From IMG/VR virus record IMGVR_UViG_3300031669_000001, positions 62,001 to 126,000 of that record: a DNA stretch of 64,000 bases; one strand, given 5' to 3'. Of the stretch, positions 1 through 64,000 are shown one piece after another. The notes under the pieces were generated by a model, which saw only the letters and a list, made by a program, of their open reading frames with translations, was not told the origin of the DNA and ran no database searches. Each line of letters starts with the position of its first letter. Positions within the stretch are counted from its first letter, which is position 1. The position numbers were made by a program, and so were the translations under genes.

Positions 1-321
1 GATTCCTGCTACGGTAGCAGTTCCTGTACCCGAGCCTACAACGTGAGGATACATTCCATAAGGAGGATAATCACCAGGGGGGTTAGCTCTTGCTACGAAT
101 GTAACACCGACTGTATTAGAAGCTGCACCGATCAAAGTAAAGTCTGTAGTGCCGACAGTCGCTATAGTGTACGCAACGCCTACTACAAATTGGCCCGCAA
201 CAACAGGGGCATCATCGTAGCTCCATTGCTTGTCTGCTGACATGTTATCCAGCGTAAAAGTTACAAAGCGCGGATCAGCGTGTCCGTAGATAGTTAAAAT
301 TTTTCCTACTTGGGTTGTCAT
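1..321 (-). CDS. Virion structural protein, truncated by the window edge (not in ORF track)
   Basis: Manual translation from ATG at 321: MTTQVGKILTIYGH...AGQFVVGVAYTIATVGTTDFTLIGAASNTVGVTFVA...GSGTGTATVAGI; open to position 1; GAGG SD and TAAATA late motif upstream; module shared with gp13 and gp15. Confidence 0.7.
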   Translation of the reverse strand, partial: MTTQVGKILTIYGHADPRFVTFTLDNMSADKQWSYDDAPVVAGQFVVGVAYTIATVGTTDFTLIGAASNTVGVTFVARANPPGDYPPYGMYPHVVGSGTGTATVAGI

Positions 322-349
322 GGTTAGACCCTCATTAATGTTCTAGTTG

Positions 350-355
350 TATTTA
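350..355 (-). promoter_or_regulatory. T4-type late promoter core (GATAAATA)
   Basis: TAAATA about 30 nt upstream of the ATG at 321, overlapping the sulfotransferase stop codon. Confidence 0.55.
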
Positions 356-973
356 TCTTGAGTTCAAGAACGATTGATAATTATAGTCGAAGTATAGTAA
401 ATCATTTCGAAATGCGCGTTCTACAACTTTGATTGTGTCTTCACTGTATAACTTTGACCTATCTTTCAATTCATTCTTTTTAAGATTGATATTATCATGA
501 CTTAAGTCATTCTTCAGATTATATTTTTTGCAAAATTTATCATAATCTTCAGATAGATTTTCAAATTTTAATATGTCTGTAGCTATGACTTTATCATTAT
601 TTTCGACAAAATCATAACAAGGATTAAATTGGATTCTTTTACCTGCAAATTTTAATTCATAAGAAAGCACAAACTGTTCAAATGTCATATCAGGATTGAT
701 ATCCGTTCTACCCAATTTTTCATATTTTAATTGTTCTTGAGTTTGATTAGTTTTAGGTCTAAATTGATAAAATTCAAAAATTGAATAGAGTCTATCAAAA
801 GGATTCCTAACAATTGACATTATTGGTAAATGTGAATCTTCTTCTATTAAGACATTTTTAATAAATCCATGAGTTAAATAGCATTTACGTAAAAATCGCG
901 CATTTTGTTTATCTAAACTGTTACTAATAGATACACCTGCCGTTTTGGGTATATGAATAAAAATTATTTGCAA
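353..973 (-). CDS. Sulfotransferase family 2 protein
   Basis: [15 protein letters not shown]-binding motif and [12 protein letters not shown] motif. Confidence 0.85.
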
Positions 974-1509
974 TTTAAAACCTCATCTATTTTTTCTGAA
1001 CATAATAAAGAAGCATTAGTTTTAATTTTATCAATATCCCAATCCCACCAGCGCAATTCAAGTAATTTTTCTATCTCAATTTCTTTGAAACGATAACGAA
1101 TAATTTTTGAAGGATTACCAATAACAATTGCATAAGGTGGTATATCTTTAGCAATTACGGCTCCTGCTCCAATTACAGCTCCATGTCCTATCGTGACACC
1201 AGAAAGTATCATTGCATTAGATCCTATCCATACATCGTTCCCAATTATAGTTGGGCCTTTAGCGAAAGCTTCACCTAAATTAGAAATCCCAAAAGCTAGT
1301 CCCAACGGGAATGATGTTATATAATTAGTTCGATGTTCTCCTCCACCAAAAATTTGAATGCCATCAGCCATCGAACAAAAAGAACCTATTTTAATTTTAT
1401 CTGTATCAAGCCATAATTTTAGACTTGGTGATGACCCGTATGTAAATCTTCCAATTTCGATTCTAGGATCATCAGAAATTAAATAATCCATTACCATTAC
1501 CATTCCCAA
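964..1509 (-). CDS. Hexapeptide-repeat O-acetyltransferase (CatB/Vat-like fold)
   Basis: [54 protein letters not shown]; true start probably a few codons downstream. Confidence 0.85.
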
Positions 1510-2288
1510 AAATGACGTTTTAATGGTGTTCCAAGATCAAATTTATGAATGTTTGGATTGTCAGTGTGCTTTAAACCTGGAATATTCTTTACATTAAAAT
1601 GTTTGATATTTGTACGATCAACGTGCCAACCCTTTTTAGTTTCTTTAGTAGAATAGACTCTTTTTAGATATTTTTGTTTAGCATGCTGTTCACTAAGAAT
1701 AATGTAATGTCTTAAAAAGAATATATTTGGTGAAATCTTCAAATTGTGAGCATACGAATCCCATCCCAACATGTAATCTCCATTAGGATTAGTTGTTGTT
1801 CTTTTCCAAGCACGGTGGAGGCGAAACTTATTGTAAAAATAATAAGTTGACATTAGTTCAGCATAATTTTCAACGTAAAAGTCCTCTCCTGTTAGTGGTA
1901 CAAATACAATTTCATAGAAATTGATGCAGTTAAAGCCTGCTGCATCAGCTTCTACTATCCCCTCATATAACGTCTGTCCTTCTACAGAGGAACATAACCA
2001 TTCATCGGCGTCTGCGTGTACTATCCAGTCATATTTTGATGAAAGAATTATCTGCTTCTTGAGATTTAATTGATCTGCAAGTGAGAATTCACCAGACCAA
2101 GGAAGTCGCTCTATCCGCAGAAGTCCGTTTCCTAGAAATTCTTTAGCAATTTCTACTGAACGATCTGTTGAATCATTATCGATCAATATTACATCAAGAC
2201 CAGATTCAATTAGATGGGTAAGACAACGACGGATGTGGATTTCCTCGTTGCGAATACATACAATAGCTAACACTCTTATTTTATTCAT
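1497..2288 (-). CDS. Glycosyltransferase family 2
   Basis: [23 protein letters not shown] DxD motif. Confidence 0.85.
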
Positions 2289-3199
2289 TTTGTTAAAAAT
2301 ACCTGTTCAAATTTTTGCATAACGTTCTCAGGAGTATATTGCTGATATCCCCAACTGACTGTAGGTTTGTTAATCAAGCTGTTTAATACTGCTTTCAAAG
2401 AATCTTTATCAGCATACAAGTAAGCCTGTTGTCCCAATTCTTGTAAATGAGCCCTTTCATTAGAGTGAGCATAAGTAATGATAGGCTTTCCAGCTACAGC
2501 AAATTCTGCAACGGCTAAACCAAAAGTTTCTCCTCTTCCCCTGGCGTGAAGAAACGCATTTGAAGAATTTATGAACCTTCTCTTTTCACGAGGATCTACA
2601 GTAGCTTGCAAGAAGATAACTCTTTTCACGTCAAAGATCTTGCTTGGAGCTGCAGTGTTCATAAAGAGAAAATAAACGTCAGTTCTAGATTCTAGTAGTT
2701 CATTGATCGCATCCCATACAAAGGGGATGTCAAAACTATCTAACCCACCATAGCGTCCAAAAACCATTGACGTTACTGGAATCCCGAGTTCATTTCTAAG
2801 ATCGTCATCCGTTTGAAATATCTCAACGATATGTGGGACAAACGGTAAATTGTAACGTTCTCCCATCCATGGAGAGATGGTAGCGTAAATGGTGCCGTGA
2901 GGTTCATTGTCAAATACGCTATGAACTAGATAAGGAAGACCTGGAGAAAAACCATCCTTGACACCACTCTTAATATGATACAATGCATCTAACTTTGCAA
3001 AACCTTCGGTTACATCAGACACTCGACCAAATCTATTTTCAAAATTTACATACGCTGCAGCATCGTGTCTTCCACGAGCAAAGGTATATATCGAAGACTT
3101 ATTACCTAGGATTTCCTCATTGTAGTGAGCGTAGTTATAAAGTGCATTTCCCGTGCCTCTATTGTCTAATTGATTGCTCAAAAATCCTACGTGCATCAC
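2285..3199 (-). CDS. GT-B (GT4-like) glycosyltransferase
   Basis: FLHARGRGETFGLAVAEFAVAGKPII matches the E-x-FG-x7-E donor-binding motif. Confidence 0.75.
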   Translation of the reverse strand: MMHVGFLSNQLDNRGTGNALYNYAHYNEEILGNKSSIYTFARGRHDAAAYVNFENRFGRVSDVTEGFAKLDALYHIKSGVKDGFSPGLPYLVHSVFDNEPHGTIYATISPWMGERYNLPFVPHIVEIFQTDDDLRNELGIPVTSMVFGRYGGLDSFDIPFVWDAINELLESRTDVYFLFMNTAAPSKIFDVKRVIFLQATVDPREKRRFINSSNAFLHARGRGETFGLAVAEFAVAGKPIITYAHSNERAHLQELGQQAYLYADKDSLKAVLNSLINKPTVSWGYQQYTPENVMQKFEQVFLTK

Positions 3200-3804
3200 T
3201 TTATGCGCCTATAAGATGCTTTTCGTTGAGTTTTTTCAACGATCTCAAATCCATTTCTCAGCATCCAATCTTCAAGTTGATCGTGAGGATATACCAAGAT
3301 GTCATCAAATACCCACATTCCACCTAATGGAGTACGAGAATCAAAGAACTGAATCTCTCTCATCAATGAAGCTTGATTATGAGGGCCGTCAAAAAATACC
3401 AAAGCGTAGATATTTGAGATTTGCTTAAATTGATTATAAAATGGATACCCATCGGAGAATCTCAAGAAAAATTCGGTATCCTCCAAATTACACATCACAA
3501 TGTTTACAGGTTTACCTTGAGCATAATTGTAGATCGCCTCGTAACTTTCATTCCGCATGTCATTGGTATAATCGCACCTGATTACACAATTTTCATCCGT
3601 TGCGTATTCTATGTTACCGTATGGATCTATGCAGAGAACATTTCGTCCAAGATCTCCGTTAGCTAAAAGCGCATCGACGATCACTTTCATGCTTCCGCCT
3701 CGCCTTGTTCCAAGCTCACATACAGTTCCCTGGACATCTTTAATTGCAGTTGCAGCATTTCCTAATACGTGATAATCTGCAGAATCTGTTTCTAAGTTTT
3801 TCAT
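3196..3804 (-). CDS. Class I SAM-dependent methyltransferase (TylF/Methyltransf_24-like)
   Basis: CELGTRRGGS, VFFDGPH, GGMWVFDD. Confidence 0.75.
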   Translation of the reverse strand: MKNLETDSADYHVLGNAATAIKDVQGTVCELGTRRGGSMKVIVDALLANGDLGRNVLCIDPYGNIEYATDENCVIRCDYTNDMRNESYEAIYNYAQGKPVNIVMCNLEDTEFFLRFSDGYPFYNQFKQISNIYALVFFDGPHNQASLMREIQFFDSRTPLGGMWVFDDILVYPHDQLEDWMLRNGFEIVEKTQRKASYRRIK

Positions 3805-4535
3805 CTATCCAACCTGTTATGTGTAAAGAGTCCTTCGCCCTGCGCTACTTTAAAATCTTGCTGTTCCCACCATCGCTGAATAGATTTTTCAATATCTCCA
3901 TTGCCCATTGGAACTATGACATCTCTTAACCATTTAGTTTTGGCTATATAGGGATTATTTGTCCAGTTCGCATATTTGCTAGACGTAACATACCATTCTC
4001 GCAAACGTTGAATATGATTAGGGAATAAAATATCAGGATGTGCTTGCCAATGTAAACAATTTAGTAAATGACTTGGTGATGAGAGTTCTTTATCTTTATT
4101 CATCCCGTAAAGGGGTTTTCCAGGGTTTTCTCTGCTTCGTAATCTTATTAGGTCCGCGTTTCCATCTGTCAATAAGATCAACGCATCATGCAAAATAGAA
4201 CTAGGATCTAATAGCAATTTCCAATCATTCTCTAAAAATAAAAAATTCTCATTTTCTACAATATCAAGTAATTTTGTATACCCTTGAGCTATGCCTATAT
4301 TATTTTTTTCTCCAATATATTCATATCCAAATTCTTCTGCAATATCTTTATCTTCGCTTGACATTTCTTGAAAGAAGATAACTTTTTGCTTAGTCAACTT
4401 ATCTAATCCCAAAAATCTATAACTTTCAAGTGACACACGAAGGGTTCTATGTGATCTCCAGCTTAAAACTCCCATTGATAATTCATTCATAATCATGATC
4501 TTAGTAGTACTTTTTTGTAGTAGTTCTGTAATCAT
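3801..4535 (-). CDS. Putative GT-A glycosyltransferase
   Basis: NIGIAQG, FLFLENDW DxD-like motif, located inside the GT cluster. Confidence 0.5.
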   Translation of the reverse strand: MITELLQKSTTKIMIMNELSMGVLSWRSHRTLRVSLESYRFLGLDKLTKQKVIFFQEMSSEDKDIAEEFGYEYIGEKNNIGIAQGYTKLLDIVENENFLFLENDWKLLLDPSSILHDALILLTDGNADLIRLRSRENPGKPLYGMNKDKELSSPSHLLNCLHWQAHPDILFPNHIQRLREWYVTSSKYANWTNNPYIAKTKWLRDVIVPMGNGDIEKSIQRWWEQQDFKVAQGEGLFTHNRLDR

Positions 4536-5055
4536 AGAAGTAGAGAATCTTATTGATTCTCGCTTCTGTTTTGATCAAAGGCAACATTCTAGCTGCCCAT
4601 TCATCATCCTCACCAAAATTGATCTCCTTGAAGAGCTCAGTGCAATTGGAACGTTTATGAACCATTCGAGGGTTAGGACGTCTGTAATAAGCATCGGGCG
4701 CTTCATAATGTCCAAAATCCTTTCCATATTTTACGAGCTTTGGACGTTGACCATCGAAGGTAATCTCCACGTCGTACACTATGGTGTCAGCGTCAATATG
4801 AACTTGAGATAAGATTTGATCAACGAAATCAGGAGTAACTCGATCATCGTCATCTACATAGACGATGTACTTTCCTTTCGCCAACTTCAATAAATCATTT
4901 CTCTTCTCTCCAATGGTCCTTTTTGCATTATCAGAGATCACGAGTACTTCAACGTTATCCTTTAACTGAGGCTTTAATTGAGCCAGAAGAATATCGAGGA
5001 ATGCATTTTGTCTCTCAAGCAGAGAGCACACTAAAATCGATAGATCAATTGTCAT
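4501..5055 (-). CDS. Glycosyltransferase family 2
   Basis: TIGEKRNDLLKLAKGKYIVYVDDDD, FGEDDEW. Confidence 0.85.
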   Translation of the reverse strand: MTIDLSILVCSLLERQNAFLDILLAQLKPQLKDNVEVLVISDNAKRTIGEKRNDLLKLAKGKYIVYVDDDDRVTPDFVDQILSQVHIDADTIVYDVEITFDGQRPKLVKYGKDFGHYEAPDAYYRRPNPRMVHKRSNCTELFKEINFGEDDEWAARMLPLIKTEARINKILYFYDYRTTTKKYY

Positions 5056-5710
5056 GATGTATTTCTTTCTTTGGTTGATATTTTTTAAAGTTAATCTGAT
5101 CTTGTTTTTTAATATCTGAAAAGATATGAAGACGAGATGTAGTACTGAGTTCGGTCTGAACTTTTAAACCATTCATCGTATTTATAGTTCCATTACGAGT
5201 TAACAACCAGTTGTCACCGCACCAAATCAGCAAATCATCTGGTATTGGGATGTAATTTTTTTTGTTTACGAAGATCATGCATCCCCAACCCCACAAATTA
5301 GAAATTAACGTTTCTTGCACTTGAAAATTTTTATCTTGTTGTAGTATATAATTCTCACGTGCCATGCCGACGACTCCGTTATTTACCAAACTTCCATCAT
5401 CAAAGACCTTGAAAACTTCAGCGTTAAAGTTGATGTCATCGTTCACTAATGCGATATCATCATACTTCGCCTCCTTAACCCCCATATTCCATGCAGGGTT
5501 GACGTAGATGTTCTTTTCCATCTTCATGATCTTCAGCTTTGGGTGATCTTCTACCAGTGACTTATGAGCTGCGTCTGTCGTGAATGTGCCGATATCCGGG
5601 GCATTGTCTATGATGATTACCTCACCAACAGAGTCACAAGCGCAAAGATCTTTCACAAGTTGAACTATTCGTCTTGACTTCCAAAGAGTGGGGATTATGC
5701 AGGTAAACAT
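5045..5710 (-). CDS. Glycosyltransferase family 2 (tandem paralog A)
   Basis: CIIPTLW, IIIDNA, NIYVNPAWNMG, IALVNDDI, WCGDNW. Confidence 0.75.
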   Translation of the reverse strand: MFTCIIPTLWKSRRIVQLVKDLCACDSVGEVIIIDNAPDIGTFTTDAAHKSLVEDHPKLKIMKMEKNIYVNPAWNMGVKEAKYDDIALVNDDINFNAEVFKVFDDGSLVNNGVVGMARENYILQQDKNFQVQETLISNLWGWGCMIFVNKKNYIPIPDDLLIWCGDNWLLTRNGTINTMNGLKVQTELSTTSRLHIFSDIKKQDQINFKKYQPKKEIHHDN

Positions 5711-6345
5711 TAAGAATTTTTATATTTCGAATTAAAAATTGTAATATCATTGTTTGCAATACGCCTTAAAGCTCCATCGCTACTTGAACTACTCATTTCA
5801 GTAAGAACCTTCAATCCGTAGAGAGTATAAACTGGCATCTTCTTCGCCATCCAATTATCTCCACAGTAAATTAAAAGATCATTTGGAATTCTTACATAAT
5901 TGTCACGGTTGATCAAAATCATGCAGCCCCAACCATAATGAATGTTTCCGCGAAGAACTACTCTAAATTCTTCGTCAGCCGTTAGCTTTCTATAAGCTTC
6001 GCTGGACATGCCTACCGCGCCCTTTAACTCTTTCAAGCTACCTTCTTTGTCGAAGATCTTGAACACTTCAGCATTGAAGTTAATATCATCGTTAACGAGC
6101 GCGATGTCATCATACTTAGCCTCATGAACTCCTAGATTCCAGGCTTGATTCACGTAGATATTTTCTTTCATCTCTATGATTCTTAGCTTAGCGTGAACGT
6201 TGGTGTTTGTGTAAAGTTCTTTTGCATTCTTATGATCGTTGTCTATTACGATCACCTCTCCAACGCTGGTACAACGACATAAGTCTTTAACGAGATCTAT
6301 GATTCTTGGAGACTTCCAAATTGTAGGTATCACGCAAGTAAACAT
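5710..6345 (-). CDS. Glycosyltransferase family 2 (tandem paralog B)
   Basis: Near-identical motifs to 5045..5710 (MFTCVIPT, NIYVNQAWNLG, YDDIALVNDDINFNAEVFK). Confidence 0.75.
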   Translation of the reverse strand: MFTCVIPTIWKSPRIIDLVKDLCRCTSVGEVIVIDNDHKNAKELYTNTNVHAKLRIIEMKENIYVNQAWNLGVHEAKYDDIALVNDDINFNAEVFKIFDKEGSLKELKGAVGMSSEAYRKLTADEEFRVVLRGNIHYGWGCMILINRDNYVRIPNDLLIYCGDNWMAKKMPVYTLYGLKVLTEMSSSSSDGALRRIANNDITIFNSKYKNS

Positions 6346-6719
6346 TATTCGGCAGAACTGGAAAACTGCTTTTTAAAGTCTTCATTTTGCTTCTTGACAA
6401 GTTCAAGCTCCAGCAACAGTTCTCTGATGGTTTGCTTTGCTTGTGCTAGATCTACCTGCATCTCTACGATCTCAAATGCGCTCATCGCTTTATTCATCTT
6501 GTTGTTTTCTCCGAATATTCTTACTAAAATTTCTCGGCGCTCTTGTGGTTCGTAGATCGCCCAATCTGTAATCTCATCTATCGTCCTGAGACAACCTACA
6601 CACTTACCATTGTTTAGCCTACACAAACCTCGGCAGGGAGAAGATTCTCTGCCGAGGGATAGTAGATTTATAGGAGCTAGGTTGTAGTCAGGCCACTTAA
6701 ACGATTTCACACCCACCAC
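6345..6719 (-). CDS. DUF1289-like Cys-rich protein with coiled-coil tail
   Basis: SPCRGLCRL...CVGCLRTIDEITDW; start uncertain. Confidence 0.6.
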   Translation of the reverse strand: MVGVKSFKWPDYNLAPINLLSLGRESSPCRGLCRLNNGKCVGCLRTIDEITDWAIYEPQERREILVRIFGENNKMNKAMSAFEIVEMQVDLAQAKQTIRELLLELELVKKQNEDFKKQFSSSAE

Positions 6720-8556
6720 CAGAGCAAGCAGCCTCTTCCTTCAGAGTAGTGTTATCATCTCGTTCAACGATCTTGCTTAGGTCAATCTTACCTTTGCTCA
6801 AGACGGCCATCATCTCATCATATTTATCTTTGGTGATGTCTTCGAATGGGGCTTGAACGTAAGTTCCACCGTCGTAAGGAAGCACGGAGATGCCTGTGTA
6901 GAACTCGCGGTTCTTCCACATCCAACGGCCACACTTACCCCACTCCTTATGTTTCAGAGAGATGGTGCAAGAAACGTTGTGACGATTCTTACCTTCACGG
7001 TGACCAGTTTGAACCCATTCAATGTTGAACTTCTTGACACGTTCGAGCAGATCCAGGAAGTGTTCAGTCCTGAGGATAGAACCTTCCGGTGCCTTCTGAG
7101 GGAAGGACATGACGGCCTCGATGTGTGGCTTGTGGAAGCAATCTTCTACCAGACTTGGGAAGTTTTCCTTCATGTAATGATACAGGGCTTCATTCTTACC
7201 AACGCGCATGCGACGAACGTAGTAGTCATTGTGCCAAGCATGAATTCCAGATGAAGATCCTACAGCGCAACTTGTCGTGCCAGATGGCTTGATAGTAGTT
7301 GTTCGTGCAGCTGCATTGATCCCAAGGATTCCTGCAACGCGTGCATTTTCTTCCTTGACACCTTCAGCGGCCTGCTTGAGGTCAAGCTTCAAGATTGTGC
7401 CTGAACCGATGCCGGTGATGCCGACGCCGATCAATGCTTCCTTCTTGGTGATCTCTTCCCATTCAGGACGAAGGTAATGGAAGTCCGTGTAACCTGCCTG
7501 CAAAGTGCCAAGAAAGGCTGCAGCCTTAGTGCGAGCGTTTAGATCTTCCTGAGTCTCTACGTCAGAAGCATTCACCTCGGTGAGGTTACAGAACTGAAAT
7601 GGATTCAGGGAAATTTCACAGCAAGGGTTTGTGCCGAGGTTGACGTCATTCGTCCAAAAGATTCCAGGTTCACCTGCGCCTGACTCTTCAACGCGATCCC
7701 AGATGTCGTAGAACTCTTCATCTGTAATGTTGTTGCGTTCTAGGACGATAGAATTGTTTGCGCGACCACGCTGAGGGTTAAGTTCCCACCAAGAACCTGA
7801 CTTACATGACAACATGTCCATGTCATTCTTGGAGAACAACGAGATCATTGCAGCTCTGCGAATACCACCTGAGAGCACCGCGTCGGCAATGTGACACTGC
7901 ATGTCGTGAGCTTCTAATGATGTCAGCTTTCTGCCGGTTGCGTTGGAGAGAATAGCTCTGAGCTGTTCGATGCAGATGCGAAGAGGTGCAGAACCTGGAG
8001 CTTTACCACCACTCGTGATCAGCCTAGCACCCTTAGGGCGAATATCCCTGTAATCAAAGATTGGTTCTAGCTTACCATAAAAGTAAGATTCAACCAAGAT
8101 CTTGATAGCGTCAGCCCAACCTTCTATAGAATCTCCAATCAGGAATCTTCGATTTTTATTCTTTGGTCCTAACACGGTAGGAAGCTTCGCAACTTGATGC
8201 TGTTGAACTCCGTAGCCTACACCGGTTCCTCCAAGCAGAAGGAACATCGTTTCAGAGAATGCATCTGGGTGATCAACTGGCAAGTAAGCGCAGTTGTAGA
8301 TTCTGTTGTTTGATAACTCGATTGAGTTACCGCCAAACTGTAGAGACCTCATTGAAGGTAGAACCTTCTTTGGTATCACGTAATCGTGATATACCTTTTG
8401 AATCTCTTTCTTCAGCTTTGGATATTTTCTAACGTGCATAGCCAAGTTTCTTTGGCAGAGTTCTTCCCAAGTTTCACGTCTAGATATTTCTGGGATAAAG
8501 CGGGCGTATTTGTTGAAGATTGTTATTTCCGATAGGATTTTTTGTGAAACATCCAT
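6697..8556 (-). CDS. nrdJ: Class II (adenosylcobalamin-dependent) ribonucleotide reductase
   Basis: KYARF..RRETWEE, LPSMRSL, NCAY, TNPCCEI..FCNLTEV, TTIKPSGT, C-terminal ACSGGGCEI; start set at MDVSQ. Confidence 0.92.
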   Translation of the reverse strand: MDVSQKILSEITIFNKYARFIPEISRRETWEELCQRNLAMHVRKYPKLKKEIQKVYHDYVIPKKVLPSMRSLQFGGNSIELSNNRIYNCAYLPVDHPDAFSETMFLLLGGTGVGYGVQQHQVAKLPTVLGPKNKNRRFLIGDSIEGWADAIKILVESYFYGKLEPIFDYRDIRPKGARLITSGGKAPGSAPLRICIEQLRAILSNATGRKLTSLEAHDMQCHIADAVLSGGIRRAAMISLFSKNDMDMLSCKSGSWWELNPQRGRANNSIVLERNNITDEEFYDIWDRVEESGAGEPGIFWTNDVNLGTNPCCEISLNPFQFCNLTEVNASDVETQEDLNARTKAAAFLGTLQAGYTDFHYLRPEWEEITKKEALIGVGITGIGSGTILKLDLKQAAEGVKEENARVAGILGINAAARTTTIKPSGTTSCAVGSSSGIHAWHNDYYVRRMRVGKNEALYHYMKENFPSLVEDCFHKPHIEAVMSFPQKAPEGSILRTEHFLDLLERVKKFNIEWVQTGHREGKNRHNVSCTISLKHKEWGKCGRWMWKNREFYTGISVLPYDGGTYVQAPFEDITKDKYDEMMAVLSKGKIDLSKIVERDDNTTLKEEAACSGGGCEIV

Positions 8557-8617
8557 TTTGTTATTCCTTGTAGCTAAATTATTTTCTAAACCAGTTAGAA
8601 AAGGTGTTGCGCGCTGA

Positions 8618-8842
8618 TTATATCTGCTTGAGTCCGTGTGTTTCAATAAATTTTACTGCTTCATAAAAGTTGGTGATGATGGTGCACATCTGAGGACTTT
8701 TAGGATATGCGTAAACACCTACAGCCGTGGAAGGGTTTACGCAACCTCGTTTAAACTTCATGATAACTCCAAGATCATCTATGACTTCGTATGGAACATG
8801 CTCATATTCCAAGATAAATTTTATGGTGCTGAGCATGTCCAT
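8618..8842 (-). CDS. Small protein, possibly a degenerate glutaredoxin-like fold
   Basis: LEYEHVPYEVID and PQ..I pattern next to nrdJ, but no CxxC. Confidence 0.35.
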   Translation of the reverse strand: MDMLSTIKFILEYEHVPYEVIDDLGVIMKFKRGCVNPSTAVGVYAYPKSPQMCTIITNFYEAVKFIETHGLKQI

Positions 8843-8844
8843 GC

Positions 8845-9078
8845 TTATCTTTTGCGATCATCAATGTACGTTTGACAGTCAATGCAGAGCGTTGCACTCG
8901 GCACTGCTTCAAGTCTTGCTGTTCCAATCTCTTCACCACAATCCAAGCAGATCGTTGTTAGAGACTTTTTGTTTAACTTTTCCCTTACAGCTAAGAGTGA
9001 CTTGTCCACCTGATCCTGTTGGATGAGGAATGGTTCATCGTCACCCGTAACTTGGGTGTCTGTTATTTCACTTGACAT
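8845..9078 (-). CDS. DksA/TraR C4 zinc-finger protein
   Basis: CLDCGEEIGTARLEAVPSATLCIDCQ. Confidence 0.85.
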   Translation of the reverse strand: MSSEITDTQVTGDDEPFLIQQDQVDKSLLAVREKLNKKSLTTICLDCGEEIGTARLEAVPSATLCIDCQTYIDDRKR

Positions 9079-9081
9079 AGT

Positions 9082-9480
9082 TTAACTTGCTGCTGGTGCT
9101 GTAGGTGTAGCTGGGTCTGGAGTTGGTGAAACTTCAGGAGCTGGAGCTGGTTCTACTGGAGCTGGAGTTACAAAGTGGGCTTCAAGACGGCTGAAGAAGT
9201 CCTTAACGGCTGTTACATCTTTATCAAGAACGCTAGAAAAATCTGCTTCTAGAACTGCTAGATCTGCTTTGACAGTAGAAACTTTTGCAGCTGCGACGCT
9301 GTAAAGAGCTTCAACTTTTGCAAATTCTGCTTCAGCCTTTGTGACGCCGGCTTGTAATACTTCGCGGAATGTTGACATTTTTGGTTCCTCTTGTGGTTGT
9401 TGTGTGTTGTTTGTTGGTTCTGTTTTTGTACTGCCTGTTATGTTGCGGTAAATATCTTCTATCTCTGTGAGGATGTTCAT
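9082..9480 (-). CDS. Hypothetical coiled-coil protein with Pro-rich tail
   Basis: Ala-rich heptads and PAPVEPAPAP tail; strong internal SD (GAGGA) before MSTFREV suggests a second or true start. Confidence 0.55.
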   Translation of the reverse strand: MNILTEIEDIYRNITGSTKTEPTNNTQQPQEEPKMSTFREVLQAGVTKAEAEFAKVEALYSVAAAKVSTVKADLAVLEADFSSVLDKDVTAVKDFFSRLEAHFVTPAPVEPAPAPEVSPTPDPATPTAPAAS

Positions 9481-10325
9481 GTTGCTTTCTCCAATGATTT
9501 CTTTATCTTTTCCACCTCTGCTTGAGTGTTGTAACCCATCAAAGGATGTTTCGTTTCATATACATACGATGGATCGCCGATGTTGTAAAGATAATGAACG
9601 ATGTTTAGAAACGTCAATTCACCGGACTGGGTTGTAAATTTGACGTGACCGTCTTGATCAATTTTCAACGCTGAATAACGCATCTCTTGTAAAGCAGAAG
9701 CTACGGAATTCCACGTAACACCAAAAATTGATTGATCATGCCAGCCTTCATCTCTTACCTCGCCAAATTTAATGAAGTCGGCAGACATCGCCACGCTCAT
9801 ATCTACTCTGTCTGCAATCAGGCTGGTATTTATAGCGACGTATGGCCTGTACTCTAAAACAGCTGGAATTATAATCGATGACGCAGCAGGAGATTTTAGT
9901 CTCTCCAGCATTTCATCAACGATCTCCGCTGACCTAAGATGAGCATCACCCCATAAAATTACCGCTTGAGGAGTGACGTCGAAGCTCTTGGAAACTTTCT
10001 CAAACGCCTCCAATACAGCTTTGCCGTCTCCTCCACCACTCTCGATGCCGATAATTTTGATGTTGTTTGCGTGAAAACCTACGTGTGTATCATACACAGC
10101 TTCACTGACATAATCTTCAGCCTCATGAGATACAATGACGAAAACCTTTCTGAACTTATGCGCTACCAAATTCAGCGTGTTCTCTAAGTTTGATTTGCCA
10201 TTGATTTCTACGAGAGCTTTAGGAATGTTGATGTCACCCATTCTAGTGCCCTTGCCCGCCGCGATGATCCAAAGATCATGCTTCAAGTTGGCCTCAACTT
10301 GAGAAAGTCTAGAAAAACCACTCAT
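9477..10325 (-). CDS. Sugar-phosphate nucleotidyltransferase (GlmU-N/MurU-like)
   Basis: IIAAGKGTRMG..IPKAL, GGGDGKAV, ILWGD, GYNTQAEV. Confidence 0.85.
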   Translation of the reverse strand: MSGFSRLSQVEANLKHDLWIIAAGKGTRMGDINIPKALVEINGKSNLENTLNLVAHKFRKVFVIVSHEAEDYVSEAVYDTHVGFHANNIKIIGIESGGGDGKAVLEAFEKVSKSFDVTPQAVILWGDAHLRSAEIVDEMLERLKSPAASSIIIPAVLEYRPYVAINTSLIADRVDMSVAMSADFIKFGEVRDEGWHDQSIFGVTWNSVASALQEMRYSALKIDQDGHVKFTTQSGELTFLNIVHYLYNIGDPSYVYETKHPLMGYNTQAEVEKIKKSLEKAT

Positions 10326-12148
10326 CTCAGATTCATCCTGTAGTACATTCCAAGAGTTAGCAAAAAGACATAGGTGTCTTTTGGGTTCTTAACATTTACA
10401 AAATCCACTCTATCGTTGATGAATAGAGAGTGATCATTACCACCTTCATGCGATTCATCTCCAATGACTGTAATACGACCTTTGAGTTCTTTTAAGATGA
10501 CGTTCTTTGTAGCACCTAGAGAAATATCAATCGTCGTTCTTCCAGTAGCTTCTACAGTTAGATCCTTGAAAAGAATCCTGATGAGAGTTAAAAGCGGCAG
10601 CCTGTATTCTGGATCGATAGGCTTGATGGAAACTATCGTGTTGCTTCTATTTTGTATCTTAGACAGATTGATACCAATCTTCTCAAGGTTTGAGATTATG
10701 TGAGTGATCTGATCTTGTGAGAAGATGAATTTAGGTGCTATGATTTTTCCGGCGCTCAACGTTGTTGATGTTGAAAAATCTTGATCTGTCTCCGACGTCA
10801 ACTCATATCTGTTTACACCACCTTCCGCGAAGATAGATATGCGCGGAGATAACATTCGCAGATCACCGAAATTTATAGCCTTAATGGAATTCCCCGTGCA
10901 GATGCAGAAGCTTTTTCCCATCGATCTCAAAGTGTTCGAACAACGAATTAACAGCTCCTTGTTACTCTTCGAAGCTTCTTGATATGTAGAATTTCTGCCA
11001 ACCAAAGTATCGTCATAATCAAAAACGAAAGTGTCATTTAACATAGTTGGAAAGTAGTAATCAAACATGATCATCTTCATGAGCTTGCGACCGTCATGAG
11101 TCTTTTTATTTCCATTTACCGCGTCAGCAAGATCTGCTGATATGTATTTCCAACCTCTGTCAGTCATGAATTTAAAATCTGCTTGCATGTCAGGATCTGA
11201 TTTATCGTTGAACATGCAAACGATGTCTGTCAAGTCGAGGAATCTGGTACCTAGAATTGTTAGCATCTCACTAGCAGATACTCCAGCCATGTCTTTGTCT
11301 TGTGTATTGTTGACAACGAGAAACTTTTTAGCCTTAGATTTCTCTATAGATTCTTTGAACAAGTCATGCTGGTATGTAGGGATAAGAGATGACCATTGAG
11401 TACCAGATGAGAATATGATGACGTCAGCTTCATCAATGGCTATCAACGCATCGTTACACAAGACCCCTTTAGTTTCTTTTCCATGAGGGTCTGTGAAGAA
11501 AGTTGTTACAATCTTATCATCAGGATTATTCCAATCGACTATGTCGCCTTCATCTGAGATGATTCTTCCAGATTCTGTCCACGCTTGTAGGTAGAGTGAA
11601 TGATCATCCGCTACGATGACTGCATCTTCAGGAATCTGAAGAACGTTGCGCGCCATGATCTTACCCGCTTCTGCAAGTGAAAAGTTAGGTGCAGCTAATC
11701 CAGCATAAACGATGTTTGCGAGGGAGAAGTCAACGTAATCAACTTGAACAGCTTTCGGAAATGAGAAGTAATTCTCAACACCCTCGATCAAAGTGTTGAT
11801 CGTCAACGAATCAAGCTTGGGTGCTCGTTCATCCACGATAGACATCTTGTTGATGAGATTCAAGCACAATTCTTTTGCGTCTTGAGCCGGGCAATCAAAG
11901 CGCTTATTGAGTAGAGCTATGAGATTTTTATTCCCGCCTTGAAGTCCATATCGAAGAACCTGGTTCTTCCTAAGGTCAGACGGGCCGTTGATCTTTCCGT
12001 CAAGCACCTTTCTAACAGTGCCTGTCGACTTGCCGTTGTCTTGTGTGTTTGTGATGACACGAACGTCTACATTATTACCGTAGAGTTGGTGGAGCCCAGT
12101 TTGGATGGCGACACTTCCCGTGCCGCCGGAGAAAATCAATACATTCAT
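10322..12148 (-). CDS. CofD/YvcK(UPF0052)-family protein fused to HAD-IIB (phosphomannomutase-like) domain
   Basis: N-term FSGGTGS, NTQDNGKSTG, GPSDLRKN, EADVIIFSSGTQWSSLIP; C-term FVFDYDDTL, CTGN, FAEGG, GRTTIDI, IGDESHEGGND. Confidence 0.85.
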   Translation of the reverse strand: MNVLIFSGGTGSVAIQTGLHQLYGNNVDVRVITNTQDNGKSTGTVRKVLDGKINGPSDLRKNQVLRYGLQGGNKNLIALLNKRFDCPAQDAKELCLNLINKMSIVDERAPKLDSLTINTLIEGVENYFSFPKAVQVDYVDFSLANIVYAGLAAPNFSLAEAGKIMARNVLQIPEDAVIVADDHSLYLQAWTESGRIISDEGDIVDWNNPDDKIVTTFFTDPHGKETKGVLCNDALIAIDEADVIIFSSGTQWSSLIPTYQHDLFKESIEKSKAKKFLVVNNTQDKDMAGVSASEMLTILGTRFLDLTDIVCMFNDKSDPDMQADFKFMTDRGWKYISADLADAVNGNKKTHDGRKLMKMIMFDYYFPTMLNDTFVFDYDDTLVGRNSTYQEASKSNKELLIRCSNTLRSMGKSFCICTGNSIKAINFGDLRMLSPRISIFAEGGVNRYELTSETDQDFSTSTTLSAGKIIAPKFIFSQDQITHIISNLEKIGINLSKIQNRSNTIVSIKPIDPEYRLPLLTLIRILFKDLTVEATGRTTIDISLGATKNVILKELKGRITVIGDESHEGGNDHSLFINDRVDFVNVKNPKDTYVFLLTLGMYYRMNLR

Positions 12149-12156
12149 GTAGTGGG

Positions 12157-13179
12157 TTAGAGTTCAAGGAGTGCGCTCTTCACTCGTGGGGAGGCGGTAG
12201 TTACGTACGGCATGTAGCTAGCCAGATCTTCTGGAGATATGACAGGCTTGCGCGTATTTTCTTTCTTACAGCACATGATGGTATAACATTGTGCTAGATG
12301 AGGGTACATGTTTGCGAGAACTGCAGTTGCAAATCCTGTGCTGATCGTCTTCATGCGATCGTACATCTTACGCTGCTCAGGAGTAAACTTGTGCTTCATT
12401 GGAACTGCTTTGCCCAGCCAACCAGTGATCTGGTATGGACGTAGACCAGCTTCTTCAACTTCAGCCAGCATCTCTGGGAGGGTGAATTCATAGAGGTGAT
12501 TCTCTGGCCACGTGAACTGTTGTCCTTCATGTTTCTTTGGGTTTGGAGTGGAGATAACGATCACACCGTCATCTGTCAACATCTCCTTGGAATCCTTCAA
12601 CACGCTCTTCACACAGGGGATGCCGATGTGTTCAAGAACCTCCTGAAGCAAGATCATCTCATACTTCATCTGCTTCGCAGTTGGATCACTTTGAAACATC
12701 TTGTTGTGCCAATCAAGCAGGCGTTCTTCCATCGCGTCCATCAGGTACACATTGACTTGCTTCTTGTCAGAGTTTGCTTCGGCGTAGATCGCGTTAGCCT
12801 TCTTCACGATCTCTGGCCGAACTTCAAGACCGACGTAGTTGACGCGAGGGCGACCTGGGCTAGAGAAAGAAGACATCCAGAAGGTGTAGAACGTTGCGAT
12901 AGAACAACCAAGATCCAACACGTTCAACGCGCGTTCGATCTCTGGATAACGCAGACCGTAAAGTTCATTGCAGGCGGTGGCGTAACGGAAGATGTTAGCC
13001 ATATCCCAGCCTGAGCTGAAGTTTACCTTACCGAGAGTCGCCTTTGTAAAGAGGGCTTCATTGGAATCATCCCACAGGCGCTCATGTGAATCGAGTCGCT
13101 GGTTGGAATCATGCGCAACGTCTGCGATCTGATCATTCGCAAGTTCATCGGCGGTTGCGTCAATTGTTGTTGTGTTCAT
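12157..13179 (-). CDS. Class I SAM-dependent methyltransferase
   Basis: VLDLGCS, YVGLE, LMDA, LQEVLEHI, VISTPN. Confidence 0.8.
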   Translation of the reverse strand: MNTTTIDATADELANDQIADVAHDSNQRLDSHERLWDDSNEALFTKATLGKVNFSSGWDMANIFRYATACNELYGLRYPEIERALNVLDLGCSIATFYTFWMSSFSSPGRPRVNYVGLEVRPEIVKKANAIYAEANSDKKQVNVYLMDAMEERLLDWHNKMFQSDPTAKQMKYEMILLQEVLEHIGIPCVKSVLKDSKEMLTDDGVIVISTPNPKKHEGQQFTWPENHLYEFTLPEMLAEVEEAGLRPYQITGWLGKAVPMKHKFTPEQRKMYDRMKTISTGFATAVLANMYPHLAQCYTIMCCKKENTRKPVISPEDLASYMPYVTTASPRVKSALLEL

Positions 13180-13201
13180 TTACTTTCCTTTATTGGTTAG
13201 C

Positions 13202-13230
13202 ATTCTATCACGCGTTGAGTGGTTTGTAAA
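13202..13230 (-). promoter_or_regulatory. Early sigma70-type promoter TTTACA-17-TAGAAT with GTGA extended -10
   Basis: Read directly on the minus strand upstream of the methyltransferase. Confidence 0.75.
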
Positions 13231-13294
13231 TTTTCAGACAGTCGCCGGTTCGCCGGTTGTCTATTGAATTGTTCCAAGCGATTCATGACAGCCG

Positions 13295-13642
13295 TCAGGT
13301 TGCATCTACATCGATGCCAGCCCCGTAGTTGTCGATAGCATGATCCAAGATCGATTGACCGATGATGCCAAGCTGAACCGCGCGAAGCTGAGCGACTGTC
13401 ATTACAAGATCTTCACCACAAACATCTTTGTACAGCATCCAGATGCGGCTTCCATAGATGCCGTGAGTGTCGAGAGCCAAAACTGATCCGAGTCCACCCA
13501 TAAAATCTTGAGGGTCAATATGTGCAGCGTTCTGGTAAAGCTGCATGATGACGTTCATCGCGCCAGGATTTCCTTCGGCAAGCTTTATTACTACATCCAT
13601 AAAGCTATCTTCGAGAGTTACGCGGTCTTTAGTCTTGTTCAT
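13295..13642 (-). CDS. Hypothetical protein
   Basis: Coupled ORF with SD; LAEGNPGA motif, no function recognised. Confidence 0.6.
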   Translation of the reverse strand: MNKTKDRVTLEDSFMDVVIKLAEGNPGAMNVIMQLYQNAAHIDPQDFMGGLGSVLALDTHGIYGSRIWMLYKDVCGEDLVMTVAQLRAVQLGIIGQSILDHAIDNYGAGIDVDAT

Positions 13643-14748
13643 GTGCTTCTCCTTAGCAATTCAACAAAATTGTTGCAAAAGTCGGCAGCATCAAAGTTGA
13701 ATGCCGCCATCTGGTACTCAAGAACTTCTCGACGGGCGCCATCGTCGTCTTTCAAGATCATAATCTTTGCTTCGACGTCAACGTTATCTGTAACGTACAA
13801 AAGCTCATTGAGGTATTTGTCTTTGCCGAAGATCCGGCGGGCGCGATCCATGTCATGATCTACAAATGTTACGACTTGGGACCAAACAGATTCCGCTAAC
13901 CGTTGTGGGACGTCATCTGTGTCTTCATAGAGCTTATCGCCGATGACAACGTGAGCAAGGCTCTTGTTCATCTTCCCCATCATCTGCTCATACTTCACTG
14001 GGCCAGAAAATGTTGGAGGTCTCGGAGTCACCAAGTCAAAATCTTCTCTTTTTATCTTTCCAAAGATTTCAACTTCAATATCTTCTGAATAACCAAAGTA
14101 GAACTTCAGCATCTTTCCAGCTCTGCGACCACCTCTGAAGGTTCCACCGTAAGACAGGTCTGTAAGTGGCATGGGATTGATAGATAGTGGGGTCTGCAAA
14201 CATGGGAACTTCTCGAAAGGGTAGTGATCCATCCTCGAGATGCCGATAGCACTCTTGCTCTTGTTGACGAATTGGAGGTATTTAGCCGTGTTGTAAGGTT
14301 GGCAAATATAGTGTATGTCTGTCCTGGTGACCTCGATATTCTCGCGTTTATACAGCGAATCCTTATCCTTTGACGCGACAGAAGACCAGATCTGCTTCAA
14401 AGTGATAGCTGGATCGCACAAAATGTAGTGTACGGGGCCATTGAATCGGTTCAGGATGTGATAGTTTAGGATCTGGGCGTTGTCGAGAACACCACCGAAG
14501 AAGTTGACGTTGCCATTTATTACGACCAGAGCGTCAGCGCTTACGTCATCAAACTCTTCTTCTATCTGATGCAGCGTTACACCTTCCGGTGCTGGCTCAT
14601 CCTTATCCAGAATCTTGGTGTAGATGTGAACGTCTGCGCCGCCTAAACGAAGCATGTTGCAGATGGCTTGTGCCTCTCCAACTGAACCTGCAGAGCTCGA
14701 TGATCCAAAGGCTATTCTAGCCCCGAGTTTAACTACGGCAACTTTCAT
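13639..14748 (-). CDS. bgt: T4-like DNA beta-glucosyltransferase homolog
   Basis: Colinear with T4 BGT: MKVAVVKLG, VINGNVNFFGG, YILCDP, LSYGGTFRGGRRAGKM, EIFGK, PTFSGPV, VIGDKLYE. Confidence 0.85.
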   Translation of the reverse strand: MKVAVVKLGARIAFGSSSSAGSVGEAQAICNMLRLGGADVHIYTKILDKDEPAPEGVTLHQIEEEFDDVSADALVVINGNVNFFGGVLDNAQILNYHILNRFNGPVHYILCDPAITLKQIWSSVASKDKDSLYKRENIEVTRTDIHYICQPYNTAKYLQFVNKSKSAIGISRMDHYPFEKFPCLQTPLSINPMPLTDLSYGGTFRGGRRAGKMLKFYFGYSEDIEVEIFGKIKREDFDLVTPRPPTFSGPVKYEQMMGKMNKSLAHVVIGDKLYEDTDDVPQRLAESVWSQVVTFVDHDMDRARRIFGKDKYLNELLYVTDNVDVEAKIMILKDDDGARREVLEYQMAAFNFDAADFCNNFVELLRRST

Positions 14749-14767
14749 ACAGTTCCTCATTTTTGTT

Positions 14768-14796
14768 ATTGTACCACGATTTCTAACGAAAGTACA
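14768..14796 (-). promoter_or_regulatory. Early promoter TGTACT-17-TACAAT with GTGG extended -10
   Basis: Directly upstream of bgt. Confidence 0.7.
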
Positions 14797-14799
14797 TAG

Positions 14800-14964
14800 T
14801 TATTTGCAGAAAGCATCCCAGATCATACCAGCATTTGCAATTGCGTAACACAAGAATGCAAGAGACATTCCAGGTCTACCAACAAAGAGATAAGATCCAG
14901 ACGCCCCTAGACATAGCAGAGAACTAAGACCTAGGAATGCAAACAACCAATAAGTGGGATTCAT
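14800..14964 (-). CDS. Small hydrophobic membrane protein (54 aa, not in ORF track)
   Basis: MNPTYWLFAFLGLSSLLCLGASGSYLFVGRPGMSLAFLCYAIANAGMIWDAFCK; ATGA overlap with upstream gene. Confidence 0.55.
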   Translation of the reverse strand: MNPTYWLFAFLGLSSLLCLGASGSYLFVGRPGMSLAFLCYAIANAGMIWDAFCK

Positions 14965-15227
14965 TCATTTACCTCTTTTAATTCATCAATTGCTTTTGTT
15001 AGGTCTCTCATCTGAGCCATGGTTATGTGTTTGCGGAAGTACAGCAAGATGTATTCTATAAGTTCTATGAACGATTTGCGAACATCTTTTAACTTACCAG
15101 AAAGTCTTTCATTTTCTGCAGTCAGTCGTTCATTTTCTTTTCGAAGCTCAAAGATAGAATTTTGTTCATACCGAGCTTTGGTTTCACTTGGAGTCAGCAT
15201 ATTCTTGTCCCACATTTTTGAAGGCAA
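14961..15227 (-). CDS. Hypothetical coiled-coil protein
   Basis: ORF in co-oriented run. Confidence 0.5.
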   Translation of the reverse strand: MPSKMWDKNMLTPSETKARYEQNSIFELRKENERLTAENERLSGKLKDVRKSFIELIEYILLYFRKHITMAQMRDLTKAIDELKEVNE

Positions 15228-15633
15228 AGTCGATCATCTGTTCAGATTCGTGATCAACATAATTATCGATGTAGCCTTGGTCTAATAAAACTGAAATTCC
15301 TATCTTAACGTTGTTGCTAAACGCAGTAAAATCTCTAAAAGTTTCTACTCTTGTAACTCGAATGTTGGTAGACAGAGTCGCAGCAAGATTCTTTTCTACC
15401 GCGCTGATAAAATGACTATTAGATGTATTTGCATTGCAGTCTAAGATATTGATCATCATCCTAGACAAGGAATCTAGCATCAAGAAATAAAGATCTGAAT
15501 CTTTCTTTATGGTACACTTATCACCCACCAAGTGAATCTCAAACTTTACGTCATCATACGGTGCCATTTTTGGAAATGGCGCTGGCTTTGGTGGAATTAG
15601 AGCACTCGTTCTGAAAGGTAAGCTTATCGCCAT
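15184..15633 (-). CDS. Hypothetical protein
   Basis: ORF coupled to acb1 by TAATG overlap. Confidence 0.55.
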   Translation of the reverse strand: MAISLPFRTSALIPPKPAPFPKMAPYDDVKFEIHLVGDKCTIKKDSDLYFLMLDSLSRMMINILDCNANTSNSHFISAVEKNLAATLSTNIRVTRVETFRDFTAFSNNVKIGISVLLDQGYIDNYVDHESEQMIDFAFKNVGQEYADSK

Positions 15634-16124
15634 TACTCTTCATCTTTCCAATTTGCATTGAGAGGTTCAAAGTAGATTTCTTCAGGAACGATAGACACGT
15701 CTGGAATCTGAATCTTTGACCAATCGAATCCAGGCGCGCTGTATGATATAGTGATGTGAGCGTCATAGCTTTCAAAGTCATGAGTTGCACCACTAGCTAT
15801 CAATTTATCGTGTAGAGCTTCTAGCTCAGGTGCGTGAAGCATCAAGACCAAAACAGTCTTGTCGTGGATTTCTGATGAAGAATCCATCATTCGAAATCCA
15901 CTGATCGGGAACTTCCATCCAAGGCGCTTGAGCTCTGCATGGTCCATGTTGTGCTGCTTATCTTCAGGAACTGGCTTCCTGCTGTAGATGAGAGTTGAGT
16001 GAAAGTGATCTGGATTGATCGGGTTTGGAACGTTCCACAACGTCATCAGTGCCTTTAGAGCTTCACATGAAGCTTTATCATATCTCACCGCTGCGTAGGT
16101 ACCTGTTCTTCTTTCTGTCATCAT
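15633..16124 (-). CDS. acb1: Anti-CBASS 2H phosphodiesterase (T4 gp57B/Acb1 homolog)
   Basis: GTYAAV, VPNP..FHSTLIYSR, LVLML, GATHDF..YDAHITISY, EPLNANW are colinear with T4 Acb1. Confidence 0.9.
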   Translation of the reverse strand: MMTERRTGTYAAVRYDKASCEALKALMTLWNVPNPINPDHFHSTLIYSRKPVPEDKQHNMDHAELKRLGWKFPISGFRMMDSSSEIHDKTVLVLMLHAPELEALHDKLIASGATHDFESYDAHITISYSAPGFDWSKIQIPDVSIVPEEIYFEPLNANWKDEE

Positions 16125-16648
16125 AGGATGACTTCCATCGCTGTCATATTGTTCATGTGTTTTCCTAAATCTTGAGGTGTTAAGAGACAGCAGTAACTGA
16201 GATCAGTCTTCTTTGAATTTCTTGAGAAGTTAGACGCGTTAAGCTGTCCTACTGGGTGTAGCATCATGTGCATTCTTGGGATCATCACGTATGTACACGT
16301 CTCTTTGATCATTAGATCTAAAAGAACGACGGGAGAAACGTGGTAGTCGTGAGTTTCAGGGTGCATTAGTAGCGCGCTATAACTACTTGAAGAACATTGA
16401 GTGATAGGAACGGTGTCCACCATCTTTGTTTCTTCATCGACTATCAAAAGGTTCCACGATGCTGGAACGTTGAAGTCAAAGTCATTAATTCTGACTCTAA
16501 CTGTAGGGCCTTGTGTTTCTTCGAGCAGGTTTATTGGACGGAGGACAAAGTCATTCATCGCAACATCGTAGAACCAACTGAACTTAGGAACTACAGGGCC
16601 TGAAACATCATCAACACGGTACGGGTGTCCAAAATCGGGAAGAATTAT
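16121..16648 (-). CDS. Hypothetical protein downstream of uvsW, probable non-ATG start
   Basis: Frame stays open 30 codons upstream of ATG 16558 (IILPDFGHPYRV...) with AAGGA SD but only ATA/ATT codons available. Confidence 0.55.
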   Translation of the reverse strand: MILPDFGHPYRVDDVSGPVVPKFSWFYDVAMNDFVLRPINLLEETQGPTVRVRINDFDFNVPASWNLLIVDEETKMVDTVPITQCSSSSYSALLMHPETHDYHVSPVVLLDLMIKETCTYVMIPRMHMMLHPVGQLNASNFSRNSKKTDLSYCCLLTPQDLGKHMNNMTAMEVIL

Positions 16649-16652
16649 AATT

Positions 16653-16847
16653 TTAGTTTCCTTTGAATACTGCGGAGAGCTCTCTCAATCTAATGACGAG
16701 CTTCATTTGATCTAATGACAGAGCATTGAACTTAACCTTTTGGGCTGAAGCATCTTCTGCTGATAGTGCTACGTTCGAAGTCTCGATGTAATTCGACCAT
16801 AAAAGCAAAGCGTGAGCAACAAGCTCCTCATCTGTCATATTTTCCAT
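16653..16847 (-). CDS. Hypothetical protein
   Basis: First ORF after an early promoter. Confidence 0.55.
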   Translation of the reverse strand: MENMTDEELVAHALLLWSNYIETSNVALSAEDASAQKVKFNALSLDQMKLVIRLRELSAVFKGN

Positions 16848-16853
16848 TTTGGT

Positions 16854-16882
16854 ATTATAACACGCTTCTTAGTGAAAAGAAA
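16854..16882 (-). promoter_or_regulatory. Early promoter TTTCTT-17-TATAAT with GTGT extended -10
   Basis: Perfect -10, weak -35. Confidence 0.55.
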
Positions 16883-16883
16883 C

Positions 16884-17102
16884 TTAATGATAGATGTTGT
16901 ATGCGACGACGATGACTATCAAAATGATCGTCAAAATTATTTTTCTATGATAAGTAATTTCGGGCTCAGTTTCGTCAAATTCATGGTCTTCAATTTCAAT
17001 GTGATTTCTGGTCGCAGAAATTCTACGTTCAACTTCATCCATCTGCAAATTGAGTCTCTCGATCTCTTCTTGCATCTCTTCAGGTGTCATTCTCTTCATC
17101 AT
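16884..17102 (-). CDS. Small protein with C-terminal transmembrane helix
   Basis: KIILTIILIVIVVAY. Confidence 0.55.
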   Translation of the reverse strand: MMKRMTPEEMQEEIERLNLQMDEVERRISATRNHIEIEDHEFDETEPEITYHRKIILTIILIVIVVAYNIYH

Positions 17103-17103
17103 C

Positions 17104-18516
17104 TTAGTACTTCATCTTTCTGACAGCTGTCATTGGGTAACAAGCTTCATCGTAATACTTCTTACGTTCCTTAAAGTGCTTCTTAGCATACTTCAGCTTC
17201 GAGTATGCGTCCACTACGTGGATCTTATTCTTGTCGCCCTTCTTCCTAAGTCCACGGCCTACAGCCTGAATGCACTTAACGAAAGACTTTCCCGTATCAA
17301 GCATCACAAGGCAGAAGATTCTATCTATGCTCAATCCAACTGAAGCGATACCAGCAGATGCTATAACGATGACATCATCACGAGCTGCGTATTGTTCGTA
17401 CTGTTCCTGACGAAGATCAGATCCTGATTGGCCGTCAAGGTACACTGCGTCAGGAATCAATTCTGCGATAGCTCGTCCTTGCGCCAGGGACTGGGTATTT
17501 ACAAGGACTAGAGTATTTCCATATTTTTCTCTGTAGCCTTGAATCATCTCTGCTAATGCTTCATTGCGTTCTTCGTGCTTTGTAAGATAAGAACGCTCTG
17601 ACGCGTAGTCAGGAAGTTCAGGATCTACGTCCACCGTCTCTACAGGTTCAATCAGAATCTCTGACAGATAGCCTTGAGCGATCAACCAAGAAGCTGGTAC
17701 CTCTCTAACGATTCTACCGATAGAAAGCTTTAAGCTATAACCATCTGTTGGTGACTTTGGATAAGTTCCAGTACAGCCGTAGCGGTGAGAGATGTGTTTG
17801 CCGTGTTCATTGATCAACTCTTTGATCACGTTAGCCTTTGCACCATGAGCTTCATCGACGATGATCGCCTGAAAGAAGCTCATGTAGTGAGGAACGTTTT
17901 GAAGAGATTGCCAGGTAGCTACTACGATGGGGTGATCGATATCTTTTTGACTGCCAGAATATTCACCGATGCTTACAGGGTAAGCCTTCAATCTATCTCT
18001 AAACTCATCTACAGTTTGTGTTACAAGATCTGCAGATGGAACGATTATCAGAGTCTGAAGACCATTGAGGTGCAATACCATCGAAAGAGCTGCACACATT
18101 GAAGTCTTGCCAGAGCCGGTGGCGCAGATAGCAAAGCCTGATCCCTCATCTAAGAGTCCATTGACAACTTCTACCTGATAAGGACGAAGTTGAAAAGTTT
18201 CATGCCCAAAGAACGTTTCATCGATTCGATCTGTGATGACTGGAGCGTGCTGTCTATTATCTCTTAAATCTACCTCATAGCCCCAAGAACAGACGTAAGG
18301 TAGAATTTCATCCAGGATCTTAGTGAAGGTCTTACCGGTCTTTTCAAAGAACCTAATCTTACCATCCCACCGGCGTAGTTGATACGCTGGCATGTGGAAG
18401 TAACCATCTACAAAGACTCCAAACTTTTCCCACAAAAGTTCGAGGTGTTCTGGGCGAAGGCCGCCGAAACGACAATGGACTTCATCTTCTAGATGAAGAG
18501 TACAGGTAAGAGTCAT
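17104..18516 (-). CDS. uvsW: UvsW-like SF2 DNA helicase
   Basis: LRPYQ, ATGSGKT, IVDEAHG, GCTGT, VGLSI, QAVGRGLR; T4 UvsW-like N-terminus (FFVDGY..W.GKIR). Confidence 0.9.
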   Translation of the reverse strand: MTLTCTLHLEDEVHCRFGGLRPEHLELLWEKFGVFVDGYFHMPAYQLRRWDGKIRFFEKTGKTFTKILDEILPYVCSWGYEVDLRDNRQHAPVITDRIDETFFGHETFQLRPYQVEVVNGLLDEGSGFAICATGSGKTSMCAALSMVLHLNGLQTLIIVPSADLVTQTVDEFRDRLKAYPVSIGEYSGSQKDIDHPIVVATWQSLQNVPHYMSFFQAIIVDEAHGAKANVIKELINEHGKHISHRYGCTGTYPKSPTDGYSLKLSIGRIVREVPASWLIAQGYLSEILIEPVETVDVDPELPDYASERSYLTKHEERNEALAEMIQGYREKYGNTLVLVNTQSLAQGRAIAELIPDAVYLDGQSGSDLRQEQYEQYAARDDVIVIASAGIASVGLSIDRIFCLVMLDTGKSFVKCIQAVGRGLRKKGDKNKIHVVDAYSKLKYAKKHFKERKKYYDEACYPMTAVRKMKY

Positions 18517-18773
18517 TTAAAGAAGCCAAATAAAAGTTCAGTAAACCAATTGTGTTTGATAAGTTCGTAGCCTTTAATTGAGCATGAAGTACAGGGCTGC
18601 ATGATGCCAATATCTAGATCGAGAACAGCATGATTTGAGCGACATATTGGGCAGCTGTAGTCATGAGTAGCACACAATCCACTATCGTGTATGTAAACGT
18701 CAACATCTTTAACTTGAAGATCAAAAGGATATTCCCTTAGACCCTCGCCGTTGCAGTGATAAGTGTTTTGCAT
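18513..18773 (-). CDS. Small zinc-binding hypothetical protein
   Basis: CPIC...CTSC. Confidence 0.5.
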   Translation of the reverse strand: MQNTYHCNGEGLREYPFDLQVKDVDVYIHDSGLCATHDYSCPICRSNHAVLDLDIGIMQPCTSCSIKGYELIKHNWFTELLFGFFK

Positions 18774-18774
18774 G

Positions 18775-19308
18775 TTATACCTTCAACTCAAGCTTGATAT
18801 ATTCTTGAAGGAAGAATAACTTAGCTTCTGCGGAGTTCATAGGTTCTACTGGAAATGGTGCTAATTCAAAAGTCTTAAGAAATGCCCACTTATCTTCATC
18901 AAGTGGTGAATTGATAAGTGCCAATCTTTCTGTAGCCAACATTCTTAAGTCTGCAACCTTCACTTCAGGCGGCTCTACATCAGGAAGTCCGAATCTTTCA
19001 TTGACGGCTTTTGTAACTTTTGCTTCAATTGTCCTATAATCAGGAAGCATTCTCTTCAGAGGAGAAGAAACGTCACCGATGAAAGCTTCAGGCGCATCGT
19101 GTAACAGTCCATAGAGTCTATTCTCTGGAGAGCAGAGACGTGAAACATAAACACTGTGTTGAGCAACAGAATAAAATCTGTTACAATGGCCGGTGAATCG
19201 ACAAATGTGTGATAGAGCGTGAGCTACATCTACAATCGTAAATTCACTCAGATGTGGGTTTTCAAGGTCAAAGATCTCACCGGAGTAAATTGCAATCGAA
19301 TTAGCCAT
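18775..19308 (-). CDS. HD-domain phosphohydrolase (YfbR/YfdR-like)
   Basis: AHALSHICRFTGH..FYSVAQHS, LLHDAPEAFIGD, KVAD. Confidence 0.85.
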   Translation of the reverse strand: MANSIAIYSGEIFDLENPHLSEFTIVDVAHALSHICRFTGHCNRFYSVAQHSVYVSRLCSPENRLYGLLHDAPEAFIGDVSSPLKRMLPDYRTIEAKVTKAVNERFGLPDVEPPEVKVADLRMLATERLALINSPLDEDKWAFLKTFELAPFPVEPMNSAEAKLFFLQEYIKLELKV

Positions 19309-19462
19309 CCACACTCTCCTGTATGATTTTCTTTATTTTGTTTTGGAACCGGATCTTGCCTTGATCTGACATGCAATCAAATGCAGCACCGAGTAGGGTA
19401 GACTTGTCTATTTCTTCAACGATCTTAACAACCGCGGTCTTTAGAGCATCTTCTTCTATCAT
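19301..19462 (-). CDS. Small hypothetical protein (53 aa, not in ORF track)
   Basis: MIEEDALKTAVVKIVEEIDK...; AGAGG SD; overlaps HD gene start. Confidence 0.5.
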   Translation of the reverse strand: MIEEDALKTAVVKIVEEIDKSTLLGAAFDCMSDQGKIRFQNKIKKIIQESVDG

Positions 19463-19486
19463 ATAATGTAACCTCTTTGTTGTATA

Positions 19487-20029
19487 TTATTCCCGCGGAT
19501 CTTCAGGGTACTCGTAATCAGTAGCTCTAACGAGTTGAAACAGTTCAATTTTTTCAATTTGTTCCAAATATCTGATCCCCTTGCGATGCTTCTTCGCATA
19601 TTCGATCTCTGATCTGGTGCTACTTCCTATGTACTTACCAACATTCAAGACAAAAATTTCATCTGCAAGGTCAATCTTTCGCTTGTGAAGTTCATCAAGC
19701 TCCTCCTTCTGTTCTGGTGTGATCCCAATATGTTCACCATGAGCTTCGCCAGAGTGCATGAAGAATCCAACTGAAAGGATGATGTTACCTTTCATAGTCT
19801 CCTTGTAATTTTGTTCTACGAACTCCTTGTGGAATCTAGTTGAACCACAGAGACAAACAATCTTTGGAAGTTCTTTCTTTTCTTTAGAGTACGAAATCTC
19901 CTCGGTAGAGATCGTTAATAGGTTTTCTGGAAAGACATAAAACGGTTCTTTTCGTTTGCCTATAAAAACTTGAACATAACCATTGGAATCTAAATCGGTT
20001 GGCTTTAATTTCATTTTGATATTTGACAT
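19487..20029 (-). CDS. Nucleoside-deoxyribosyltransferase-like (DUF4406-type) protein
   Basis: VCLCGSTRF, KIDLADEIFVLN..YIGSSTRSEIEYA. Confidence 0.6.
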   Translation of the reverse strand: MSNIKMKLKPTDLDSNGYVQVFIGKRKEPFYVFPENLLTISTEEISYSKEKKELPKIVCLCGSTRFHKEFVEQNYKETMKGNIILSVGFFMHSGEAHGEHIGITPEQKEELDELHKRKIDLADEIFVLNVGKYIGSSTRSEIEYAKKHRKGIRYLEQIEKIELFQLVRATDYEYPEDPRE

Positions 20030-20038
20030 GTGAATTCC

Positions 20039-20503
20039 TTACAGTACTGTATTTTCTAATTGAGATATTCTCAGCTTGACGATGTGGCCTAGAGACCAGC
20101 CCATCGACTTCAAAGCCTCGACGATTGATTCTAGCCTGCGCTTCGTGTGTACAACTTCAAGGAGGATTTCCATAGCTTGAACGTATTGTGGTTCGCTTTT
20201 AACGTAGACTTGAACTTCTCTGGTGCCAAGGGCCTTCTTATTTGATTCATTGATGTTTCTGTAGAGAGTAGCTTCTACCTCTTCAACCTTCTCTCTGATA
20301 GTCTCTTCGATAGTCTTGCACTCTTGAAGCATCATGTCGTAGAACATCAGATCTTTAGCGTGATTCTTGCAGGCATCTTCTAAGTTCCTACCTTCAAGAG
20401 TAAAACAAGCTTCAGCGGCATCGATAAGCTGTTCATACAGCTCGATCCTGCCTGGAATCTTGTTGAGGTTTACATCCCTCTTTGTATCAGAGACTATAGA
20501 CAT
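20039..20503 (-). CDS. uvsY: UvsY-like recombination mediator
   Basis: ALGTREVQVYVKSE, ALKSMGWSLGHIVKLR C-terminus; located near uvsX and uvsW. Confidence 0.7.
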   Translation of the reverse strand: MSIVSDTKRDVNLNKIPGRIELYEQLIDAAEACFTLEGRNLEDACKNHAKDLMFYDMMLQECKTIEETIREKVEEVEATLYRNINESNKKALGTREVQVYVKSEPQYVQAMEILLEVVHTKRRLESIVEALKSMGWSLGHIVKLRISQLENTVL

Positions 20504-20649
20504 TATTCAAACCACCAAAATATTGTGTAAAGAATTTTTGCTGACGGATAAATCACCCATCGTCTTTGAAAAGAATCGTTCTTTGAATTGCCGCTAAGTA
20601 CTATCAACTGAACACGATCAAAGACTCGATCAAAGAATTTTCTTATCAT
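20503..20649 (-). CDS. Possible small ORF (48 aa, not in ORF track)
   Basis: MIRKFFDRVFDRVQ...FWWFE; TAATG-coupled to uvsY. Confidence 0.35.
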   Translation of the reverse strand: MIRKFFDRVFDRVQLIVLSGNSKNDSFQRRWVIYPSAKILYTIFWWFE

Positions 20650-20935
20650 AGATTGGGCTTCCAGTAGGAATAATACATTCAAAGTCTACCTCAGCGATTT
20701 CTTTTTCAAAGCCTTCTGCAGTACACCATTGAATAAAATCAGCTACAAATTTTTTAAAATCTTCAGGTTCAGGTGTCGGACAAACTAACACTCCAGGTTC
20801 TTCAATTTCAGGTACGTCTATTTCAAGAGAGTACTGATGCATGTCAGAGACTGTGAGAATAGGCTCCTGTCTCTCAATGCTAGTATGAGAGACAGGAATT
20901 ATTTCACTTTTCTGTGGATCAAGCAGCTTCTTCAT
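20630..20935 (-). CDS. Hypothetical protein
   Basis: ORF in operon. Confidence 0.5.
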   Translation of the reverse strand: MKKLLDPQKSEIIPVSHTSIERQEPILTVSDMHQYSLEIDVPEIEEPGVLVCPTPEPEDFKKFVADFIQWCTAEGFEKEIAEVDFECIIPTGSPIYDKKIL

Positions 20936-21242
20936 GACCGATGGTGCAAAGAACTTCGGACACTGGAACTACAAGGAATGATTCGCCAGATTGACTAACG
21001 ACACGAGCTGCATTCTTAACGAATACAACATGATCACCAACAGTAATTGAAAGTGGCACGATGTCACCTTTCTTGTTTGGTTTACCAGGTCCAACAGCAA
21101 CCACCATTCCTTCAATAGGTGCTGTATCATTTTTGTCGACCACATCTGGAATGTAGATACCAGACGCGGTGTTTTTTGACTTGACAATCGGATAGATCAT
21201 AACGAGATCATGGAGCAGTGTAAATTTTGCTTTTGGTTTCAT
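20919..21242 (-). CDS. groES: GroES-like co-chaperonin
   Basis: LHDLVMI, TASGIYIPD, GMVVAVGPG, VGDHVVF, EVLC. Confidence 0.88.
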   Translation of the reverse strand: MKPKAKFTLLHDLVMIYPIVKSKNTASGIYIPDVVDKNDTAPIEGMVVAVGPGKPNKKGDIVPLSITVGDHVVFVKNAARVVSQSGESFLVVPVSEVLCTIGHEEAA

Positions 21243-22369
21243 TTTATACTTTCTGTTGTGAGTATTTCACCAGTGTTGGTGTCGATAATTTCTGGATCTA
21301 CGTCAGGGGTGAACAGATCATTTGATTCAAATTCTTCAAATGCTTTTTCAAGTTCCTTAACCCTTGGGTTAGTTTTAAGAATCTGTAAAGCTAATTCATC
21401 TGTCAGCGTCGCGTCCTTGAATTTGACTTGAGTCATGACACCATCGATCTCGACGTCAGCTACATAACTGTAACCTTCTTTGGTAACGATTCCATCTGCT
21501 TCCCATATACCAACGTCCTTTCCATTAGAAAGTAAACCAGCTGTGGTGCTTAGACCTGTCGAGAATGGAATTTCAACCTCAATCTTAGTGCCAGGTTGGA
21601 CGAAGCGAGACTTATATGCTTCCATCCGCATTCTGATACCTTTGATCTCGGTACCTTCTTTCAACTTCAACTTTGTCAACAAGCCTATGCCTGAAGCGGA
21701 GTACTTTACCCCGTTAGTTACAGCCCAAGGTCCATCACCCAACATAACATCTTGCGGGTAAACCTGATCTGTAAAGACAAAAGCTGCATTGTAACGTGGA
21801 AGACGAGAGACGAGAGTACGAAGCATGTGCTTCTTGTTCTTCGCTGATTGACCTTGATCACCAGTTTGAACGCCTTTGTCGAACTTTTCATTTTCAGCGT
21901 CTGTCAAACAGTTACCAAGAGAGTCTAGAACGACCATGATCTTCGGTGCCGTCTTGCTAAATTTACCGTATTCTTTTTCGTAACCAGTGAATAGTTCAGA
22001 CAACACCTTGGTGACATCCTGAATTGTAACCACCTGTGCGTAGGTAAGCATATCATCGTTGATGTTGATGCCAGTGCGTGCCATGAACTTAGGATCCAAC
22101 GCGTTCTCTGAATCTAGAACAACAACAATTGAACCTTGACGTTGAGCTTCTCTGATGATGTTGCAAACTACAAACGATTTACCTGCAGCGCTTGGACCAA
22201 CGAATGCTGTAAGGCGGCCGTTAGGGATGGCTTTGAAGTAGGATCCAGATATAACCCTGTTTAACGCGTAGCAACCTGTTGAGTACCACATATCAGGCGG
22301 AGAAAAATCCGTTGATACGTTCTCAAGCTTTGCAATGTCTTTCCTAAATTTTTTTAAAAATGGTAGCAT
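21239..22369 (-). CDS. uvsX: UvsX/RecA recombinase
   Basis: STGCYALN, GPSAAGKS, LDSENA, VLDSLGN, GG-like VKYSAS. Confidence 0.9.
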   Translation of the reverse strand: MLPFLKKFRKDIAKLENVSTDFSPPDMWYSTGCYALNRVISGSYFKAIPNGRLTAFVGPSAAGKSFVVCNIIREAQRQGSIVVVLDSENALDPKFMARTGININDDMLTYAQVVTIQDVTKVLSELFTGYEKEYGKFSKTAPKIMVVLDSLGNCLTDAENEKFDKGVQTGDQGQSAKNKKHMLRTLVSRLPRYNAAFVFTDQVYPQDVMLGDGPWAVTNGVKYSASGIGLLTKLKLKEGTEIKGIRMRMEAYKSRFVQPGTKIEVEIPFSTGLSTTAGLLSNGKDVGIWEADGIVTKEGYSYVADVEIDGVMTQVKFKDATLTDELALQILKTNPRVKELEKAFEEFESNDLFTPDVDPEIIDTNTGEILTTESIK

Positions 22370-22385
22370 GAGTATGCTTCTCCTA

Positions 22386-22418
22386 AAGAAAATGAGGGAG
22401 CGAAGTTAATCGCTCCCT
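22386..22418 (-). terminator. Rho-independent terminator after gp32
   Basis: AGGGAGCGA/TCGCTCCCT stem followed by a T-rich tract on the minus strand. Confidence 0.7.
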
Positions 22419-22427
22419 GCTAACTAC

Positions 22428-23336
22428 TTATCCCTGACGAGCTTTGAGCTTTGCCAGAATTTCCTGTGGAGAAAGCTTTGCAGGAGCTGCAGCAGGTGGA
22501 GTTACAGATGCTGGAGTTGATGCTGCGACCTGTTGAACAACAGCTTCAGCTGACTGAACTGGCTTTGCAGTTGCAATCGCTGCATCTACCGCTGGGCTGC
22601 CAGTAGAATCTGAAGCAGCTTGTTCCTTTTCGGCTTCATAGGAACGGCCGGTCAGGAAAGCTTCGATCATCGCTTCCATCTGTTCACGCTCGATGTGACC
22701 GTAACGGAAGTTCTTGAGGTCGTACATTTCAAGATTTGCCAGGAACTGTTCTGGGATCGGAGTAGACTTACGAGCGAAGTCGGAAGTTGTGTAATCAGCG
22801 TACTCACCTTGATGAGTTTTGTTGATGCGGAAGTTGTAACCATTGACCATGTCGTAAGGCATTTCTTCGAGATCGCCTTTGACGATCTTAGCTTCGATTA
22901 CCTTGTACAGCTTTGGTCCGAGAGACAACATACGGACTGGATTGTCTTCAGCTGCGATTGGGTATTCGAACGGTGTGGAGATGATCAGGCCTTGAACGAT
23001 GTAATCGATCTTGCGCCAGAAGGATTTGCCCATCTTTTCATCGCCAGAGTCGTAGTACTTCTGTGAATTTTCGCAGCACGCACAGGACTCACCGTACATC
23101 TTGGCACAAGCGATGCGCTTCTTCTTACCGTTGATCAATAGTTCGTGGTATTTGTTTTCGACGATGAAGCCGAGAGGATTCTCTTCATCAAGGTCTGGGA
23201 GGAAACGGAATTCGACAGTTTCTTCGAAACCCATTTTGTAGAAAGGATAAAATTTATCCCAAAAGCCGGTGTTTTCACCACCTTCTGATTCTTTTTTCTT
23301 GAATGCATTGCGTAGCGCGATAATATCTAGTGCCAT
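22428..23336 (-). CDS. gp32: gp32-like single-stranded DNA-binding protein
   Basis: RFLPD, C..YGESCACC zinc site, GPKLYKVI, GYNFRINK..GEYADY..SDF, Ala-rich tail. Confidence 0.8.
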   Translation of the reverse strand: MALDIIALRNAFKKKESEGGENTGFWDKFYPFYKMGFEETVEFRFLPDLDEENPLGFIVENKYHELLINGKKKRIACAKMYGESCACCENSQKYYDSGDEKMGKSFWRKIDYIVQGLIISTPFEYPIAAEDNPVRMLSLGPKLYKVIEAKIVKGDLEEMPYDMVNGYNFRINKTHQGEYADYTTSDFARKSTPIPEQFLANLEMYDLKNFRYGHIEREQMEAMIEAFLTGRSYEAEKEQAASDSTGSPAVDAAIATAKPVQSAEAVVQQVAASTPASVTPPAAAPAKLSPQEILAKLKARQG

Positions 23337-23414
23337 GATTATTTCCTTATCAAAATTATTAGTTGTTTACTGTACTACTCGATTATGAAGTGACATCATT
23401 TGATGTTCACTGAT

Positions 23415-23450
23415 TATTTATACTATAACTCAAAAAAGCGCTATTGAACA
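23415..23450 (-). promoter_or_regulatory. Overlapping sigma70-type (TGTTCA-17-TATAGT) and late (TATAAATA) promoters for gp32
   Basis: Both motifs read in the intergenic gap. Confidence 0.6.
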
Positions 23451-23689
23451 TTTACCCCAAGAGACTCTTTCAATCGTTCTATCACTTCATTTATACCTGC
23501 GTCCTCAATCTCCTCGTAGGTAATTAGCCTCAAAGGTTCCGAATCACTATCTTCTTTTCCAAACATAGCAACTACACAAATGCTAGACCAAAGCTTAAAT
23601 CTGTAGCCTCCATCCTCAAATTCTTTATTCGCAGCGTCGATAAAATTCTTGACGATAGGCGGTGGCAAGTAGATGCCGTATCCCTTCAT
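23441..23689 (-). CDS. Hypothetical protein
   Basis: ATGA-coupled ORF. Confidence 0.5.
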   Translation of the reverse strand: MKGYGIYLPPPIVKNFIDAANKEFEDGGYRFKLWSSICVVAMFGKEDSDSEPLRLITYEEIEDAGINEVIERLKESLGVNVQ

Positions 23690-24126
23690 TTCACCATACC
23701 CTCGTCGATATAAGAAAAAACATGTTTCTGGCGACCGCCGTTGATGTAAATGAACTCCATGCTTTCTACTGGTCTAACAGCAATGTCTACACAAAGAGAA
23801 TCGCTATCTTGAGGATTATTTGAGCTGTCACAGACCACAACATAATCCTGAACATGTGAATTTTCTAGGGCGTGTTCTATTTGAACTGCAATGCTGTTGC
23901 GGGTTTGATCATCATTAGGTTCGAACATATGACATGTCAATGCGCTTTCAACAGCATCCTGAATCCATTTAAGAAGCATTTTAACGCTAACACTATCAAG
24001 CGCACTTTTCTTTTGAGCTGCTAAAAGATTTGCAGCTTTAGCTTCAAGATCTAAGTTTGAATTATGTCTTGGACTAGTAGTTACTACCGTCCTTACAATC
24101 TTAGGAGATGTTTTAGTCTTTAACAT
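23686..24126 (-). CDS. Stand-alone tail-sheath C-terminal-domain paralog
   Basis: FEPNDDQTRNSI..DYVVVCDSSNN..CVDIAVRPVESMEFIYI versus gp18 FELNDRITQDSI..DYVVICDSSNN..WVDIAVQPTKSVEFIYI. Confidence 0.75.
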   Translation of the reverse strand: MLKTKTSPKIVRTVVTTSPRHNSNLDLEAKAANLLAAQKKSALDSVSVKMLLKWIQDAVESALTCHMFEPNDDQTRNSIAVQIEHALENSHVQDYVVVCDSSNNPQDSDSLCVDIAVRPVESMEFIYINGGRQKHVFSYIDEGMVK

Positions 24127-24141
24127 GGATCGTAAGCTCCT

Positions 24142-24723
24142 TCATATGTTCTCGGGAATATAAGGGCAACAGATTCCGCCTGCATATCTTCTAGTTTCGA
24201 CATCATAAAGATGGGCACAGCCTGGCTTGTACCAAATGCTCAACGTTTTACCATCTTCAGATAAAGTTTGTTGTGGGTACGCCACCAATTCCTTCAGCGT
24301 TGCAATGAGAGCGTAAGGAAGTTTGCTCTTGAACCTTTTCCAGTATTGTGGATGGTAGAACGGTTTGAAGTTGTAAATCTCCTGCTTCTGTAACTCGTTC
24401 TGAGCGATACCACCGAGAGCCACGATCGCGATGGGTTTCATCGTCTCAACTACATATTTCAGATTTGCAGCAGTGTTATCGTTGTTGAGAGCGTTAACCC
24501 AAAAGAGCTTCTCCTCTGGAATGTTCTCATCATCAAGCTGTTTGTTTAGCCATCCTGTACAACCTTTTGTAGTGCAGAACGGTCGTTGCTTCACGGAGGC
24601 TGTAGGATCTGAATCCTGTTCGCCTACGATCATAACGTTTCCAGTTATGAAAGCGCCTGCACCAAACGGTGCATGGGTTTCTTCTGTAAGGTCTATTCGC
24701 CTTTGAACTCTGTCTTCACTCAT
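24142..24723 (-). CDS. Uracil-DNA-glycosylase-superfamily (family 4-like) protein
   Basis: VMIVGEQ, RPF, G.WLNKQL, FWVNA, IVALGGIA, YHPQY. Confidence 0.65.
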   Translation of the reverse strand: MSEDRVQRRIDLTEETHAPFGAGAFITGNVMIVGEQDSDPTASVKQRPFCTTKGCTGWLNKQLDDENIPEEKLFWVNALNNDNTAANLKYVVETMKPIAIVALGGIAQNELQKQEIYNFKPFYHPQYWKRFKSKLPYALIATLKELVAYPQQTLSEDGKTLSIWYKPGCAHLYDVETRRYAGGICCPYIPENI

Positions 24724-24729
24724 ACAGTC

Positions 24730-24758
24730 ATTGTAACACTGACGTCTTCAGAAGAACA
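24730..24758 (-). promoter_or_regulatory. Early promoter TGTTCT-17-TACAAT with GTGT extended -10
   Basis: Between the terL stop and the UDG-like start. Confidence 0.65.
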
Positions 24759-24764
24759 TTATCC

Positions 24765-26297
24765 CTAGCTGAAGAAGAATGGAATTGGATCTTCAAACGC
24801 ATTAGTAGTCTCGTCATAAAATTCTGTCTCTGACTTGTAAAGTGTATCGAACACCTCAGGTTCATAATCAGATAGTTGCTTCAGCATTCTCATGATAATC
24901 AACATCGCAGACACCAAGTCATCAGTGGCTCCACTTTTCGCAGCATAAGATGCACCCATTTGGATGTAATTTTTCAGCTCAAAGATCAAAAGCTTTGACT
25001 TGATCTTCAAGTTTCCATTTTTCTTCTCTACAAGATTTTTAAGGTGACGGCAAGCTTCGAGCTTAGGCTTGTTCACAGTTCTAAACCCGGCGCGAGCGCC
25101 TTTGTCACTCAAAATCTGAGCCGCTTCTGGAAACTTCTCATCATTGTAATAGAGAGTTCCAATAGCTGCACCAGCAGAGTTATTTTCGAATGACCAGTAA
25201 AGAGTTGGCGGCTTGTTTGTTCTTGGATCCTTGTAGGATAAGATCTTCTGAATGATGAACTTCAACGCATCGTAGAGTTGGGATTCATTGATGCCGTTGT
25301 TTCTAAACTCAGCGACCTGTTCCATAGTTTCAAGCTCTACAACCTGAATCGTCGAGAAGTCTTGATGCACACCCTCAGCAACGTCGGCGCCGATCAGATA
25401 AGTTTTACCTGGATCAGGATCCTTCCAAAATACAAACCCCTTATCGATGTAGATAGGTTCAATCTCTCTAAGTCCTTGAAGAGTTAGTGATTTGATTAGG
25501 AGTGGATCATCTGAAAGGAATTCTGCAAGGTACTCTTGCCTAAACTTCAAATCACCAACCTTCGATCGCATCTCAGCCTGCCACTTTTCATCCCTCTCTG
25601 GAATTTCCTCTATGGGAACAAACACAGGTGCGAAGCCGTTGGTACCTGCCTCTGCACCACGCCAAAGATCTGCAAAAAGCTCATTGTCACCGTTAGGAGT
25701 GGACATGATGATACATGAACCACCCGTTGACAGCGTAGGTAGGATGGAAGCCCACATCAATTCTTGAATGTTTCTTCTAACGTGTGCCAACTCATCGGAG
25801 ATAAACAGAGCCACAGATCTACCACGACCTGTATCTGCGGTGGTAGCTTCAGACCAGAGGTTTGAACCGTTATCAAATTCTATCGATCCACGATTATAGA
25901 ATAGAACGCCTGGACGAAGGAAGTTAGGGGTACTCTCATACATGAACTTGATTCTGTTCATGATGTCGGTGGATCCCTTTTGTTTGTTAGAAGCGATCAA
26001 CACGTTCTTGTCAGGGTGGAAGCAGGCAAACCAGTACGCGTAAGCTGCTGTAGTTTCAGTCTTACCACACTGTCTACCAATTCGAAGAATGTTGAATCGA
26101 TTGTGCTGAAGAGACCTTACGATCTTGACTTGATAGGGACGAAGCGTAAACTTAACCTTACCAAGAGATTGATTCTGGATGTAACAATAATTGCTAATGA
26201 AGTAAACTGGATCTTTAGCGCACTTCTTTAGCTCTCTTAGTTGAGCCTCGGAGAACTCAGTCTCCGAGTGTGGAGCTTTAATAAAGTCGTTTGCCAT
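24765..26297 (-). CDS. terL: Terminase large subunit (T4 gp17-like)
   Basis: DPVYFI.NY, LRPYQ, GRQCGKT, GRGRS..ISDELAHV, STPNG, GADVAEG..DFS, DDLVSA. Confidence 0.95.
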   Translation of the reverse strand: MANDFIKAPHSETEFSEAQLRELKKCAKDPVYFISNYCYIQNQSLGKVKFTLRPYQVKIVRSLQHNRFNILRIGRQCGKTETTAAYAYWFACFHPDKNVLIASNKQKGSTDIMNRIKFMYESTPNFLRPGVLFYNRGSIEFDNGSNLWSEATTADTGRGRSVALFISDELAHVRRNIQELMWASILPTLSTGGSCIIMSTPNGDNELFADLWRGAEAGTNGFAPVFVPIEEIPERDEKWQAEMRSKVGDLKFRQEYLAEFLSDDPLLIKSLTLQGLREIEPIYIDKGFVFWKDPDPGKTYLIGADVAEGVHQDFSTIQVVELETMEQVAEFRNNGINESQLYDALKFIIQKILSYKDPRTNKPPTLYWSFENNSAGAAIGTLYYNDEKFPEAAQILSDKGARAGFRTVNKPKLEACRHLKNLVEKKNGNLKIKSKLLIFELKNYIQMGASYAAKSGATDDLVSAMLIIMRMLKQLSDYEPEVFDTLYKSETEFYDETTNAFEDPIPFFFS

Positions 26298-26298
26298 C

Positions 26299-26898
26299 TT
26301 AACCTCCTAGGCTAACGATCAGCTTTCCATTTGTGTGATAGATACATGGCAACATCGCTGCCATCATGTCGTTATTTAGATCTTCCATCGTGTGAACGTT
26401 GAACAGATCGATGAATGTGTTGTCAAGTGTAAGGCCCCTGAACGCGCAAGAATTATCACTCTTGTTATCTACGCGAAAATAGATTCGACTTCCATTGATC
26501 AATTCAATGATGTTACGATTTCGAACTTTGATAAGCTCGGGAAGACTGAAGACCTCGCAGAACGTTGTGAGGTAATCTAGGAATTTGCGTTGATGATACT
26601 TTATCATCTGCTCGTTTGACGCCATCACCAATGAAGAAGAATCGCTCTTGAACAGCGCAGTAGCAAGTACCATGCCAATTCCTATCGATGTTCTACCTGA
26701 ACATCTTTCTCCGTTGAGGTGGACTACGTGACCTTCTGGAGATGTGAATTCTTCGATCCACCTAACCTGATCAGCTGAAAGTTTTATCTCTTCCATCTTG
26801 AAGTTAGTTTCTTCTAGCATGCCTTGAAGAACTATTTGTTCTACCATCTTAGGGATGGTGCTTGGTGTTTCAAAAATCTTTTTTGTTATCTTTATCAT
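26299..26898 (-). CDS. Degenerate terminase ATPase-domain paralog
   Basis: GERCSGRT, LVMASNEQ, NRNIIELINGS, FRGLTLDNTFIDL align to the TerL N-domain with Walker A K to R and Walker B E to L. Confidence 0.7.
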   Translation of the reverse strand: MIKITKKIFETPSTIPKMVEQIVLQGMLEETNFKMEEIKLSADQVRWIEEFTSPEGHVVHLNGERCSGRTSIGIGMVLATALFKSDSSSLVMASNEQMIKYHQRKFLDYLTTFCEVFSLPELIKVRNRNIIELINGSRIYFRVDNKSDNSCAFRGLTLDNTFIDLFNVHTMEDLNNDMMAAMLPCIYHTNGKLIVSLGG

Positions 26899-26913
26899 TT
26901 TATGCTTTCTATA

Positions 26914-27141
26914 TTATTGTTTAAGTAGTACATTTCCCTTCTCTGTCGCTTCATATCGAGTTACATCTGGGTCTCGAATCTGTCTCAACAATCCCATCTT
27001 CATCAGACGCGTTATGTGCCTCATCTGTTCAGGGTTGGTGTGAGTGGTAGGATCTTCATGGATCCTACCTGCATTCTTTAGCAATTCAAACTCTTTGATA
27101 GTTAGAATCGGTTGAATGTTCTTTAGGTCTTTTAACTTCAT
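26914..27141 (-). CDS. Small hypothetical protein (possible winged helix)
   Basis: HITRLMKMGLL..YEATEKG. Confidence 0.5.
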   Translation of the reverse strand: MKLKDLKNIQPILTIKEFELLKNAGRIHEDPTTHTNPEQMRHITRLMKMGLLRQIRDPDVTRYEATEKGNVLLKQ

Positions 27142-27950
27142 AAGGATTTACAATTATCAAAATGCCAACGTTTCATCATAGGAATTCCACCTTCTTTCAT
27201 ACAATAGGGACATATAATCTTCGTTTGAGATTTACCTTTTTTAGCAATTGACATTTTATTTCTAGATTCCAATGATGGATTTTTATTTGCTTTGCTTATT
27301 TTTTCGCATGTTTCTTTGGATACAATGTGTCCCTTTAAAGATTCTGACATCTTATTACGGGTTTCTATAGAAGCTTTTTTCCCCTTGTTGATAATTGAAA
27401 GTTTTTCTTTATGTTCATTGGAAAGAGGTGGCTTTTTCTTTCCTAAAGTTGACGTAGAAATTTTTTGTTTTTGTTGTTCTGACATGGGTCCTCTTTTCTT
27501 CCCCCTTTTAGATAAAGAAATTTTTGCACGAGATTCTGGAGAAATAATTTTCCCTTTATTTCCTAAAGAAATTTTTTCCTTGTGTTCTTTTGAAAGTGAT
27601 TGCTTCTTCTTTCCCAAATTAGAAATTGAGATCTTTTTACAGTGTTCTGCAGTATGTTTTATGCCTTTAACACCACCAGATAATCCATTTTCTGGTATAA
27701 AATTTAACCATCTATCAGACTTTGTGATATTTTGCTGCTCAGAGAATAGCAGAGCTACTCTAGTACATTCAGACTGATCCGTGAATGGCTTATACCAAAG
27801 AGTTTCTACATGTTGTATCCCATGTTTCTTAATATGATTTATCCAATGTTTTCCAGATCCATTATATTTTAATGGATCGTTACACGTTTTACCAAAATAA
27901 CATTTCCCTGTTATCGAATGCCGCTTAATATAAAGATAGATTAGATTCAA
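27138..27950 (-). mobile_element. Free-standing GIY-YIG-like homing endonuclease with NUMOD3 repeats
   Basis: YLYIKRHSITGKCYFGKT..YNGSG; repeated S.EHKEKIS...KGK; C-terminal CPYC..MKRWHFDNCK; AT-rich. Confidence 0.8.
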
Positions 27951-28615
27951 GATAATTTATTTATACGGTAACTTATACGATATACTTTTCCAATCAACTC
28001 TTCGTAAAGGTTGATGATGAAGGAGTCAGAACCGATTAACGTTCTTCCAGTTCCTTCAAGCCACTCGGTCAATGTAGCAATGAATGCTAATGGGCAATCT
28101 TGGCCAAACAAATCGTTCGCAGCTGGAATTTTGAGCGGCATTAAACCATGTTTGCCTTGGAACGTCTCTGACATCTTGTCAGCAAATTCAAGGAGCAAGT
28201 CATACAGCTCATTTAGAGCGATGTGTCTTGAGTACATGTTTGTAGCTAGGTGCAACTCATGAGCCTTATCTCTCGCAGCAAAGATACACGCGATGAATCG
28301 GGTGTAGCCTTCACAATCTCCAGCGCAGCCAGGGGTAGGATCAGGCGTAGGAGTTGGAGCTTCTTGTGGTGGTCCAGCGGGAACGATGTCTGTTTGAGGA
28401 GCATCGAACGTCAGCTCAGCAAACTCCTTGAATGTAATGGATTCTGTAAGACCTAAAGCCTTCTTCACAGATCCATTTACATAAGCCCAGAGATGAGGAT
28501 CATCAGCCTTGAACTTCTTCTTGGCACCGGCTTTGATTTTGCCCCAGAGAGTTTCTACCTCTGCGACAGACTTTCCTGACTTCTTCGCGTAACTTTTAAC
28601 GACTGAATTTGGCAT
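27947..28615 (-). CDS. Two-domain protein: basic N-domain plus ferritin/Dps-like helical domain
   Basis: AHELHLAT..YSRHIALNELYD..ADKMSETFQGK; internal LTESITFKEFAE propeptide-like motif. Confidence 0.6.
   Translation of the reverse strand: MPNSVVKSYAKKSGKSVAEVETLWGKIKAGAKKKFKADDPHLWAYVNGSVKKALGLTESITFKEFAELTFDAPQTDIVPAGPPQEAPTPTPDPTPGCAGDCEGYTRFIACIFAARDKAHELHLATNMYSRHIALNELYDLLLEFADKMSETFQGKHGLMPLKIPAANDLFGQDCPLAFIATLTEWLEGTGRTLIGSDSFIINLYEELIGKVYRISYRINKLS
27958..27965 (-). promoter_or_regulatory. Late promoter TATAAATA
   Basis: Perfect T4 late consensus 7 nt before the TTG start of the endonuclease. Confidence 0.6.
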
Positions 28616-28616
28616 G

Positions 28617-29054
28617 TTATTTTCCTCTTAATGCTATAACGTGATCTTTTGGTTTTGGCACGAAGTTAGGCTTCTTCATGATAGTCTTGCAGGTCAAGAT
28701 GTACTTGCCCTTCTTCTTGTCAAACTCTAACGTGAATGGAACGTTGATCTTTCTGAATGTGTCCATGATGACGCCTTCAAATTCACCACGCTTAACCTCA
28801 TCGTTGAAGTTTCCTGCCTCTGCAAAGATTGCCTTGTGATGGGCTTTCAGCTCTCTAAAGGTCTTAAACAGTTCATCAGGTGTAACATTATCTCTACGAT
28901 AACCTTTCTCATCTACAGCTTCATCGGCGATTCGATCACCGAAATGCTTTGAAAAGTTAACAATGATTCCAATCGTGGCAAAGCTCTTCCTGATCTCAAA
29001 CTCAATGTTATTGATCTGTTCTTGTGACATCTCCATCAATTCATGCAGCTTCAT
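28617..29054 (-). CDS. Putative internal head protein
   Basis: MKLHELME N-terminus; FSKHFGDR motif. Confidence 0.6.
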   Translation of the reverse strand: MKLHELMEMSQEQINNIEFEIRKSFATIGIIVNFSKHFGDRIADEAVDEKGYRRDNVTPDELFKTFRELKAHHKAIFAEAGNFNDEVKRGEFEGVIMDTFRKINVPFTLEFDKKKGKYILTCKTIMKKPNFVPKPKDHVIALRGK

Positions 29055-29497
29055 TTCTTTCCCTTTTTAGTCAGTACAAACAGAGCTCCGCTATCTCCTT
29101 CGATTTTATCTAACTTATAGCCTGTCAAATAATTCTTTATCATACGCTCATAAAGTTTCGCTCTTGCATCACCTGCATCTCTCTTTACAGCAGAAAACTT
29201 TAACATGTAAGGATCGTGCTTCTTTATCAAATTCTCTAAACACTTTTTGATGAAGGCAAAAACTTCAAATTCTCGACCCGATCCTGTCTTTTCATGAGAT
29301 TGATGCTTGTCAGCATTTTCTTCTGTAAAGTCTATTTCCCAAAAATATTCTTCTTCAAATGGCACTCTTTCCTTAGCAGCACCAAAATTGATAGTGCGAT
29401 CTCCGATTTTTGCCGATGCACCATATTCTTGTGGACTATCAGCGGTCACCTTAAAGTCAGTGAATTTTGATGTGTTCAAGAGCTCCTGAAGATTCAT
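29051..29497 (-). CDS. Putative internal head protein (paralog A)
   Basis: MNLQELLN; GSGREFEVFAFIKKC. Confidence 0.6.
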   Translation of the reverse strand: MNLQELLNTSKFTDFKVTADSPQEYGASAKIGDRTINFGAAKERVPFEEEYFWEIDFTEENADKHQSHEKTGSGREFEVFAFIKKCLENLIKKHDPYMLKFSAVKRDAGDARAKLYERMIKNYLTGYKLDKIEGDSGALFVLTKKGKK

Positions 29498-29972
29498 TTC
29501 TTCTCCAATGTAAACTCTATGGTTGAATCACCAGAAACTCTTGCATGTCTAATTCCAACTTCCTGCTTTGAAATGGTGTAGCCTTTTAAAAATCGCTTCA
29601 AGAGCCGTTCATAAACTTCCGCACGCTTGATGGTTCCCTTCACCTTATCTGCTGTAAATCTTATTGCACCAGGGTGATGCTTGGATATCAGGTGTTCCAT
29701 ACACTGTTTGATGAACGCGAAAACCTGAAATTCGTAACCTGATCCAGTGATTTCAAAGGATGTATGTCTTAGCTCATCACCAGTTTCTTCTGAAAAAGCT
29801 ACTTCCCATAGATCAACAGACTTGTCATCTTGATCAGTTTCTTTCTCATCAGCGCACCAAAAACAATCTTACGAGCCCCTATGGTGGCTTCAACGTCGTA
29901 CTCATCCGAGTTGTCAGCTTTAACCTTGACATCAGTAAATTTCTTGGTATCTAAAAGCTCTTGCAATATCAC
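29494..29972 (-). pseudogene. Frameshifted paralog B of 29051..29497
   Basis: GTG-start frame MILQELLDTKKFTD...VFGA shifts near 29853 into ADEKE..WEVAF..GSGYEFQVFAFIKQCMEHL. Confidence 0.75.
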
Positions 29973-30718
29973 TTTGATCCTCCAGTTTTCTTTTTAGGTG
30001 TCTTACCTTTTACAGTTTCAATTTTATTCTCTTCATCATCATCTTCTCTCTTATTTCTGATTCGATAAAGAGCAGTTTTAATCTTTTCAGCTTTGTAATA
30101 ATCGCTGTGATTATAGACCGGATCCGTGATGACAAGTTGATTATTTGCTCTCAACATCATATTTCCCGAGTGGAGATCTAATTGATTACCACCTTTTAGG
30201 ACAACTCTGAGCATCTTGAAACATTCTCTGCAAAAATCTGGAACATCATGAACCATAGATTGAAATCTTTTAAATTCGGCTGCGCTATAAGGTTCATGAA
30301 TCCTTTTGATATATTCCTCCAACTTAGATTCTGAGTGTATGTCCCTCAATTCTCCAAAAATATCTGCAACTATATCTGCATCCTCGAATTTCTTCATAGG
30401 ATTAAGCTTTTCCATTCTTACGTATCTAATCTTGTCCGGGAAGTCTTTTGGTCGAAGAAAGAACGAAGATAGCGTCTTTGGCTTAGAAAGAAGTTTTGGA
30501 AAATAGATGCTTGGATTAGCCGCGATGTAGTTTATGTAGTCATCATAGCTAGAATCTTGAATCCAAAATTTAACAATCCCAGATTTTGACTTGCTTAATG
30601 TCACACCAAAAGTTCCACGACCTTCTTCCTTATAGCCGCTGCTACCCATAGATTGAAGAGCGGCTTCTACGTCGGTGTCGTAGAACTTTTTAACTCCAAC
30701 TAATTCAAATAGCTTCAT
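29969..30718 (-). CDS. Protein-kinase-like fold protein with head-targeting motif
   Basis: GRGTFG loop, IVKF, FPK, MEKL, DLHSGN, VITDP; MKLFEL N-terminus. Confidence 0.75.
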   Translation of the reverse strand: MKLFELVGVKKFYDTDVEAALQSMGSSGYKEEGRGTFGVTLSKSKSGIVKFWIQDSSYDDYINYIAANPSIYFPKLLSKPKTLSSFFLRPKDFPDKIRYVRMEKLNPMKKFEDADIVADIFGELRDIHSESKLEEYIKRIHEPYSAAEFKRFQSMVHDVPDFCRECFKMLRVVLKGGNQLDLHSGNMMLRANNQLVITDPVYNHSDYYKAEKIKTALYRIRNKREDDDEENKIETVKGKTPKKKTGGSK

Positions 30719-31866
30719 TTAATAAATTCCTTGATCATCTTTTCTTCGGATGGAGTCTTCATCTTGGTACCATCTGCAAATGTCACATTGTGGAACGTTG
30801 TAGGGTATTGTTGAAAGTATGTTCCAAGATGGTTAGACTTGTTGACGACTTTGTTGTTCACGTCAAAGTGAGAACCATCTGTAAAGAGGAACTTGAATCC
30901 AACCTCCACAGTTCCCATGCTAGAGTTTATTCTTGGTGGCTTGCTCTTGAGTACTTCTATCTTGTCAAGGTTAGCTTTCTTTTCTACAATATGACTAAGC
31001 TTTGCTACAGTCTTTGACAAGAATTGCTTCTCAATTGCTTCACGAATCTCACTCGATTCTTTCTTAGGCCAAGCTTTACCAGCAGGCGTAACCTTAAAGT
31101 TATACATTCTATATGGCTTGTCAGAATCTTTTTCTGGTTTGTCAGTGTCAAATTCGAAGAACTTCATCGCGATCTGATACGTTTGTTGGTTAACGTTTAG
31201 ATCAGTAACTTTAGATGACCAACGAACTTTCTCTCTCTTGTAGGTGATCTCTTTTGCGTTCTCAACAGACTTGATCAATTCTTCAAAATAGTCTTTCATC
31301 ACCTTCTCAAACTCTGTAAGCTGCTTATCGACTGTAGGCTTGACAGCATCGACTACCAGCTTTTGAGCTTCAGCGCTGCCCATCTTCCTATTGAATGCAT
31401 TTAGATCCGCAGGCTTTGGTACACGACCTTTGAGGATCTTTGGTTTCAAGTCTTTAAGAATCTTTTGGATTTCGGTTGCAGCCACAACAATCTCACGACG
31501 ACCTGTTAGATACTTCTTAATGTCCACGTTACTCATTCCCTGCAAGGCATGATCAATATCACGAAGTTGCTTTGGACTACCATTAAAATTTAAGTAATGA
31601 CCAGCTACATCTTTATCATAAGCGTAGCGCATCGTATCACTACCATTGAATGGCTTTCCTTGTTCATCGAGAGCTCGTTCAAGGGCGTGTGTTAGTACAT
31701 CTTTTATGGTAACGTAGGTTACGTTGTAGATCACACCAGTTTTGACAGCGTTAGAAAGGGCTTCAAGTTGTTCTTCAGCTTTCTTTTTCCTAGGTTCTGC
31801 TAAGTATTTGATGATAGGATCAAACTTTTTAAGGTCAAGACTCTCTAACAGGATAGCTAACTTCAT
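30715..31866 (-). CDS. Putative internal head protein
   Basis: MKLAILLE N-terminus; Lys-rich; no domain recognised. Confidence 0.6.
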   Translation of the reverse strand: MKLAILLESLDLKKFDPIIKYLAEPRKKKAEEQLEALSNAVKTGVIYNVTYVTIKDVLTHALERALDEQGKPFNGSDTMRYAYDKDVAGHYLNFNGSPKQLRDIDHALQGMSNVDIKKYLTGRREIVVAATEIQKILKDLKPKILKGRVPKPADLNAFNRKMGSAEAQKLVVDAVKPTVDKQLTEFEKVMKDYFEELIKSVENAKEITYKREKVRWSSKVTDLNVNQQTYQIAMKFFEFDTDKPEKDSDKPYRMYNFKVTPAGKAWPKKESSEIREAIEKQFLSKTVAKLSHIVEKKANLDKIEVLKSKPPRINSSMGTVEVGFKFLFTDGSHFDVNNKVVNKSNHLGTYFQQYPTTFHNVTFADGTKMKTPSEEKMIKEFIK

Positions 31867-31877
31867 TTAATTCTCCG

Positions 31878-32276
31878 TTATTGCAATAAATTGTCAAGCT
31901 TGTCAAAGAAGTTTTGAGTCTTTGAATGTAAGTTGTCAGGTAGATCCACAAGTTTGAATGATTTCACCTTGCTGATCTCCTTTGAAGCGGATGCTGTGCC
32001 TGCATTGTCAACCTTACATGAAAAGTAGGTTGCGTTGCCAATCTCAGCGATCTTCTTTAACTGTCCAGAAGTTACACTGACATGTGCTTCTTCCTTAAGT
32101 TCTCTGACAGCAGCTTCAACGGGTGATTCACCTTCATCTACTCCACCGCCAAAGAAGTTCCATTGATTTGGATTGCTTGATGTTGGCGCTCTCTTTCCAA
32201 GAATCAACTTATCTGACGTGAATAGGATGACCCATGCAGTCTGTTTAGGTGCTTCAAAAATATCAACTAACTTCAC
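31878..32276 (-). CDS. Nudix hydrolase with head-targeting motif
   Basis: GGGVDEGESPVEAAVRELKEE Nudix box; MKLVDIFE. Confidence 0.88.
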   Translation of the reverse strand: MKLVDIFEAPKQTAWVILFTSDKLILGKRAPTSSNPNQWNFFGGGVDEGESPVEAAVRELKEEAHVSVTSGQLKKIAEIGNATYFSCKVDNAGTASASKEISKVKSFKLVDLPDNLHSKTQNFFDKLDNLLQ

Positions 32277-32815
32277 TTAGTAGCCTCAACTTCTATGTCA
32301 ATTGGTTCTGCATCGGTTCCAAATATTTGTTTTAGTAGAGCATTTCTATCCGCAACGATGACAGTATTATTTACAGTGCTAGGCGTACCAGCTGCAATTT
32401 TTGCAGCTCTTACCTTTTGACGCTTAAACTTTGCATCGACTCTAGAATTGACTGCATTTAAAGCGATGTTCAAGAATTGCGCTGCAACTTCATTCTGTCT
32501 AGCAGCAAACTTTGGATCAACTTCTTGCGCCATTCTAGCGCTCTTCTCAAACGCGATGAGCGCGCTGGTGTGTACAGTCTCTAGCTGTCCATCGATGTGA
32601 AGATCTTCTATGCGCTCCTCTTTATCTATCTCTTCCAGAGTAGGCTCAGATTTACGAGGCACCAGTTCACCAGAAGTTGGATCGATGATGATAGACGCCC
32701 TTTCATTCACCTCAACCGCTGCCTTCTTGTGAACGTCATCAAACACTGGAGTACTTCCAGGCTCTATGTCGAACACACTTTCTAGGGGGTTTGCCTTTTT
32801 GTCATTGTCTGTCAT
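32273..32815 (-). CDS. terS: Terminase small subunit (gp16-like)
   Basis: Helical core EVAAQFLNIALNA and C-terminal VNNTVIVADRNALLKQI. Confidence 0.6.
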   Translation of the reverse strand: MTDNDKKANPLESVFDIEPGSTPVFDDVHKKAAVEVNERASIIIDPTSGELVPRKSEPTLEEIDKEERIEDLHIDGQLETVHTSALIAFEKSARMAQEVDPKFAARQNEVAAQFLNIALNAVNSRVDAKFKRQKVRAAKIAAGTPSTVNNTVIVADRNALLKQIFGTDAEPIDIEVEATK

Positions 32816-32921
32816 TCTATTTCTCCTCGATTTTCAAATGAAAATCTTCTATAGTATATATAAGCTCTAGTGATCACCAGATGACACCAGGTTTAACGCA
32901 ATCAAATTGATGATAGCTTCA

Positions 32922-33365
32922 TCATCTCAAGAACATTTCTTTCTCAGTCATCACTCTGAACTTAATGCCATGACTCTTGCAAAATGCATCAGCTGCTGTC
33001 CACTTCGCCTGATTGATAACCATCTGAACTGCATCGTAGGTAGTTGGTTTCTTCCGAGTGATCCTGTTAGGATCTTGGCTTGACGGTTTAATTTCAATCA
33101 CTTCAGTGATAATGTCGCCTGTCCGATTCTTATACTTAACGATAAAGTCTGGAAAGTAGTTACACAGCTTCGGCTTACCATCAATGCTTCTCTTTATTGG
33201 GTGAAAATATGGAATTTTAAACTCTTCAGATCCCCACTTGATGACGTTTGGATTCTTGTCACAGAAGTCCATGAATCGAAGTTCCCATGAACTCAAAAAT
33301 CTAATCTTTCTAGGATCACCTAGATACTTTTCAACGTTGATTGGGGTATAAAGTCCTTTAGCCAT
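32922..33365 (-). CDS. gp4: Head completion nuclease (T4 gp4, TnsA-like)
   Basis: YTPINVEKYLGD, SSWE..FM.FCD.NP.VIKWGSE, YFPDF, IEIKP. Confidence 0.88.
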   Translation of the reverse strand: MAKGLYTPINVEKYLGDPRKIRFLSSWELRFMDFCDKNPNVIKWGSEEFKIPYFHPIKRSIDGKPKLCNYFPDFIVKYKNRTGDIITEVIEIKPSSQDPNRITRKKPTTYDAVQMVINQAKWTAADAFCKSHGIKFRVMTEKEMFLR

Positions 33366-34621
33366 TATGTAGAACTCTCAGGATTAAATGGTGATGGTGG
33401 AGTAGGTTGAGTTATAGTTTGATCTTGAACAGCAGCCTTGCCTCCATTGACAGCGTTGCTACCAGATGTGATAGATGCTAACGTTGTAGAAACGTTAAGT
33501 GACACAACATCAATCGCGCTGCTGGCTGCAGTTCCTATAGTCTTGTCAACTCCACTGATAATTTTTGCAGGACCTGCAAGCAATGGACTAAGGACGTTAC
33601 TTAACGCAGCCGGAACATGATTGAGGATATCGCTGCCTTTTCTAAGCGCGTCGTAGATGCCAGAAGTTTTGACTGTTGGAGGAGCATCTCCATACATTGG
33701 AGCTCCATCTATATGTCCCGCGTTAGGAATGCCAGAGGTTCCACCAGCTCTAAACAAATCTGTAACACCCCAAGAATAAAGAGTATTGTCGTTAACTGTT
33801 TTAAGATCTATCGCATCGTACGAGAACGTTATAGTTGCCATAGATCCAGTGTTGCTGTCTTCGTGACTCAGCTCATCAAATTCAAAAGTTTCAATGCGTG
33901 GATTTAAGAAAGTAAAACGATTGGCTCTTGGTCCGCCATTTTTTGTAAGATCAACGTAGATCTGTTCTAGAATTATCTTCTGACCTCGAGTGTTAGAATA
34001 TCCATTTGCGTAAGGAATTGTCGATGACGCCAATCCCCAGCCTCTATCGATACCGTAATTGCCTGCACCTACTCCAGAAGTCTGAGCCATGTAAGCTCTA
34101 AAGAAGTCATTGACGCTGTTGCCAATTTCATCCAAGAATGTAATTTGAAGAGGTTCGAGGATGGTATTTGTTAGAACTCTTGTTCTAAAGTTGTAATAAT
34201 TTACATCAACGTGATTGAATTTGATCTTTGGCTTATCACAACGATGAACGTAAAAATAAAAATCATCGCCACCTGGAAATCCAACAAATTGAACCTTAAA
34301 GAGGAACTTGAACTTTGGGTGATGCAAGTTCATGTCATCAGCATAGTGAATAGCTTCAAATTCACCAGCAACACCGAATTTTGCTGTGTTTATAGGAGCT
34401 AAAAGCCTATTAAGCTCTGTAGCACCAGGAAGAGGAATCTTACTAAGACCTGGAATTCTACTTTCTATCCCAGGAATTCCTCCAAGAGTTTGAGGTATCT
34501 GATTGCCTAATGAGAAGATTTCCGATGGTGATAAATTCTGAGCTTGAAACGCGTCTATCTCAGCCTGGATGCTTGGAGGGCTTCCTACTGTAAGGCCTAA
34601 AGCATTTACTGGATCTGTCAT
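33365..34621 (-). CDS. Tail-tube-fold protein (tube initiator, gp48/gp54-like)
   Basis: PKFKFLFKV, KPKIKF..VNYYN, PLQITFLDE, DELS.ED..ITFSYD. Confidence 0.65.
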   Translation of the reverse strand: MTDPVNALGLTVGSPPSIQAEIDAFQAQNLSPSEIFSLGNQIPQTLGGIPGIESRIPGLSKIPLPGATELNRLLAPINTAKFGVAGEFEAIHYADDMNLHHPKFKFLFKVQFVGFPGGDDFYFYVHRCDKPKIKFNHVDVNYYNFRTRVLTNTILEPLQITFLDEIGNSVNDFFRAYMAQTSGVGAGNYGIDRGWGLASSTIPYANGYSNTRGQKIILEQIYVDLTKNGGPRANRFTFLNPRIETFEFDELSHEDSNTGSMATITFSYDAIDLKTVNDNTLYSWGVTDLFRAGGTSGIPNAGHIDGAPMYGDAPPTVKTSGIYDALRKGSDILNHVPAALSNVLSPLLAGPAKIISGVDKTIGTAASSAIDVVSLNVSTTLASITSGSNAVNGGKAAVQDQTITQPTPPSPFNPESST

Positions 34622-35118
34622 TTATCTTTCTTCTTAGAAGGTTTTTCTTGCTCTACATCTTCATCTTCATCTTTGCCTTGCTTGAGAATCTTCAGGAGGT
34701 CTATCACCAACTTTTGAGCAGATCTTCCAAGCTTAGTCCCGAGAGAAATTTCACGAAGGTAGGATACGTCTGACTTTACGATGTAACCTAGCTTTTTCTT
34801 AGTATCTATTTCATGCTTCAAAAAAAGCTTTTTGATCTGTTTGTCTATAGCACCACCTTTTTCTATCTTCAAAGGTGTAAGAGAATCTATCTCAAATTCA
34901 CCAGAGTCAGTGCTGTTGTCAAATGTTAAGTTGATAGGTTTACCATTTGCACCTTTGATGGTGCTCTTCTCATGGGCTACGCCCAGATAATCTTTATCCT
35001 TGTCTCTCTTAGGATCCTTGACGATTCCAGCCTTTTGACGAAATAGCAGCATCGCGATAGCATCTATCGGCAGCAGCTTTTCCTTCTTTTTCTCTTCAAA
35101 TAGATCACAGATTTTCAT
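34618..35118 (-). CDS. Putative internal head protein
   Basis: MKICDLFE start with GGAG SD; late promoter upstream. Confidence 0.6.
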   Translation of the reverse strand: MKICDLFEEKKKEKLLPIDAIAMLLFRQKAGIVKDPKRDKDKDYLGVAHEKSTIKGANGKPINLTFDNSTDSGEFEIDSLTPLKIEKGGAIDKQIKKLFLKHEIDTKKKLGYIVKSDVSYLREISLGTKLGRSAQKLVIDLLKILKQGKDEDEDVEQEKPSKKKDK

Positions 35119-35139
35119 ACCCATCTCCAAATTTTTAAG

Positions 35140-35147
35140 TATTTATA
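35140..35147 (-). promoter_or_regulatory. Late promoter TATAAATA
   Basis: Perfect consensus in the intergenic gap. Confidence 0.75.
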
Positions 35148-35182
35148 AACAAAGAAGGCGAATGCATTTTCTGCATTCGCCT
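35147..35182 (-). terminator. Rho-independent terminator
   Basis: AGGCGAATGCA/TGCATTCGCCT 11-bp stem plus T-rich tail. Confidence 0.75.
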
Positions 35183-35201
35183 CTAAAGGATAGAATTGAT
35201 G

Positions 35202-35429
35202 TTAAATTTTGTTACGTTTACCGTTTAGATCAGCGGGACCTACTATCTTGTCCTTTTCCATTTCATCCAACAATCTATAAGCTAATTCAATTGAAATTTG
35301 CATCTTACGAGCTAGCGCAGGCCCAGAGATTCTATCTAGTTCAGTGATAGACTTCTTAGCGCGATCATACATGACTTCACGGTCATGTATGTTACGACGA
35401 TCTTGTTGTAGAATTTCAAAAAGCTTCAT
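35202..35429 (-). CDS. Small protein with FtsK-gamma-like winged-helix pattern and head-targeting motif
   Basis: MKLFEIL; SGPALARKMQISIELAYRLLDEMEKDKIVGP..GKR. Confidence 0.6.
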   Translation of the reverse strand: MKLFEILQQDRRNIHDREVMYDRAKKSITELDRISGPALARKMQISIELAYRLLDEMEKDKIVGPADLNGKRNKI

Positions 35430-35704
35430 CGTTTTCCGTAATGACCATTGAAGCTTTTTTGATCCAATTCAATTGTGATGGTACCTTTGTAAAAGATGCT
35501 TGAGTGCTGGGAATCTTGAAGATCAAACTTGACGATGCCTTTTCTCAGATCAGAATCCTTTGATACATTTGTAATCTTGCCAGAGATTTCTTTACCGAAA
35601 ACTTTCTGAATGTTCTTGCTTATAGCACCAGCCATAGCGTGCTGCTCGGTAGACCAGTCACCAGAAGATTCTTTTAACTTCAACAACTCTTTTATCAAGC
35701 TCAT
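35426..35704 (-). CDS. Putative internal head protein
   Basis: MSLIKELLKLKE. Confidence 0.55.
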   Translation of the reverse strand: MSLIKELLKLKESSGDWSTEQHAMAGAISKNIQKVFGKEISGKITNVSKDSDLRKGIVKFDLQDSQHSSIFYKGTITIELDQKSFNGHYGKR

Positions 35705-36204
35705 TTTAATCCCCTGTAACCTGCAACGTGACGCTGGAATAATTTTACTTGACGTTGAACCTCTGCAATAGAACAGGTTTTAAGCTTATCTGTTTCTTTT
35801 GAAGCTACACCCATCTTTCTCATCATGGCTATTGCTTCTTTCCTGAGCTTTGCATCTGTCGGAGATTCCTTTTTGACAGGCTTAACAGGAACACCTTTTT
35901 GTGTAAAATCCTCTTTAAGAGATTTTAGATGTTGTCTTTCAGCGCTCTTCAACTTTGGGATGAAATTTTTCACGTAATTTTCATCTTTATCTACATAAGC
36001 TTGAGCCATATCCGTTGCTTGATATTCTCTATCAGTAACATAATCTTTTCCAGCAGATTCTCCGTTCTTAAAAAATTTAACGGTATATTCAGCTTTGCTA
36101 GAGTCGTGATATTTTTTAGCAGTTCGAGTCTTATCAGCACTTATGTAAGAATCGATTTCTTGACCGCCTTTTGTAAGATTCAACAATTCTTTTAATAGTT
36201 CCAC
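35701..36204 (-). CDS. Putative internal head protein
   Basis: MELLKELLNL; internal KSLKE. Confidence 0.55.
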   Translation of the reverse strand: MELLKELLNLTKGGQEIDSYISADKTRTAKKYHDSSKAEYTVKFFKNGESAGKDYVTDREYQATDMAQAYVDKDENYVKNFIPKLKSAERQHLKSLKEDFTQKGVPVKPVKKESPTDAKLRKEAIAMMRKMGVASKETDKLKTCSIAEVQRQVKLFQRHVAGYRGLK

Positions 36205-36213
36205 GATATTTCC

Positions 36214-36495
36214 TTAATAAGTCTTTCCACTTGGTGTGCATGTAGGATTATCCAACCACATAACTTCACCATTGCCATTATCTGGTCCAATTTTGCCCAT
36301 GCGCTTTAGCTTTAGCTTCTTCCTGTTAATCTTAGGAACAGACTGCTTTGGGCCTGCAGGGTAAGCTTGATCAGCGGAGAAGGATCGTTGAATCGCATCT
36401 GTTCCAAGGTAAACTATCTTATCGTTGCCCTTGTTTATCACTTCAGGACGCTTGATCTTAAAATTGTGTCCTTCAAAAAGTTCATCGAGTTTCAC
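36214..36495 (-). CDS. Putative internal head protein, basic
   Basis: MKLDELFE. Confidence 0.55.
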   Translation of the reverse strand: MKLDELFEGHNFKIKRPEVINKGNDKIVYLGTDAIQRSFSADQAYPAGPKQSVPKINRKKLKLKRMGKIGPDNGNGEVMWLDNPTCTPSGKTY

Positions 36496-36854
36496 TTGAA
36501 TTTCTTCAGCTTGGTGATCAATTTGTTTACTATTGCATTTTGTTCAACATTGTCACTCTTGTGTTTCTTCGCCCATTGTGCTTCATCTTGCAGTAAGTGT
36601 AAGGTCATCTTTGCTACTTGGGAAAGTCGATCGCTCCGTCCAGAAAACGGCATCAGGAATTCATCAAAGATCATTCCAACGTTGATGTAGCCTGGAGTGT
36701 TGTACTCGTTGCCTTTATCCTTGAGTGCAGCTTGTAGGATTCCAGCCATCTTGTCGCACGCGTCAGCAAAAAGATCGGCAGCAGTATCTGATCCTCCAAC
36801 AGTGTACGCGGAAAATCCTTCACTCAATAAATCTAATTCTTTTAGGATGCTCAT
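36492..36854 (-). CDS. Putative internal head protein
   Basis: MSILKELDLLSE. Confidence 0.55.
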   Translation of the reverse strand: MSILKELDLLSEGFSAYTVGGSDTAADLFADACDKMAGILQAALKDKGNEYNTPGYINVGMIFDEFLMPFSGRSDRLSQVAKMTLHLLQDEAQWAKKHKSDNVEQNAIVNKLITKLKKFK

Positions 36855-36926
36855 TTTCTTTTCCTTTATAGCAAAAGATCAACGGATTTTACCCCGTTGA
36901 TCTCGAGTTTGAAACAGGGTCTAACC

Positions 36927-37523
36927 TTAACCGTTAAACATACCGCCGATAGCAGAACCCGTAACAGCAGAGTTAAGATTCTGACGAGCATGGTCGAAAC
37001 GAACGGTAAGATCGATAGTAACCTTTTCACCGGTTGCGTAATCCATTTCACCCCAGTTAACTGTCTGGAGAGAGCAACCTTCATAGATCCAGGATTCAGT
37101 GACAGCTTCATTACCATCTAGCATCTCAAGCTGCATAGCAAACTTGTAAGAGAATGCAGTTGGAGCTGCGTTAAGCCATGGGCCAGTTGCACCAATTAAG
37201 CGCTGTTGAAGCTCAAGCTGTTGTTGAATAGCGTGAGTTGCGCGGTTGGTGATGTCATCTTCGATAGTCAGAGTTGCAGGTTCAAACGTGTGTTTGCCCA
37301 GAACGTAGATGCGAGAGTTGTAACGATCAAGTTGAATTTCTTCCCATGAAAGACTAGGACGAGTAGCAGTAATTACTTGAAGTGAAAGATCATTCGGTAC
37401 GCTTGCGTTAGAAGCGGATACACCGCCTAGACCAGTAAACAGCGCTCTCCAACGGTTTTTAGCCTTTGGTTGAAGAATACCGTTACCAACACCTGCAATT
37501 CCGACTTGTGAGAGAGTAGCCAT
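36927..37523 (-). CDS. gp19: Tail tube protein
   Basis: QPKAKNRWR, RPSLSWEEI, GKHTFEP..TIEDD, W..EGC, LDY..GE.VTI.LT.RFD; late promoter and strong SD. Confidence 0.8.
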   Translation of the reverse strand: MATLSQVGIAGVGNGILQPKAKNRWRALFTGLGGVSASNASVPNDLSLQVITATRPSLSWEEIQLDRYNSRIYVLGKHTFEPATLTIEDDITNRATHAIQQQLELQQRLIGATGPWLNAAPTAFSYKFAMQLEMLDGNEAVTESWIYEGCSLQTVNWGEMDYATGEKVTIDLTVRFDHARQNLNSAVTGSAIGGMFNG

Positions 37524-37576
37524 TGTAAAATTTCTCCTATTTGATGCGAGTTTGCATCAGTTTCTTTGGACAATAT

Positions 37577-37584
37577 TATTTATA
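37577..37584 (-). promoter_or_regulatory. Late promoter TATAAATA
   Basis: Upstream of the tail tube gene. Confidence 0.75.
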
Positions 37585-37588
37585 CGGG

Positions 37589-38206
37589 TTAAACAACTGG
37601 AAGTCCTGTGGTTGAATCTATCCAAGGCCCGGTAGGTCCAGTAACTGAGAAACAAAGTGTGCCTGTAACGTGAGCACCAATTGCATCACTCACAAAGATT
37701 ATTTCGCCTTGTGTAGTATATGCTGGAAGACTACCAACAGTATATAATCCCAAAAAGTTACTTCCATTTGTTCCTTGAGCACCAGTAGGACCTGTTGCTC
37801 CATCAGCACCAGTAGGACCAGTTGCTCCTTCTGCACCGGTAGGACCTGTAACGGTTGAATCTGCACCTGTTAAGCCTGTAGGACCCGTAGCACCATCTGG
37901 ACCTGTAGGACCTGTAACAGTAGAATCTACACCATTTAAACCTGCAGGGCCTACTAGACCTGTAGGACCTGTTGGACCTTCAATTCCAGCAATACCTGTA
38001 GGACCCATAGGACCTGCTATTCCAGTAGGGCCAGTTGGTCCACCGGATCCTATAGAATAAGATAAATTATTCCAAGTATTAACACCATCACCGTATTTGA
38101 TTTTGCCTGTATCTATCTCTAAACCAGGTTCACCTTGAGCTAAAATTGGATTCGTTGATGTCCAATTTGCTGCATTATCGCGTCTTAACTGAATTTTACT
38201 TGCCAT
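37589..38206 (-). CDS. Collagen-like fibre protein with Mtd-N/hyaluronidase-like N-domain
   Basis: [35 protein letters not shown] followed by Gly-X-Y repeats. Confidence 0.85.
37764..38044 (-). repeat. Gly-X-Y (mostly GPT) collagen repeat tract
   Basis: Recurrent GGTCCTAC(T/A/C)GG units at DNA level; two interruptions (DSTVTGPTG). Confidence 0.9.
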
Positions 38207-38238
38207 TTTAACTTCTCCACTTGTGGAATATTCAAGGT

Positions 38239-38244
38239 TATTTA
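38239..38244 (-). promoter_or_regulatory. Late promoter core (CATAAATA)
   Basis: Upstream of the collagen gene. Confidence 0.6.
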
Positions 38245-38281
38245 TGATTCATGTGCATAGAACTTCAAGATAGGACGTTAA

Positions 38282-38566
38282 TCAAGCGTCTCCACCGTCA
38301 ATTACAAAATCGGAACCAAGGTTTCCATCAAATGTTTGATCTGTCAAACCGTGTACTGAGATTGAAGTTCCACCATCAACATATGAAGCTTTTATTTCAT
38401 AAATGGTTACAGCCCCGCCGCCATCTATGTCAACATTGCTGCTTACAATTCCAAGAGATGATGCCAATGCATTTATTTCATCAACTGCTATCTGAAAGTT
38501 ACTTCGAATGTCAGCAGTCTTTGGGTTCCAATGTGTAGGTTTTGTTGCATCAATTTGTGATTTCAT
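38282..38566 (-). CDS. Small putative structural protein
   Basis: Repeated IDGG/VDGG motifs; SD present. Confidence 0.55.
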   Translation of the reverse strand: MKSQIDATKPTHWNPKTADIRSNFQIAVDEINALASSLGIVSSNVDIDGGGAVTIYEIKASYVDGGTSISVHGLTDQTFDGNLGSDFVIDGGDA

Positions 38567-38577
38567 GATCTTTCCTT

Positions 38578-39621
38578 TTAGTCAGGATTCGGTAGAGATT
38601 CTGAATTTTCCTGCTCTTCATTCCAAGGCGCAGCGCCGTCATCCCAATTTACACCACCCGTTGGTACGTTAGCATTTATTGTTGCAGTACCGTCACCAGT
38701 TCCTGCATTTGTAGCGATGAATGTAGTACCTATCGTATTTGATATCGATCCACACTGAGTAAAATCTGTTGGAATAGGCGTACCAATAGTTTCAATCTCA
38801 TACGTCTGACCGACTACAAATGAGCCGGCAGTTATAGAAGCTGTAGTGCTGTCCCAAACACCAGGACCTTCATCGCCTGTTACAGTGAATGCTGTTACTG
38901 GACCTGCAGATCCGAATGGGACCAACTCGCCATTTTCATCTATCTCATCTAGAGTAAGTTTATCCAAGTCACCAATTCTAACTGTGATGCTTTGAATCAA
39001 ATCATTTCTAACTTCAATTGGTGGTGACAACCATACTGGAAGTTCAAATTGAAGAGTCCAGATTATCATTCGACGATCCACGCCCATCGGATAATTCTCT
39101 TCATTTTGCATACTGCGCAGAAACAGCTTTGCAATCTTCGTCCAGTCAAATGGCGCGTCGTTGAACTGTAGTTGAAGATCATAATCAAATAGGATCAAAA
39201 TTTGTTCTAAGATCTGGAACATTTGATCTGTGTTTGAAGCATATACTGCGAGTTCCATCTGCATGTTGTAAGGTATCGCCATAACTCGTCTTAGAGTTTT
39301 AACATCATCTGGAAACACACCGCCTTGTTCTAACATCGTCCTTCGATCAACTTGATTTACACCGTGAAGCCTATCAGGAGCAAGTTCAAGTCCTGTCATG
39401 TATGCAGACATCATTGGAATGGTGTGAAGCTTGTTTTGAGTGTTACCAGCCGCGATGGCCGCAGTTACTCGATCACTTGAACCGTACCTCACGGGGACCG
39501 TCATGGTGATCAATTTTCCAGCACCATCAAGACCACCGGTAACCTGCATTCCTGTAAAAACGTTTGCGAAACCAAGAATGAACTTCTTGAGTTGCTGATT
39601 GTAGTAATAATTTCTGATCAT
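38578..39621 (-). CDS. gp15: Tail terminator / sheath stabiliser (gp15-like) with C-terminal extra module
   Basis: YYYNQQLKKFILGFANVF, VPVRYG, PYNMQMEL, QILEQIL..F. Confidence 0.8.
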   Translation of the reverse strand: MIRNYYYNQQLKKFILGFANVFTGMQVTGGLDGAGKLITMTVPVRYGSSDRVTAAIAAGNTQNKLHTIPMMSAYMTGLELAPDRLHGVNQVDRRTMLEQGGVFPDDVKTLRRVMAIPYNMQMELAVYASNTDQMFQILEQILILFDYDLQLQFNDAPFDWTKIAKLFLRSMQNEENYPMGVDRRMIIWTLQFELPVWLSPPIEVRNDLIQSITVRIGDLDKLTLDEIDENGELVPFGSAGPVTAFTVTGDEGPGVWDSTTASITAGSFVVGQTYEIETIGTPIPTDFTQCGSISNTIGTTFIATNAGTGDGTATINANVPTGGVNWDDGAAPWNEEQENSESLPNPD

Positions 39622-40160
39622 TTTATGACCTTTATAGTTGCTAATCTCTTCTTATCATCTCGTGAGACTATCTCAAACTTTAAATTACGAGGTAACAAAT
39701 AATTGTCTTCCCAATCTGCTAATTTTTTAGCTTCAGGAGGCGCAATAGTTGAATCTTTTACTACTTGAGATAGGTCTAACACGGGAACACCTCTTGGTAC
39801 TTGAATCGTTAAGATCATCCTATCATCTGGGTGAACATAACCTGGATGTTTTACCATTCCCTTATTTGGCGATGTAGTGACAAATCCTTTGTCGATAAAA
39901 GTATCACCTACTTTCTTATCATTTAATGCATACATCGGAATAGCTCTGTACAGAATCATTGACTTAGAGTTAGGTGCCCTCTCAATTACTTTATCTAGCA
40001 ACTTGATCGCATTAGCCTGTAATTCCTTGACGTTCTTATCATTGAATCTCAAAGTACTGTTAAGCCACCCTGAATCTCTCAAGTAATCTAGCACAGCCTT
40101 ATTTTCTTCTTCAGTCTGCGCTTCACCTGCCATCTCCAAAAGTTCTTTAAATAGATGCAT
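39618..40160 (-). CDS. VIP2/Alt-like ADP-ribosyltransferase fold with head-targeting motif
   Basis: LN..LR, LYRA, VGDTFIDKGFVTTS, LLPRNLKFEI; ExE motif reads EDN; MHLFKELLE. Confidence 0.75.
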   Translation of the reverse strand: MHLFKELLEMAGEAQTEEENKAVLDYLRDSGWLNSTLRFNDKNVKELQANAIKLLDKVIERAPNSKSMILYRAIPMYALNDKKVGDTFIDKGFVTTSPNKGMVKHPGYVHPDDRMILTIQVPRGVPVLDLSQVVKDSTIAPPEAKKLADWEDNYLLPRNLKFEIVSRDDKKRLATIKVIK

Positions 40161-40827
40161 ACATCTTCAATTCATTTTTCCACTTGGTAACATACTCTGG
40201 ATTCAATCCTGTGTGGTGACGAACATTTGTAATTCCCACGTTATACGCGTGGATAGCCTTATCTTTACTTCCAAGCTTATGGTAGTATCTGCTCAGAATG
40301 TCGGAAGCAAATTCTACCTGCTTATCCATGTTTCCTTTCAAATCTTTCGCTTTAATACCCCAAACCTTTGGACGAACTTGTGTAAGACCTATTGCTTTGT
40401 CATGCCTAAGTCCAGATTTAGCAGCTGGATTAAAGCTACTTTCAATTCCAATGACAGCTAACAGATCGGTGGCTTTTGGGAAAACAGGATCAGCATATTT
40501 TGTTACAAGCTCAACTATATGCTTCGCTTTTGCAGGCGAGACACTGTTTTTATACTTGTCAAGGACGATGTCAGTCAGCTTAGAAACTATTTCTTTCTCT
40601 TTTTCTGCCGAAGACTTTGCGGCTTTAGCTTCGGCTTCGGCTTTATCTACCTTCGACTGCGCAGCTTTTTGTGCCGCGGTAATTTGTGTCTTTACTTGTT
40701 GAGTATCATGACTGTGAATAGCACCTGATGCCAAACCTGCTGCCAATGCAGCTCCTGCTACAGCATGTCTTAGCTTGATCTCGTCAAGTTGTTCATCTTC
40801 CAGGATTATTTCATTCACCTTCATCAT
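40147..40827 (-). CDS. SLT-family lytic transglycosylase with propeptide and hydrophobic segment
   Basis: IGIESSFNPAA, AIGLTQV, AIHAYNVG; N-term MKVNEIILEDEQLDE then AVAGAALAAGLA. Confidence 0.85.
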   Translation of the reverse strand: MMKVNEIILEDEQLDEIKLRHAVAGAALAAGLASGAIHSHDTQQVKTQITAAQKAAQSKVDKAEAEAKAAKSSAEKEKEIVSKLTDIVLDKYKNSVSPAKAKHIVELVTKYADPVFPKATDLLAVIGIESSFNPAAKSGLRHDKAIGLTQVRPKVWGIKAKDLKGNMDKQVEFASDILSRYYHKLGSKDKAIHAYNVGITNVRHHTGLNPEYVTKWKNELKMYASI

Positions 40828-40851
40828 GAGGCCTTTGTAATAGAGATTGAT

Positions 40852-40857
40852 TATTTA
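40852..40857 (-). promoter_or_regulatory. Late promoter core (GTAAATA)
   Basis: Upstream of the SLT gene. Confidence 0.6.
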
Positions 40858-40864
40858 CGGTTTT

Positions 40865-42490
40865 TCAGATCTTTTGATCTGGCTTCATGTTATTAGACGA
40901 TGACATGATAGAACCGATAGTCTTCTTATGAGATTCAGGAATCATACGAGTGTTGATTTCAACAACCTTCCAACGACCAAGCTTTGCATTCCACTGTAAT
41001 AAACGGTCTGCAGGTCTGATAGAGTAATCAACGTTTGTGTAAGTCTGACGATGATAGACTCCATCTGCAAGTGGAGGAACATTGCTAGGTAAAGTATCTC
41101 CCGTAGTGTATGTAATTCCATTTGGTGGAATTGCATCTTGCGCGTAAAAGTCTTTACCATCATACCCACCATTTGGACCAAGAAGAGGTTTACCTGACTG
41201 GATGTCCTGAGGGTCTTCACCGGTCTGAGGAACTAGATCAGCAGAATCCTGAGTTATAGCCTCAGTAGCTTCAAACGCTTGATTGTTCATCATCAATCCA
41301 TTCAAGAAGCTATCATCTGATTGAAGGTCATCTACTTGGCCTGGAACACCAAGAATATCTTTATGCTCGATTGACGGCATGATAGGCTGAGCATAGAATC
41401 TAAAGAGGTTCGGCCGCCAATTAGGAGTGTAACCCTCTGTGCTCCAACCACAGTCAGTAACTTCTAGCCACTTTCGAACTGGCTTCAAATTTGGATCAAA
41501 TTGAATCTCTCCTGGAAGTTCAACGATGTCACCTACAACGACAGGACGTCCAAGAATAACTACCATGTCAGCAAATGCAGTGGTGAAGATGTAAGTTTGT
41601 GGAAGATTGATACCAAACTTTGCAAGCTCTGATTGAACATCAAGCAGATCGTACGTGCACTTGAGCATAGTTGAAGAGTGACAATATGCGCGCGCGCGAT
41701 TTTCCAGCAACACAAAGTCTTCAATGTTGTCAAGAGAGATCTGAGTCGAAGCTAGCATGTGAATTTCCAAAACTTCCCACGGACTATCTGTCGCTACACC
41801 AGCGAAGAACGTTGGTATCAAGCGCCACTGATTGTAAGCAGCTACTGACCGAATTCCAACAGTTACTACATTTACCGTGCTCTGTATGTTGACAACGTCA
41901 ACTCTGTGCCATGTAAGACCGTCAGAAGAAGCTTCGACTCTCAATTGAGTAGCTCTCTTTAAGGTGTCTGCGCTCTGTTTTATCATCAGAGTAGAAACTT
42001 GCATTAGAACAGGTGCACTTGGGAAGTAACGTTGCTCACTACCATTCCACGCCATCTTTGTACCAAAGTTAAACCCTATGAATGCTGGAGCAGATGTTAC
42101 AGCTTTTCCAGTTTGAATAGACTGCCACGCGCTTGAATTTGTATTGAAGGCATCATTCACGTTGTACGCGCCTGACTGACCACCAGAGATAGCAAAACCA
42201 TTTCCAGGCTGATCTATAGTCGAACCTTGATTGTGAATCCCTAACATTGGGAATACGTTGACTGGGCCTGCTGCAATGTTCAAAGATTCTGACATCAAAC
42301 TTGCTAGATAGTTTGAATCTGTTTCAGCACAGTTTGACGTTGATAGATCAAATGAACCGTGTGGATATACAGGGGCTACGTATGTACCATCCACCACGTT
42401 TGTATTCTTTATCGTGCCATCGTTGGCAAACTTGTTGTTAGGTGGTTGAGTAGTGTCGTTTACGCCACAATTTTTAGGTGGAGTTGCCAT
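40865..42490 (-). CDS. gp14: Neck protein gp14-like with inserted discoidin/F5-8-like domain
   Basis: LLENRARAY, ELAKFGI, VVGDIVELP, WLEVTD; insertion DAFN..SSAWQS..LRVEASSDG.TW. Confidence 0.7.
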   Translation of the reverse strand: MATPPKNCGVNDTTQPPNNKFANDGTIKNTNVVDGTYVAPVYPHGSFDLSTSNCAETDSNYLASLMSESLNIAAGPVNVFPMLGIHNQGSTIDQPGNGFAISGGQSGAYNVNDAFNTNSSAWQSIQTGKAVTSAPAFIGFNFGTKMAWNGSEQRYFPSAPVLMQVSTLMIKQSADTLKRATQLRVEASSDGLTWHRVDVVNIQSTVNVVTVGIRSVAAYNQWRLIPTFFAGVATDSPWEVLEIHMLASTQISLDNIEDFVLLENRARAYCHSSTMLKCTYDLLDVQSELAKFGINLPQTYIFTTAFADMVVILGRPVVVGDIVELPGEIQFDPNLKPVRKWLEVTDCGWSTEGYTPNWRPNLFRFYAQPIMPSIEHKDILGVPGQVDDLQSDDSFLNGLMMNNQAFEATEAITQDSADLVPQTGEDPQDIQSGKPLLGPNGGYDGKDFYAQDAIPPNGITYTTGDTLPSNVPPLADGVYHRQTYTNVDYSIRPADRLLQWNAKLGRWKVVEINTRMIPESHKKTIGSIMSSSNNMKPDQKI

Positions 42491-42837
42491 TAGGTACTTA
42501 CCTTACAGTTGTCAAAATGCCATCTTTTCATAGACCCGCCGGCTCCTGTTTTACTACAATGTGGGCAAATTAAAATTGGACGCCCAAACGACCGAATTTA
42601 CAATATCAAGTTCTTCCGAAAAGAACTCTGCAAATTCCATACAATCATCTCTCTATTTACAAACAATTTATGCCAAACTGTTTCTACATGTTTTTTACCA
42701 TGCTTTCTGATATGACGAGTCCAGACTAATCCAGACCCTTTATATTCAACAGGATCCGATTTTGTCGTTTTTCCAAAATACATCAAACCTGTAATAGAAT
42801 GTCGTTTGATGTAGAGATATGTAGGCTTGAATTCCAT
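42490..42837 (-). pseudogene. Decayed GIY-YIG-like homing endonuclease
   Basis: N-term YLYIKRHSITG as in 27138..27950; frameshift in the AGAGAG tract near 42650; NUMOD3 region missing; CPHC..MKRWHFDNCK remnant in a third frame. Confidence 0.85.
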
Positions 42838-42852
42838 AAGTATATGATTCTA

Positions 42853-44814
42853 TTAACCTATCATAAATGGTAAATAAAAGTTATCAGGACCATTCTGACC
42901 AATTTCAAAGTCCATGATCTGACGCAAACAATCTTCTTGTAGGCGCTGTGCTTCTGCGTGCAGTGTTTCTGCATTCATCGTAAGACCACCACCGGGTCCA
43001 GGAAGAGTGGCATACTTACCACGAATATGAGCGAGGATCATCATCGCTTCAGCTTCAGCCCACTGCTGAATCCATTGAGCAACCCAACGATCTGTCAGCA
43101 ATTCCTGTTCAGTTTTCTCACAGCTCGCTTCAACTAGAACTTTTTCTGGCGTACCGAACTTCTTGTAGATCCTCATCTCACGAGTTGCTTCACGCCAGTT
43201 AAACGCAACTTCACCTGCAAACAATAGTGAAAAGGTTTCAGACATAGCAGCGATCAAGTGAACAGATACCAAGTCATACGAAACACCTGGAGCGTAGAAC
43301 TGGTTCAAGAATTGTTGAGCGTAGATGTTATCAGGCGCAAAGTTTACAAGACCTAGCATGTTCAATCTGTGGATCTTCAGAACGTCAACGATCTTGTCAG
43401 TTCCGGCTGACGCATCATTGAGGTAATATACATCCTGGAACTGCTGGATCTGCACAAAGAAGTACTGCTTTGAGTATGCAGAATCTGTACGGTGACGAAG
43501 TTCTTGAAGAGCGTTGTCGATAGAGATGTTGAAGTGCTCATCAATAAGTTCTACACAAACTACAGGCCAACCAAACATCTTCTTCAACGTGTTGATCATG
43601 CTTGTTCTGGCACCTGAAGTGTTGTCAGTACCTACACCCTGTTTGTTGTACATTGGAACGCCAGAATCTGTCTCAACTGGATTCCAATAATTACCATCCC
43701 AACACTTAAGCTTTCTCTCTGTTGTGTTGTAGAAGAAGTCTCCAAGAACAGGATAACCTACTGGAAGACCAGCTTGTCCTGGGATAGGATCAAAGTTGTT
43801 AGTAAGTACGTTAGAAGGCGAAGTAGGAACCCACTCGTTAGAGTCCCAGACGAACACCAACTTTTGATCGATATCAAAGTAAACTTGTCCTAGAGTAGGA
43901 TTCAATGGTGGGCCATTACTCTTGTTCATGTCTGATGCGTAACCTGGGGTAGCTTCAGATATTGGATAAGATGTCACGCCTGGAGTGTAGTAAGTTATGA
44001 CGTTAGAAACTACATGAGCAGAGAAGAAATAAGGTACTCCAGGAATTAATCCCGTGATATTAAGAGAGGTTGTTTCTACGTCATTGTAGAATGCACCTAC
44101 TACTTGAGCGTTACCAATTTTGTCAACTCTAGCAGAAGCTACATTGACGTTGAAGCCATTTCCACCAGTAATGATGGTCGGACTAAAGCTCAATAGATCC
44201 CCATCACCATAGTTTATTCCAGGTGCGTTGATGACTGCGCTCGTAACTACCCCATTTGCAACGACGATATCAGCAGTCGCGCCAGATCCTGATCCACCGA
44301 TAAGAGGAACTCCTACGTAAGATCCATTTGTATAGTTAGATCCAGGTGTAAACGCGCCTAGATATACGATGCCTCCGTCTGCAAGAGTTGGAGATGCATT
44401 ATAAACTACAGAATCTGTTGGAAAATTTGAAGCATTGATTTCTTTGATAGAAGAGGTTAACAAGATGCCGTCATAAACAAGCGTTTGAACTCTTCCAGTT
44501 GTAGAATTTACTGGCAAGGTCCAAGTCAATGTGCCTTCAGTTCCAGCAAGACCAGAGGCTGGAGTAGTTACAGTACCACCTCCAGTTGTGGGATCAGCTC
44601 CGCTAAAGGAAGCAGTAAAAGTAGTTCCTACTAAATTGTCTGGAGATCCGATAACTGTAAAGTCAGTTGTATTTCCAGTTGGTTGAGACAGGATAGTGTA
44701 AACGGTACCGTTCACAAATGACCCGGCTGTAACCAATGTCTTTCTAGTAAACGTCAAAGTGATGGCTTGTCCATCAACCCAAAGTTGGCCTTTTGAATCT
44801 GAAACTTTTGCCAT
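42853..44814 (-). CDS. gp13: Neck protein gp13-like with long N-terminal multi-module extension
   Basis: C-term GWPVVCVEL..HF..SIDNAL, IRGKYATLPGPGGGLTMN. Confidence 0.8.
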   Translation of the reverse strand: MAKVSDSKGQLWVDGQAITLTFTRKTLVTAGSFVNGTVYTILSQPTGNTTDFTVIGSPDNLVGTTFTASFSGADPTTGGGTVTTPASGLAGTEGTLTWTLPVNSTTGRVQTLVYDGILLTSSIKEINASNFPTDSVVYNASPTLADGGIVYLGAFTPGSNYTNGSYVGVPLIGGSGSGATADIVVANGVVTSAVINAPGINYGDGDLLSFSPTIITGGNGFNVNVASARVDKIGNAQVVGAFYNDVETTSLNITGLIPGVPYFFSAHVVSNVITYYTPGVTSYPISEATPGYASDMNKSNGPPLNPTLGQVYFDIDQKLVFVWDSNEWVPTSPSNVLTNNFDPIPGQAGLPVGYPVLGDFFYNTTERKLKCWDGNYWNPVETDSGVPMYNKQGVGTDNTSGARTSMINTLKKMFGWPVVCVELIDEHFNISIDNALQELRHRTDSAYSKQYFFVQIQQFQDVYYLNDASAGTDKIVDVLKIHRLNMLGLVNFAPDNIYAQQFLNQFYAPGVSYDLVSVHLIAAMSETFSLLFAGEVAFNWREATREMRIYKKFGTPEKVLVEASCEKTEQELLTDRWVAQWIQQWAEAEAMMILAHIRGKYATLPGPGGGLTMNAETLHAEAQRLQEDCLRQIMDFEIGQNGPDNFYLPFMIG

Positions 44815-44844
44815 TGTTCTTGCTCCCTAAATATGGTTCTAATG

Positions 44845-44850
44845 TATTTA
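44845..44850 (-). promoter_or_regulatory. Late promoter core (CATAAATA) for gp13
   Basis: Intergenic, followed by GGGAG SD. Confidence 0.65.
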
Positions 44851-44892
44851 TGCTTTGTGGAGAGAAAAAGTAGCTAAAGTTACATGTTCAAA

Positions 44893-44898
44893 TAAATA
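44893..44898 (+). promoter_or_regulatory. Late promoter core (AATAAATA), divergent
   Basis: Upstream of plus-strand ORF 44927 with GGAG SD. Confidence 0.6.
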
Positions 44899-44926
44899 TT
44901 CGAAACAACCTGAGCTGGAGCCCTAA

Positions 44927-46132
44927 ATGAAACTCTTAGAAGAACTTTTAACAATCAATGAAGCATCAACTGCAGGCCGTGCATGGGAAGGTCGTATAAA
45001 GAACATCGACAATCTTATGTCATGGATGTATGACAAGGGTATCTTGACAAAAACAGAACAGGCAAGCAAAGATACTATCTTCCGTCAATATTACAGGTTC
45101 TACAATGACGGTGATCTTCCAAGAGCTCTTGCAAACAAGGGATTCTCAAAGCTTGACATGAAATACAACAAACAAAAGATTGAAAAAGCTCTCGAAGATT
45201 ATCTAGAAGACTTTATCAAGAAGATGCTTGGTAAGTATCTTCCAAAAATTGATCGTAAAGAATTCAGAATTGACAACTCAATCGCAGATCTAAGCACAGT
45301 CAAAGATGTAGCTAAACGTGTAGATGCTCATGGATTGTTGACATACTGGATCAAGAAAGTCAAGATAAATGATGATGCTGGTGAATTGGCTAAGTATGTT
45401 GATGATCTGCAAAAGATCTATGACAAGCTTTTAAATGTCTTAAACAAAGCAGATCCAAAGGGTAAAAATTTTATCTATTCTCATCGCAAAGATTTAATGA
45501 CGGAAGCTGGAACGTGGACTTCGGCGATGGAAGCTGATTATAAGAAGATAGAGGATACTTGCAAAAAGATAGAAGATTTCATCGGTAACTTAATTGAGGG
45601 ACTTAAGAAGCTGAAGAAGAATTCTGTCTTCAAGGAAAGTCTCAATGAGATGGCAGCTAGTCACAAGTTTTCATCTGGCTTTATGAAGTCATTGGATGCT
45701 AAAATATTGGTGAAGAAATTTCGCGATGGTGAAGAAACTTTCGATCTTAAGAACGGTGATTCCTACAAAGCTGTTAAGAAGATTCAAGGCAACATGCTAG
45801 AGGCTGGAATGCTAGTGATGGGAAGTTACAGCAGTACCAATCAAGGCGCAGAACTTTATCAGATCCTAGGCTTTACTGGCGATGAAAAGAAGTATGGAGA
45901 AGGTGGTGTAAAGTTTAAAACTGCTAAAGAGATGCTAGCTCACTATAAAGTTACAAGCTTGAAAGCTCTCAAAGCACTTCAAGATAAAAATGAGTATGGG
46001 TATCACTCATACATTGTAGTAAAGGATCTTGAAGATGGAGATGAAGGTCCTTGGTTCTATGTTTATTCTGGCCGCTGGGCACGTGGAAGTGGTGCTGAAC
46101 AACTAACATTTACCTTGGTAGAGAAAGTTTAA
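44927..46132 (+). CDS. Putative internal head protein, two-domain polyprotein-like
   Basis: MKLLEELLTINE start; internal FKESLNE-M junction. Confidence 0.65.
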   Translation: MKLLEELLTINEASTAGRAWEGRIKNIDNLMSWMYDKGILTKTEQASKDTIFRQYYRFYNDGDLPRALANKGFSKLDMKYNKQKIEKALEDYLEDFIKKMLGKYLPKIDRKEFRIDNSIADLSTVKDVAKRVDAHGLLTYWIKKVKINDDAGELAKYVDDLQKIYDKLLNVLNKADPKGKNFIYSHRKDLMTEAGTWTSAMEADYKKIEDTCKKIEDFIGNLIEGLKKLKKNSVFKESLNEMAASHKFSSGFMKSLDAKILVKKFRDGEETFDLKNGDSYKAVKKIQGNMLEAGMLVMGSYSSTNQGAELYQILGFTGDEKKYGEGGVKFKTAKEMLAHYKVTSLKALKALQDKNEYGYHSYIVVKDLEDGDEGPWFYVYSGRWARGSGAEQLTFTLVEKV

Positions 46133-46353
46133 CATAGCAGCGGCGATCTACTCGCCGCTGTTTTTGTTGGGCCAAACATCACGTACAATAAAACGATTAT
46201 TGCTACGATACCAACAGCAACACCAACAGTTCCAGGATACAAAGCAATCAGAAATGAAATTACAGCAATTCCCATAATTTTCAAAAATTCTTTTCCTACA
46301 TCTCTGACTTCTGTCTGATGTTTCTGATCAATCCTTGGTAATCTCATTCTCAT
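46129..46353 (-). CDS. Small two-helix membrane protein
   Basis: Two hydrophobic segments. Confidence 0.55.
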   Translation of the reverse strand: MRMRLPRIDQKHQTEVRDVGKEFLKIMGIAVISFLIALYPGTVGVAVGIVAIIVLLYVMFGPTKTAASRSPLLC

Positions 46354-46627
46354 CTACCTTGTTGTCTCTGTTTTTACCAATGTGATAGCCGTCACAGAAG
46401 ATGCACTTGTAGTTGCTAAAGTAAGCACCACGCTTCTTTGACATTGCTGCAGCTGATTTTATTGCAGTCTCTTTTGTGTTGTACGCGACCTTAGGTCTAC
46501 CATTTGCGTTGACATGTGAACGCTCGTGAAAAAGACCAAACACATTACCAGTCCTAATGTTTTTGATAAGCCTACTAAGGGGTAGCTGGTCTTTTAGACC
46601 AAGATAAATGTTACGGAGTTTCATCAA
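46328..46627 (-). CDS. Hypothetical zinc-binding protein
   Basis: YKCIFCDGYHIG. Confidence 0.55.
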   Translation of the reverse strand: MMKLRNIYLGLKDQLPLSRLIKNIRTGNVFGLFHERSHVNANGRPKVAYNTKETAIKSAAAMSKKRGAYFSNYKCIFCDGYHIGKNRDNKVDENEITKD

Positions 46628-46811
46628 AATCGTCCGGGCAAAGAATTTTTATCATCGGGTTCACACCATCATACATCGTAAATTGACAGTTTCTACCCAT
46701 TTTAGCCTTCAAGATCAAGGCGTGGCCTAGAGCTTCTAACCCTGAGGCCTCGCCAAGAATCTCTACAGATCCATCTGCATGTTTATGAATGTACGGAGTC
46801 TTAACTGACAT
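46611..46811 (-). CDS. Hypothetical protein
   Basis: Coupled ORF. Confidence 0.5.
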   Translation of the reverse strand: MSVKTPYIHKHADGSVEILGEASGLEALGHALILKAKMGRNCQFTMYDGVNPMIKILCPDDFDETP

Positions 46812-47898
46812 TTTGCAAGTTCTTCAGGTAAGTCATGAACCATTGACGAGCAAAGTTATTGATCGACGGCATCACTTCACGACGGTCTAAGCCGCTAGCT
46901 TCGATTGTGTCAGTCTCTTCCTTCAACACGTCGTTACCAACCAGCTTCAAGAATGCGCCAATGTTCTGAGTGCTCCGTTCAACGTTCGTCTCAATCATCT
47001 TCTCAACCATCTTTTCCAGACGGTGATCAGTACAAACATTCTCGGTAAACTCTTTGATAGAATTCACCTTCTCAATGTCAACGCTTGCGGTCTTCTTAAC
47101 CTTAGTGTCGCTGTGCTTCTCGCCTTTTACCTTGAAGATCAGGTCGTGCGTCTTAAAGTTACACTTCGAGATGCAACGCCATACTACACCTTCACCGACG
47201 CCTTCAACTCCGAACGCCTTTCCAACAGGGCACATCTTTTCTACTTCAGTCGTCAGCTCTACCAATTGATTTTGGATGAGCTCTGGGTTGGTAAAGTCAA
47301 TGTCGATAGTCCATGTTTGGAACTTTTGGATAGAGAAGATGTTACTCTCAGCGGCAGAACCTTCTGTCATCCAAAATTCATGATCAAATTGATCCTGAAC
47401 TTGAATCAGCTGTTTAGGAGAGAACCAACGAGATGTTCCACCGTCTTGACCATCTTCTGTGACAGGACCAGGAGTGTAGATCTTGATACCAAAAACGACG
47501 AAGCGCTTTGGCACTTGGCTGATAGCAACTTTCTTCATGATGCCTTTACCGCACCATTCACCGTAAATCCCAATAAGATCTCCTTGATTGATGTTGGTCA
47601 TGCCGTAAACACCAGCTGCAATGTTGAAGTAAGTGTCGATGCCTTTACCAGGAAGTTCAGAGATAAAGCGTGCGAAGCCTGCATTATCTTTTTCAACTGT
47701 AATAATCTGTTCGCGAGACTGACACCAGATTTCACCAGTGCGAGGGTCTTTCAAGACACCCGCGTTCGTTCCGTGGAGCTTCACGCTACCATTGAACTGT
47801 AGGACAGGCAGAGGTTCATCATGGAAACGCGCGCGATCGCGAACTTTCTTGACAGCGTCTCTGAATTGTTTGATTTCAGGAAATTTAACTAATTGCAT
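46801..47898 (-). CDS. ATP-dependent RNA ligase (Rnl2-like family)
   Basis: KLHGTN (motif I), IYGEWCG, FVVFGI, GEGVVW, FKVKGEKH. Confidence 0.85.
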   Translation of the reverse strand: MQLVKFPEIKQFRDAVKKVRDRARFHDEPLPVLQFNGSVKLHGTNAGVLKDPRTGEIWCQSREQIITVEKDNAGFARFISELPGKGIDTYFNIAAGVYGMTNINQGDLIGIYGEWCGKGIMKKVAISQVPKRFVVFGIKIYTPGPVTEDGQDGGTSRWFSPKQLIQVQDQFDHEFWMTEGSAAESNIFSIQKFQTWTIDIDFTNPELIQNQLVELTTEVEKMCPVGKAFGVEGVGEGVVWRCISKCNFKTHDLIFKVKGEKHSDTKVKKTASVDIEKVNSIKEFTENVCTDHRLEKMVEKMIETNVERSTQNIGAFLKLVGNDVLKEETDTIEASGLDRREVMPSINNFARQWFMTYLKNLQNVS

Positions 47899-47924
47899 AA
47901 TGTTCTTTCTCTTTAAGATGTGTA

Positions 47925-47953
47925 ATTATAACACAGTAGCCTAATTCTGTACA
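47925..47953 (-). promoter_or_regulatory. Early promoter TGTACA-17-TATAAT with GTGT extended -10
   Basis: Upstream of the RNA ligase. Confidence 0.75.
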
Positions 47954-47957
47954 CAAA

Positions 47958-47963
47958 TAAATA
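47958..47963 (+). promoter_or_regulatory. Late promoter core (AATAAATA), back-to-back with the early promoter
   Basis: Upstream of ORF 47986 with CAGGAG SD. Confidence 0.55.
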
Positions 47964-47985
47964 AAGACATCTTCAGGAGATTCCA

Positions 47986-48513
47986 ATGAAAATTATAGCG
48001 ATGCTTCTATTCCTCTTCTCAACTCTGGCATATGCAACTCCCATGCCAACAGCTGATAAACCATTTTTACGACTAGGTGGAAGTTCAGATGGTAATACTT
48101 CAATCTACATTGGAGCTTATGGTGATCTTTTACCACAAAAGCTTACTCAGCCAGGCGACAGTGACATAGTTTTAACTGGGATGACTTATCAAGATTATGC
48201 AGAACCTGGACATAAACAAGGTGAAAGTGTTGAGTTTACTGTAGTTGCTAGTTGTAGTAAGCAACTAGTAAAGGTCTTGCCTATCTGGGTGAAGTATAGT
48301 AGCGATGAACCTGGTAAATCTCGCTATAATTTATCAGGTAAAAAGTTGGCAGATAAAATAGCTTCAGAAATAAACAAAGAACCTGCTGAAGCTTTAGATC
48401 CTACATCTTTATTATTTCTATTGGTAGGATCAGGTTGTCATTATCTACACGAAGATCTTAATGTGAAGGTTAAACCAAATGTGAAGCTTATGAAGACTGA
48501 TAAGTGGATCTAG
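47986..48513 (+). CDS. Secreted/periplasmic hypothetical protein
   Basis: Signal peptide MKIIAMLLFLFSTLAYA; two Cys. Confidence 0.65.
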   Translation: MKIIAMLLFLFSTLAYATPMPTADKPFLRLGGSSDGNTSIYIGAYGDLLPQKLTQPGDSDIVLTGMTYQDYAEPGHKQGESVEFTVVASCSKQLVKVLPIWVKYSSDEPGKSRYNLSGKKLADKIASEINKEPAEALDPTSLLFLLVGSGCHYLHEDLNVKVKPNVKLMKTDKWI

Positions 48514-48991
48514 TCCAGAAGTGCATGTGACGAATCAATGGAAATGTGCCTCTTACTAACTTAGTCGTTATTCCTATCGGACGCTCAAATAAAATCACAT
48601 CATCGAGATTGTAATTGTTCGACTCGATGATGGTCTTCACAAACTCTGCAACATTCTCCCTCGACTCGCTTGGATCTTTTATCCAAATGATGAACTGATC
48701 TGTATTTTGAGGTACCATGTAGGGGAACTCATTAGCGCCTATGATGAATCTCGAATCTCCCAACCACTTCCAAACATTTTCTGCAAGTTGATTCTTATCA
48801 AGAGTCTTGTAGTAAGCTCTCATCTCATCGCTCTTCACCGGCAGCAAGATCAAATCTCTGATATGTTCACGCCACAAAATGAGATCATCAAATGTAGGGA
48901 ATCGTTCTGGTAGGATTGGGAACGCCTGTTTAAACTCAGTGCTTTCTAACACTGAAACAGGAGTCATCAAGTCGAGAATTTTATCGATCAT
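48488..48991 (-). CDS. DUF3605-like (HIT-related) protein
   Basis: ANEFPY..NTDQFIIW, ILFERP, LIRHMHFW. Confidence 0.55.
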   Translation of the reverse strand: MIDKILDLMTPVSVLESTEFKQAFPILPERFPTFDDLILWREHIRDLILLPVKSDEMRAYYKTLDKNQLAENVWKWLGDSRFIIGANEFPYMVPQNTDQFIIWIKDPSESRENVAEFVKTIIESNNYNLDDVILFERPIGITTKLVRGTFPLIRHMHFWTRSTYQSS

Positions 48992-49152
48992 TTACAGTGA
49001 GTATCGCAATGGTTCATGATACAAAAACCAAGAGCGATAGCTAAAGGTATGGCTATCCACACGCTAACCGCGTAAAAGATGCCTGTACCGACGGTAAGAG
49101 CTGCAATTTTTGCGTAGGACTGTTTACGTTTGCTGAGTTTCATCATTTTCAT
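48988..49152 (-). CDS. Small membrane protein (54 aa, not in ORF track)
   Basis: MKMMKLSKRKQSYAKIAALTVGTGIFYAVSVWIAIPLAIALGF; GAGG SD. Confidence 0.5.
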   Translation of the reverse strand: MKMMKLSKRKQSYAKIAALTVGTGIFYAVSVWIAIPLAIALGFCIMNHCDTHCK

Positions 49153-49156
49153 TTCC

Positions 49157-49495
49157 TCACCAACGATCTATAACATCAGGATCACTTTCATCAATTGGAT
49201 TTAAAAGACCTATGAAGCGGTCTTTGTTCTTTACGATCCAATCACCAACATCAACCCAACCTTCTGGGGTCTGACGAACTTCTTTTGAGTATGGATGCAT
49301 GTGTGACAACAAGTAGATTGCAACTCCGTGTGGGAATGGAATTCCAGCGTCCTCAAGTTGCTGTCTGAAGCCGTAGCACTTATCACCATGAGCACCGATG
49401 TAACCTTTACAACACATTCCAGCATCACCTCCCAATAGCTTCTCTACGAAGTCAGGGAAGTTCTTTTCGAGCCACTTGTAATGATTGACCCTCAT
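49157..49495 (-). CDS. Hypothetical protein
   Basis: Coupled ORF. Confidence 0.55.
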   Translation of the reverse strand: MRVNHYKWLEKNFPDFVEKLLGGDAGMCCKGYIGAHGDKCYGFRQQLEDAGIPFPHGVAIYLLSHMHPYSKEVRQTPEGWVDVGDWIVKNKDRFIGLLNPIDESDPDVIDRW

Positions 49496-49746
49496 CCCAT
49501 GTCCACTCCAAGAATTTCCAAATCACTTCTAATCTGATCAGAAGTTTGTTCGAATTGATCCAGTTCAATCAAGTCAGTCCCCGTTGGAAAGAATCTAAAA
49601 TAAGCTTCATTGCCATCTTCACGCATCGCCCAAATGGCTGCACCCAAGACCTGTAATTCATGCTTGCTGACTTCAAGAAGAATTGTATCTTCGTCCAGTC
49701 TGAGTGACTTTCCAAATTCATCATTAGTTGCATTGCTAAGCTTCAT
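49492..49746 (-). CDS. Hypothetical protein
   Basis: Coupled ORF. Confidence 0.5.
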   Translation of the reverse strand: MKLSNATNDEFGKSLRLDEDTILLEVSKHELQVLGAAIWAMREDGNEAYFRFFPTGTDLIELDQFEQTSDQIRSDLEILGVDMG

Positions 49747-50006
49747 CTGTTGCTCCTTGGGATCTTGCCACCCTTACGAACGATCCATACAGTGCAGCAT
49801 GGAACGATGTTGATGCAGGTGCACTTGTATTCATTTGAATGATGAACACCTATCCACCAAGCGTTCAGATTGAAGAGGAAGCCAATCGTCAGCTTCTTGG
49901 CGATCTTCTTTTGAACTTTCAAGTCTGAGCTGCTTAACTTACTAACCCTGCCATTGCCGCGATAGTCTCGCTGTTTCGACATTACATTTTGTGTGAGTAT
50001 GCTCAT
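49743..50006 (-). CDS. Hypothetical basic protein
   Basis: Coupled ORF with GGAGG SD. Confidence 0.5.
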   Translation of the reverse strand: MSILTQNVMSKQRDYRGNGRVSKLSSSDLKVQKKIAKKLTIGFLFNLNAWWIGVHHSNEYKCTCINIVPCCTVWIVRKGGKIPRSNR

Positions 50007-50470
50007 TATGCCTCCGCCTTCTTATTTTTCCGTTGTGATTTCTTGTACTCTTTGTACCAAGCTTTTGCTCTGGTCAGATCGAGTGTGCCTCTTTTAACTG
50101 GTTTAGCTTTGCCGAGACGCTTCATGATTTCTTGCCATTCAGCACCATGGTTTTGAGTATCTGCACCCCGATGATCAAACTTGTCATATTGAACGAGATG
50201 AGCAATCTCATGAGGAATGGTATCATTCAACATGTCTGCAACGTCATCCTCGAATAAAATCATGTTCAAATCGATCAACATTGAGCTGTGAGCTGCACCT
50301 GACCATGAAGGGTTAATCTTGCAAAGATCAAACGTCATCGGCACAGGTATTGGTATGTTACATCCCATCTCCCTGTTTGCAATTTCAGCGTAGACGTTTG
50401 CTACGCGCTGAGCTGCATTTTGCAGCTGCTCGGTGGTGTACATACCTTCATTGTCAAACGGCAAAATCAT
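50006..50470 (-). CDS. SprT-like zinc metalloprotease
   Basis: TIPHEIAHLV and HGAEWQEIM; start reset to MILPF (ATGA overlap). Confidence 0.85.
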   Translation of the reverse strand: MILPFDNEGMYTTEQLQNAAQRVANVYAEIANREMGCNIPIPVPMTFDLCKINPSWSGAAHSSMLIDLNMILFEDDVADMLNDTIPHEIAHLVQYDKFDHRGADTQNHGAEWQEIMKRLGKAKPVKRGTLDLTRAKAWYKEYKKSQRKNKKAEA

Positions 50471-50637
50471 GATAGCACCACTAATGGAGTAGCAGGCTTT
50501 GTTATCCAATAGATCGCACGATCTGGATCGAGGCCATTATCAAAACAGAAGTTAAAAGCTTCATCCAAGGTGGTTTTAAAGTCATGGACTTTACCGAGCT
50601 TTACTTTACATGGGAATGATTCTGTAGCTTCACTCAT
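50467..50637 (-). CDS. Small early protein (56 aa, not in ORF track)
   Basis: MSEATESFPCKVKLGKVH...; GGAGG SD; first ORF after early promoter. Confidence 0.55.
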   Translation of the reverse strand: MSEATESFPCKVKLGKVHDFKTTLDEAFNFCFDNGLDPDRAIYWITKPATPLVVLS

Positions 50638-50664
50638 GTTACCTCCAGCAAGATTTGATGTGAA

Positions 50665-50693
50665 ATTATATCACATCTGTGCGAAAAGTAAAC
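50665..50693 (-). promoter_or_regulatory. Early promoter GTTTAC-17-TATAAT with GTGA extended -10
   Basis: Matches the T4 early consensus. Confidence 0.8.
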
Positions 50694-50702
50694 TGTTTTG
50701 TG

Positions 50703-51509
50703 CTATTTTGGAGTGGAAGTGAGCTTAAACAGCGTTAAGCCAGCTACATTGGAAGGTTCGAACTCTTTAAGCTGTCTAATCATCTCTATCATCGTAGAAC
50801 CAGTTGAAAGAATATCGTCGACTACTAAGACGTTACTGTCAAGAACTTTCTCAAGCACAGTGTATGCATCTTTAAGTTCGATGAAGTTTTTGATGAACTT
50901 CAGGTATGGCTTGTAGAACTTCTTCAACTCGAGTTCACCATTCTTGATCTGATTTTTCAATGATCTCTTTAGCTCTTTAACAGAGTCAGGATTCTCCTCG
51001 GAGAACTTCTTCCAGAGGTGATGATTGGTGTTAATGAGAGGTTCTACATCTTCTGCGTTCAATGCTTTCTTTATAAATGCATCTGACAGAACTTCTGCAG
51101 TCGGATAAGCAGCGTGAATCTCATCTACAAACTGTTTGACAAGAGAGGAGCTGGATTTAGGGTAGATGATGATATCAGGCTTGATACGTTTCACTAAGAT
51201 GCCAGCTGCAGCTTTTACCTGATTCATTAGAGCTGCAAACTGCTTCTCATTTACCTTGTACGCTCCACTACCTTTGAGAGATTTTAGGATCTTAGTTGTA
51301 GTTTCAGATGATACGTAATTTAACAGAGAGTAGATGTCTGCATCGACATCCTTAACGTGCATTACATACGGCTGAGTTCTAAAGTAAGTCGAGATAGCAT
51401 CTTTTGTAGAGGCAGACTTATAATTCTGCGAAGTGATTCTAACGGAACCGCCTTCGATAGAGATATCCTCGAGGATAGTTTCTGACAGGAATTGTTTGAA
51501 AGTTATCAT
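50703..51509 (-). CDS. Phosphoribosyltransferase-fold protein with T4-like capsid-targeting sequence
   Basis: VLVVDDILSTGSTM PRPP loop; IIYPKSSS; N-term MITFKQFLSE. Confidence 0.8.
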   Translation of the reverse strand: MITFKQFLSETILEDISIEGGSVRITSQNYKSASTKDAISTYFRTQPYVMHVKDVDADIYSLLNYVSSETTTKILKSLKGSGAYKVNEKQFAALMNQVKAAAGILVKRIKPDIIIYPKSSSSLVKQFVDEIHAAYPTAEVLSDAFIKKALNAEDVEPLINTNHHLWKKFSEENPDSVKELKRSLKNQIKNGELELKKFYKPYLKFIKNFIELKDAYTVLEKVLDSNVLVVDDILSTGSTMIEMIRQLKEFEPSNVAGLTLFKLTSTPK

Positions 51510-51514
51510 GTTCT

Positions 51515-51520
51515 TATTTA
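51515..51520 (-). promoter_or_regulatory. Late promoter core (GTAAATA) 5 nt before ATG
   Basis: Directly after the sheath terminator. Confidence 0.55.
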
Positions 51521-51530
51521 CTGATCTAAG

Positions 51531-51559
51531 AAAAAAGCCCGACGTAAGCCGGGCTTTTT
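51531..51559. terminator. Rho-independent terminator after gp18 (bidirectional form)
   Basis: AAAAAGCCCG-ACGTAAGC-CGGGCTTTTT. Confidence 0.85.
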
Positions 51560-51574
51560 GAAGTTTTACTCAAC

Positions 51575-53770
51575 TTAGCCTAAAGTAGAGCCAGTAGCAA
51601 CGATGTTGATTGGGATGTAGATAAATTCTACAGACTTAGTAGGTTGAACTGCGATGTCTACCCAAAGTTGATTTGCATCAACTCTCGTTGGAGTATTGTT
51701 GCTTGAATCACAGATTACGACGTAGTCATACAGACCGCGACGAAGCAGGATGTCATTTAAGTAGTTATCGATCATTGACTTGATAGAATCTTGAGTGATA
51801 CGATCATTCAATTCGAACAGGTAAGACATTGAAGCCTTACGGATATCACGCTTGATCATAACCATCAGACGCATAACGTTTACACGGTCAAGTCCAGATG
51901 CAACAGAACCCACAGAAGTTTTCTGTCCAAATACAACGATACCTTGTCCTGGGATGAATGGAATAGGGTTAACATCTGCACCGTATTCATACAGAATATC
52001 ACGCTGACCTTGGTTAAGAGGAGTAGATACGAACGTTGTTGCTGTACCCAAAGTTCCCTTGACGTAACCAATGTCAGTAATTCCAGTAACTACACCACGA
52101 CGTAAACCTGCTGGTGGATACCAAACTTCAGACACGCTATCGCTGTAAGCGTAAGTCTTAAGCGCCACACCAGAAGCTGCACAGAACACTGACGCTCCAT
52201 CAAGATTGGTTGTGAGAGCGTTAGGGTAGTAATATGCTACGTTAGTGCTTGATTGACGTTCAATACCAATAGACCAAACTGCTGTATCTTCTGGAGTTCT
52301 ATCGAATGGGCAATCAGCGATTACAAAAGCTTCATCATTGATAGCATCATTCAAGCTCAACAGAGAGCTGATTGTTTCGTGATATCCAGGGCAAAGAATC
52401 AAGTTGTATTCGTAGATTTCTGAACGAACATCTTGGTTAGAGTTGATTTCGGCGTTGAGAGCTGCTACGATAGAAACACGTCTTGCAGCATCATTTGAAC
52501 CTAAAGGTTCAGCAAGTGAAACCTGAGTAACGTTAAATGTCCATGCATCGGCAGCTCTGAACGCGATCGTTCCACCTGTGATGGTGAATGAGACTCTAGA
52601 GTTCGCGTAAAGAACTCCTTGTGTTGCGTTTCCTTGACTACCTGAAACCGTTCCGCTAACTGCAAAAGTTGGAACTGTTACAGATCCAACCGCAACGGTA
52701 AATCCAGTTCCACCCGCAAAAGTTCCAGTTAATTGATTGCCAACAACGTAACCTGTGCCACCACCAACAAGAACAACATTCGTAACTCCACTTGTTCCTG
52801 CTGTGCTTACGTTTGTATTTGTCGCTGTGAGAGCTGTATTGATTGCACCGATAAGATCAGTTCCAGTAGAAGCAGGGATAGTTGCAACTACAGTAGAAGT
52901 TGCTCCTGTAGTTGCACTGGTAATAACAAGTGCATTGCCAACTACGCTAACAGTTCCTGTCACACCGAGTTGTGCAGTCATCAATGCCGCAAGAGATGAT
53001 AGTGTATCGACACCAGTTGCAGTAACTACGTGATCTATAGCTCCAGCTCCATTGATATTTGTAGTGAATGTAAATGGTGCGGCAGCGATTCCCAATACGG
53101 TAGATCCAGTAACAGCAGGGGTTGCGGTGAAAGCGATTGTTGCCTTACCACTTGTGATACCAGCGACGGTGATATTAGCAGTTGCACCAGTACCTGTTCC
53201 TGATACAGGAGTCAGGGAAATTCCATTGTATGTTCCGTTTGTGTAACCTTGACCAGGAACAACCGTGCTAAGAGAAACGATTCCATTTGAACCTGAATTT
53301 GCAGTAACGGTCCAAAGTTCTGCAACTGAAGTTGCCTGATTTAATACGGGAGCTGAGATAGTACCATTGCCAGTTCCACCGAATGTTGGACCGGCTGATA
53401 CATATTCAGAGGTTGTCAAGTCTGCAAGATCGACGTCAGCGCGAACAGTGTAAGCACGATTCAAGATCGTTAGAGCTTGATTTAAAGCTAGAAGACCATA
53501 TTCATTACGAGCATCACCGTGCAAAGCTGCACCAGTGTTGTCTGTTCTAAAGACGGGAACGCCGAATGTAGAAACAGATTGATTCAGTGAAGTGATCGTA
53601 CGTACAACGCTATGTTCCAGTGTACCTGTAGCTGAGGTAATCCCATCAGCCTGTACTTTATTGGCTTGCGTTGCAAGAAAGATGAGCGGCACTGTAGGAG
53701 CTGCAGCAGGTATGTAGTAACTTTCATTGACGATAGTTACTGAAACTCCAGGACTTACTAATGTTGCCAT
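51575..53770 (-). CDS. gp18: Tail sheath protein
   Basis: MATLVSPGVSV, NEYGLLA, W.PPAG.RRG, VNPI, GQKT..LDRVNV.RL, DYVVICDSSNN. Confidence 0.93.
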   Translation of the reverse strand: MATLVSPGVSVTIVNESYYIPAAAPTVPLIFLATQANKVQADGITSATGTLEHSVVRTITSLNQSVSTFGVPVFRTDNTGAALHGDARNEYGLLALNQALTILNRAYTVRADVDLADLTTSEYVSAGPTFGGTGNGTISAPVLNQATSVAELWTVTANSGSNGIVSLSTVVPGQGYTNGTYNGISLTPVSGTGTGATANITVAGITSGKATIAFTATPAVTGSTVLGIAAAPFTFTTNINGAGAIDHVVTATGVDTLSSLAALMTAQLGVTGTVSVVGNALVITSATTGATSTVVATIPASTGTDLIGAINTALTATNTNVSTAGTSGVTNVVLVGGGTGYVVGNQLTGTFAGGTGFTVAVGSVTVPTFAVSGTVSGSQGNATQGVLYANSRVSFTITGGTIAFRAADAWTFNVTQVSLAEPLGSNDAARRVSIVAALNAEINSNQDVRSEIYEYNLILCPGYHETISSLLSLNDAINDEAFVIADCPFDRTPEDTAVWSIGIERQSSTNVAYYYPNALTTNLDGASVFCAASGVALKTYAYSDSVSEVWYPPAGLRRGVVTGITDIGYVKGTLGTATTFVSTPLNQGQRDILYEYGADVNPIPFIPGQGIVVFGQKTSVGSVASGLDRVNVMRLMVMIKRDIRKASMSYLFELNDRITQDSIKSMIDNYLNDILLRRGLYDYVVICDSSNNTPTRVDANQLWVDIAVQPTKSVEFIYIPINIVATGSTLG

Positions 53771-53823
53771 TTTTATATTCTCCTAAACGATTGGAACTTG
53801 AGTTCCTCGATTCTTCATACACA

Positions 53824-53829
53824 TATTTA
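53824..53829 (-). promoter_or_regulatory. Late promoter core (CATAAATA) for gp18
   Basis: Intergenic; strong AGGAG SD downstream. Confidence 0.7.
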
Positions 53830-53871
53830 TGCATAGTGCACTTCCTGGAGATGATTTTAACGCAAATTGGT

Positions 53872-53900
53872 GTTTACTTATTTCTAGCCTGTGATATAAT
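53872..53900 (+). promoter_or_regulatory. Early promoter GTTTAC-17-TATAAT with GTGA extended -10
   Basis: Drives the plus-strand small-ORF island. Confidence 0.8.
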
Positions 53901-53918
53901 TACCTTATTGTTAATGAG

Positions 53919-54155
53919 GTGCTTCTAATGTCCGAAAAAGAACCGTTGTCACTCAATGCCAAGAACGCATATTGGAGTGCCGATAAGCCTGAAGTTATCG
54001 ATGCGTTAGAGATTCCACCAGAGAAGATGAGCAACGAACAATTGCTATTGGTCGTACGCGAATTGGATCGCAGGTTCATGCAACTTTGGGATAAAGTAAT
54101 TTTTGAACGTCAGCATAATCTGGTAGATTATGCCAAATTGAAGGGAAAGAGATGA
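53919..54155 (+). CDS. Early hypothetical protein
   Basis: First ORF after the early promoter. Confidence 0.55.
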   Translation: MLLMSEKEPLSLNAKNAYWSADKPEVIDALEIPPEKMSNEQLLLVVRELDRRFMQLWDKVIFERQHNLVDYAKLKGKR

Positions 54156-54514
54156 ATTATTGGATGAAACACCGTAGAGGAACATCTGCCAGCGCAGGAC
54201 ACTGGGAGTGGGTTTTGCTTGGTAGCTCAACGGAAGAAGACGCAAAGTCAGACGCAGAAGAGATTGCAGCCGAAATAAACAACTCCTACTACTGGTCTGA
54301 GCACCACAGGGGCGTCACATGGGAAGTAACAACAGCAGCTCCAAAACATATCGTCGAAGGCCACTTAAATTCTGCAAAGAACAGAATTGAAAAACTCAAA
54401 GCTGATGTGATTAGTCTCGAAGCGGATGTCGCAACAGCAAAAGAGTGTGTGTGCGTTGGTGAGAAAGAATATTCCTGCTACTGCATGCACTGTGGTAGAA
54501 CATTAAAACGTTAG
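54152..54514 (+). CDS. Early hypothetical protein with C-terminal Cys cluster
   Basis: CVCV..YSCYCMHCG. Confidence 0.55.
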   Translation: MNYWMKHRRGTSASAGHWEWVLLGSSTEEDAKSDAEEIAAEINNSYYWSEHHRGVTWEVTTAAPKHIVEGHLNSAKNRIEKLKADVISLEADVATAKECVCVGEKEYSCYCMHCGRTLKR

Positions 54515-54522
54515 GATCAATA

Positions 54523-54747
54523 ATGAGCTATCAAGATTTAGCGCCGGAAGAAAAATTCATCTATGATTGGCAGCATGACATGCTTGGAGGATTTTCATCA
54601 AATCTCATGGCTGCAATCATGGCTGCCGATTCATATAACCTTCATCGTTTAGCAGCTGGATTTCCAACTGAAGTAAACGGCTACATACAATTTACAAGAG
54701 TTGAAGGTTGGTGGGAATCAGTTCAAGAGAAAGTAAAATCTAAATGA
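54523..54747 (+). CDS. Early hypothetical protein
   Basis: GGFSSNLMAAIMAAD..NLHRLAAGFP. Confidence 0.55.
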   Translation: MSYQDLAPEEKFIYDWQHDMLGGFSSNLMAAIMAADSYNLHRLAAGFPTEVNGYIQFTRVEGWWESVQEKVKSK

Positions 54748-55097
54748 GCTCAAAACTACGGAAAGTTTCAAAGTACTTCACAGGCCTAGCCCCTAAAAGA
54801 GGTTGTGTGAAGCAATTCAAAGCTATCGACGCGGAGATCAGAGAGCTGAATGCCAATCTGACTCACTTCATCATTCAAGACGTTGCTAGCTTTTCTTGCG
54901 GTAATATCACTCACAACGCCGACGAAACAAAGGCAAAGATCGCTGCAAAAATGATAGAACTTCAAGAATTTGCTTTGACAGAGGATGAACAGTTTTGGCA
55001 AGAAGAAAAGCGTTACGCAGCCGAGCAGCGAAAGCTACACAGCCTTTCATCCATGAACGACATTTCTGATGCTATACTGGGATTTACAAGGAGATAA
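54744..55097 (+). CDS. Early hypothetical protein
   Basis: ATGA-coupled. Confidence 0.55.
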   Translation: MSSKLRKVSKYFTGLAPKRGCVKQFKAIDAEIRELNANLTHFIIQDVASFSCGNITHNADETKAKIAAKMIELQEFALTEDEQFWQEEKRYAAEQRKLHSLSSMNDISDAILGFTRR

Positions 55098-55098
55098 T

Positions 55099-55389
55099 AT
55101 GAGTAGACGATTTGTTAACGGATTCTTGACACTATTCAATCTGACAAAGCAGAAGGTTCAGCCGCAGAGCGAGCGTAATAAAGAGCTCGAAGCCAACAGG
55201 CCTAAAAATGCTCCTTATATCACAGCACTCAAAAGATTCCCAGAATATGAGGGACGAGTCTTCTACTCACAACGTGAGATGAGTAGTCTGAGACACTCTG
55301 AAGCTGTTCTGAATGGACGAAGGAAAAGAAATGTTTGTGACCGTTCTGTAGATCGTTGGGATGTCTTTGGCTGGCCAAGTCAAAGATGA
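55099..55389 (+). CDS. Early hypothetical basic protein
   Basis: AAGGAG SD before MSRRFV. Confidence 0.55.
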   Translation: MSRRFVNGFLTLFNLTKQKVQPQSERNKELEANRPKNAPYITALKRFPEYEGRVFYSQREMSSLRHSEAVLNGRRKRNVCDRSVDRWDVFGWPSQR

Positions 55390-55832
55390 GTGACATTGGA
55401 ATAAAATTATCAAGATTTGGACGTTGGTGGTCAAGTAACGGTGTAACATACACTGGAATACTTTCTCCTCAAGAATTATTTGGATGCTGTGTACTTAACA
55501 TTCCGCAATATTGGAGAAGAATTCATACAGTTATAGATCCAGAGAACTATCCAATTCCACTCATGGGAGGTGGAGTTTTTGTCCCCATGCAATTAGTGAG
55601 TCCAAAAGATAGAAATAGAAGAATTGCAAATTTAAACAATTTTTGTTTAAAATGGACAGTTAGAGCTCAAATTATACAGCCTATTTTTGTTGGGATTATT
55701 AGTATCTTAACATTTGAAATATTCAGAACTATATGGGAGTTGAATGATCTGATTATCATTTTCCCTTTAATTGGAGTGATTACGATATTATCAGGTTATA
55801 TGTTAGGGATATTGACAGATAGATCTCAATAG
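55386..55832 (+). CDS. Membrane protein (two C-terminal helices)
   Basis: ATGA-coupled start MSDIG; hydrophobic C-terminus; AT-rich. Confidence 0.55.
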   Translation: MSDIGIKLSRFGRWWSSNGVTYTGILSPQELFGCCVLNIPQYWRRIHTVIDPENYPIPLMGGGVFVPMQLVSPKDRNRRIANLNNFCLKWTVRAQIIQPIFVGIISILTFEIFRTIWELNDLIIIFPLIGVITILSGYMLGILTDRSQ

Positions 55833-55835
55833 AAA

Positions 55836-55841
55836 TAAATA
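55836..55841 (+). promoter_or_regulatory. Late promoter core (AATAAATA)
   Basis: Upstream of the Sel1 gene. Confidence 0.55.
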
Positions 55842-55867
55842 AAATAAGTCAATTACAAGGAATCATC

Positions 55868-56608
55868 ATGAAACTCCATGAAATTTTAGATCAAGTAGAA
55901 CAAGAACAATTAGATGAAGGTCTAAAAGATTTAATCACAAAGCTCAAAACTAATTGGAAGAAAACCATGATTGCAGGTCTACTTGCAACAGCAACCGCAA
56001 TGGGGCCTTCAGCTGTTAAAGCTTGTGATTTTATTGGATGGAATGATACATTCAAAAATATCCAACATACACAATTAAATAAGCTTACACCAGAAGCAAA
56101 AAAAGCTATCGATCAAAGTGATTATATAAAAGCTGCCAAGACAATCACAAATAAACCTGACGAAATAAATTTAGTTGCAGCATGCCTGGCATTATCAAAT
56201 GATGAAGCTTCTATATCTGTTAAATTCTTAACTCAATTAGCTAAAAAAGATATACCAGAAGCACAATTTCAATTGAGTCTTGCATATTCAAATGGTAAGG
56301 GAGTTGCAGAAAATGATAATGAAGCATTAAAATGGAATGAAAAAGCTGCGTATCATAAAAAATCTCCAGGTGCTACAAGTGCACAAGGATATATGGCTCT
56401 TAATTATATGTATGGGCTAGATAGCAAAATAGATAATGTTAAAGCTTATGCATGGGCTATTATTTCAGTTGAAAATTATATGGAAAATGATACATTTAAA
56501 AGAAAAGATCTTATAAGAACGAGAGAGACTCTTGCAAATTTTTTATCTGATGATCAACAAAAACAAGCTGAAAATTTAGTTAAAAATATTACTAAATCAC
56601 TACATTAA
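55868..56608 (+). CDS. Sel1-repeat protein with propeptide and signal-like segment
   Basis: AQFQLSLAYSNGKGV..DNEALKW..AA; AQGYMALNYMYG..DNVKAYAW; N-term MKLHEILD..EQLDE. Confidence 0.8.
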   Translation: MKLHEILDQVEQEQLDEGLKDLITKLKTNWKKTMIAGLLATATAMGPSAVKACDFIGWNDTFKNIQHTQLNKLTPEAKKAIDQSDYIKAAKTITNKPDEINLVAACLALSNDEASISVKFLTQLAKKDIPEAQFQLSLAYSNGKGVAENDNEALKWNEKAAYHKKSPGATSAQGYMALNYMYGLDSKIDNVKAYAWAIISVENYMENDTFKRKDLIRTRETLANFLSDDQQKQAENLVKNITKSLH

Positions 56609-57272
56609 GAAGTGCTTCAGCTTCTAAAGTCAGCACCTGTTTCTTCGAAAGGTTCTTCTTCGCCAAAACAATCCTCAGGTTCCGTGCATCTGCCAAAATC
56701 TCAGGCGCCAGACCATTTTTAAACCCGTAGATGATTGGGATGATATGGTCGAGGTTGACCGCATCAGGATGTCTACTTGGAGTTGTTCTTGGAAAGTTAT
56801 TTGGGTTCATCGTGACTTTATTCTCACGATAGACTTTTTCAGATAGAATTCTAACATGATCGCAATAATCTCTCCACTTCTTCAGATCATAGGTTCGTCC
56901 GTACTTCTCGACGTATGCTTTTAAAGCTCCAGCAAATCGCTTCTTAGGACCACAAAATCCACAAATTGTTCTACGCGTTATCAAATTGCCAACGCGAGCA
57001 GAAAAAGTATGTCCACAAGCTCTATTAGTTACAGTCACATTCGAATGACTGCCCTGAGTTATGTTGAATTCAACGATGTCATAGCCAAGAGAATCAAATT
57101 GGATCTTCCATTCCTGATTCTGAATAATTCTCTTCAATTTAATGTAACACGAATTGCAATTGCCAGGCTTTGCTGCTGGATGACGTTCTACACTACAAGT
57201 TTGACAGAGGTTCATTGGACATTGTAACATAAAATTCACAGAAAGAGTATTAGTCTGCTCTATAGACAACAA
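56592..57272 (-). mobile_element. HNH-type endonuclease with zinc ribbons, probably homing
   Basis: Cys pairs; LDHIIP..G....NLR.....N.SK; inserted after the gp23 terminator. Confidence 0.6.
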
Positions 57273-57293
57273 AGGACTCCGAAGAGTCCTTTG
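57264..57293 (-). terminator. Terminator after major capsid gene with C(UUCG)G tetraloop
   Basis: CAAAGGACTC-TTCG-GAGTCCTTTG on the minus strand. Confidence 0.8.
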
Positions 57294-57336
57294 CAGTTTT
57301 GATGCTTTTCTTGCTGTTTCGCGTTACTTCTTACGA

Positions 57337-58689
57337 TTACAGGAAGGTTAGGTTGTTAACAACGACCTTTCCATAATAATCGGCCGAGTTCGCAAGCGAT
57401 GAAGCGTTGCTTACGAAGGTGACTTTACCGTAACGTGTCATAACCATCAGCTGGTTGTTGTAGGTCGTTGGATCCACAACAGTGTTGCTGGTCATCAGAG
57501 GAACGTATGGGCAGTAGAAGTAGCCGGTATCTGTTTCACCGCCACCACCTTTGTAACCGACGAGAACGATGTCGGATGTCGAGGTAGCGCCGCCTGGTAC
57601 TGGAGCACCTGCAGCAACGGTTCCGAAGGAAGCGTTAAACAGGAAGCTGTACACTTTGATAGTTCCGTTAAGAACACCAACGAGACGGGTGTTGTTTGGG
57701 CCTTCGAAAGAACCGCTAACAGCTGGTGCGAACACCGACTTAGCAGCAGATTGAAGAACAGAAACAACCTGTGGGGATACAACGATAAAGTTACCAGCAC
57801 CACGACGGGTTTTAGCAGCGATTTCGTTAGCAACCTTGTTGATCAGCACACCGAGAACAGCGTGACGATCACCAACGTAGTGAGGAACACCTGTGAAGGC
57901 ACCAGACATATCGAAGGTTTCGGTTGTACCAGCCAAGCGAATCAGATCGGTAACGATTTCGTTGTCGATTTCGTGAACGATTTCAGCGCTAAGGGCTTGA
58001 GTGATTTCAGCTTCGAGGTCGAGACCATGCTGGGACGAAAGGTCCTGCATTGCTTCGATTGTCCACTTAGCTTGCAGCTTACGGGTCTTAGCAACCACAG
58101 GCTGACGGAGAACTTGCAGACCGAGTGAACGACCTGGGAAGCTTTCCATATCGACTACGTCACCAGCTTCTCCGGAGAGTGGGCTAGAAGAAGTCGAGAA
58201 TGCACCTGCTGGAGTATATGCACCACCAGTAGCAACACCGGTAGTTGGATCATACAGACCACCAGAAGAAGCTGGGTTAACGCCACCAGAGTAGAAACGG
58301 CGCATTTTTGAAGCGTAAGGTTGTGTCCACGATGTGTTACCAAATACTTCATCGTTTACTGCGATGTCTGCAGATCCACCTTCGCTAGTTGTTGCAGCAT
58401 TCTTGTAAGTGAAACGCAGCGAGAACACCAGTCCTGTAGGACCAGTCATAGGCTGCACACCTACGATTTCAGTTGCAATCGTTCCTGGGATGATACGACG
58501 TACCATAGGAAGAATAATTTTTTGGAAACTACCAATGGATCCGGTAGAGTTTGCATCAGCTCCGGCTGTTTCGGTTAGGTACTTGGCTTGGTTATCCAGG
58601 ACCGTCGAGACGATCGAAGCCTTGCGAGGATCTAGACCTTCAAGCAATGCTGCCTTGGTGTCTGCCCAATTTTCGAAGAGTTCCTTCAT
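57337..58689 (-). CDS. gp23: Major capsid protein
   Basis: VGVQPMTGPTGLVF.LR, AKTRKLQAKWTIEAMQDL..HGLD.EAE, RRGAGNF, YCPYVPL, MTRYG; start reset to MKELFE. Confidence 0.95.
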   Translation of the reverse strand: MKELFENWADTKAALLEGLDPRKASIVSTVLDNQAKYLTETAGADANSTGSIGSFQKIILPMVRRIIPGTIATEIVGVQPMTGPTGLVFSLRFTYKNAATTSEGGSADIAVNDEVFGNTSWTQPYASKMRRFYSGGVNPASSGGLYDPTTGVATGGAYTPAGAFSTSSSPLSGEAGDVVDMESFPGRSLGLQVLRQPVVAKTRKLQAKWTIEAMQDLSSQHGLDLEAEITQALSAEIVHEIDNEIVTDLIRLAGTTETFDMSGAFTGVPHYVGDRHAVLGVLINKVANEIAAKTRRGAGNFIVVSPQVVSVLQSAAKSVFAPAVSGSFEGPNNTRLVGVLNGTIKVYSFLFNASFGTVAAGAPVPGGATSTSDIVLVGYKGGGGETDTGYFYCPYVPLMTSNTVVDPTTYNNQLMVMTRYGKVTFVSNASSLANSADYYGKVVVNNLTFL

Positions 58690-58717
58690 TTTTGTGGCTC
58701 CTTGTAAGGTTATCTTG

Positions 58718-59635
58718 TTACTTAACACCAGCCAGTTTCCGAATTCTGGAGAGCTGTGCGTCGTTTAGTTTAGTGCTGTTGTCAACTACGTCTTCTGTTA
58801 CTATTTCTTCGTTTCCGGTTACGAGTTTTGCAGCAGGCTTCACTACAACGCTCTTGTCTTCAACGATTTTTGTTACATCATCTTTCTTTGGATCGCTGAT
58901 TGCTTCTTTCAGAACGCGGCCAATATAAACTTTGTACGCTTCTTCTAGTTTGTCAGTTGATACATTTGAAAGGATGATCTTCATTTGCTCACGAGCGTTA
59001 CCGCTTAGTGGAGCGAGTAATTCTTCTAACTTGCCGTTACGTGCTTCAGCAAGACGTGAATGTTCAATGTCAGCAAGACGTGTTTCAGCATCGTTCAACT
59101 TATCAAGCGCTTCCGCCAGATCAGTTTCAACAGATGAAAGATCTTCCTTGCGGAAACTCTTAAATTCTGCTTCGACTGCTTCAAAAATCTTACGTCCAAA
59201 TTCGAGCTTCTTAACGTCTTCGATGTCTTCTTTAAGTTCAGACATTTCTTCGTCAATACGCACTTCGAGGAACGCGTCTAACTTGTCAACTAGCTGATTC
59301 AACTGCTCACCAAGAAGCTGTGCAAGCCTTTCTTTTTCTTCAACGAGTTTTTCTGCATATTCAACTTCCAAATCGCGGAACTTGTTAATGTCTTCTTTTA
59401 GCTCATCAAATTCTGTTGTGAGGAATTCTTCAATCTTTGTGTCGACCGTTTCGGCAAGCTCTTCTCTTGCCTTGACGAATTCTTCTGTCAGGGTAGAGCG
59501 GATCTCGACTTCAAGCTTGGAACGTTCCTCGGTCAGATATGCATCAACAGCAGTCTTAAACTGCTCATTGAGTTCTGCCTTAGTTTCTTCGCTCAGTAGG
59601 TCGGATTCGAGCAGTTTCTTAAGGATGGAATCCAT
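58718..59635 (-). CDS. gp22: Prohead core scaffold protein
   Basis: Acidic coiled coil, FGRKIFEA, directly upstream of gp23. Confidence 0.8.
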   Translation of the reverse strand: MDSILKKLLESDLLSEETKAELNEQFKTAVDAYLTEERSKLEVEIRSTLTEEFVKAREELAETVDTKIEEFLTTEFDELKEDINKFRDLEVEYAEKLVEEKERLAQLLGEQLNQLVDKLDAFLEVRIDEEMSELKEDIEDVKKLEFGRKIFEAVEAEFKSFRKEDLSSVETDLAEALDKLNDAETRLADIEHSRLAEARNGKLEELLAPLSGNAREQMKIILSNVSTDKLEEAYKVYIGRVLKEAISDPKKDDVTKIVEDKSVVVKPAAKLVTGNEEIVTEDVVDNSTKLNDAQLSRIRKLAGVK

Positions 59636-59697
59636 AGCTTGCTTTCTCCGTATAAAATTGTTGAGGTGAAAAGCTCACCTAATTTTTGTTACAAGAT

Positions 59698-59703
59698 TAT
59701 TTA
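59698..59703 (-). promoter_or_regulatory. Late promoter core (GTAAATA) for gp22-gp23
   Basis: Intergenic; GGAG SD downstream. Confidence 0.65.
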
Positions 59704-59726
59704 CACATGAGCAACAAAAAATGAAT

Positions 59727-60272
59727 TTATTCAGACAATTTCATTTCTTCTAGAAATTTTTTACGTTTTAGGTCGTGATTTGCGCAAGTTCTTGCAAATC
59801 CATCATACTTTCCCTTATATTCTCCAAGACCTTTATTCCAAATAACTCTGCCATTAGCATATGATTCTAATTGACTTTTTGTACAGTTAGCACGCTGTTC
59901 ATCTGTCATTTTTCTTCCACGATTCTTGGCAGCAATCTTTGCAATATGTTCTTTGGTCTTTGGAACCCCTGGCGCTCCACCTAAACCACCTAGTGCATTA
60001 TTCATACACAAGGGATCATCAATCAGAGCTTGATCTACAAATCGAGTTTCAAGAGCGGTGATATAATCTCTCGTAGGTCCAAAGCATAAAATTTCTCGTA
60101 TAAAATTTTCTCTTCCATAAGGTTTGACTGCATTTCTTAAATGATCACCTGAACCAAAATAATTTTTGGTGTGCGTAGAATTCATGTCATTTGTAGAATG
60201 AATTCCAACATAGTACTTACCATTAAGTTTGCAAGTTGAACGATAGAGGAAGTGAATTGATTTCTGTATCAT
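59727..60272 (-). mobile_element. Seg-like GIY-YIG homing endonuclease
   Basis: FLYRST..NGKYYVGIH, YFGSG, YGRENF.REIL, NNALGG, NUMOD3-like EHIAKIA..RGRK. Confidence 0.8.
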
Positions 60273-60314
60273 AGAATGATTTATGACAAAGCAACAAATT
60301 TATGCGCGAAATGA

Positions 60315-60342
60315 AAAAACCTGTTGAATTCAACAGGTTTTT
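60315..60342. terminator. Perfect 28-bp palindrome / bidirectional terminator
   Basis: AAAAACCTGTTGAATTCAACAGGTTTTT. Confidence 0.7.
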
Positions 60343-60374
60343 CTTGTTTTTTGATGTACTAATGTACTAACTCT

Positions 60375-61211
60375 CTATTCAATATCTTTCAATTGATCGA
60401 TCAATTCTGGTGCCTTGTCTTTAAAGTCAGGATCAACTATTCCGCGTTTCTTTTCTGGATTCCACGCTGCAAAATACTTACTTCTAATGTGATAAACTCG
60501 AATTCCTGCAACTATATCAACGCTAAAATTACCAGCTTTACGAACAAGTTCAAGTTTTGACACTGCATCTTCAAGCTTATCAAGTCTCTTGTAGACAGTT
60601 TGATCAGCTAAATCTTCAGTAATCTCAATAGATTCTGAAACTGGAACCCCAACTGCGTGCTTCTTCAAAAATGTCAAAGCTCTTCCAGTAGAGTGTTTCG
60701 CCATTCCAGTTACAGAGTTAAACAGCGATGCGACATTATTGTTCTTATCCTTTGGAGTGAATGAATAAGTCTTGTTACCAATCTTGGTCAGAATTACATC
60801 TTTATCAAGCTTAAAAGCTCCAAGTGAAAGACCTGCAGTGTCTTCTAACAGATCAAAAAGTTCATTCAATAATTCCATAGTGCTTACCTCTCCAATTTCT
60901 TCACCCAAAATTTCACCTCTATTTTTTGAGATGACGTATATTCCATACGAGCGATCTTTGCCCGGGATTTCAGCAGAGATGTTCTTTCCATTGTCCTTTG
61001 AAACAAATCTAAGCTTGTCCGCTTCTTTAGGATAATGTTTCTTTACTTGAGCTTTCCAAAAATCAACGCTACCAGTCACAGGTCGTTTCACTTCTTCTGG
61101 CTTACCATCTTTTCTAGATCCGTCTTTATTAAATCTGGATCTAGGATGACCTTCAGGCCAGGTGTCCTTGTCCTTGTCATAAATCTTGACTCTAACTTCA
61201 TCAATTTTCAC
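60375..61211 (-). CDS. Putative internal head polyprotein
   Basis: MKIDE; internal MELLNELFDLLE and VSESIEITE junctions. Confidence 0.6.
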   Translation of the reverse strand: MKIDEVRVKIYDKDKDTWPEGHPRSRFNKDGSRKDGKPEEVKRPVTGSVDFWKAQVKKHYPKEADKLRFVSKDNGKNISAEIPGKDRSYGIYVISKNRGEILGEEIGEVSTMELLNELFDLLEDTAGLSLGAFKLDKDVILTKIGNKTYSFTPKDKNNNVASLFNSVTGMAKHSTGRALTFLKKHAVGVPVSESIEITEDLADQTVYKRLDKLEDAVSKLELVRKAGNFSVDIVAGIRVYHIRSKYFAAWNPEKKRGIVDPDFKDKAPELIDQLKDIE

Positions 61212-61735
61212 AGATCAAGTCCTAATCCAGCATCTACAACCCAGCAGAGTGCTGCATTTTTCCACTCTTCAAATTCATCAGAATCTTTTATCGTTTTCCA
61301 TGCAACTGCTTTGCTAAGTTTTGTGCCTTTTACTTCGTTGGACCAATCAACAAACCTTCCAATGATGGCCTTTTGCATTGAGATCTTGTCGATGTAAACC
61401 TCAGTGCTATCAAATTCATCGTACTCAGCAATGCCACCATCAAGATCCATTATGAGACCGTATCGCTTCAATTCAGATTCAAATAGTTTTTTGTCTGTAG
61501 AAGCCAAAGCTTCATTTACAACCTCAGAAATGTCATATTCAGTCGCTTTTGTTTGTCCTGGGTGTAACACGTAAACAGCATCACCACCAAACTTAACAAG
61601 CTTTCCAGACTTACCATTAGCTTTAACTTTGTTACCAACTTTCAACTCGCCTCTCGGTCCTTGATTAGGATCTTGACCAAGACCTTCACCTTCACGGTCA
61701 ATAGTTTCCAGCATGTCTTTCAAAATCTTGCTCAT
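61208..61735 (-). CDS. Putative internal head protein
   Basis: MSKILKDMLE; internal VVNEAL. Confidence 0.55.
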   Translation of the reverse strand: MSKILKDMLETIDREGEGLGQDPNQGPRGELKVGNKVKANGKSGKLVKFGGDAVYVLHPGQTKATEYDISEVVNEALASTDKKLFESELKRYGLIMDLDGGIAEYDEFDSTEVYIDKISMQKAIIGRFVDWSNEVKGTKLSKAVAWKTIKDSDEFEEWKNAALCWVVDAGLGLDL

Positions 61736-61736
61736 G

Positions 61737-61943
61737 TCAGTCTTTCTTTGAAATTTGATCTTTAACTGGTTTCAAGAAGTTCTTAAGCTTCCTGCGATTT
61801 GGTATCTTTACCTTCTGGGTGTCAGGATCTACCATCATATTCTGAATTCCACTGTGTTGTGCACCCTTTGTAGGTGACGGCCATGCACGAAGGCTGATAA
61901 CTGTCAGTGGAATCTTAAATTCAAGTAGATCGTTAAGCTTCAT
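61737..61943 (-). CDS. Small basic putative internal head protein
   Basis: MKLNDLLE. Confidence 0.55.
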   Translation of the reverse strand: MKLNDLLEFKIPLTVISLRAWPSPTKGAQHSGIQNMMVDPDTQKVKIPNRRKLKNFLKPVKDQISKKD

Positions 61944-62269
61944 TATTCCTCGTCAGGATGATAATCTTTTTCGTTACTGAAGAATGCTAGACGATCACCT
62001 GAATTAAGTGAAGCAAATAGACCTCCAACTTTTACAGGTTCTTTCCAACCATCTTTGATGCCTAAAGCTTGAGCAAGCTTGGTTACATTCTTAGATGCAT
62101 CGATCGTGTAGATTTCACCTAGCTGTCCCATCGCTTTTGGCGAGTAATAAATTTCAACGCTTTGTGAAATTGACTCTTTCACAACTTTAACTTTGACGCC
62201 TTTATGCTTCATCAAGTCATTAGCCAGAAGCTGTTCAGAAACTTTGTCTTTGCATTCGATAATGATCAT
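61943..62269 (-). CDS. Putative head/core protein
   Basis: Start reset to MIIIECK; internal VVKES. Confidence 0.5.
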   Translation of the reverse strand: MIIIECKDKVSEQLLANDLMKHKGVKVKVVKESISQSVEIYYSPKAMGQLGEIYTIDASKNVTKLAQALGIKDGWKEPVKVGGLFASLNSGDRLAFFSNEKDYHPDEE

Positions 62270-62279
62270 GTTCGTTCTC

Positions 62280-62678
62280 TCAGATAGTTGACAATGCTTT
62301 GATCGCGTTATCAAGGTGTTTGTTTACATTTATAATTTGACCAGAGGCGCGAAGATTTGGCTTGCGAATCGCAGCTCTTTCATGATCTTTCAATCTCGAT
62401 TCTAAAGTTTTTAATTTCTCCTTTAGCTCGCTTGTTTGATCTTCATAATGTGCGAGAGCTGCAGCCTCTCCAGTTCCGATAGCTTCTTCTATCTCGACCT
62501 CGTTCAGCGCGTTCAGTTCTTTTAGTAGATCCATAGACTCTTTAACCTCTCTCCATGATCCAGGATTAGAAACTGCGCTCTTTGGTCCTGTTCGTTTGTA
62601 TTTTTTACTGTTCAACTCAACTTCATCTGCACCATTTGCTTTTTTATCAAGCTGAGCGCTAAGATTCTTGTCTATCAT
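62280..62678 (-). CDS. Putative internal head protein
   Basis: Internal VKESMDLLKELNALNE. Confidence 0.55.
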   Translation of the reverse strand: MIDKNLSAQLDKKANGADEVELNSKKYKRTGPKSAVSNPGSWREVKESMDLLKELNALNEVEIEEAIGTGEAAALAHYEDQTSELKEKLKTLESRLKDHERAAIRKPNLRASGQIINVNKHLDNAIKALSTI

Positions 62679-63211
62679 TTTGATTCCTTTTCTTCGAACT
62701 TCTTGATAGCTTTTTCAGCTTTTTCCTGACGATTAGATATAAGTTGATGTAAACGTTTCAACGCGTTTGTCATCGTCTTAACGACAGTCTTAACTGGATC
62801 ACCTACTACCATTGTAGGTTTTGGAACTGCACGATCACCGCGAGGTCTATCAGCAAACTGACTTGGACCTTGAGAGTAATCTATCTTACCATGCGGAAGA
62901 ACTTTATACTGCATGTTATTGTTGTAGATCTTTTTGCTGTAAGAATAAGCTTCTTTGATCTTACCTTTGAAGTTTAAAGTTCCAGTCTTCTTCTCACGAT
63001 CTGTCGATTCATCCTTCATCCCTAAGGCCAAGATTGCTTTATACTCAGGTGATCTCTTAATTTCAGTGTAAGCTTTCGCGACGTCTTCAGACGTTACACC
63101 CATACCTTTAAGCCAATCAGATATAGTACCTCTAATCCGACCATGCTCACTGTTAGGATTATCCTTCCTAAATGATGGATCGTATGCTTCCAGAAGATCT
63201 TCAACTTTCAT
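62675..63211 (-). CDS. Putative internal head protein
   Basis: Start reset to MKVEDLLE just after the gp21 stop. Confidence 0.6.
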   Translation of the reverse strand: MKVEDLLEAYDPSFRKDNPNSEHGRIRGTISDWLKGMGVTSEDVAKAYTEIKRSPEYKAILALGMKDESTDREKKTGTLNFKGKIKEAYSYSKKIYNNNMQYKVLPHGKIDYSQGPSQFADRPRGDRAVPKPTMVVGDPVKTVVKTMTNALKRLHQLISNRQEKAEKAIKKFEEKESK

Positions 63212-63212
63212 A

Positions 63213-63854
63213 TCAATCTTTCTTGATCTGTTGACCAGTGAGAACTTCAAAGAATATAGCAAGTTCTTTCTTGAAGTACTTTTGAGCAGCTTCATCGTGA
63301 ATCACGGATTCTGCAAGAGTCATGATCTTCTTGTTTCCCATCAGCTCTTCCATGACGTGACCAGGGTATGCATCAGGCGCAGACGGAGTAGCAACTACGT
63401 CAACTGTAACCAAGTTAAACTGAGAAACTTTGCCTTCATTCACGTTACCAGAACCACGAGTAGAAACACCTAGCTTACCGCCAGCGTTCAAGATTGCTTT
63501 AACGATTTGACCTTTTGGGTGCTCTTCGATGATACGAGCTTTACCAAGTGCGTTCTTGCCTTCGATCCACATCTTAGTGATGATGTGAGAGACATTGTTC
63601 AGATCAATTTGGAGATTGTCTGGGTGGTTTAATTCACCGTAGACAGTAAAGCCTTCAGAGATACGCTTGTTAACGTTCTCTACAGCCATAGTGATCTCAT
63701 TGAGAGGGTATTCACGTTGATTACCATTGACGATATCTGCTTGACAGAAGATACCAGACAGGTAAGAGTGTTTGGTTGACTGATGTTCTTCAACTATCAG
63801 GTTAGCCATTGATGGGTTGATCTCTTCGATTAGAATCATATCTTTTCCGTGCAT
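63213..63854 (-). CDS. gp21: Prohead protease
   Basis: GIFCQAD..NGNQREY, YGELNHP, SHII, GVSTRGSG, VDVVATPSAPDA. Confidence 0.93.
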   Translation of the reverse strand: MHGKDMILIEEINPSMANLIVEEHQSTKHSYLSGIFCQADIVNGNQREYPLNEITMAVENVNKRISEGFTVYGELNHPDNLQIDLNNVSHIITKMWIEGKNALGKARIIEEHPKGQIVKAILNAGGKLGVSTRGSGNVNEGKVSQFNLVTVDVVATPSAPDAYPGHVMEELMGNKKIMTLAESVIHDEAAQKYFKKELAIFFEVLTGQQIKKD

Positions 63855-63884
63855 TTTGTTTGCTCCTTAGGAGATTACTTTCAA

Positions 63885-63890
63885 TATTTA
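63885..63890 (-). promoter_or_regulatory. Late promoter core (CATAAATA) for gp21
   Basis: Intergenic; AAGGAG SD downstream. Confidence 0.65.
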
Positions 63891-63912
63891 TGCCATTGAA
63901 TGTAAAGTCTCG

Positions 63913-64000
63913 TTATTTTGTCACTTCTTTCTTAGCAGCTTCTTCAGGCACTTCTTTATTTTCTTCACCAGGTTCCGTCTTACCTTCTTTTCCTGTAGCA
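63913..64000 (-). CDS. Acidic C-terminal end of an upstream gene (possibly portal gp20 or a core protein)
   Basis: ATGKEGKTEPGEENKEVPEEAAKKEVTK-stop; identity inferred only from T4 gene order. Confidence 0.35.
   Translation of the reverse strand, partial: ATGKEGKTEPGEENKEVPEEAAKKEVTK

What the first reader, a model, noticed from the sequence alone, without database searches (positions are those of the whole stretch)
353..6345. Phage-encoded glycan-building cluster with sulfation, acetylation and methylation
Seen: nine tightly coupled genes (sulfotransferase, O-acetyltransferase, five GT-A and one GT-B glycosyltransferases, O-methyltransferase) directly upstream of a virion structural gene. 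The distal genes at 353-2288 look more AT-rich, suggesting stepwise acquisition. Established: giant eukaryotic viruses glycosylate their own fibrils; this is rarely demonstrated for bacteriophages. Inference: it builds a decorated, sulfated oligosaccharide on virion proteins or on the host surface (superinfection exclusion). Expression timing is unclear; one TAAATA at 6821-6826 inside nrdJ could be chance.
Basis: partly seen in the sequence, partly recalled or inferred. Interest (0 to 1): 0.65.

Follow-up and report, generated by a model that had tools for sequence, protein, structure and literature searches.

The report
Jumbo-phage sulfated glycan gene island
A 345-kb soil jumbo phage carries a recently acquired island of nine soluble sugar-building and sugar-decorating enzymes, sulfotransferase included, that most likely puts a decorated oligosaccharide on a phage-made molecule (virion protein favoured, its glucosylated DNA the main rival); sequence alone cannot name the target.

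Summary
Window 353-6345 carries nine overlapping or abutting minus-strand genes. In transcription order they are GT-A x2 (57% identical paralogs), GT-A, GT-A, O-methyltransferase, GT-B, GT-A, hexapeptide acetyltransferase and carbohydrate-type sulfotransferase. The distal three genes are the most AT-rich stretch of the 345-kb genome.

The cluster is an accessory island. It is absent from every complete relative tested. It is also mosaic: its genes have bacterial, marine-viral, uncultured-phage and actinophage affinities.

All nine proteins lack membrane segments. The phage encodes no priming transferase, SDR-type sugar epimerase/dehydratase or APS kinase, so sugar donors and PAPS should come from the host.

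The gene directly downstream has its own T4-type late promoter (NATAAATA) overlapping the sulfotransferase stop codon, but it matches no structural family.

The target is unresolved. Virion-protein glycosylation is my best reading (about 0.4). Supporting it are one GT that is 37-40% identical to glycosyltransferases of mycobacteriophages and Gordonia phages, including the genus of Che8 (shown to be glycosylated), and the late-gene adjacency.

The serious rival is extension of a DNA glycan (about 0.25). The phage has a dCMP-hydroxymethylase-type enzyme and a T4 beta-glucosyltransferase homologue nearby, and homologues of two cluster GTs sit beside such an enzyme in another phage.

Phage glycan clusters are known; the sulfotransferase, acetyltransferase and methyltransferase combination is a new variant.

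The parts
5710..6345 (-). GT-A glycosyltransferase (GT2d), first gene of the cluster and tandem paralog of the next gene
   Evidence: It is 57% identical to 5045-5710. Pfam GT2 scores 17.2 bits, below the cut-off. phrog_29879 galactosyl transferase, E 1.3e-4. The AlphaFold model failed (pLDDT 40). Its start overlaps the DUF1289 stop by 1 nt.
5045..5710 (-). GT-A glycosyltransferase (GT2c)
   Evidence: Pfam GT2 scores 23.4 bits against a cut-off of 23.3. Homologues at 30-37% identity lie beside homologues of 3801-4535 in IMG/VR loci L049, L056, L057, L059 and L064. No match in GenBank phages. It contains a coding-strand TATAAATA at 5186-5179.
4501..5055 (-). GT-A glycosyltransferase (GT2b) of the actinophage type
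   Evidence: phrog_8858, E 1.7e-37. It is 35-40% identical to annotated glycosyltransferases in 61 Mycobacterium and Gordonia phage records, including the N-terminal GT domain of Cheoctovirus WillSterrel gp99, a GT/methyltransferase fusion. It has a DDDD motif.
3801..4535 (-). GT-A-fold glycosyltransferase of a virus-dominated family with no Pfam model
   Evidence: No Pfam, PHROG or NCBIfam hit. The Atlas model (pTM 0.86) matches viral GT family 2 clusters at TM 0.88. 241 homologues at about 45-53% identity. It is paired with the GT-B homologue in 13 of 24 IMG/VR loci. The true start is probably Met14 or Met16.
3196..3804 (-). SAM-dependent O-methyltransferase (Methyltransf_24/TylF type)
   Evidence: Pfam PF13578, E 6.1e-8; TylF, E 1.9e-3. 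A homologue at 39.8% identity lies next to the GT-B homologue in L051, L056, L057 and L064.
2285..3199 (-). GT-B (GT1/GT4-like) glycosyltransferase
   Evidence: Pfam Glycos_transf_1, 28.3 bits, above the cut-off. It is 37% identical to Synechococcus phage S-SKS1 SWZG_00038, which sits among a fucosyltransferase and a sugar epimerase. It is 47-54% identical to neighbours of the 3801-4535 homologues. It is absent from G010 and G011.
1497..2288 (-). GT-A glycosyltransferase (GT2a) of bacterial affinity, linked to sulfation
   Evidence: It is 48-57% identical to bacterial GT2 proteins (Starkeya and others) that sit beside sulfotransferases, pyruvyl transferase or CysD/CysNC. Sequence hits in the PDB: GmaR 1e-7, then SunS and ThuS. 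AlphaFold pLDDT 90; the top Foldseek hits are SunS/ThuS at 1.8e-9 with TM about 0.5. It has a DAD motif.
964..1509 (-). Left-handed beta-helix acetyltransferase of the XAT (CatB/Vat-like) class
   Evidence: Hexapep, E 4.4e-12. CatB model 149 bits against a cut-off of 350, and Vat 139 against 300, so neither is an equivalog. PDB CatB8, E 4e-39. phrog_16087, E 1e-49. GC3 0.18, fifth lowest in the genome.
353..973 (-). Carbohydrate-type sulfotransferase (Sulfotransfer_2), last gene of the cluster
   Evidence: PF03567, 31.9 bits, above the cut-off. phrog_3347. PKTAG and RNPFDRLYS motifs are present. It is 43-46% identical to proteins on marine virus-like contigs. GC 0.266. Its stop codon overlaps the GATAAATA promoter word of the next gene.
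6345..6719 (-). DUF1289 cysteine-rich small protein, coupled to the first GT; role unknown
   Evidence: PF06945, E 4.6e-15. It shares 1 nt with the GT2d start. GATAAATA lies at 6828-6821, 101 nt upstream of its start.
6697..8556 (-). Class II (B12-dependent) ribonucleotide reductase heading the same gene string
   Evidence: Pfam RNR barrel and RNR-II insertion domain. 61-65% identical to Oceanospirillum, Microcystis and Vibrio phage proteins. The real ATG is at 8556. A sigma-70-like TTGAAA-18-TATAAT lies at 8646-8617. Absent from G010 and G011.
1..321 (-). 5' part of a 187-aa late gene (genome 61758-62321) directly downstream; a candidate virion protein or acceptor
   Evidence: GATAAATA lies 28 nt before its ATG, and no terminator separates it from the sulfotransferase gene. 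It has no family or confident fold and no homologue in four relatives.

Best explanation
The island is a cytoplasmic assembly line, run entirely by soluble phage enzymes, that builds a short hetero-oligosaccharide on phage virion proteins.

Proposed steps (inferred from family chemistry):
1. One GT-A attaches the first sugar to Ser/Thr of a late protein. The candidate is the SunS/GmaR-like GT2a.
2. The other four GT-A enzymes and the GT-B extend the chain, using host nucleotide sugars.
3. The Methyltransf_24/TylF-type enzyme O-methylates a sugar with SAM.
4. The hexapeptide enzyme O-acetylates with acetyl-CoA.
5. The Sulfotransfer_2 enzyme adds sulfate from host PAPS.

The distal block GT2a-acetyltransferase-sulfotransferase is a later add-on that caps a core also found in other phages (GT2c/d, GT-A 3801-4535, methyltransferase, GT-B).

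Shown here: the gene content, the intact cofactor motifs, the solubility of the proteins, the accessory and mosaic origin, the late promoter on the next gene, and the homologies.

Inferred: the acceptor, the order of the steps, the sugars and the timing.
For: 1. All nine proteins lack transmembrane segments. The genome has no Bac_transf or WecA-type priming enzyme. This fits a soluble macromolecular acceptor rather than a lipid carrier.
2. GT2b is 35-40% identical to glycosyltransferases of 61 Mycobacterium and Gordonia phages. These include Cheoctovirus (cluster F1) genomes, where it forms the GT domain of a GT/methyltransferase fusion next to two more GTs. F1 phages Che8 and Rita carry glycans on their capsid proteins (PMC11256854, citing Freeman 2023).
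3. The next three genes downstream each have the late-promoter word NATAAATA. In this genome that word precedes the tail sheath, the head-tail adaptor and a tail fibre, and 46 of its 74 copies lie within 60 nt upstream of a start codon. No terminator separates the cluster from the first of these genes.
4. These three proteins are acidic and rich in Ser, Thr, Ala and Gly. One shares a domain with a virion protein.
5. GT2a's best sequence and fold matches in the PDB are peptide or protein glycosyltransferases: GmaR, SunS and ThuS.
6. GT2a homologues in bacteria recur next to sulfotransferases or PAPS synthesis genes, so the sulfotransferase is functionally tied to the glycan.
7. Three complete 115-120 kb phages carrying the GT-A/GT-B pair have no thymidylate-synthase-family enzyme, and one also has no C5 cytosine methylase. 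The pair therefore does not need a hydroxymethyl or hydroxy pyrimidine.
8. Six contigs identical to 1961-5093 occur in a soil metatranscriptome library. This is weak evidence, because DNA carry-over is not excluded.
Against: - No glycan or acceptor has been observed.
- The cluster sits in a gene string with nucleotide and DNA-modification genes (nrdJ, NTP transferase, CofD-HAD, T4-BGT-like), not in the structural module.
- A sigma-70-like promoter upstream of nrdJ suggests early expression.
- In locus L060, homologues of the GT-B and of 3801-4535 lie directly after a thymidylate-synthase-like gene and a dNMP kinase, the classic layout of DNA hypermodification.
- The Ser/Thr-rich insertions in the major capsid protein are shared with relatives G010 and G011, which lack at least the GT-B and most GT2 genes of the cluster. 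They therefore do not track the island.
- The fold matches of GT2a have TM about 0.5 and barely separate peptide GTs from polysaccharide GTs.
Confidence: 0.4

Rival explanations
1. DNA glycan extension. The phage makes 5-hydroxymethyl-dCMP and glucosylates it in DNA with the T4-BGT-like enzyme. The nine enzymes then lengthen and decorate that sugar into an oligosaccharide on cytosine, to escape restriction and modification-dependent nucleases.
For: - The thymidylate-synthase-like protein matches CMP/dCMP hydroxymethylases (MilA 2.5e-20, T4 gp42 1.2e-19) better than ThyA. It has Asp at the position that selects cytosine, by the criteria in PMC13326640.
- The T4-BGT homologue lies at 13639-14760, in the same co-directional gene string.
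- L060 has the order dNMP kinase, TS-like, GT-B homologue, methyltransferase, homologue of 3801-4535, GT17.
- Other homologues sit in replication modules, next to PolA, ThyX or nrdJ.
- The BGT/NTP-transferase module, nrdJ and at least the GT-B and most GT2 genes of the cluster are all missing from G010 and G011, so they share one variable region.
- Oligosaccharides on phage DNA have precedent: tri-arabosyl-5-hydroxycytosine and the several GTs of RL38J1 (PMC13326640), and the diverse glycans of bioRxiv 10.1101/2023.12.21.572611.
Against: - Sixteen phage loci keep the five-gene module (TS-like, kinase, BGT, CofD-HAD, NTP transferase). None has a cluster gene within 10 kb, except a 25%-identical sulfotransferase about 15 kb from the BGT gene in LR756500.
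- Relatives RsoM2USA, G001 and G002 have no GT2 at all.
- Complete phages carry the GT-A/GT-B pair without any TS-family enzyme.
- GT2b's relatives are in actinophages, where the demonstrated target is the virion.
- Sulfate would add negative charge to packaged DNA. No methylated, acetylated or sulfated DNA sugar is reported in the papers found.
Confidence: 0.25
2. Host envelope remodelling. The soluble GTs act at the inner face of the membrane on the host's undecaprenyl-linked O-antigen or capsule intermediates. Host flippases then export an altered, sulfated surface glycan, giving superinfection exclusion or protecting progeny from adsorbing to cell debris.
For: - GT2a's closest relatives are bacterial. 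They lie in loci with sulfotransferases and pyruvyl transferase, and in one case with an ABC-2 polysaccharide exporter and a giant GT2/GT1 protein.
- The GT-B homologue in cyanophage S-SKS1 lies among a fucosyltransferase and a nucleotide-sugar epimerase.
- Multi-GT clusters in cyanophages are commonly read as cell-surface modification (PMC12801897).
Against: - The phage has no membrane protein, priming transferase, flippase-type or acyl-carrier component in or near the cluster.
- It is a T4-like lytic-type jumbo phage (gp23 capsid protein, UvsW, late promoters).
- Known phage serotype converters act with membrane enzymes; this point is from my own knowledge, not tested here.
Confidence: 0.2
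3. The genes do not form one pathway. They are a plasticity-zone collection of unrelated accessory genes. For example, the XAT-class acetyltransferase might acetylate a xenobiotic such as an antibiotic, and the GTs might act on small molecules.
For: - The acetyltransferase is closest to CatB/Vat enzymes: PDB CatB8 at 4e-39, and 39-43% identity to prophage Vat/Cat genes.
- The island is mosaic, with three compositional tiers.
Against: - All nine genes overlap or abut, which suggests translational coupling.
- Four of them (GT2c/d, GT-B, methyltransferase, GT-A 3801-4535) recur together in other phages.
- GT2a and a sulfotransferase recur together in bacteria.
- The acetyltransferase scores far below the CatB and Vat equivalog cut-offs.
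Confidence: 0.1

Closest known systems
Mycobacteriophage virion glycosylation genes (Che8/Rita, cluster F1 Cheoctovirus; Freeman et al. 2023, as cited in PMC11256854 and PMC12619734)
   Same: Both are phage-encoded, soluble GT2 enzymes combined with a methyltransferase. GT2b is 37% identical over 183 residues to the GT domain of WillSterrel gp99, a GT/methyltransferase fusion in the same genus as Che8.
   Different: Here there are nine genes rather than three or four, with an added GT-B, an XAT-class acetyltransferase and a sulfotransferase. The phage is a T4-like jumbo myovirus from soil. The other eight proteins have no match to the WillSterrel genes. Glycosylation has not been demonstrated here.
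Phage DNA sugar hypermodification (T4 alpha/beta-glucosyltransferases; arabinosyl-5-hydroxycytosine of RB69/DLP3; the GT-A/GT-B enzymes of Pyle et al.)
   Same: The phage has the base-modification genes (a hydroxymethylase-type TS homologue, a dNMP kinase and a BGT homologue). The cluster lies in the same gene string. One related locus (L060) places cluster homologues right after the TS homologue.
   Different: The cluster is not part of the conserved five-gene module in 16 loci. Its homologues also occur in complete phages without TS-family enzymes. Sugar-decorating sulfo-, acetyl- and methyltransferases are not described for DNA glycans in the papers found.
Multi-glycosyltransferase 'cell wall synthesis and modification' clusters of large cyanophages (S-SCSM2R with 13 GTs, P-SSM2, S-SCSM1; S-SKS1)
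   Same: These are large phages with runs of GT genes whose target is untested. The GT-B is 37% identical to S-SKS1 SWZG_00038 (PMC12801897).
   Different: The cyanophage clusters carry nucleotide-sugar epimerases and KDO genes. This phage has no SDR-type epimerase or dehydratase and adds a sulfotransferase. PMC12801897 does not mention a sulfotransferase.
Uncultured-phage module: GT-A (3801-4535 family) + GT-B + Methyltransf_24/21 + GT2
   Same: Homologues at 38-54% identity lie side by side in 13 of 24 IMG/VR loci and in three metagenome contigs. Up to four of the nine genes co-occur.
   Different: This module has no name, no published description that I found and no match in 50,697 GenBank phage records. 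Those loci lack the GT2a-acetyltransferase-sulfotransferase block, except for one weak sulfotransferase neighbour in L062.
Bacterial sulfated-glycan loci (Starkeya sp. 3C and metagenomic bacteria)
   Same: A GT2a homologue at 48-57% identity lies next to Sulfotransfer_2 or Stf0-type sulfotransferases, pyruvyl transferase or CysD/CysNC.
   Different: The organisms are high-GC bacteria (0.62-0.67), whereas the phage gene has GC 0.35. The sulfotransferases are not orthologous to the phage one; only the PAPS-loop motif matches. The products of these loci are unknown.

Membership tests
Phage virion (protein) O-glycosylation system, Che8 type | Phage-encoded glycosyltransferase(s) homologous to those of phages with glycosylated virions | tested here: met
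   GT2b is 35-40% identical to actinophage GTs, including Cheoctovirus gp99. Only one of the nine proteins matches.
Phage virion (protein) O-glycosylation system, Che8 type | Glycan covalently attached to capsid or tail-tube subunits | not testable with these tools
   This needs glycoprotein staining or mass spectrometry of virions.
Phage virion (protein) O-glycosylation system, Che8 type | Acceptor segment in structural proteins that tracks the presence of the GT genes | tested here: not met
   The capsid protein has two Ser/Thr/Gly/Ala/Pro-rich insertions, but relatives G010 and G011, which lack the cluster's GT-B, have them too. Its C-terminus has no Ser/Thr-rich tail.
Phage virion (protein) O-glycosylation system, Che8 type | Expression together with late structural genes | tested here: inconclusive
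   A late-promoter gene lies directly downstream, and coding-strand ATAAATA words sit at 5184 and 6826. Local composition predicts about 1.7 such words, and a sigma-70-like promoter precedes nrdJ.
Phage DNA sugar-hypermodification pathway | Enzyme that creates a hydroxymethyl or hydroxy pyrimidine attachment point | tested here: met
   A TS homologue at genome 291721-292683 is closest to MilA and T4 dCMP hydroxymethylase. It lies 225 kb from the cluster.
Phage DNA sugar-hypermodification pathway | The GT genes cluster with, and are co-inherited with, the base-modifying enzyme | tested here: inconclusive
   Against: 16 loci with the module have none of the nine genes within 10 kb, apart from a 25%-identical sulfotransferase about 15 kb from BGT in LR756500; three relatives have no GT2; and the GT pair occurs in genomes without TS-family enzymes. 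For: locus L060, and a shared variable region with BGT and NTP transferase.
Phage DNA sugar-hypermodification pathway | Glycosylated base in virion DNA | not testable with these tools
   This needs nucleoside LC-MS.
Lipid-carrier (Wzx/Wzy or ABC) surface polysaccharide pathway | Priming phosphoglycosyl transferase and membrane export or polymerase components | tested here: not met
   The phage has no Bac_transf or Glycos_transf_4. None of the nine proteins has a transmembrane segment. Host supply cannot be excluded. Flippase and polymerase families were not searched.
Carbohydrate sulfotransferase (Pfam Sulfotransfer_2) | Family score above the cut-off plus the 5'-PSB and 3'-PB PAPS-binding motifs | tested here: met
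   31.9 bits against a cut-off of 22. The PKTAGVS and RNPFDRLYS motifs are present; I recognised these motifs from my own knowledge.
CatB/Vat xenobiotic acetyltransferase (resistance equivalogs) | Score above the NCBIfam equivalog cut-off | tested here: not met
   CatB scores 149 against 350 and Vat 139 against 300. The protein belongs to the same structural class (XAT) but does not qualify as either enzyme.

The most novel reading that the evidence does not exclude
The island decorates the phage's own DNA. The glucosyl-hydroxymethylcytosine made by the neighbouring BGT module would be extended into a methylated, acetylated and sulfated oligosaccharide. This would be the first sulfated, and by far the most elaborate, nucleic-acid glycan known.
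Probability: 0.15. Interest if true: 0.9.

Novelty: new variant of a known kind. Interest (0 to 1): 0.5.

Why it matters
Phage glycobiology is young. Only a few virion glycans (in mycobacteriophages) and DNA glycans are chemically known, and none is reported as sulfated in the literature I could search.

This island gives a compact, testable set of nine soluble enzymes: six GTs, an O-methyltransferase, an acetyltransferase and a PAPS-dependent sulfotransferase. All could be expressed in E. coli.

- If the product sits on virions, it would extend the glycan-shield idea to Gram-negative-type jumbo phages and add a charged glycan. That bears on adsorption in soil and on immune recognition in therapy.
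- If the product sits on DNA, it would be a new class of hypermodification.

The work also defines an unnamed GT-A/GT-B/methyltransferase module that is widespread in uncultured phages, with hundreds of homologues.

Tried and rejected
- Megablast of 12 kb against GenBank phages found no match.
- The search for related loci with GT2d alone gave one weak hit.
- tblastn of 3801-4535 and of GT2c against GenBank phages found nothing.
- The PDB sequence search gave nothing usable for the GT-B, methyltransferase, sulfotransferase and GT2c, and only marginal hits for GT2b.
- The AlphaFold model of GT2d from a three-sequence alignment was unusable (pLDDT 40), so no fold search was run on it.
- The Atlas search of the 187-aa downstream protein was uninformative (pLDDT 0.49, TM below 0.4).
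- The Tet/JBP search had no positive control, so I used C5-methylase presence as a proxy.
- Metagenome contigs L029-L031 could not be searched whole.
- I tested whether the Ser/Thr-rich capsid insertions track the island and rejected the idea. They are clade-wide and track the GT2-TPR pair instead.
- A genome-wide scan for Ser/Thr-rich windows did not single out acceptors.
- Sigma-70-like sites are not enriched.
- The ATAAATA words inside the operon are not above local compositional expectation.
- Freeman et al. 2023 (PMC10527164) is not held, so I cite it only through papers that cite it.
- No complex prediction was run, because enzyme-substrate contacts are transient and no binding claim is made.
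- Only one read-laying run was available, so no silent control stretch could be laid to rule out DNA carry-over in the RNA library.

Full report
**Setting**

The window is bases 62001-126000 of a 345,069-bp viral contig with direct terminal repeats, rated complete.
- The phage is a T4-like jumbo phage. It has a gp23-type major capsid protein, a tail sheath, UvsW and RecA/UvsX-like proteins, and Acb1.
- The DNA comes from a soil metagenome. A relative at 90-99% identity occurs in a freshwater-sediment metagenome.
- The closest cultured relative is Ralstonia phage RsoM2USA, at 30-65% protein identity.

**The observation**

Nine minus-strand ORFs fill 353-6345 with overlaps of 1-13 nt.

In transcription order they are:

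| Coordinates | Name used here | Assignment |
|---|---|---|
| 5710-6345 | GT2d | GT-A |
| 5045-5710 | GT2c | GT-A |
| 4501-5055 | GT2b | GT-A |
| 3801-4535 | (no name) | GT-A fold |
| 3196-3804 | methyltransferase | Methyltransf_24/TylF O-methyltransferase |
| 2285-3199 | GT-B | GT1/GT4-like |
| 1497-2288 | GT2a | GT-A |
| 964-1509 | acetyltransferase | hexapeptide, XAT class |
| 353-973 | sulfotransferase | Sulfotransfer_2 |

- Pfam, PHROG and NCBIfam support seven of the nine directly.
- GT2d is below the Pfam cut-off but is a 57% identical tandem paralog of GT2c.
- 3801-4535 has no family hit. Its Atlas model aligns at TM 0.88 with viral 'glycosyltransferase family 2' clusters.
- Catalytic or cofactor motifs are visible: DxD-type motifs in the GT-As, and PKTAG plus RNPxxRxxS in the sulfotransferase.
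- The AT-richness is real and extreme. The lowest-GC 2-kb window of the genome lies over the distal genes. The sulfotransferase and acetyltransferase are the 7th and 5th lowest of 490 genes for GC3, while GT2b, GT2c and GT2d are compositionally ordinary.

**An accessory, mosaic island**

Composition falls into three tiers, and the tiers match different affinities.
- GT2a is 48-57% identical to bacterial GT2 proteins.
- The sulfotransferase is 43-46% identical to proteins on marine virus-like contigs.
- The GT-B, the methyltransferase, 3801-4535 and GT2c/d recur as neighbours in uncultured phages.
- GT2b matches only Mycobacterium and Gordonia phages among 50,697 GenBank phage records.

Complete relatives lack the island.
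- RsoM2USA, G001 (343 kb) and G002 (368 kb) have no GT2-family match at all.
- The closest complete relatives by capsid protein are G010 and G011, at 78-82% identity. They lack the GT-B and have only the separate GT2-TPR pair described below.
- The freshwater relative does cover the GT2a/GT-B junction. It is about 99% identical there but only about 90% identical in GT2c, which points to recent exchange.

**What the cluster needs from outside**

- None of the nine proteins has a membrane segment.
- The genome has no APS kinase, SDR-type epimerase/dehydratase, Bac_transf or WecA-type transferase.
- Sugar nucleotides and PAPS should therefore come from the host, and the phage does not prime a lipid carrier itself.
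- In bacteria, GT2a homologues sit beside sulfotransferases, pyruvyl transferase or CysD/CysNC. This ties the sulfotransferase to the glycan rather than to chance neighbourhood.

**Transcription signals**

- The word NATAAATA behaves as this phage's late promoter. Of 74 ATAAATA copies, 46 lie within 60 nt upstream of a same-strand start, among them the tail sheath, the head-tail adaptor and a tail fibre.
- The 187-aa gene directly downstream of the sulfotransferase has GATAAATA 28 nt before its ATG, overlapping the sulfotransferase stop codon. The next two genes (165 and 199 aa) also have such words, strong ribosome-binding sites and flanking terminators.
- These three genes are therefore late genes. 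Only the 199-aa protein has any virion-like hits, and they are weak. The 187-aa protein could not be identified.
That is 5.5 times the genome's within-gene density, but local composition predicts about 1.7.
- A near-consensus sigma-70-like site, TTGAAA-18-TATAAT, lies 60 nt before the true nrdJ start at 8556.
- Timing therefore stays open. Early transcription from the nrdJ promoter is plausible, late transcription is plausible, and both together are plausible.
- A soil metatranscriptome library holds six contigs identical to 1961-5093. DNA carry-over could not be controlled for.

**Which molecule receives the glycan?**

Evidence for virion protein:
- The homology of GT2b to glycosyltransferases of Cheoctovirus phages, whose members Che8 and Rita carry capsid glycans (PMC11256854).
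- The soluble enzyme set.
- The adjacency to late genes.
- The GmaR, SunS and ThuS matches of GT2a, which are weak at TM about 0.5.
- The GT-A/GT-B pair occurs in complete phages without any thymidylate-synthase-family enzyme, and in one without a C5-methylase either.

Evidence for DNA:
- The phage has a hydroxymethylase-type TS homologue and a T4-BGT homologue.
- The island lies in the same variable, co-directional region as the BGT/CofD-HAD/NTP-transferase genes and nrdJ. G010 and G011 lack BGT, the NTP transferase and nrdJ.
- In L060 the order is dNMP kinase, TS-like, GT-B homologue, methyltransferase, homologue of 3801-4535, GT17.
- Oligosaccharide DNA modifications have precedent (PMC13326640; bioRxiv 10.1101/2023.12.21.572611).

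Evidence against DNA:
- Sixteen loci keep the five-gene module without any cluster gene within 10 kb. The only exception nearby is a 25%-identical sulfotransferase in LR756500, about 15 kb from its BGT gene.
- A sulfate on packaged DNA seems costly; this is my inference.

Host-surface remodelling is possible only with host priming and export machinery.

My estimates are: virion protein 0.40, DNA 0.25, host envelope 0.20, no single pathway or small-molecule targets 0.10, and about 0.05 for readings not listed.

**A test that failed**

I asked whether structural proteins carry acceptor segments that track the island.
- The capsid protein has two insertions rich in Ser, Thr, Gly, Ala and Pro, of about 25 and 16 residues. 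They are absent from six more distant relatives.
- G010 and G011, which lack the island, have the same insertions.
- The insertions track instead the GT2-TPR pair, which also hits GmaR.
- That pair lies directly upstream of the TS homologue in all three genomes, so it is itself ambiguous between a DNA and a protein target.

**Comparison with what is known, and novelty**

- Phage glycan clusters are known in mycobacteriophages and in large cyanophages with up to 13 GTs (PMC12801897). DNA glycosylation by phages is well established.
- New here are a PAPS-type sulfotransferase, an XAT-class acetyltransferase and an O-methyltransferase coupled to six GTs in a jumbo phage.
- Also new is the recognition of a recurrent GT-A/GT-B/methyltransferase module that has no Pfam model for its GT-A and no GenBank phage representative.
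- No paper in the searchable library links sulfotransferases to phage glycans.
- I rate it a new variant of a known kind, with interest 0.5.

Noticed in passing
window 9477-14760, plus genome 290583-292683 (L005 6583-8683): A five-gene module is contiguous in RsoM2USA, LR756500 and 14 IMG/VR loci: hydroxymethylase-type TS homologue, dNMP kinase, T4-BGT homologue, CofD + HAD/PMM fusion, and NTP_transf_3. In this phage it is split in two. The CofC/CofD-like pairing suggests an NDP-activated phospho-group transferred to a hydroxyl, perhaps a phosphodiester decoration of glucosyl-hmC DNA. No paper was found.
   Followed up: partly
genome 292881-295000 (L005 8881-11000), minus strand: Two GT2 + TPR proteins, whose GT domain hits Listeria GmaR at 2.3e-7, lie directly upstream of the TS homologue. 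The same order is kept in relatives G010 and G011, which lack BGT. They could be GT-A DNA glycosyltransferases or protein O-glycosyltransferases.
   Followed up: partly
genome 295067-299299 (L005 11067-15299), plus strand: A 1410-aa collagen-repeat protein with a late promoter word, followed by a glycine-rich-domain protein. It is transcribed divergently from the GT2-TPR genes across a 66-bp gap.
   Followed up: no
window 57337-58689, minus strand (major capsid protein): Two insertions rich in Ser, Thr, Gly, Ala and Pro (about 25 and 16 aa) are present in this phage and its closer clade (G010, G011 and others). They are absent from RsoM2USA, G001, G002, G015, G016 and G017.
   Followed up: yes
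genome-wide; examples at genome 61088, 61730 and 62355: NATAAATA acts as a T4-like late promoter word. 46 of 74 ATAAATA copies lie within 60 nt upstream of a start. TAAATA is depleted overall, with 143 found against about 330 expected.
   Followed up: yes
window 8556-8646: The nrdJ ORF as listed starts too early. Homologues align from residue ~29-31 and the real ATG is at 8556. A sigma-70-like TTGAAA-18-TATAAT (11 of 12 matches) lies at 8646-8617. nrdJ itself is accessory: it is absent from G010 and G011 and is closest to Oceanospirillum, Microcystis and Vibrio phages at 61-65% identity.
   Followed up: partly
window 12157-13179, minus strand: A 340-aa SAM methyltransferase sits between the BGT homologue and CofD-HAD. 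The same position holds a 42% identical gene in locus L024, so some versions of the DNA module include a methyltransferase.
   Followed up: no
window 9082-9480, minus strand: A 132-aa acidic protein with a Pro/Thr/Ala-rich C-terminal tail lies between the NTP transferase and the DksA-type zinc-finger gene. It matches no family.
   Followed up: no
genome 204819-205931, plus strand (L039): A 370-aa protein with a late promoter word has weak GT1 and glycosyltransferase-PHROG hits. It may be a further, late-expressed GT-B outside the cluster.
   Followed up: no
window 353-973: The database holds a 155-aa version of the sulfotransferase (P0003) that starts at an internal Met and loses the PKTAG PAPS-binding loop. 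The TTG start at 973 gives the full 206-aa protein, which another assembly also predicts.
   Followed up: yes
window 15633-16124, minus strand: An anti-CBASS Acb1 homologue (PF23474, E 3e-29) lies just upstream of the DNA-modification genes.
   Followed up: no
genome 60426-61025 (L002 13426-14025), minus strand: The C-terminal ~80 residues of the 199-aa late protein form a mobile domain. It is shared with the 653-aa head-tail-adaptor-like late protein of this phage and with three proteins of relative G002.
   Followed up: partly

What the first reader, a model, noticed from the sequence alone, without database searches (positions are those of the whole stretch)
9477..14796. Early cassette pairing a T4 beta-glucosyltransferase homolog with its own putative donor-synthesis pathway: candidate new DNA hypermodification
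Seen: a BGT homolog (13639-14748) is followed, co-oriented, by a SAM methyltransferase, a CofD/YvcK plus PMM-like HAD fusion and a sugar nucleotidyltransferase, then reads on toward nrdJ. Both bgt and the methyltransferase have their own early promoters, which fits DNA metabolism rather than virion assembly. Established: T4 BGT glucosylates hmC using host UDP-glucose and needs no donor-synthesis genes. Inference: this phage makes a non-standard activated donor (mutase or phosphatase, then NDP activation, CofD-type transfer, methylation) and installs an unusual, possibly methylated or phospho-linked, sugar on a modified pyrimidine. Caveat: no dCMP/dUMP hydroxymethylase or TET enzyme is in this window.
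Basis: partly seen in the sequence, partly recalled or inferred. Interest (0 to 1): 0.82.

Follow-up and report, generated by a model that had tools for sequence, protein, structure and literature searches.

The report
Jumbo-phage DNA sugar-tagging gene module
A giant phage carries a T4-type DNA glucosyltransferase gene locked together with its own sugar-activating enzymes, a three-gene set shared by many uncultured jumbo phages, which most likely lets the virus make its own sugar donor to coat its modified cytosines against host nucleases.

Summary
The cassette is real. On the minus strand lie a T4 beta-glucosyltransferase (BGT) homolog, a small ORF, a class I SAM methyltransferase, a YvcK/CofD-like plus phosphomannomutase-like HAD fusion, and a GlmU/GalU-like nucleotidyltransferase, followed by a DksA-like gene and nrdJ.

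Comparative genomics turns this into a conserved module. Among 31 non-redundant loci that carry the fusion, BGT is present in 29 and the nucleotidyltransferase in at least 29. A gp42-like dCMP hydroxymethylase lies within 10 kb in 18. Where BGT is missing, a TET-associated glycosyltransferase or a C5 DNA methylase sits nearby. The methyltransferase occurs in only 5 of 31.

The "CofD" domain belongs to the YvcK/GlmR branch, which has shown UDP-GlcNAc uridylyltransferase activity, not to F420 CofD. The HAD domain keeps phosphomannomutase/alpha-phosphoglucomutase residues.

Best reading: a phage-made UDP-hexose supply feeds beta-glycosylation of 5hmC DNA, with optional methyl tailoring.

Not shown: the sugar's identity, any phospho-linkage, "early" promoters, or a hydroxymethylase in this genome (none in about 113 of 345 kb).

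It is a new variant of a known kind. Phage-encoded donor synthesis is already known for RB69/DLP3 and predicted for SP-15.

The parts
13639..14748 (-). T4-type DNA beta-glucosyltransferase (BGT, GT63-like) homolog, 369 aa from ATG 14748
   Evidence: Pfam PF09198 52.7 bits against cutoff 27. phrog_7922 5e-45. T4 BGT structure 1bgt 2.3e-27. T4 residues E22, D100, R191, R195 and R269 are invariant, and E272 nearly so, across 19 homologs.
13295..13642 (-). Small ORF (115 aa) of unknown function whose start overlaps the BGT stop; lineage-specific
   Evidence: No Pfam, PHROG, NCBIfam or PADLOC hit. No tblastn match outside this phage. A close relative (L049) has two small ORFs at this position.
13202..13230 (-). 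Sigma-70-like promoter match (TTTACA-17-TAGAAT, TG before the -10) in the gap upstream of the methyltransferase
   Evidence: This is a consensus match only; the region as a whole is not enriched over shuffles.
12157..13179 (-). Class I SAM-dependent methyltransferase (small-molecule/O-methyltransferase type), accessory to the module
   Evidence: Methyltransf_23/31/12. Atlas neighbours are phage class I methyltransferases. No DNA-methyltransferase family hit. Homologs sit between BGT and the fusion in L049, the P0007 contig, L013/L019 and L036, and 3 kb upstream in L020.
11069..12148 (-). N-terminal YvcK/GlmR-like (CofD superfamily) domain of the 608-aa fusion protein
   Evidence: PF01933 66.9 bits. 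TIGR01826 YvcK 6.7e-19, below its cutoff. AlphaFold model pLDDT 93. Foldseek 2hzb/2o2z TMt 0.82-0.84 against CofD/FbiA 0.62-0.68. The profile aligns the GGTG, DNG-STG, PSD-R and GT-WSS motifs to YvcK structures.
10322..11041 (-). C-terminal HAD-IIB domain of the fusion, phosphomannomutase/alpha-phosphoglucomutase type
   Evidence: HAD motifs: DYDDT (D377, D379), CTGNS, K548, GDE..GGND. Foldseek matches to PMMs at TMt about 0.6. The profile hits PMM and L. lactis alpha-PGM structures down to 2.4e-11. Cap arginines R501 and R516 align with the PMM FRNG and EER arginines.
9477..10325 (-). Sugar-1-phosphate nucleotidyltransferase (GlmU N-domain/GalU-like), 282 aa; its start overlaps the fusion's stop
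   Evidence: NTP_transf_3 45.3 bits. Signature AAGKGTRMG..PK is conserved. Model pLDDT 92. Foldseek matches GlmU at TMq 0.72 and UDP-glucose pyrophosphorylases.
9082..9480 (-). orf132, unknown; its start overlaps the NTase stop. Probably co-transcribed; membership in the module is unproven
   Evidence: No family hits. Not found in relatives.

Best explanation
The core is a three-gene module: BGT, a YvcK/GlmR-like plus PMM-like fusion, and a GlmU/GalU-like nucleotidyltransferase. It lets a T4-superfamily jumbo phage make its own UDP-sugar and put it on 5-hydroxymethylcytosine in its DNA.

Proposed steps:
1. The HAD (PMM/alpha-PGM-like) domain converts a hexose-6-phosphate to the hexose-1-phosphate.
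2. The nucleotidyltransferase, perhaps with the fused GlmR-like domain acting as an accessory uridylyltransferase or UDP-sugar-handling partner, makes the UDP-hexose.
3. The BGT homolog, an inverting enzyme with Asp100-type base catalysis, transfers the sugar in beta linkage to the hydroxymethyl group of 5hmC after replication.
4. In this phage's lineage, the inserted SAM methyltransferase probably methylates the sugar, either on the donor or on DNA.

Shown here: the domain identities, the conserved catalytic residues, the conserved gene linkage, and the linkage to dCMP hydroxymethylase genes in relatives.

Inferred: every enzymatic step, the identity of the sugar (glucose or a close hexose/hexosamine), the role of the YvcK-like domain, the methylation, and that this genome makes 5hmC at all.
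For: - BGT homology and invariant T4 residues E22, D100, R191, R195 and R269. D100 as catalytic base comes from the Lariviere 2003 title cited; the other residue roles are from my own knowledge of T4 BGT structures.
- Linkage: of 31 non-redundant fusion-bearing loci, 29 have BGT (26 directly upstream on the same strand) and at least 29 have the NTase directly downstream. The same holds in the large metagenomic contigs and in Ralstonia phage RsoM2USA and LR756500.
- ThyA-family genes 46-61% identical to T4 gp42, or carrying Asp at E. coli ThyA positions 177 and 143 with D169 retained, lie within 10 kb in 18 of 31 loci. The specificity criteria come from PMC13326640.
- In the two loci without BGT, a TET-associated glycosyltransferase (8.9e-26) or a C5 DNA methylase (7e-76) is nearby.
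- Fold and profile assignments for the YvcK/GlmR, PMM/alpha-PGM and GlmU/GalU parts.
- GlmR uridylyltransferase activity (PMC10128056 and PMC13046274).
- Natural fusions of the YvcK-like domain with the NTase domain exist (P0246, hhalign 99.3%).
- The neighbourhood is DNA metabolism: gp32, UvsX, UvsW and nrdJ.
- Precedents for phage-made donors.
Against: - No ThyA-family or hydroxymethylase gene was found in the window, nor in 39 kb to its left or 10 kb to its right. About 232 kb of the genome remains unread.
- UDP-glucose is available in almost all hosts, so strict retention of two or three donor genes suggests something beyond plain UDP-glucose supply.
- If the GlmR-like domain and the separate NTase both make UDP-sugar, they are redundant. 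That argues the YvcK-like domain does something else.
- By sequence alone, the NTase's best structural relatives are alditol-phosphate cytidylyltransferases (3f1c, 4jis).
- The methyltransferase is absent from 26 of 31 loci, and its substrate is unknown.
Confidence: 0.55

Rival explanations
1. This is the first reader's version, a phospho-linked hypermodification. The nucleotidyltransferase activates a phospho-compound as an NDP-X. The YvcK/CofD-like domain then transfers X-phosphate or sugar-1-phosphate to a hydroxyl, either on 5hmC or on the sugar already attached by BGT, and releases NMP as CofD does in F420 synthesis. The HAD domain prepares or trims a phosphate. The result is a phosphodiester-linked, possibly methylated, decoration on DNA.
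For: - The domain belongs to the CofD superfamily (PF01933) and structurally matches FbiA/CofD at E about 1e-9.
- The pairing of a CofD-superfamily domain with an NTase echoes the CofC/CofD pair (my own knowledge of the F420 pathway).
- By sequence, the NTase is nearest to IspD/TarI-type alditol-phosphate cytidylyltransferases (NCBIfam ribitol-5-P cytidylyltransferase 8.8e-10).
- Redundancy argument: a separate full NTase makes a second uridylyltransferase unnecessary.
- About 40 invariant residues in the N-domain point to an enzyme rather than a ligand sensor.
Against: - The domain is clearly closer to YvcK/GlmR than to CofD/FbiA (TMt 0.82-0.84 against 0.62-0.68; profile hits only to YvcK structures; no F420 CofD NCBIfam hit).
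- The only activity reported for that branch is uridylyl transfer.
- The full-length NTase fold matches sugar-1-P uridylyltransferases (GlmU, GalU), including the sugar-binding lobe.
- The HAD domain keeps PMM-type distal-phosphate arginines, which fits a mutase.
- No chemistry has been observed.
Confidence: 0.2
2. The module modifies DNA, but in this particular phage the acceptor is not 5hmC made by a gp42-type enzyme. It could be 5hmU, 5-hydroxycytosine, or 5hmC made post-replicatively by a C5-methylase plus a TET-like oxygenase.
For: - No ThyA-family gene in about 113 kb of this genome.
- A dCMP deaminase is present 25 kb away (L131).
- One relative (L037) pairs the donor genes with a C5 DNA methylase, and another (L033) with a TET-associated glycosyltransferase.
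- 5hoC glycosylation is now known in T4 relatives.
Against: - The BGT clade here is the same as in the 18 loci that have gp42-like genes.
- The linked ThyA homologs checked keep D169 rather than the D169N signature of 5hoC synthases (criterion).
- Two thirds of the genome was not examined, so absence is not established.
- T4 also carries a dCMP deaminase.
Confidence: 0.1
3. The fusion and NTase are not donor suppliers for DNA modification. They are host-takeover metabolism, for example rerouting UDP-GlcNAc or cell-envelope precursors as GlmR does in Firmicutes, or making a small-molecule glycoside. On this view BGT is merely a neighbour.
For: - GlmR's known biology is UDP-GlcNAc and cell-wall homeostasis.
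- A glycan-type gene island (glycosyltransferases, acetyltransferase, sulfotransferase, O-methyltransferase) lies just beyond nrdJ in this window.
- Pairings of a glycosyltransferase with a HAD-IIB phosphatase are typical of compatible-solute pathways (own knowledge).
Against: - The BGT-fusion-NTase adjacency, often with overlapping stops and starts, persists across proteins only 27-45% identical.
- BGT is replaced by another DNA glycosyltransferase family (TAGT) in L033.
- The module is linked to dCMP hydroxymethylase genes.
- The glycan island has a different GC content (0.36 against 0.41-0.49) and is absent next to the module in a relative.
Confidence: 0.08

Closest known systems
T4 gene 42 / beta-gt system (dCMP hydroxymethylase plus DNA beta-glucosyltransferase, GT63)
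   Same: - Homologous transferase, about 26-30% identity, with conserved catalytic and UDP-binding residues.
- It sits in a uvsX/gp32/uvsW DNA-metabolism neighbourhood, as in T4.
- Relatives keep a gp42-like gene close to bgt, as T4 does.
   Different: - T4 relies on host UDP-glucose. Here bgt is locked to a mutase-like/YvcK-like fusion and a nucleotidyltransferase, and in this lineage a methyltransferase.
- No gp42 homolog has yet been found in this genome.
RB69 / DLP3 / HY126 arabinosyl-5-hydroxycytosine clusters (phage-encoded UDP-arabinose synthesis plus DNA arabinosyltransferases), PMC13326640
   Same: The logic is the same: a phage DNA glycosyltransferase is clustered with a HAD-family enzyme and an NDP-sugar pyrophosphorylase that build the donor, next to a ThyA-family base-modifying enzyme.
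   Different: - Different glycosyltransferase family (GT-B GT4-like against BGT/GT63).
- Different HAD type (a phosphatase acting on a bisphosphate against a PMM-like mutase).
- A kinase and an isomerase are present there and absent here.
- There is no YvcK/CofD-like domain there.
- The base is 5hoC (D169N synthase) rather than the 5hmC signature seen in relatives here.
Bacillus phage SP-15 hypermodification cluster (predicted), PMC5977210
   Same: [quoted passage not shown]
   Different: - The base is a uracil derivative with a phosphoglucuronolactone.
- The other enzymes are teichoic-acid-type.
- There is no BGT and no YvcK-like domain.
- The assignments there are annotations, not experiments.
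YvcK/GlmR (UPF0052) of Firmicutes and Actinobacteria
   Same: Same fold and motifs. GlmR binds UDP-GlcNAc and has reported GlcNAc-1-P uridylyltransferase activity alongside GlmU, which parallels the GlmR-like plus GlmU-like pairing here.
   Different: - Only about 22% identity.
- A roughly 47-residue insertion (residues 88-134).
- Fused to a PMM-like HAD domain.
- The score is below NCBIfam's YvcK cutoff (68.5 against 196).
- Phage-encoded, and linked to DNA-modification genes rather than to yvcJ/whiA.
CofC/CofD (FbiA) of coenzyme F420 biosynthesis
   Same: Same superfamily as the N-domain, and an NTase partner gene is adjacent.
   Different: - Weaker structural match (TMt 0.62-0.68).
- No profile hit to CofD or FbiA structures.
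- The partner NTase looks like GlmU/GalU rather than CofC.
- There is no F420 context.

Membership tests
T4 DNA beta-glucosyltransferase family (Pfam PF09198, GT63) | Significant sequence match to the family model and to T4 BGT | tested here: met
   PF09198 52.7 bits against gathering score 27. phrog_7922 5e-45. 1bgt 2.3e-27 over residues 68-355.
T4 DNA beta-glucosyltransferase family (Pfam PF09198, GT63) | Catalytic base Asp100 and Glu22; UDP-phosphate/ribose ligands Arg191, Arg195, Arg269, Glu272 | tested here: met
   All are invariant in the 19-sequence alignment that includes T4, except E272, which is nearly invariant. The residue roles come from own knowledge and the Lariviere 2003 title.
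T4 DNA beta-glucosyltransferase family (Pfam PF09198, GT63) | Acts on 5hmC in duplex DNA with UDP-glucose | not testable with these tools
   Needs an enzyme assay or nucleoside mass spectrometry.
T4 DNA beta-glucosyltransferase family (Pfam PF09198, GT63) | Genome also encodes a dCMP hydroxymethylase (source of the acceptor) | tested here: inconclusive
   None in the window or in 49 kb of flanks, with about 232 kb unread. Present within 10 kb in 18 of 31 related loci, with a cytosine-specific hydroxymethylase signature.
YvcK/GlmR (UPF0052, TIGR01826) branch of the CofD superfamily | Fold and conserved motifs (GGTG; D-[DN]-G-G/x-S-T/S-G; P-G/S-D-x-R; G-P/T-G/Q-S/W-x-x-S) | tested here: met
   Foldseek 2hzb/2o2z E 1e-16, TMt 0.82-0.84. 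The profile alignment to 2ppv, 2q7x and 2hzb covers both halves of the domain and these motifs.
YvcK/GlmR (UPF0052, TIGR01826) branch of the CofD superfamily | Score above the curated family cutoff | tested here: not met
   TIGR01826 scores 68.5 bits against cutoff 196. The broader Pfam PF01933 is met (66.9 against 30). It is therefore a divergent relative, not an ortholog.
YvcK/GlmR (UPF0052, TIGR01826) branch of the CofD superfamily | Catalytic acidic pair (D40/D41 in Listeria, D38/D39 in B. subtilis) and uridylyltransferase activity | tested here: inconclusive
   The first Asp is invariant (D37), but the second position is Asn (N38). S. epidermidis YvcK 2ppv also has Asn there. The activity is not testable here.
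CofD/FbiA 2-phospho-L-lactate transferase (F420 pathway) | Closest structural and profile similarity to CofD/FbiA; CofC-type partner; F420 genes in context | tested here: not met
   - CofD/FbiA are only second-tier Foldseek hits (TMt 0.62-0.68).
- There is no CofD/FbiA hit by profile or NCBIfam.
- The partner NTase resembles GlmU/GalU.
- No F420 genes are in the window.
HAD-IIB phosphomannomutase / alpha-phosphoglucomutase family (PF03332) | HAD motifs I-IV with the DxD nucleophile and acid pair | tested here: met
   D377-Y-D379-D-T, CTGNS, K548 and G563-D-E...G-N-D572 are invariant or nearly so in 41 sequences.
HAD-IIB phosphomannomutase / alpha-phosphoglucomutase family (PF03332) | C2B cap with arginines that hold the distal phosphate (PMM2 R123, R141 region) | tested here: met
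   Invariant R501 and R516 align to the PMM 'FRNG' and 'E-E-R' segments in the profile alignments. PMM residue roles are from own knowledge.
HAD-IIB phosphomannomutase / alpha-phosphoglucomutase family (PF03332) | Score above the Pfam gathering threshold | tested here: not met
   The single sequence scores 19.2 bits against 22.4. However, the family profile hits PMM and alpha-PGM structures at 2.4e-11 to 1e-5, with Foldseek TMt about 0.6.
Sugar-1-phosphate nucleotidyltransferases (GlmU N-domain / GalU type) | G-x-G-T-R-x(n)-P-K signature and a full pyrophosphorylase fold with a sugar-binding lobe | tested here: met
   AAGKGTRMG...PK is conserved. NTP_transf_3 scores 45.3 against 27 and NTP_transferase 21.6 against 21.2. 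Foldseek matches GlmU at TMq 0.72 and GalU at TMt up to 0.73.
Class I SAM-dependent methyltransferases | Rossmann-type SAM-binding motifs; family model above threshold | tested here: met
   Methyltransf_23 scores 42.6 against 27. The motif LDxGC..TFY and the LLQEVLEHI segment are conserved in 5 homologs. No DNA-methyltransferase family matched.

The most novel reading that the evidence does not exclude
The YvcK/CofD-like domain does CofD-style chemistry on DNA-bound sugar or on 5hmC itself. On this reading, this widespread jumbo-phage lineage carries a phosphodiester-linked sugar on cytosine, and in this phage's clade an O-methylated one. That would be a chemical class of DNA hypermodification not yet described, and the first catalytic role of this superfamily on nucleic acid.
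Probability: 0.18. Interest if true: 0.85.

Novelty: new variant of a known kind. Interest (0 to 1): 0.62.

Why it matters
Glycosylated hydroxymethylcytosine is the classic phage shield against restriction enzymes and CRISPR nucleases. How phages obtain or diversify the sugar donor has only recently become a research topic.

This work defines a compact, strongly conserved module: a BGT, a YvcK/GlmR-PMM fusion and a nucleotidyltransferase. It is found in at least 181 protein clusters at 50% identity, mostly on 100-430 kb phage contigs. It has no description that I could find in the literature.

The module gives the enigmatic YvcK/CofD-like fold a new, testable context. It predicts modified DNA in the cultured Ralstonia phage RsoM2USA. 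It may also supply new DNA-glycosylating and sugar-activating enzymes for epigenomic tools. If the sugar is non-standard or methylated, that adds a new DNA modification.

Tried and rejected
- Near-identity DNA search of 9000-15000 against phage records: no match.
- Looking for the hydroxymethylase of this genome:
  - Pfam over all window ORFs of at least 100 aa.
  - tblastn with T4 gp42, E. coli ThyA, RB69 gp48 and two jumbo-phage homologs against the window and against 49 kb of flanking contig obtained by walking.
  - Two pattern scans of IMG/VR with ThyA-family alignments.
  - Result: nothing was found, and absence is not proven.
- The 274-aa ORF next to the dCMP deaminase (L131:15720-16544) was suspected to be a divergent ThyA. 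Rejected (Pfam none, hhalign probability 0.2%).
- BFVD fold search for annotated viral relatives of the fusion: only HAD hits, no YvcK-like viral protein.
- PADLOC on the small unknown ORFs: nothing.
- The idea that a 1007-aa relative (P0263) is a BGT-fusion Rosetta stone: rejected.
- TET/JBP near the C5-methylase locus L037 or the TAGT locus L033: not found in the ORFs scanned.
- Methyltransferase substrate: PDB sequence search empty, and the Atlas gave only generic phage class I methyltransferases.
- Literature searches for CofD or 2-phospho-L-lactate transferase with phage glucosyltransferase found no paper.
- I did not use sequencing-run tools, because short reads cannot show these base modifications.

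Full report
**What is in the sequence**

Between 9082 and 14748, all on the minus strand, lie six tightly packed ORFs.
- A BGT homolog at 13639-14748.
- A 115-aa ORF at 13295-13642.
- A SAM methyltransferase at 12157-13179.
- A 608-aa fusion protein at 10322-12148.
- A nucleotidyltransferase at 9477-10325.
- A 132-aa ORF at 9082-9480.

Downstream follow a DksA-type zinc-finger protein, a 74-aa ORF and a class II-like ribonucleotide reductase at 6697-8646.

The family assignments hold up.
- BGT: PF09198 5.5e-14, phrog_7922 5e-45.
- Methyltransferase: Methyltransf_23 6.9e-11.
- Fusion: CofD family 2.2e-18, with weak PMM/Hydrolase_3 hits at the C-terminus.
- Nucleotidyltransferase: NTP_transf_3 1.4e-11.
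- Reductase: phrog_367 2.3e-120.

Homologs begin MK[VI]AV, and a GAGGA precedes it.

The window belongs to a T4-superfamily phage. It encodes gp23, gp15, the gp21 protease, sheath, TerL, gp32, UvsX and UvsW. It comes from a 345,069-bp IMG/VR contig. An identical stretch exists in an independent ENA assembly.

**Promoters**

The statement that bgt and the methyltransferase each have an early promoter is not supported as an observation.
- The sigma-70 consensus scan gives 11 sites against 12.4 +/- 3.3 in shuffles.
- One respectable match (TTTACA-17-TAGAAT with TG) sits in the 115-bp gap before the methyltransferase.
- Before bgt there is only a TGGTACAAT extended -10-like element.
- Timing cannot be inferred from the sequence.

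**The cassette is a conserved module**

tblastn against phage records finds the fusion in only two: Ralstonia jumbo phage RsoM2USA and the uncultured 462-kb phage LR756500. Both also carry the BGT and NTase homologs nearby. All of these genes are annotated as hypothetical in RsoM2USA.

In metagenomes the fusion is common.
- At least 519 full-length homologs appear in the word-indexed search.
- An exhaustive search gives 742 representatives at 50% clustering, 181 of them below 1e-30. Nearly all are 560-640 aa and match end to end.

I examined contexts on large contigs and 38 IMG/VR loci, analysed with tblastn. After collapsing to 31 non-redundant loci, the counts are as follows.
- BGT is present in 29, and in 26 it lies directly upstream on the same strand.
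- The NTase is found directly downstream in 27 by tblastn.
- Two further cases add to the NTase count: a divergent copy in L039 recognised by profile comparison (99.9%), and the RsoM2USA copy at the other end of the linear record.

The proteins in these loci are only 27-45% identical to the window's, so the linkage is old and under selection.

Some relatives fuse the YvcK-like domain and the NTase into one roughly 790-aa protein (P0246). That is independent evidence that the two work together.

**Link to modified cytosine**

- In 18 of the 31 loci a thymidylate-synthase-family gene lies within 10 kb. Most are 46-61% identical to T4 gp42.
- In LR756500 it sits between bgt and the NTase. In RsoM2USA it is ORF10, about 5 kb upstream of bgt and near a dCMP deaminase.
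- Criteria from PMC13326640 are these: ThyA N177 sets base specificity, L143 tracks hydroxymethyl against methyl products, and D169N marks 5-hydroxycytosine synthases.
- By these criteria, the homologs have Asp at 177 and at 143 and keep D169, like T4 gp42. They are predicted dCMP hydroxymethylases.
- The two loci without BGT are informative. L033 has a TET-associated glycosyltransferase (PF20691, 8.9e-26) 2 kb upstream of the fusion-NTase pair. L037 has a C5 DNA methylase (7e-76) 2.3 kb upstream.
- So the fusion-NTase pair travels with different DNA-cytosine modification enzymes. That fits a donor-supply role for DNA glycosylation.

**What the parts look like**

BGT keeps T4's E22, D100, R191, R195 and R269, and nearly always E272, across 19 aligned sequences. 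D100 is the catalytic base (title cited). The other roles are from my knowledge of the T4 structures.

The fusion models confidently as one unit (pLDDT 93, pTM 0.91).
- Its N-domain matches YvcK/UPF0052 structures best (TMt 0.82-0.84, E 1e-16). CofD/FbiA match less well (TMt 0.62-0.68).
- A family profile hits only YvcK structures and aligns all hallmark motifs.
- YvcK/GlmR binds UDP-GlcNAc and was reported to synthesise UDP-GlcNAc from GlcNAc-1-P and UTP. An acidic pair is needed for that activity (PMC10128056 and PMC13046274).
- The phage domain keeps the first Asp (D37) and has Asn next to it, as one staphylococcal YvcK does.
- Its C-domain is a HAD-IIB enzyme with all four motifs.
- It matches eukaryote-type phosphomannomutases and Lactococcus alpha-phosphoglucomutase. 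Invariant cap arginines align with the PMM phosphate-binding arginines.

The NTase model (pLDDT 92) superposes over its full length on the GlmU pyrophosphorylase domain and on UDP-glucose pyrophosphorylases. By sequence alone, however, its nearest solved relatives are IspD/TarI-type enzymes.

The methyltransferase is a generic class I enzyme of the small-molecule type, common in phages.

**Most likely mechanism**

1. Hexose-6-phosphate is converted to hexose-1-phosphate by the PMM-like domain.
2. UDP-hexose is made by the NTase, with the fused GlmR-like domain as a second uridylyltransferase or UDP-sugar-handling partner.
3. The sugar is beta-transferred to 5hmC in DNA by the BGT homolog.
4. 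In this lineage the sugar is optionally methylated.

I give this 0.55.

The weak points are these.
- Two enzymes appear redundant for NDP-sugar formation.
- It is unclear why a phage would so faithfully keep genes for a donor as common as UDP-glucose. That hints at a non-standard sugar.
- A hydroxymethylase is still missing from this genome.

On the last point, I read the 64-kb window plus 39 kb to the left and 10 kb to the right by walking the ENA contig. I found a dCMP deaminase, a clamp loader and nucleoside deoxyribosyltransferase-like genes, but no ThyA-family gene. About 232 kb remains unread.

**Rivals**

It is the best way to explain the redundancy, but the domain's closest kin argue against it.
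- A different acceptor base in this phage: 0.1.
- A non-DNA role: 0.08. The conserved linkage, and the TAGT and C5-methylase contexts, argue against it.

**The methyltransferase**

It is present in only 5 of 31 non-redundant loci, so it is not core. Yet it recurs between bgt and the fusion in this phage's close relatives (81% identity in L049; also the P0007 contig) and in distant ones (L013/L019, L036). That recurrence supports a tailoring role rather than a chance insertion.

**Novelty**

Phage-encoded donor synthesis for DNA glycosylation is established for arabinosyl-5hoC phages and predicted for SP-15. The principle is therefore known.

This particular triad is new to the literature I could search, especially the YvcK/GlmR-PMM fusion and its tight coupling to a BGT clade in jumbo phages. 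It is also unannotated in RsoM2USA. I rate it a new variant of a known kind, with interest 0.62.

Noticed in passing
window 353-6345 (minus strand): A low-GC island (0.36 against 0.41-0.49 for its neighbours) just beyond nrdJ and a DUF1289 gene. It holds nine glycan-type genes:
- a sulfotransferase
- a hexapeptide acyltransferase
- three to four GT2 glycosyltransferases
- a GT1 glycosyltransferase
- a TylF-like O-methyltransferase

It could tailor a virion, host-surface or even DNA glycan. It is present in the independent ENA assembly but absent next to the module in a relative.
   Followed up: partly
window 15633-16124 (minus strand): An Acb1 anti-CBASS phosphodiesterase homolog (PF23474, 3.1e-29) lies two genes upstream of bgt. 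The same Acb1-then-bgt arrangement is kept in the close relatives L049 and the P0007 contig.
   Followed up: partly
L033:7247-8218 and L037:5768-6979: In the two related loci that lack BGT, the fusion-NTase pair sits near a TET-associated glycosyltransferase (L033) or a C5 cytosine DNA methylase (L037). This suggests the donor genes serve several different DNA-cytosine glycosylation systems. No TET/JBP gene was seen in the ORFs scanned.
   Followed up: partly
P0246 (789 aa) and about seven similar representatives of 770-807 aa: Natural single-chain fusions of the YvcK-like domain with a C-terminal NTase domain. Between them is a middle region that only faintly resembles the HAD cap, possibly a degenerate HAD.
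   Followed up: partly
L131:15172-16544 (same phage, about 25 kb left of the window): A dCMP deaminase gene is followed, with overlapping stop and start, by a 274-aa ORF that has no detectable family. It is not a ThyA homolog.
   Followed up: yes
window 18775-19314 (minus strand): A weak YfbR-like HD-domain 5'-deoxynucleotidase hit (3.8e-4), kept at the same position in relative L049. HD-domain genes also lie near the module in other contigs (L004 and the P0089 contig). It might be the dCTP/dCMP-clearing function that T4 gets from gp56.
   Followed up: no
L001:9056-9895 (RsoM2USA ORF5) and L004:7808-8623: A DDAH/arginine-deiminase-like (amidinotransferase-superfamily) gene lies just upstream of bgt in two distant module-bearing phages. 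It is not in this window.
   Followed up: no
window 32922-33365 (minus strand): A TnsA-like endonuclease domain protein (PF08722, 3.1e-20) is embedded among phage genes. The window also encodes an ADP-ribosyltransferase-toxin-like domain, an Mtd_N/collagen-repeat protein and several GIY-YIG/NUMOD homing-endonuclease-like genes, whose positions were not mapped.
   Followed up: no
window 14800-14964 (minus strand): A 54-aa strongly hydrophobic ORF lies directly upstream of bgt, leaving only about 50 bp for any bgt-specific promoter.
   Followed up: no
window 1-64000: No tRNA genes were found in the window (ARAGORN), although the related jumbo phage RsoM2USA is reported to carry 44.
   Followed up: yes

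Follow-up and report, generated by a model that had tools for sequence, protein, structure and literature searches.

A short T4-style leader, putatively for head targeting and cleavage, on some 20 unrelated proteins encoded in the structural module of a jumbo phage

The window analysed here, a stretch of 64,000 nucleotides, carries the head, neck and tail module of a T4-like jumbo phage. The source phage has a genome of 345 kb and belongs to the T4/RaK2/XacN1 lineage. Scattered through the module are about 20 non-homologous genes whose products begin with an amphipathic leader of 8-12 residues (Table 1). A preliminary description had listed 21 such N-termini, and all 21 are present in the sequence and reproduced by independent gene calls; MKIDE, though present, is the sole weak case among them. 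Most carriers begin at the first possible start codon following an in-frame stop, and four of those listed start with GTG. Promoters of the TATAAATA type directly precede only some carriers, and an ATAAATA promoter-like site lies upstream of the gene at 44927..46132, relatives of whose product start MLLKELHQINE, followed by AS. From their position, the carrier genes would be expressed late.

Table 1. Leader-bearing genes of the window and the putative head-processing genes, with predicted products
Position	Strand	Predicted product	N-terminus or site	Remarks
28617..29054	-	putative protein, 145 aa	MKLHELME	pI 9.1; PSSM 16.8 bits
29051..29497	-	putative protein, 148 aa	MNLQELLN	17.2 bits, independently trained model
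29494..29972	-	split duplicate of 29051-29497	MILQELLD	front piece with leader, 29799-29972; back piece, 29494-29700
29969..30718	-	protein-kinase-like, 249 aa	MKLFELV	phrog_15752, E 3.5e-13
30715..31866	-	putative protein, 383 aa	MKLAILLE	pI 9.4
31878..32276	-	NUDIX hydrolase, 132 aa	MKLVDIFE	GTG start
34618..35118	-	ORF, 166 aa	MKICDLFE	TATAAATA 29 nt upstream
35202..35429	-	FtsK-gamma winged-helix DNA-binding domain, 75 aa	MKLFEIL	PF09397, E 3e-9
35426..35704	-	ORF, 92 aa	MSLIKELLKLKE	long leader
35701..36204	-	ORF, 167 aa	MELLKELLNL	GTG start
36214..36495	-	ORF, 93 aa	MKLDELFE	GTG start
36492..36854	-	ORF, 120 aa	MSILKELDLLSE	long leader
39618..40160	-	C3-like (R-S-E) ADP-ribosyltransferase, 180 aa	MHLFKELLE	
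40147..40827	-	SLT lytic transglycosylase, 226 aa	MMKVNEIILE	
44927..46132	+	ORF, 401 aa	MKLLEELLTINE-AS	predicted cut before AS
50703..51509	-	C-terminal phosphoribosyltransferase domain, 268 aa	MITFKQFLSE	T4-IP-type leader
55868..56608	+	Sel1 repeat, 246 aa	MKLHEILD	
57337..58689	-	major capsid protein (gp23-like)	Y-L-T-E at residues 37-40	
58718..59635	-	scaffold (gp22-like)	MDSILKKLLESDLLSE	
60375..61211	-	ORF, 278 aa	MKIDEVRV	weak candidate; GTG start
61208..61735	-	ORF, 175 aa	MSKILKDMLE	N-terminus closely like that of scaffold; acidic, pI 4.8
61737..61943	-	ORF, 68 aa	MKLNDLLE, then FKIPLTV	conserved in relatives
62675..63211	-	ORF, 178 aa	MKVEDLLE	begins right after protease gene
63213..63854	-	prohead protease, Peptidase_S77 (T4 gp21 family)	N-terminal MILIEE site	

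The module also encodes the machinery that such leaders would require. The S77 protease is 37% identical to T4 gp21, and its own N-terminal site resembles LIE-9 of the T4 enzyme (PMC9026906). The YLTE40 of the capsid protein aligns with the T4 gp23 maturation site, FLTE65, which is cut before A, such that L-T-E is kept. The scaffold contains 19 [LI]xE sites where 3.5 are expected. A resemblance of the leaders to the N-termini of the gp22-like and gp23-like proteins, noted earlier, is borne out (MDSILKKLLESDLLSE and MKELFEN..ALLEG).

The leaders had been described as one portable address tag. Instead, at least three flavours are found: a short form (M-K-L-x-[DE]-L-[LF]-E), a long form (M-x-x-L-K-E-L-L-x-L-x-E) and a form like the internal proteins of T4 (M-x-T-F-K-Q-F-L-S-E). 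In each of the three, hydrophobic residues occupy i, i+3 and i+4, and the usual ending is [LI]-x-Glu. The leaders thereby obey the rules mapped in T4 IPIII, in which targeting depends on residues 4 and 7 and processing on residues 8 and 10 (PMC9026906). T4 gp21 cleaves after L/I-X-E (PMC9026906). In six or seven of the listed leaders the last residue is N, D, Q or G instead of E, which counts against the cleavage reading; in T4, Asp in place of the site Glu blocks cleavage and leaves targeting intact (PMC9026906). The core proposal, of a portable T4-type targeting and propeptide leader, cut by a gp21-type protease after hydrophobic-X-Glu and borne by many unrelated proteins, enzymes among them, agrees with each computational test made; the first interpretation as a whole is partly supported.

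Three motif models bear on whether the pattern is real. A leave-one-out PSSM (K-L-x-E-L-[FL]-E after Met1; cut-off at least 10 bits) retrieves 19 of the 552 N-termini in the genome, as against 0.17% of internal methionines and 0.09% of shuffled N-termini. A second motif, L-[QK]-E-L-L-x-L-x-E, was trained solely on position-defined ORFs of metagenomic relatives, and at a cut-off of at least 8 bits it matches 13/552 N-termini, where 1-2.5 are expected. The third, a grammar drawn from the IPIII mutagenesis literature, matches 28/552. It has been considered that the pattern is a by-product of translation-initiation preferences (Lys as the second residue and early codons rich in A/T), of chance or of gene-calling bias. 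MK- starts are common among phage genes, and this loose grammar yields some 7-9 matches per genome by chance. Applied to 154 T4 N-termini, the PSSM puts gp24, whose propeptide has 10 residues (MAKINELLRE), in second place and Alt (MELITELFDE) in third. A few unrelated T4 proteins, such as DNA ligase (MILKILNE), also score highly. Against a by-product, the motif is 20-40 times commoner at N-termini than at internal methionines or in shuffled controls, and the sheath, the tube and other abundant structural proteins of this phage lack the leader. The Leu and Glu codons of the leaders vary freely, GTG or TTG serves as the start codon of several carriers, and leaders are exchanged on orthologous bodies, as described below; this explanation is very improbable.

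The leader is about seven times denser in the head, neck and tail module than in the rest of the genome. The strict grammar is matched by 14 of the 62 genes between 26.9 and 63.3 kb of the window and by 19 of the 490 other genes (odds ratio 7.2, p = 2e-6). The leader is not confined to 27947-63211. That it is absent from early, replication and glycosyltransferase genes, as first described, is only roughly true: the first 27 kb of the window has weak look-alikes alone (9082-9480, 26299-26898 and 26914-27141), and about 15 genes outside the window carry good leaders. Similarly, the 'dozens' of carriers come down to some 20 in the window and some 30 genome-wide. That they are unrelated was confirmed: once the first 14 residues are removed, BLAST links almost none of them.

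Comparison of ortholog families shows that the leader is modular, its flavours interchanging, the Phe-rich in place of the Leu-rich one, while the enzyme body stays conserved. In ADP-ribosyltransferase orthologs, MHLFKELLE, MKLNEILE, MVTFRQFLE or MKLCEL fronts one conserved body. A leader is kept by every one of the 94 NUDIX orthologs whose body is recognisable, although its sequence diverges; in 53 it is short, in 17 IP-like and in 24 of another kind, mostly with an LxE-type ending. A linker of variable length joins leader and body, and the most distant homolog has no leader and starts at the body. Paralogues in phrog_12810 carry mixed flavours, and the 5'-nucleotidase has a 9-residue leader that is missing from its homologs in phages RsoM2USA and XacN1. 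As the codons are varied, the upstream DNA is unconserved, the carriers are non-paralogous and the motif is enriched, the leader is under selection at the level of the protein.

The carriers tend to be basic although the leader itself is acidic: the share with a pI of at least 8.5 is 72% among them and 28% among the remaining proteins (p = 1.4e-7). From domain matches and models, the cargo encoded in the window likely comprises ADP-ribosyltransferase, kinase-like, NUDIX, SLT transglycosylase, PRTase-domain, winged-helix and Sel1-repeat proteins; a 5'-nucleotidase, a nucleotidyltransferase-like protein and a Zn-protease-domain protein are likely cargo from elsewhere in the genome.

One alternative holds that the leader targets the prohead core, but that many carriers are core or scaffold accessories, analogous to T4 gp67 and gp68, that would be degraded and expelled at maturation instead of reaching the host as an arsenal. 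It would apply chiefly to the small ORFs next to the protease and scaffold genes. In T4, gp67 and gp68 are encoded beside gene 21 and broken down to peptides (PMC9958956), and the gap between protease and scaffold holds small tagged ORFs both here and in metagenomic relatives. There the gap is variable: across the loci of 17 relatives it contains 45 ORFs in 27 families, 17 of the ORFs being strictly tagged and 13 of the families having a tagged member. The acidic product of 61208..61735, which mimics the scaffold N-terminus, is possibly a core protein, and the small carriers beside the protease may be degradable core proteins rather than injected effectors. This alternative is unlikely. In most carriers the count of [LI]xE sites is close to expectation, in contrast to the scaffold, and the sole such site of the ADP-ribosyltransferase lies in its leader. 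Many carriers have intact enzyme or DNA-binding domains, and most are basic, as has been described for internal proteins of other T-even phages that bear a capsid-targeting sequence (CTS) (PMC9026906).

The leader might instead be a removable or regulatory propeptide or an N-terminal interaction helix, silencing toxic enzymes in the producing cell or docking them to another phage complex, with no role in capsid loading. The ADP-ribosyltransferase, the kinase-like protein and the transglycosylase could plausibly harm the producing cell, and in a model of the first the leader stands apart from the fold as a short helix of low confidence. Such a role leaves unexplained the near-identity with the leader of T4 internal proteins, whose targeting function is established by experiment (PMC9026906), as well as the likeness to the scaffold N-terminus, the concentration in the head module, the basic pI and the virion bands of RsoM2USA considered below, and is decidedly improbable.

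The reading that remains quite likely is that these leaders represent the capsid-targeting sequence system of T4 on a larger scale, feeding an injected head cargo. The tagged families in the protease-scaffold gap of the metagenomic relatives also speak for it. The leader, which resembles the scaffold's own N-terminus, would bring its carrier into the scaffolding core during prohead assembly. Cleavage after the leader Glu by the gp21-type S77 protease would follow and free a mostly basic mature protein within the head, which would leave together with the DNA at infection. The injected cargo could act ahead of any phage gene expression, in host takeover or counter-defence. Packaging, cleavage and injection in this phage are what we infer from its genes. 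Computation and analogy largely support the interpretation that about 20 unrelated proteins of the window and about 30 genome-wide, several of them predicted enzymes, bear a T4-style leader for head targeting and cleavage, and an unusually large protein cargo is probably loaded into the head.

The mechanism is already known; the scale and the leader variants are new. The CTS of T4 IPI, IPII and IPIII and the propeptides of Alt and gp24, removed by gp21, are likewise N-terminal and some 10 residues long, and as in IPIII the leaders have hydrophobic residues at targeting positions 4 and 7, close with an L/I-X-E processing site, coexist with an encoded S77 protease and are borne by otherwise unrelated, mostly basic proteins. 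MITFKQFLSE of this phage and MKTFKQFLSE of RsoM2USA nearly equal MKTYQEFIAE and MKTFKEF of T4. In both phages the scaffold resembles a leader (gp22 MLKEQLIAEA and IPIII MKTYQEFIAEA in T4; MDSILKKLLES and MSKILKDMLET here). As with Alt, the predicted cargo includes an ADP-ribosyltransferase, though a small, C3-like one with no significant sequence similarity to Alt. Unlike T4, with about five leader-bearing proteins (IPI, IPII, IPIII, Alt and gp24), this phage has about 20 in the module and 30 genome-wide, as counted from sequence alone; it adds two flavours, the 8-residue MKLxELFE and the 12-residue MxxLKELLxLxE, and a predicted cargo of NUDIX, kinase-like, PRTase, 5'-nucleotidase, SLT, winged-helix and Sel1 proteins.

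In T-even phages the hypervariable genes for internal proteins, which are diverse and have only the CTS in common, likewise combine fast gene turnover at a fixed locus with retention of the leader (PMC3012670, PMC9026906). Their locus is near gene e or the tRNA region, whereas in this lineage it is the protease-scaffold gap, inside the head gene cluster, and the carriers are far more numerous and also scattered among neck and tail genes. In phiKZ-like giants (phiKZ, 201phi2-1, SPN3US) many head proteins are cut after Glu by a gp21-related protease, and some are ejected into the host (PMC9026906, PMC7411985). There cleavage is at S/A-X-E, in contrast to the [LI]-x-E predicted here behind a short portable leader, and the available portions of PMC9026906 report no comparable short N-terminal address tag for phiKZ-like phages.

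The core head genes are shared with the nearest characterised phages, Ralstonia phage RsoM2USA and Xanthomonas phage XacN1, whose capsid proteins are 57% and 54% identical, respectively. These phages have homologs of almost none of the tagged proteins, and text searches of both genome papers brought up no mention of 'N-terminal'. XacN1 displays a weak enrichment of leaders (12 against about 5 expected), and its reported virion-associated chitinase and lipase lack one, which counts against the cargo reading, as does the lack of a leader on ORFs 38 and 86 from RsoM2USA virion bands. In RsoM2USA the excess is similar to that described here (27/483 N-termini against 4-7 expected), and LC-MS/MS attributed two leader-bearing proteins, ORF89 (MKTFKQFLSE) and ORF132 (MKTFKQFLNTLME), both starting MKTFKQFL, to bands of the virion gel (PMC8504454). 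A further point against the cargo reading is that RsoM2USA encodes about 20 paralogues, of about 200 aa each, that start MKLxEI.

The window spans bases 62,001-126,000 of a single contig of 345,069 bp with a G+C content of 42.8%, in which 552 genes were called for this analysis. Judged by its major capsid protein, the nearest phages in GenBank are RsoM2USA of Ralstonia (57% identity) and XacN1 of Xanthomonas (54%), followed by the RaK2/121Q group at about 39%; a near-DNA search of the GenBank phage collection with the stretch at 28-48 kb of the window gave no match. A T4-like head, neck and tail module occupies 27.9-63.9 kb of the window. Interspersed with its structural genes are those of the carriers, proteins bearing an N-terminal leader of 8-12 residues in one of three flavours: short (M-K-L-x-[DE]-L-[LF]-E), long (M-x-x-L-K-E-L-L-x-L-x-E) and T4-IP-like (M-x-T-F-K-Q-F-L-S-E), the last named after the internal proteins (IPs) of T4.

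Structural genes of the module and leader-bearing proteins (window coordinates unless stated otherwise)
Feature	Position	Remarks
Protein-kinase-like carrier	29969-30718	
NUDIX hydrolase, carrier	31878-32276	
Small terminase-like protein	32273-32815	
Head-closure gp4-like protein	32922-33365	
Tail-tube protein 1	33365-34621	418 aa; tube domain at residues 98-276 only
FtsK-gamma winged helix, carrier	35202-35429	
Tail-tube protein 2	36927-37523	
gp3-like sheath stabiliser	38578-39621	
C3-like ADP-ribosyltransferase, carrier	39618-40160	PF03496, E 4e-12
SLT transglycosylase, carrier	40147-40827	
Neck adaptor	42853-44814	
Phosphoribosyltransferase domain, carrier	50703-51509	
Sheath	51575-53770	
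Sel1 repeat, carrier	55868-56608	
Capsid protein (gp23-like)	57337-58689	
Scaffold (gp22-like)	58718-59635	
Peptidase_S77 prohead protease	63213-63854	
Examples of good leaders outside the window	898, 51393, 140515, 147613, 173294, 174999, 213734, 234683, 274782, 309880	genome positions

The preliminary description listed 21 such N-termini and read them as one address tag that loads injected cargo into the head. All 21 were recovered in the gene calls, most of them at the first start codon past an in-frame stop and four with GTG starts. A position-specific scoring matrix (PSSM) built from this phage alone and applied in leave-one-out fashion, with the consensus K-L-x-E-L-[FL]-E after Met1, scored at least 10 bits at 19 of the 552 N-termini in the genome; the background was 0.17% at internal methionines and 0.09% in shuffled N-termini. 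An independent model, whose training ORFs were picked by position alone from the gap between the protease and scaffold genes of metagenomic relatives, converged on L-[QK]-E-L-L-x-L-x-E and scored at least 8 bits at 13 of the 552 N-termini, where 1-2.5 were expected. A grammar written from the T4 literature (G1, which asks for hydrophobic residues at i, i+3 and i+4 and for Glu one or two positions further on) was satisfied by 28 of the 552, against 7-9 expected. The stretch so defined spans some 10 residues and is hydrophobic at positions 4 and 7 (i and i+3), which govern targeting in IPIII. An [LI]xE sequence ends within residues 5-14 in 19 of the 21 listed N-termini. In 13 the last of these ends at residues 8-14, which is the end of the leader; the other six have a single [LI]xE, which already closes at residue 5 or 6, short of the end of the leader, and there the leader itself finishes in N, D, Q, G or T. 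The explanation by a repeated DNA cassette or a promoter element was rejected, since different codons are used for the conserved Leu and Glu and no conservation is seen in the DNA upstream.

The strict grammar tags 14 of the 62 genes between 26.9 and 63.3 kb and 19 of the 490 in the rest of the genome (odds ratio 7.2, p = 2e-6). The leader is therefore concentrated in this span, as had been proposed, but it is not restricted to it, and good leaders occur at several places outside the window. The sequence TATAAATA is present in 25 copies genome-wide, about the number expected by chance, and 19 of these lie 8-120 nt upstream of a start on the same strand, a placement consistent with a late promoter of T4 type. 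Over the whole genome, the hexamer TAAATA is rarer than expected (143 against about 330). Either TATAAATA or ATAAATA lies directly upstream of 34618-35118, 44927-46132, 55868-56608 and the genes at genome positions 898, 140515, 213734 and 274782. Carriers with no promoter-like site upstream would be classed as late solely by their position among the structural genes.

The carriers had been described as unrelated, and this holds: once the first 14 residues are removed, BLAST links almost none of them to each other. Beyond the families in the table, tagged genes outside the window encode a 5'-nucleotidase (NT5C), a cytidylyltransferase-like protein and a Zn-protease-domain protein, while the remaining carriers match no recognisable family. 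The ADP-ribosyltransferase has the R-S-E fold (AlphaFold pLDDT 74; Foldseek probability 1.0, with a TM of about 0.6 to C3 exoenzyme and Vis), and in the model the leader forms a short, low-confidence helix at residues 4-9, ahead of the fold. Membership of the T4 Alt family was rejected, the BLASTP alignment (E = 0.89) being confined to the region of the LYR and STS motifs; its action may nevertheless be Alt-like. In the ESM Atlas, the named cluster closest to the proteins encoded at 30715-31866 (383 aa) and 44927-46132 (401 aa) is 'IpIV internal head protein', with sub-threshold scores of 0.44 and 0.63 that serve as a lead and not as evidence. The tagged gene at 29051-29497 has a duplicate split in two, a front piece with a leader (29799-29972) and a back piece (29494-29700), which is probably a decaying paralogue.

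The tagged proteins are mostly basic: 72% of 36 reach a pI of 8.5 or more, compared with 28% of the 516 remaining proteins (odds ratio 6.7, p = 1.4e-7); among untagged genes of the same span the figure is 30%. As the leader is acidic, the basic charge resides in the mature part of the carriers. Proteins of other T-even phages that bear the T4 capsid-targeting sequence (CTS) of internal proteins have likewise been described as basic (PMC9026906).

In T4, the prohead protease gp21 cleaves after L/I-X-Glu, and the first 10 residues of IPIII (MKTYQEFIAE) suffice for targeting to the head; targeting depends on residues 4 and 7 and processing on residues 8 and 10, such that Asp at position 10 blocks cleavage while targeting is kept (PMC9026906). 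From T4 gp24, 10 residues are removed; Alt and the internal proteins are trimmed of short N-terminal peptides (PMC9958956). The protease encoded in the window belongs to the gp21 family (PF03420, Peptidase_S77, E 5e-27) and shares 37% identity with gp21 as well as the motifs GELNHP and G(V)S(T/S)RG. Judged by sequence, its specificity appears to be kept on the canonical substrates: Y-L-T-E (37-40) of the capsid protein aligns with the gp23 maturation site F-L-T-E65|A, the scaffold contains 19 [LI]xE sites against 3.5 expected, and the N-terminus of the protease itself, MILIEE, resembles LIE-9 of gp21. Internal [LI]xE sites of the carriers, summed by hand, number about 33 where about 41 would be expected, so that a depletion is not convincing. 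When the 68-aa tagged protein 61737-61943 was paired with the activated protease (residues 12-213) in a complex prediction, the score was 0.00, which is evidence neither way.

The leaders themselves resemble those of T4. When the PSSM was run on 154 T4 N-termini, gp24 (MAKINELLRE) ranked second and Alt (MELITELFDE) third, and by inspection IPII, IPIII, gp24 and Alt all fit G1. The leader of 50703-51509, MITFKQFLSE, has the exact IPIII pattern of F4, F7, L8 and E10. In T4 the N-terminus of the scaffold gp22 (MLKEQLIAEA) resembles that of IPIII (MKTYQEFIAEA), and so it is here, where the scaffold begins MDSILKKLLES and leaders read MSKILKDMLET, MSLIKELLKLKES and MSILKTLLEAS. From this resemblance we infer that the leader may join the core by mimicking the N-terminal helix of the scaffold.

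The leader behaves as a separable module, being found on non-paralogous carriers, exchanged between flavours on orthologous bodies and missing from some homologues. Metagenomic orthologues of the ADP-ribosyltransferase carry MHLFKELLE, MKLNEILE, MVTFRQFLE or MKLCEL before one conserved body. Among 98 NUDIX homologues, 50-89% identical, a leader precedes the body in all 94 in which the body is recognisable; 53 of these leaders are short, 17 are of the T4-IP type (e.g. MKTFKQFLQE, MKSFKEFIVE) and 24 are other forms, mostly with an LxE-type ending. The linker that follows varies in length, the median distance between the first hydrophobic-x-Glu site and the body being 10 residues, and the most distant homologue (34% identity) begins at the body, without a leader. 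Similarly, the 9-residue leader of the 5'-nucleotidase, MKLTEILNP, is missing from the homologues of this enzyme in RsoM2USA and XacN1. In phrog_12810, the tandem RsoM2USA paralogues 403-405 and the gene at genome position 174999 of this phage carry MTFKAFLQE, MTTFKEYLTE, MKLEDLFE and MKLRSLIEE. Scans of IMG/VR for relatives returned no loci for the kinase-like protein, one for the SLT transglycosylase and three for the 401-aa protein, of which only the last were informative, reading MLLKELHQINE|AS against MKLLEELLTINE|AS in this phage. Because flavours swap on the same bodies, they appear to be functionally equivalent versions of one signal. The metagenomic contigs that carry leader-bearing NUDIX orthologues (P0031, P0084, P0024, P0039, P0052) measure 345-356 kb in some cases and 572 kb and 718 kb in others, so the leader system may extend to much larger genomes.

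Taken together, a T4-type targeting-and-cleavage leader is the best-supported reading and probably the correct one. Were the leader a purely regulatory propeptide, its match to the T4 leaders and the location and charge of the carriers would be left unexplained; a translation artefact would fail to account for these same features and, in addition, for the swapping of flavours on orthologous bodies.

Relatives in IMG/VR comprise 27 loci with scaffold proteins 33-86% identical to that of this phage, 25 of them at 60% or more. In these loci the protease and scaffold genes are conserved and the intervening genes are not: the 45 non-identical ORFs found in the gap fall into 27 sequence families, with 17 of the 45 ORFs strictly tagged, 13 of the 27 families having a tagged member and several more showing looser leaders. 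The internal proteins of T-even phages present a parallel, being highly diverse with only the CTS conserved in common (PMC3012670). The main alternative, itself a refinement, is that some small carriers adjoining the protease may be degradable core proteins and not delivered effectors. The gap also contains an untagged family of small ORFs (MIIIECKDKVSEQ / MITIKCKNKVAEQ), found at 61943-62269 and in relatives L035, L036 and L041, sometimes in two copies.

Almost none of the carriers has a homologue in RsoM2USA or XacN1. RsoM2USA has its own large set of leaders: the grammar picks out 27 of 483, and leaders of MKTFKQFLSE type number about a dozen. The set also includes about 20 paralogous ORFs of about 200 aa, on both strands at 175-213 kb of the RsoM2USA genome (MG752970; loci L011-L013), which all start MKLxEI and have no Pfam or PHROG match. 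Enrichment in XacN1 is weak (12 against about 5 expected). LC-MS/MS of RsoM2USA virion gel bands identified ORFs 38, 86, 89, 132, 257, 356, 359, 361, 383 and 438 (PMC8504454). ORF89 starts MKTFKQFLSE and ORF132 MKTFKQFLNTLME, and the computed masses of both agree with that report; ORF38 and ORF86 have no leader. ORF257 and ORF438 were left out, as their annotated masses of 19.7 and 62.4 kDa compare with 17.57 and 51.69 kDa in PMC8504454. Of the three XacN1 virion enzymes named in its genome paper, the third being the M23 peptidase ORF322, the chitinase and the lipase were examined and have no leader. On the reading of a T4-type leader, carriers would reside in the head with the leader removed, for which the ORF89 and ORF132 bands offer indirect support, and by analogy with T4 IPI and Alt (PMC9958956) they would be ejected into the host with the DNA.

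The mechanism itself is known from T4, and the CTS has already been proposed in a review to be an evolutionary device for loading varied proteins (PMC9026906). In the searchable literature, several features appear to be new: the number of carriers (some 20 in a single module and some 30 in the genome), the two flavours beyond that of T4, the use of enzymes as cargo, and the persistence of a leader-bearing NUDIX hydrolase in over 90 relatives, whose contigs in some cases measure 345-718 kb. If the leaders act as in T4, this phage and many metagenomic relatives have an injected proteome far larger and more enzymatic than that of the T4-type phages in searchable papers. As the leader is short and recognisable from sequence, candidate injected proteins of uncultured jumbo phages can be listed cheaply; as injected proteins act first in infection, these are good candidates for host takeover or anti-defence roles. 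Natural CTS variants of 8, 10 and 12 residues also offer material for studying cargo recognition by the scaffolding core, and may be useful for protein packaging, which at present depends on the single T4 leader. Putative nucleotide- and NAD-related carriers include the NUDIX hydrolase (with a leader in more than 90 relatives), the 5'-nucleotidase, the PRTase-domain protein and an NMNAT-like nucleotidyltransferase. A speculative and rather doubtful extension is that a clade of uncultured 345-720-kb T4-like phages pre-loads some 30 or more proteins per virion through three interchangeable leaders, these enzymes among them, as a kit delivered against nucleotide-signal or NAD-depletion defences. 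If so, the leader, read from sequence alone, would mark the injected counter-defence proteins to be found in metagenomes.

Several genes of other kinds lie in or beside the module. The first gene of the span considered in the preliminary description, 27947-28615, has no leader; in its C-terminal half it matches phrog_858, the 'starvation-inducible regulator' family of T4 rI.-1. Among the structural genes, 27138-27950 is GIY-YIG homing-endonuclease-like, with NUMOD3 above threshold and GIY-YIG weak. An N-terminus of the form ..PTYLYIKRHS, comparable to ..IYLYIKRHS of this gene, is found in 42598-42837 and in three ORFs at genome positions 148936, 153196 and 343077; 42598-42837 (79 aa) has no Pfam match and resembles a truncated copy. 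A SegE-like, GIY-YIG homing-endonuclease-like gene (59727-60272) adjoins the scaffold gene, in parallel with T4, where segD adjoins gene 23. An RNA-ligase-domain gene (46801-47898) lies within the structural module, much as rnlB of T4 lies directly downstream of gene 24.
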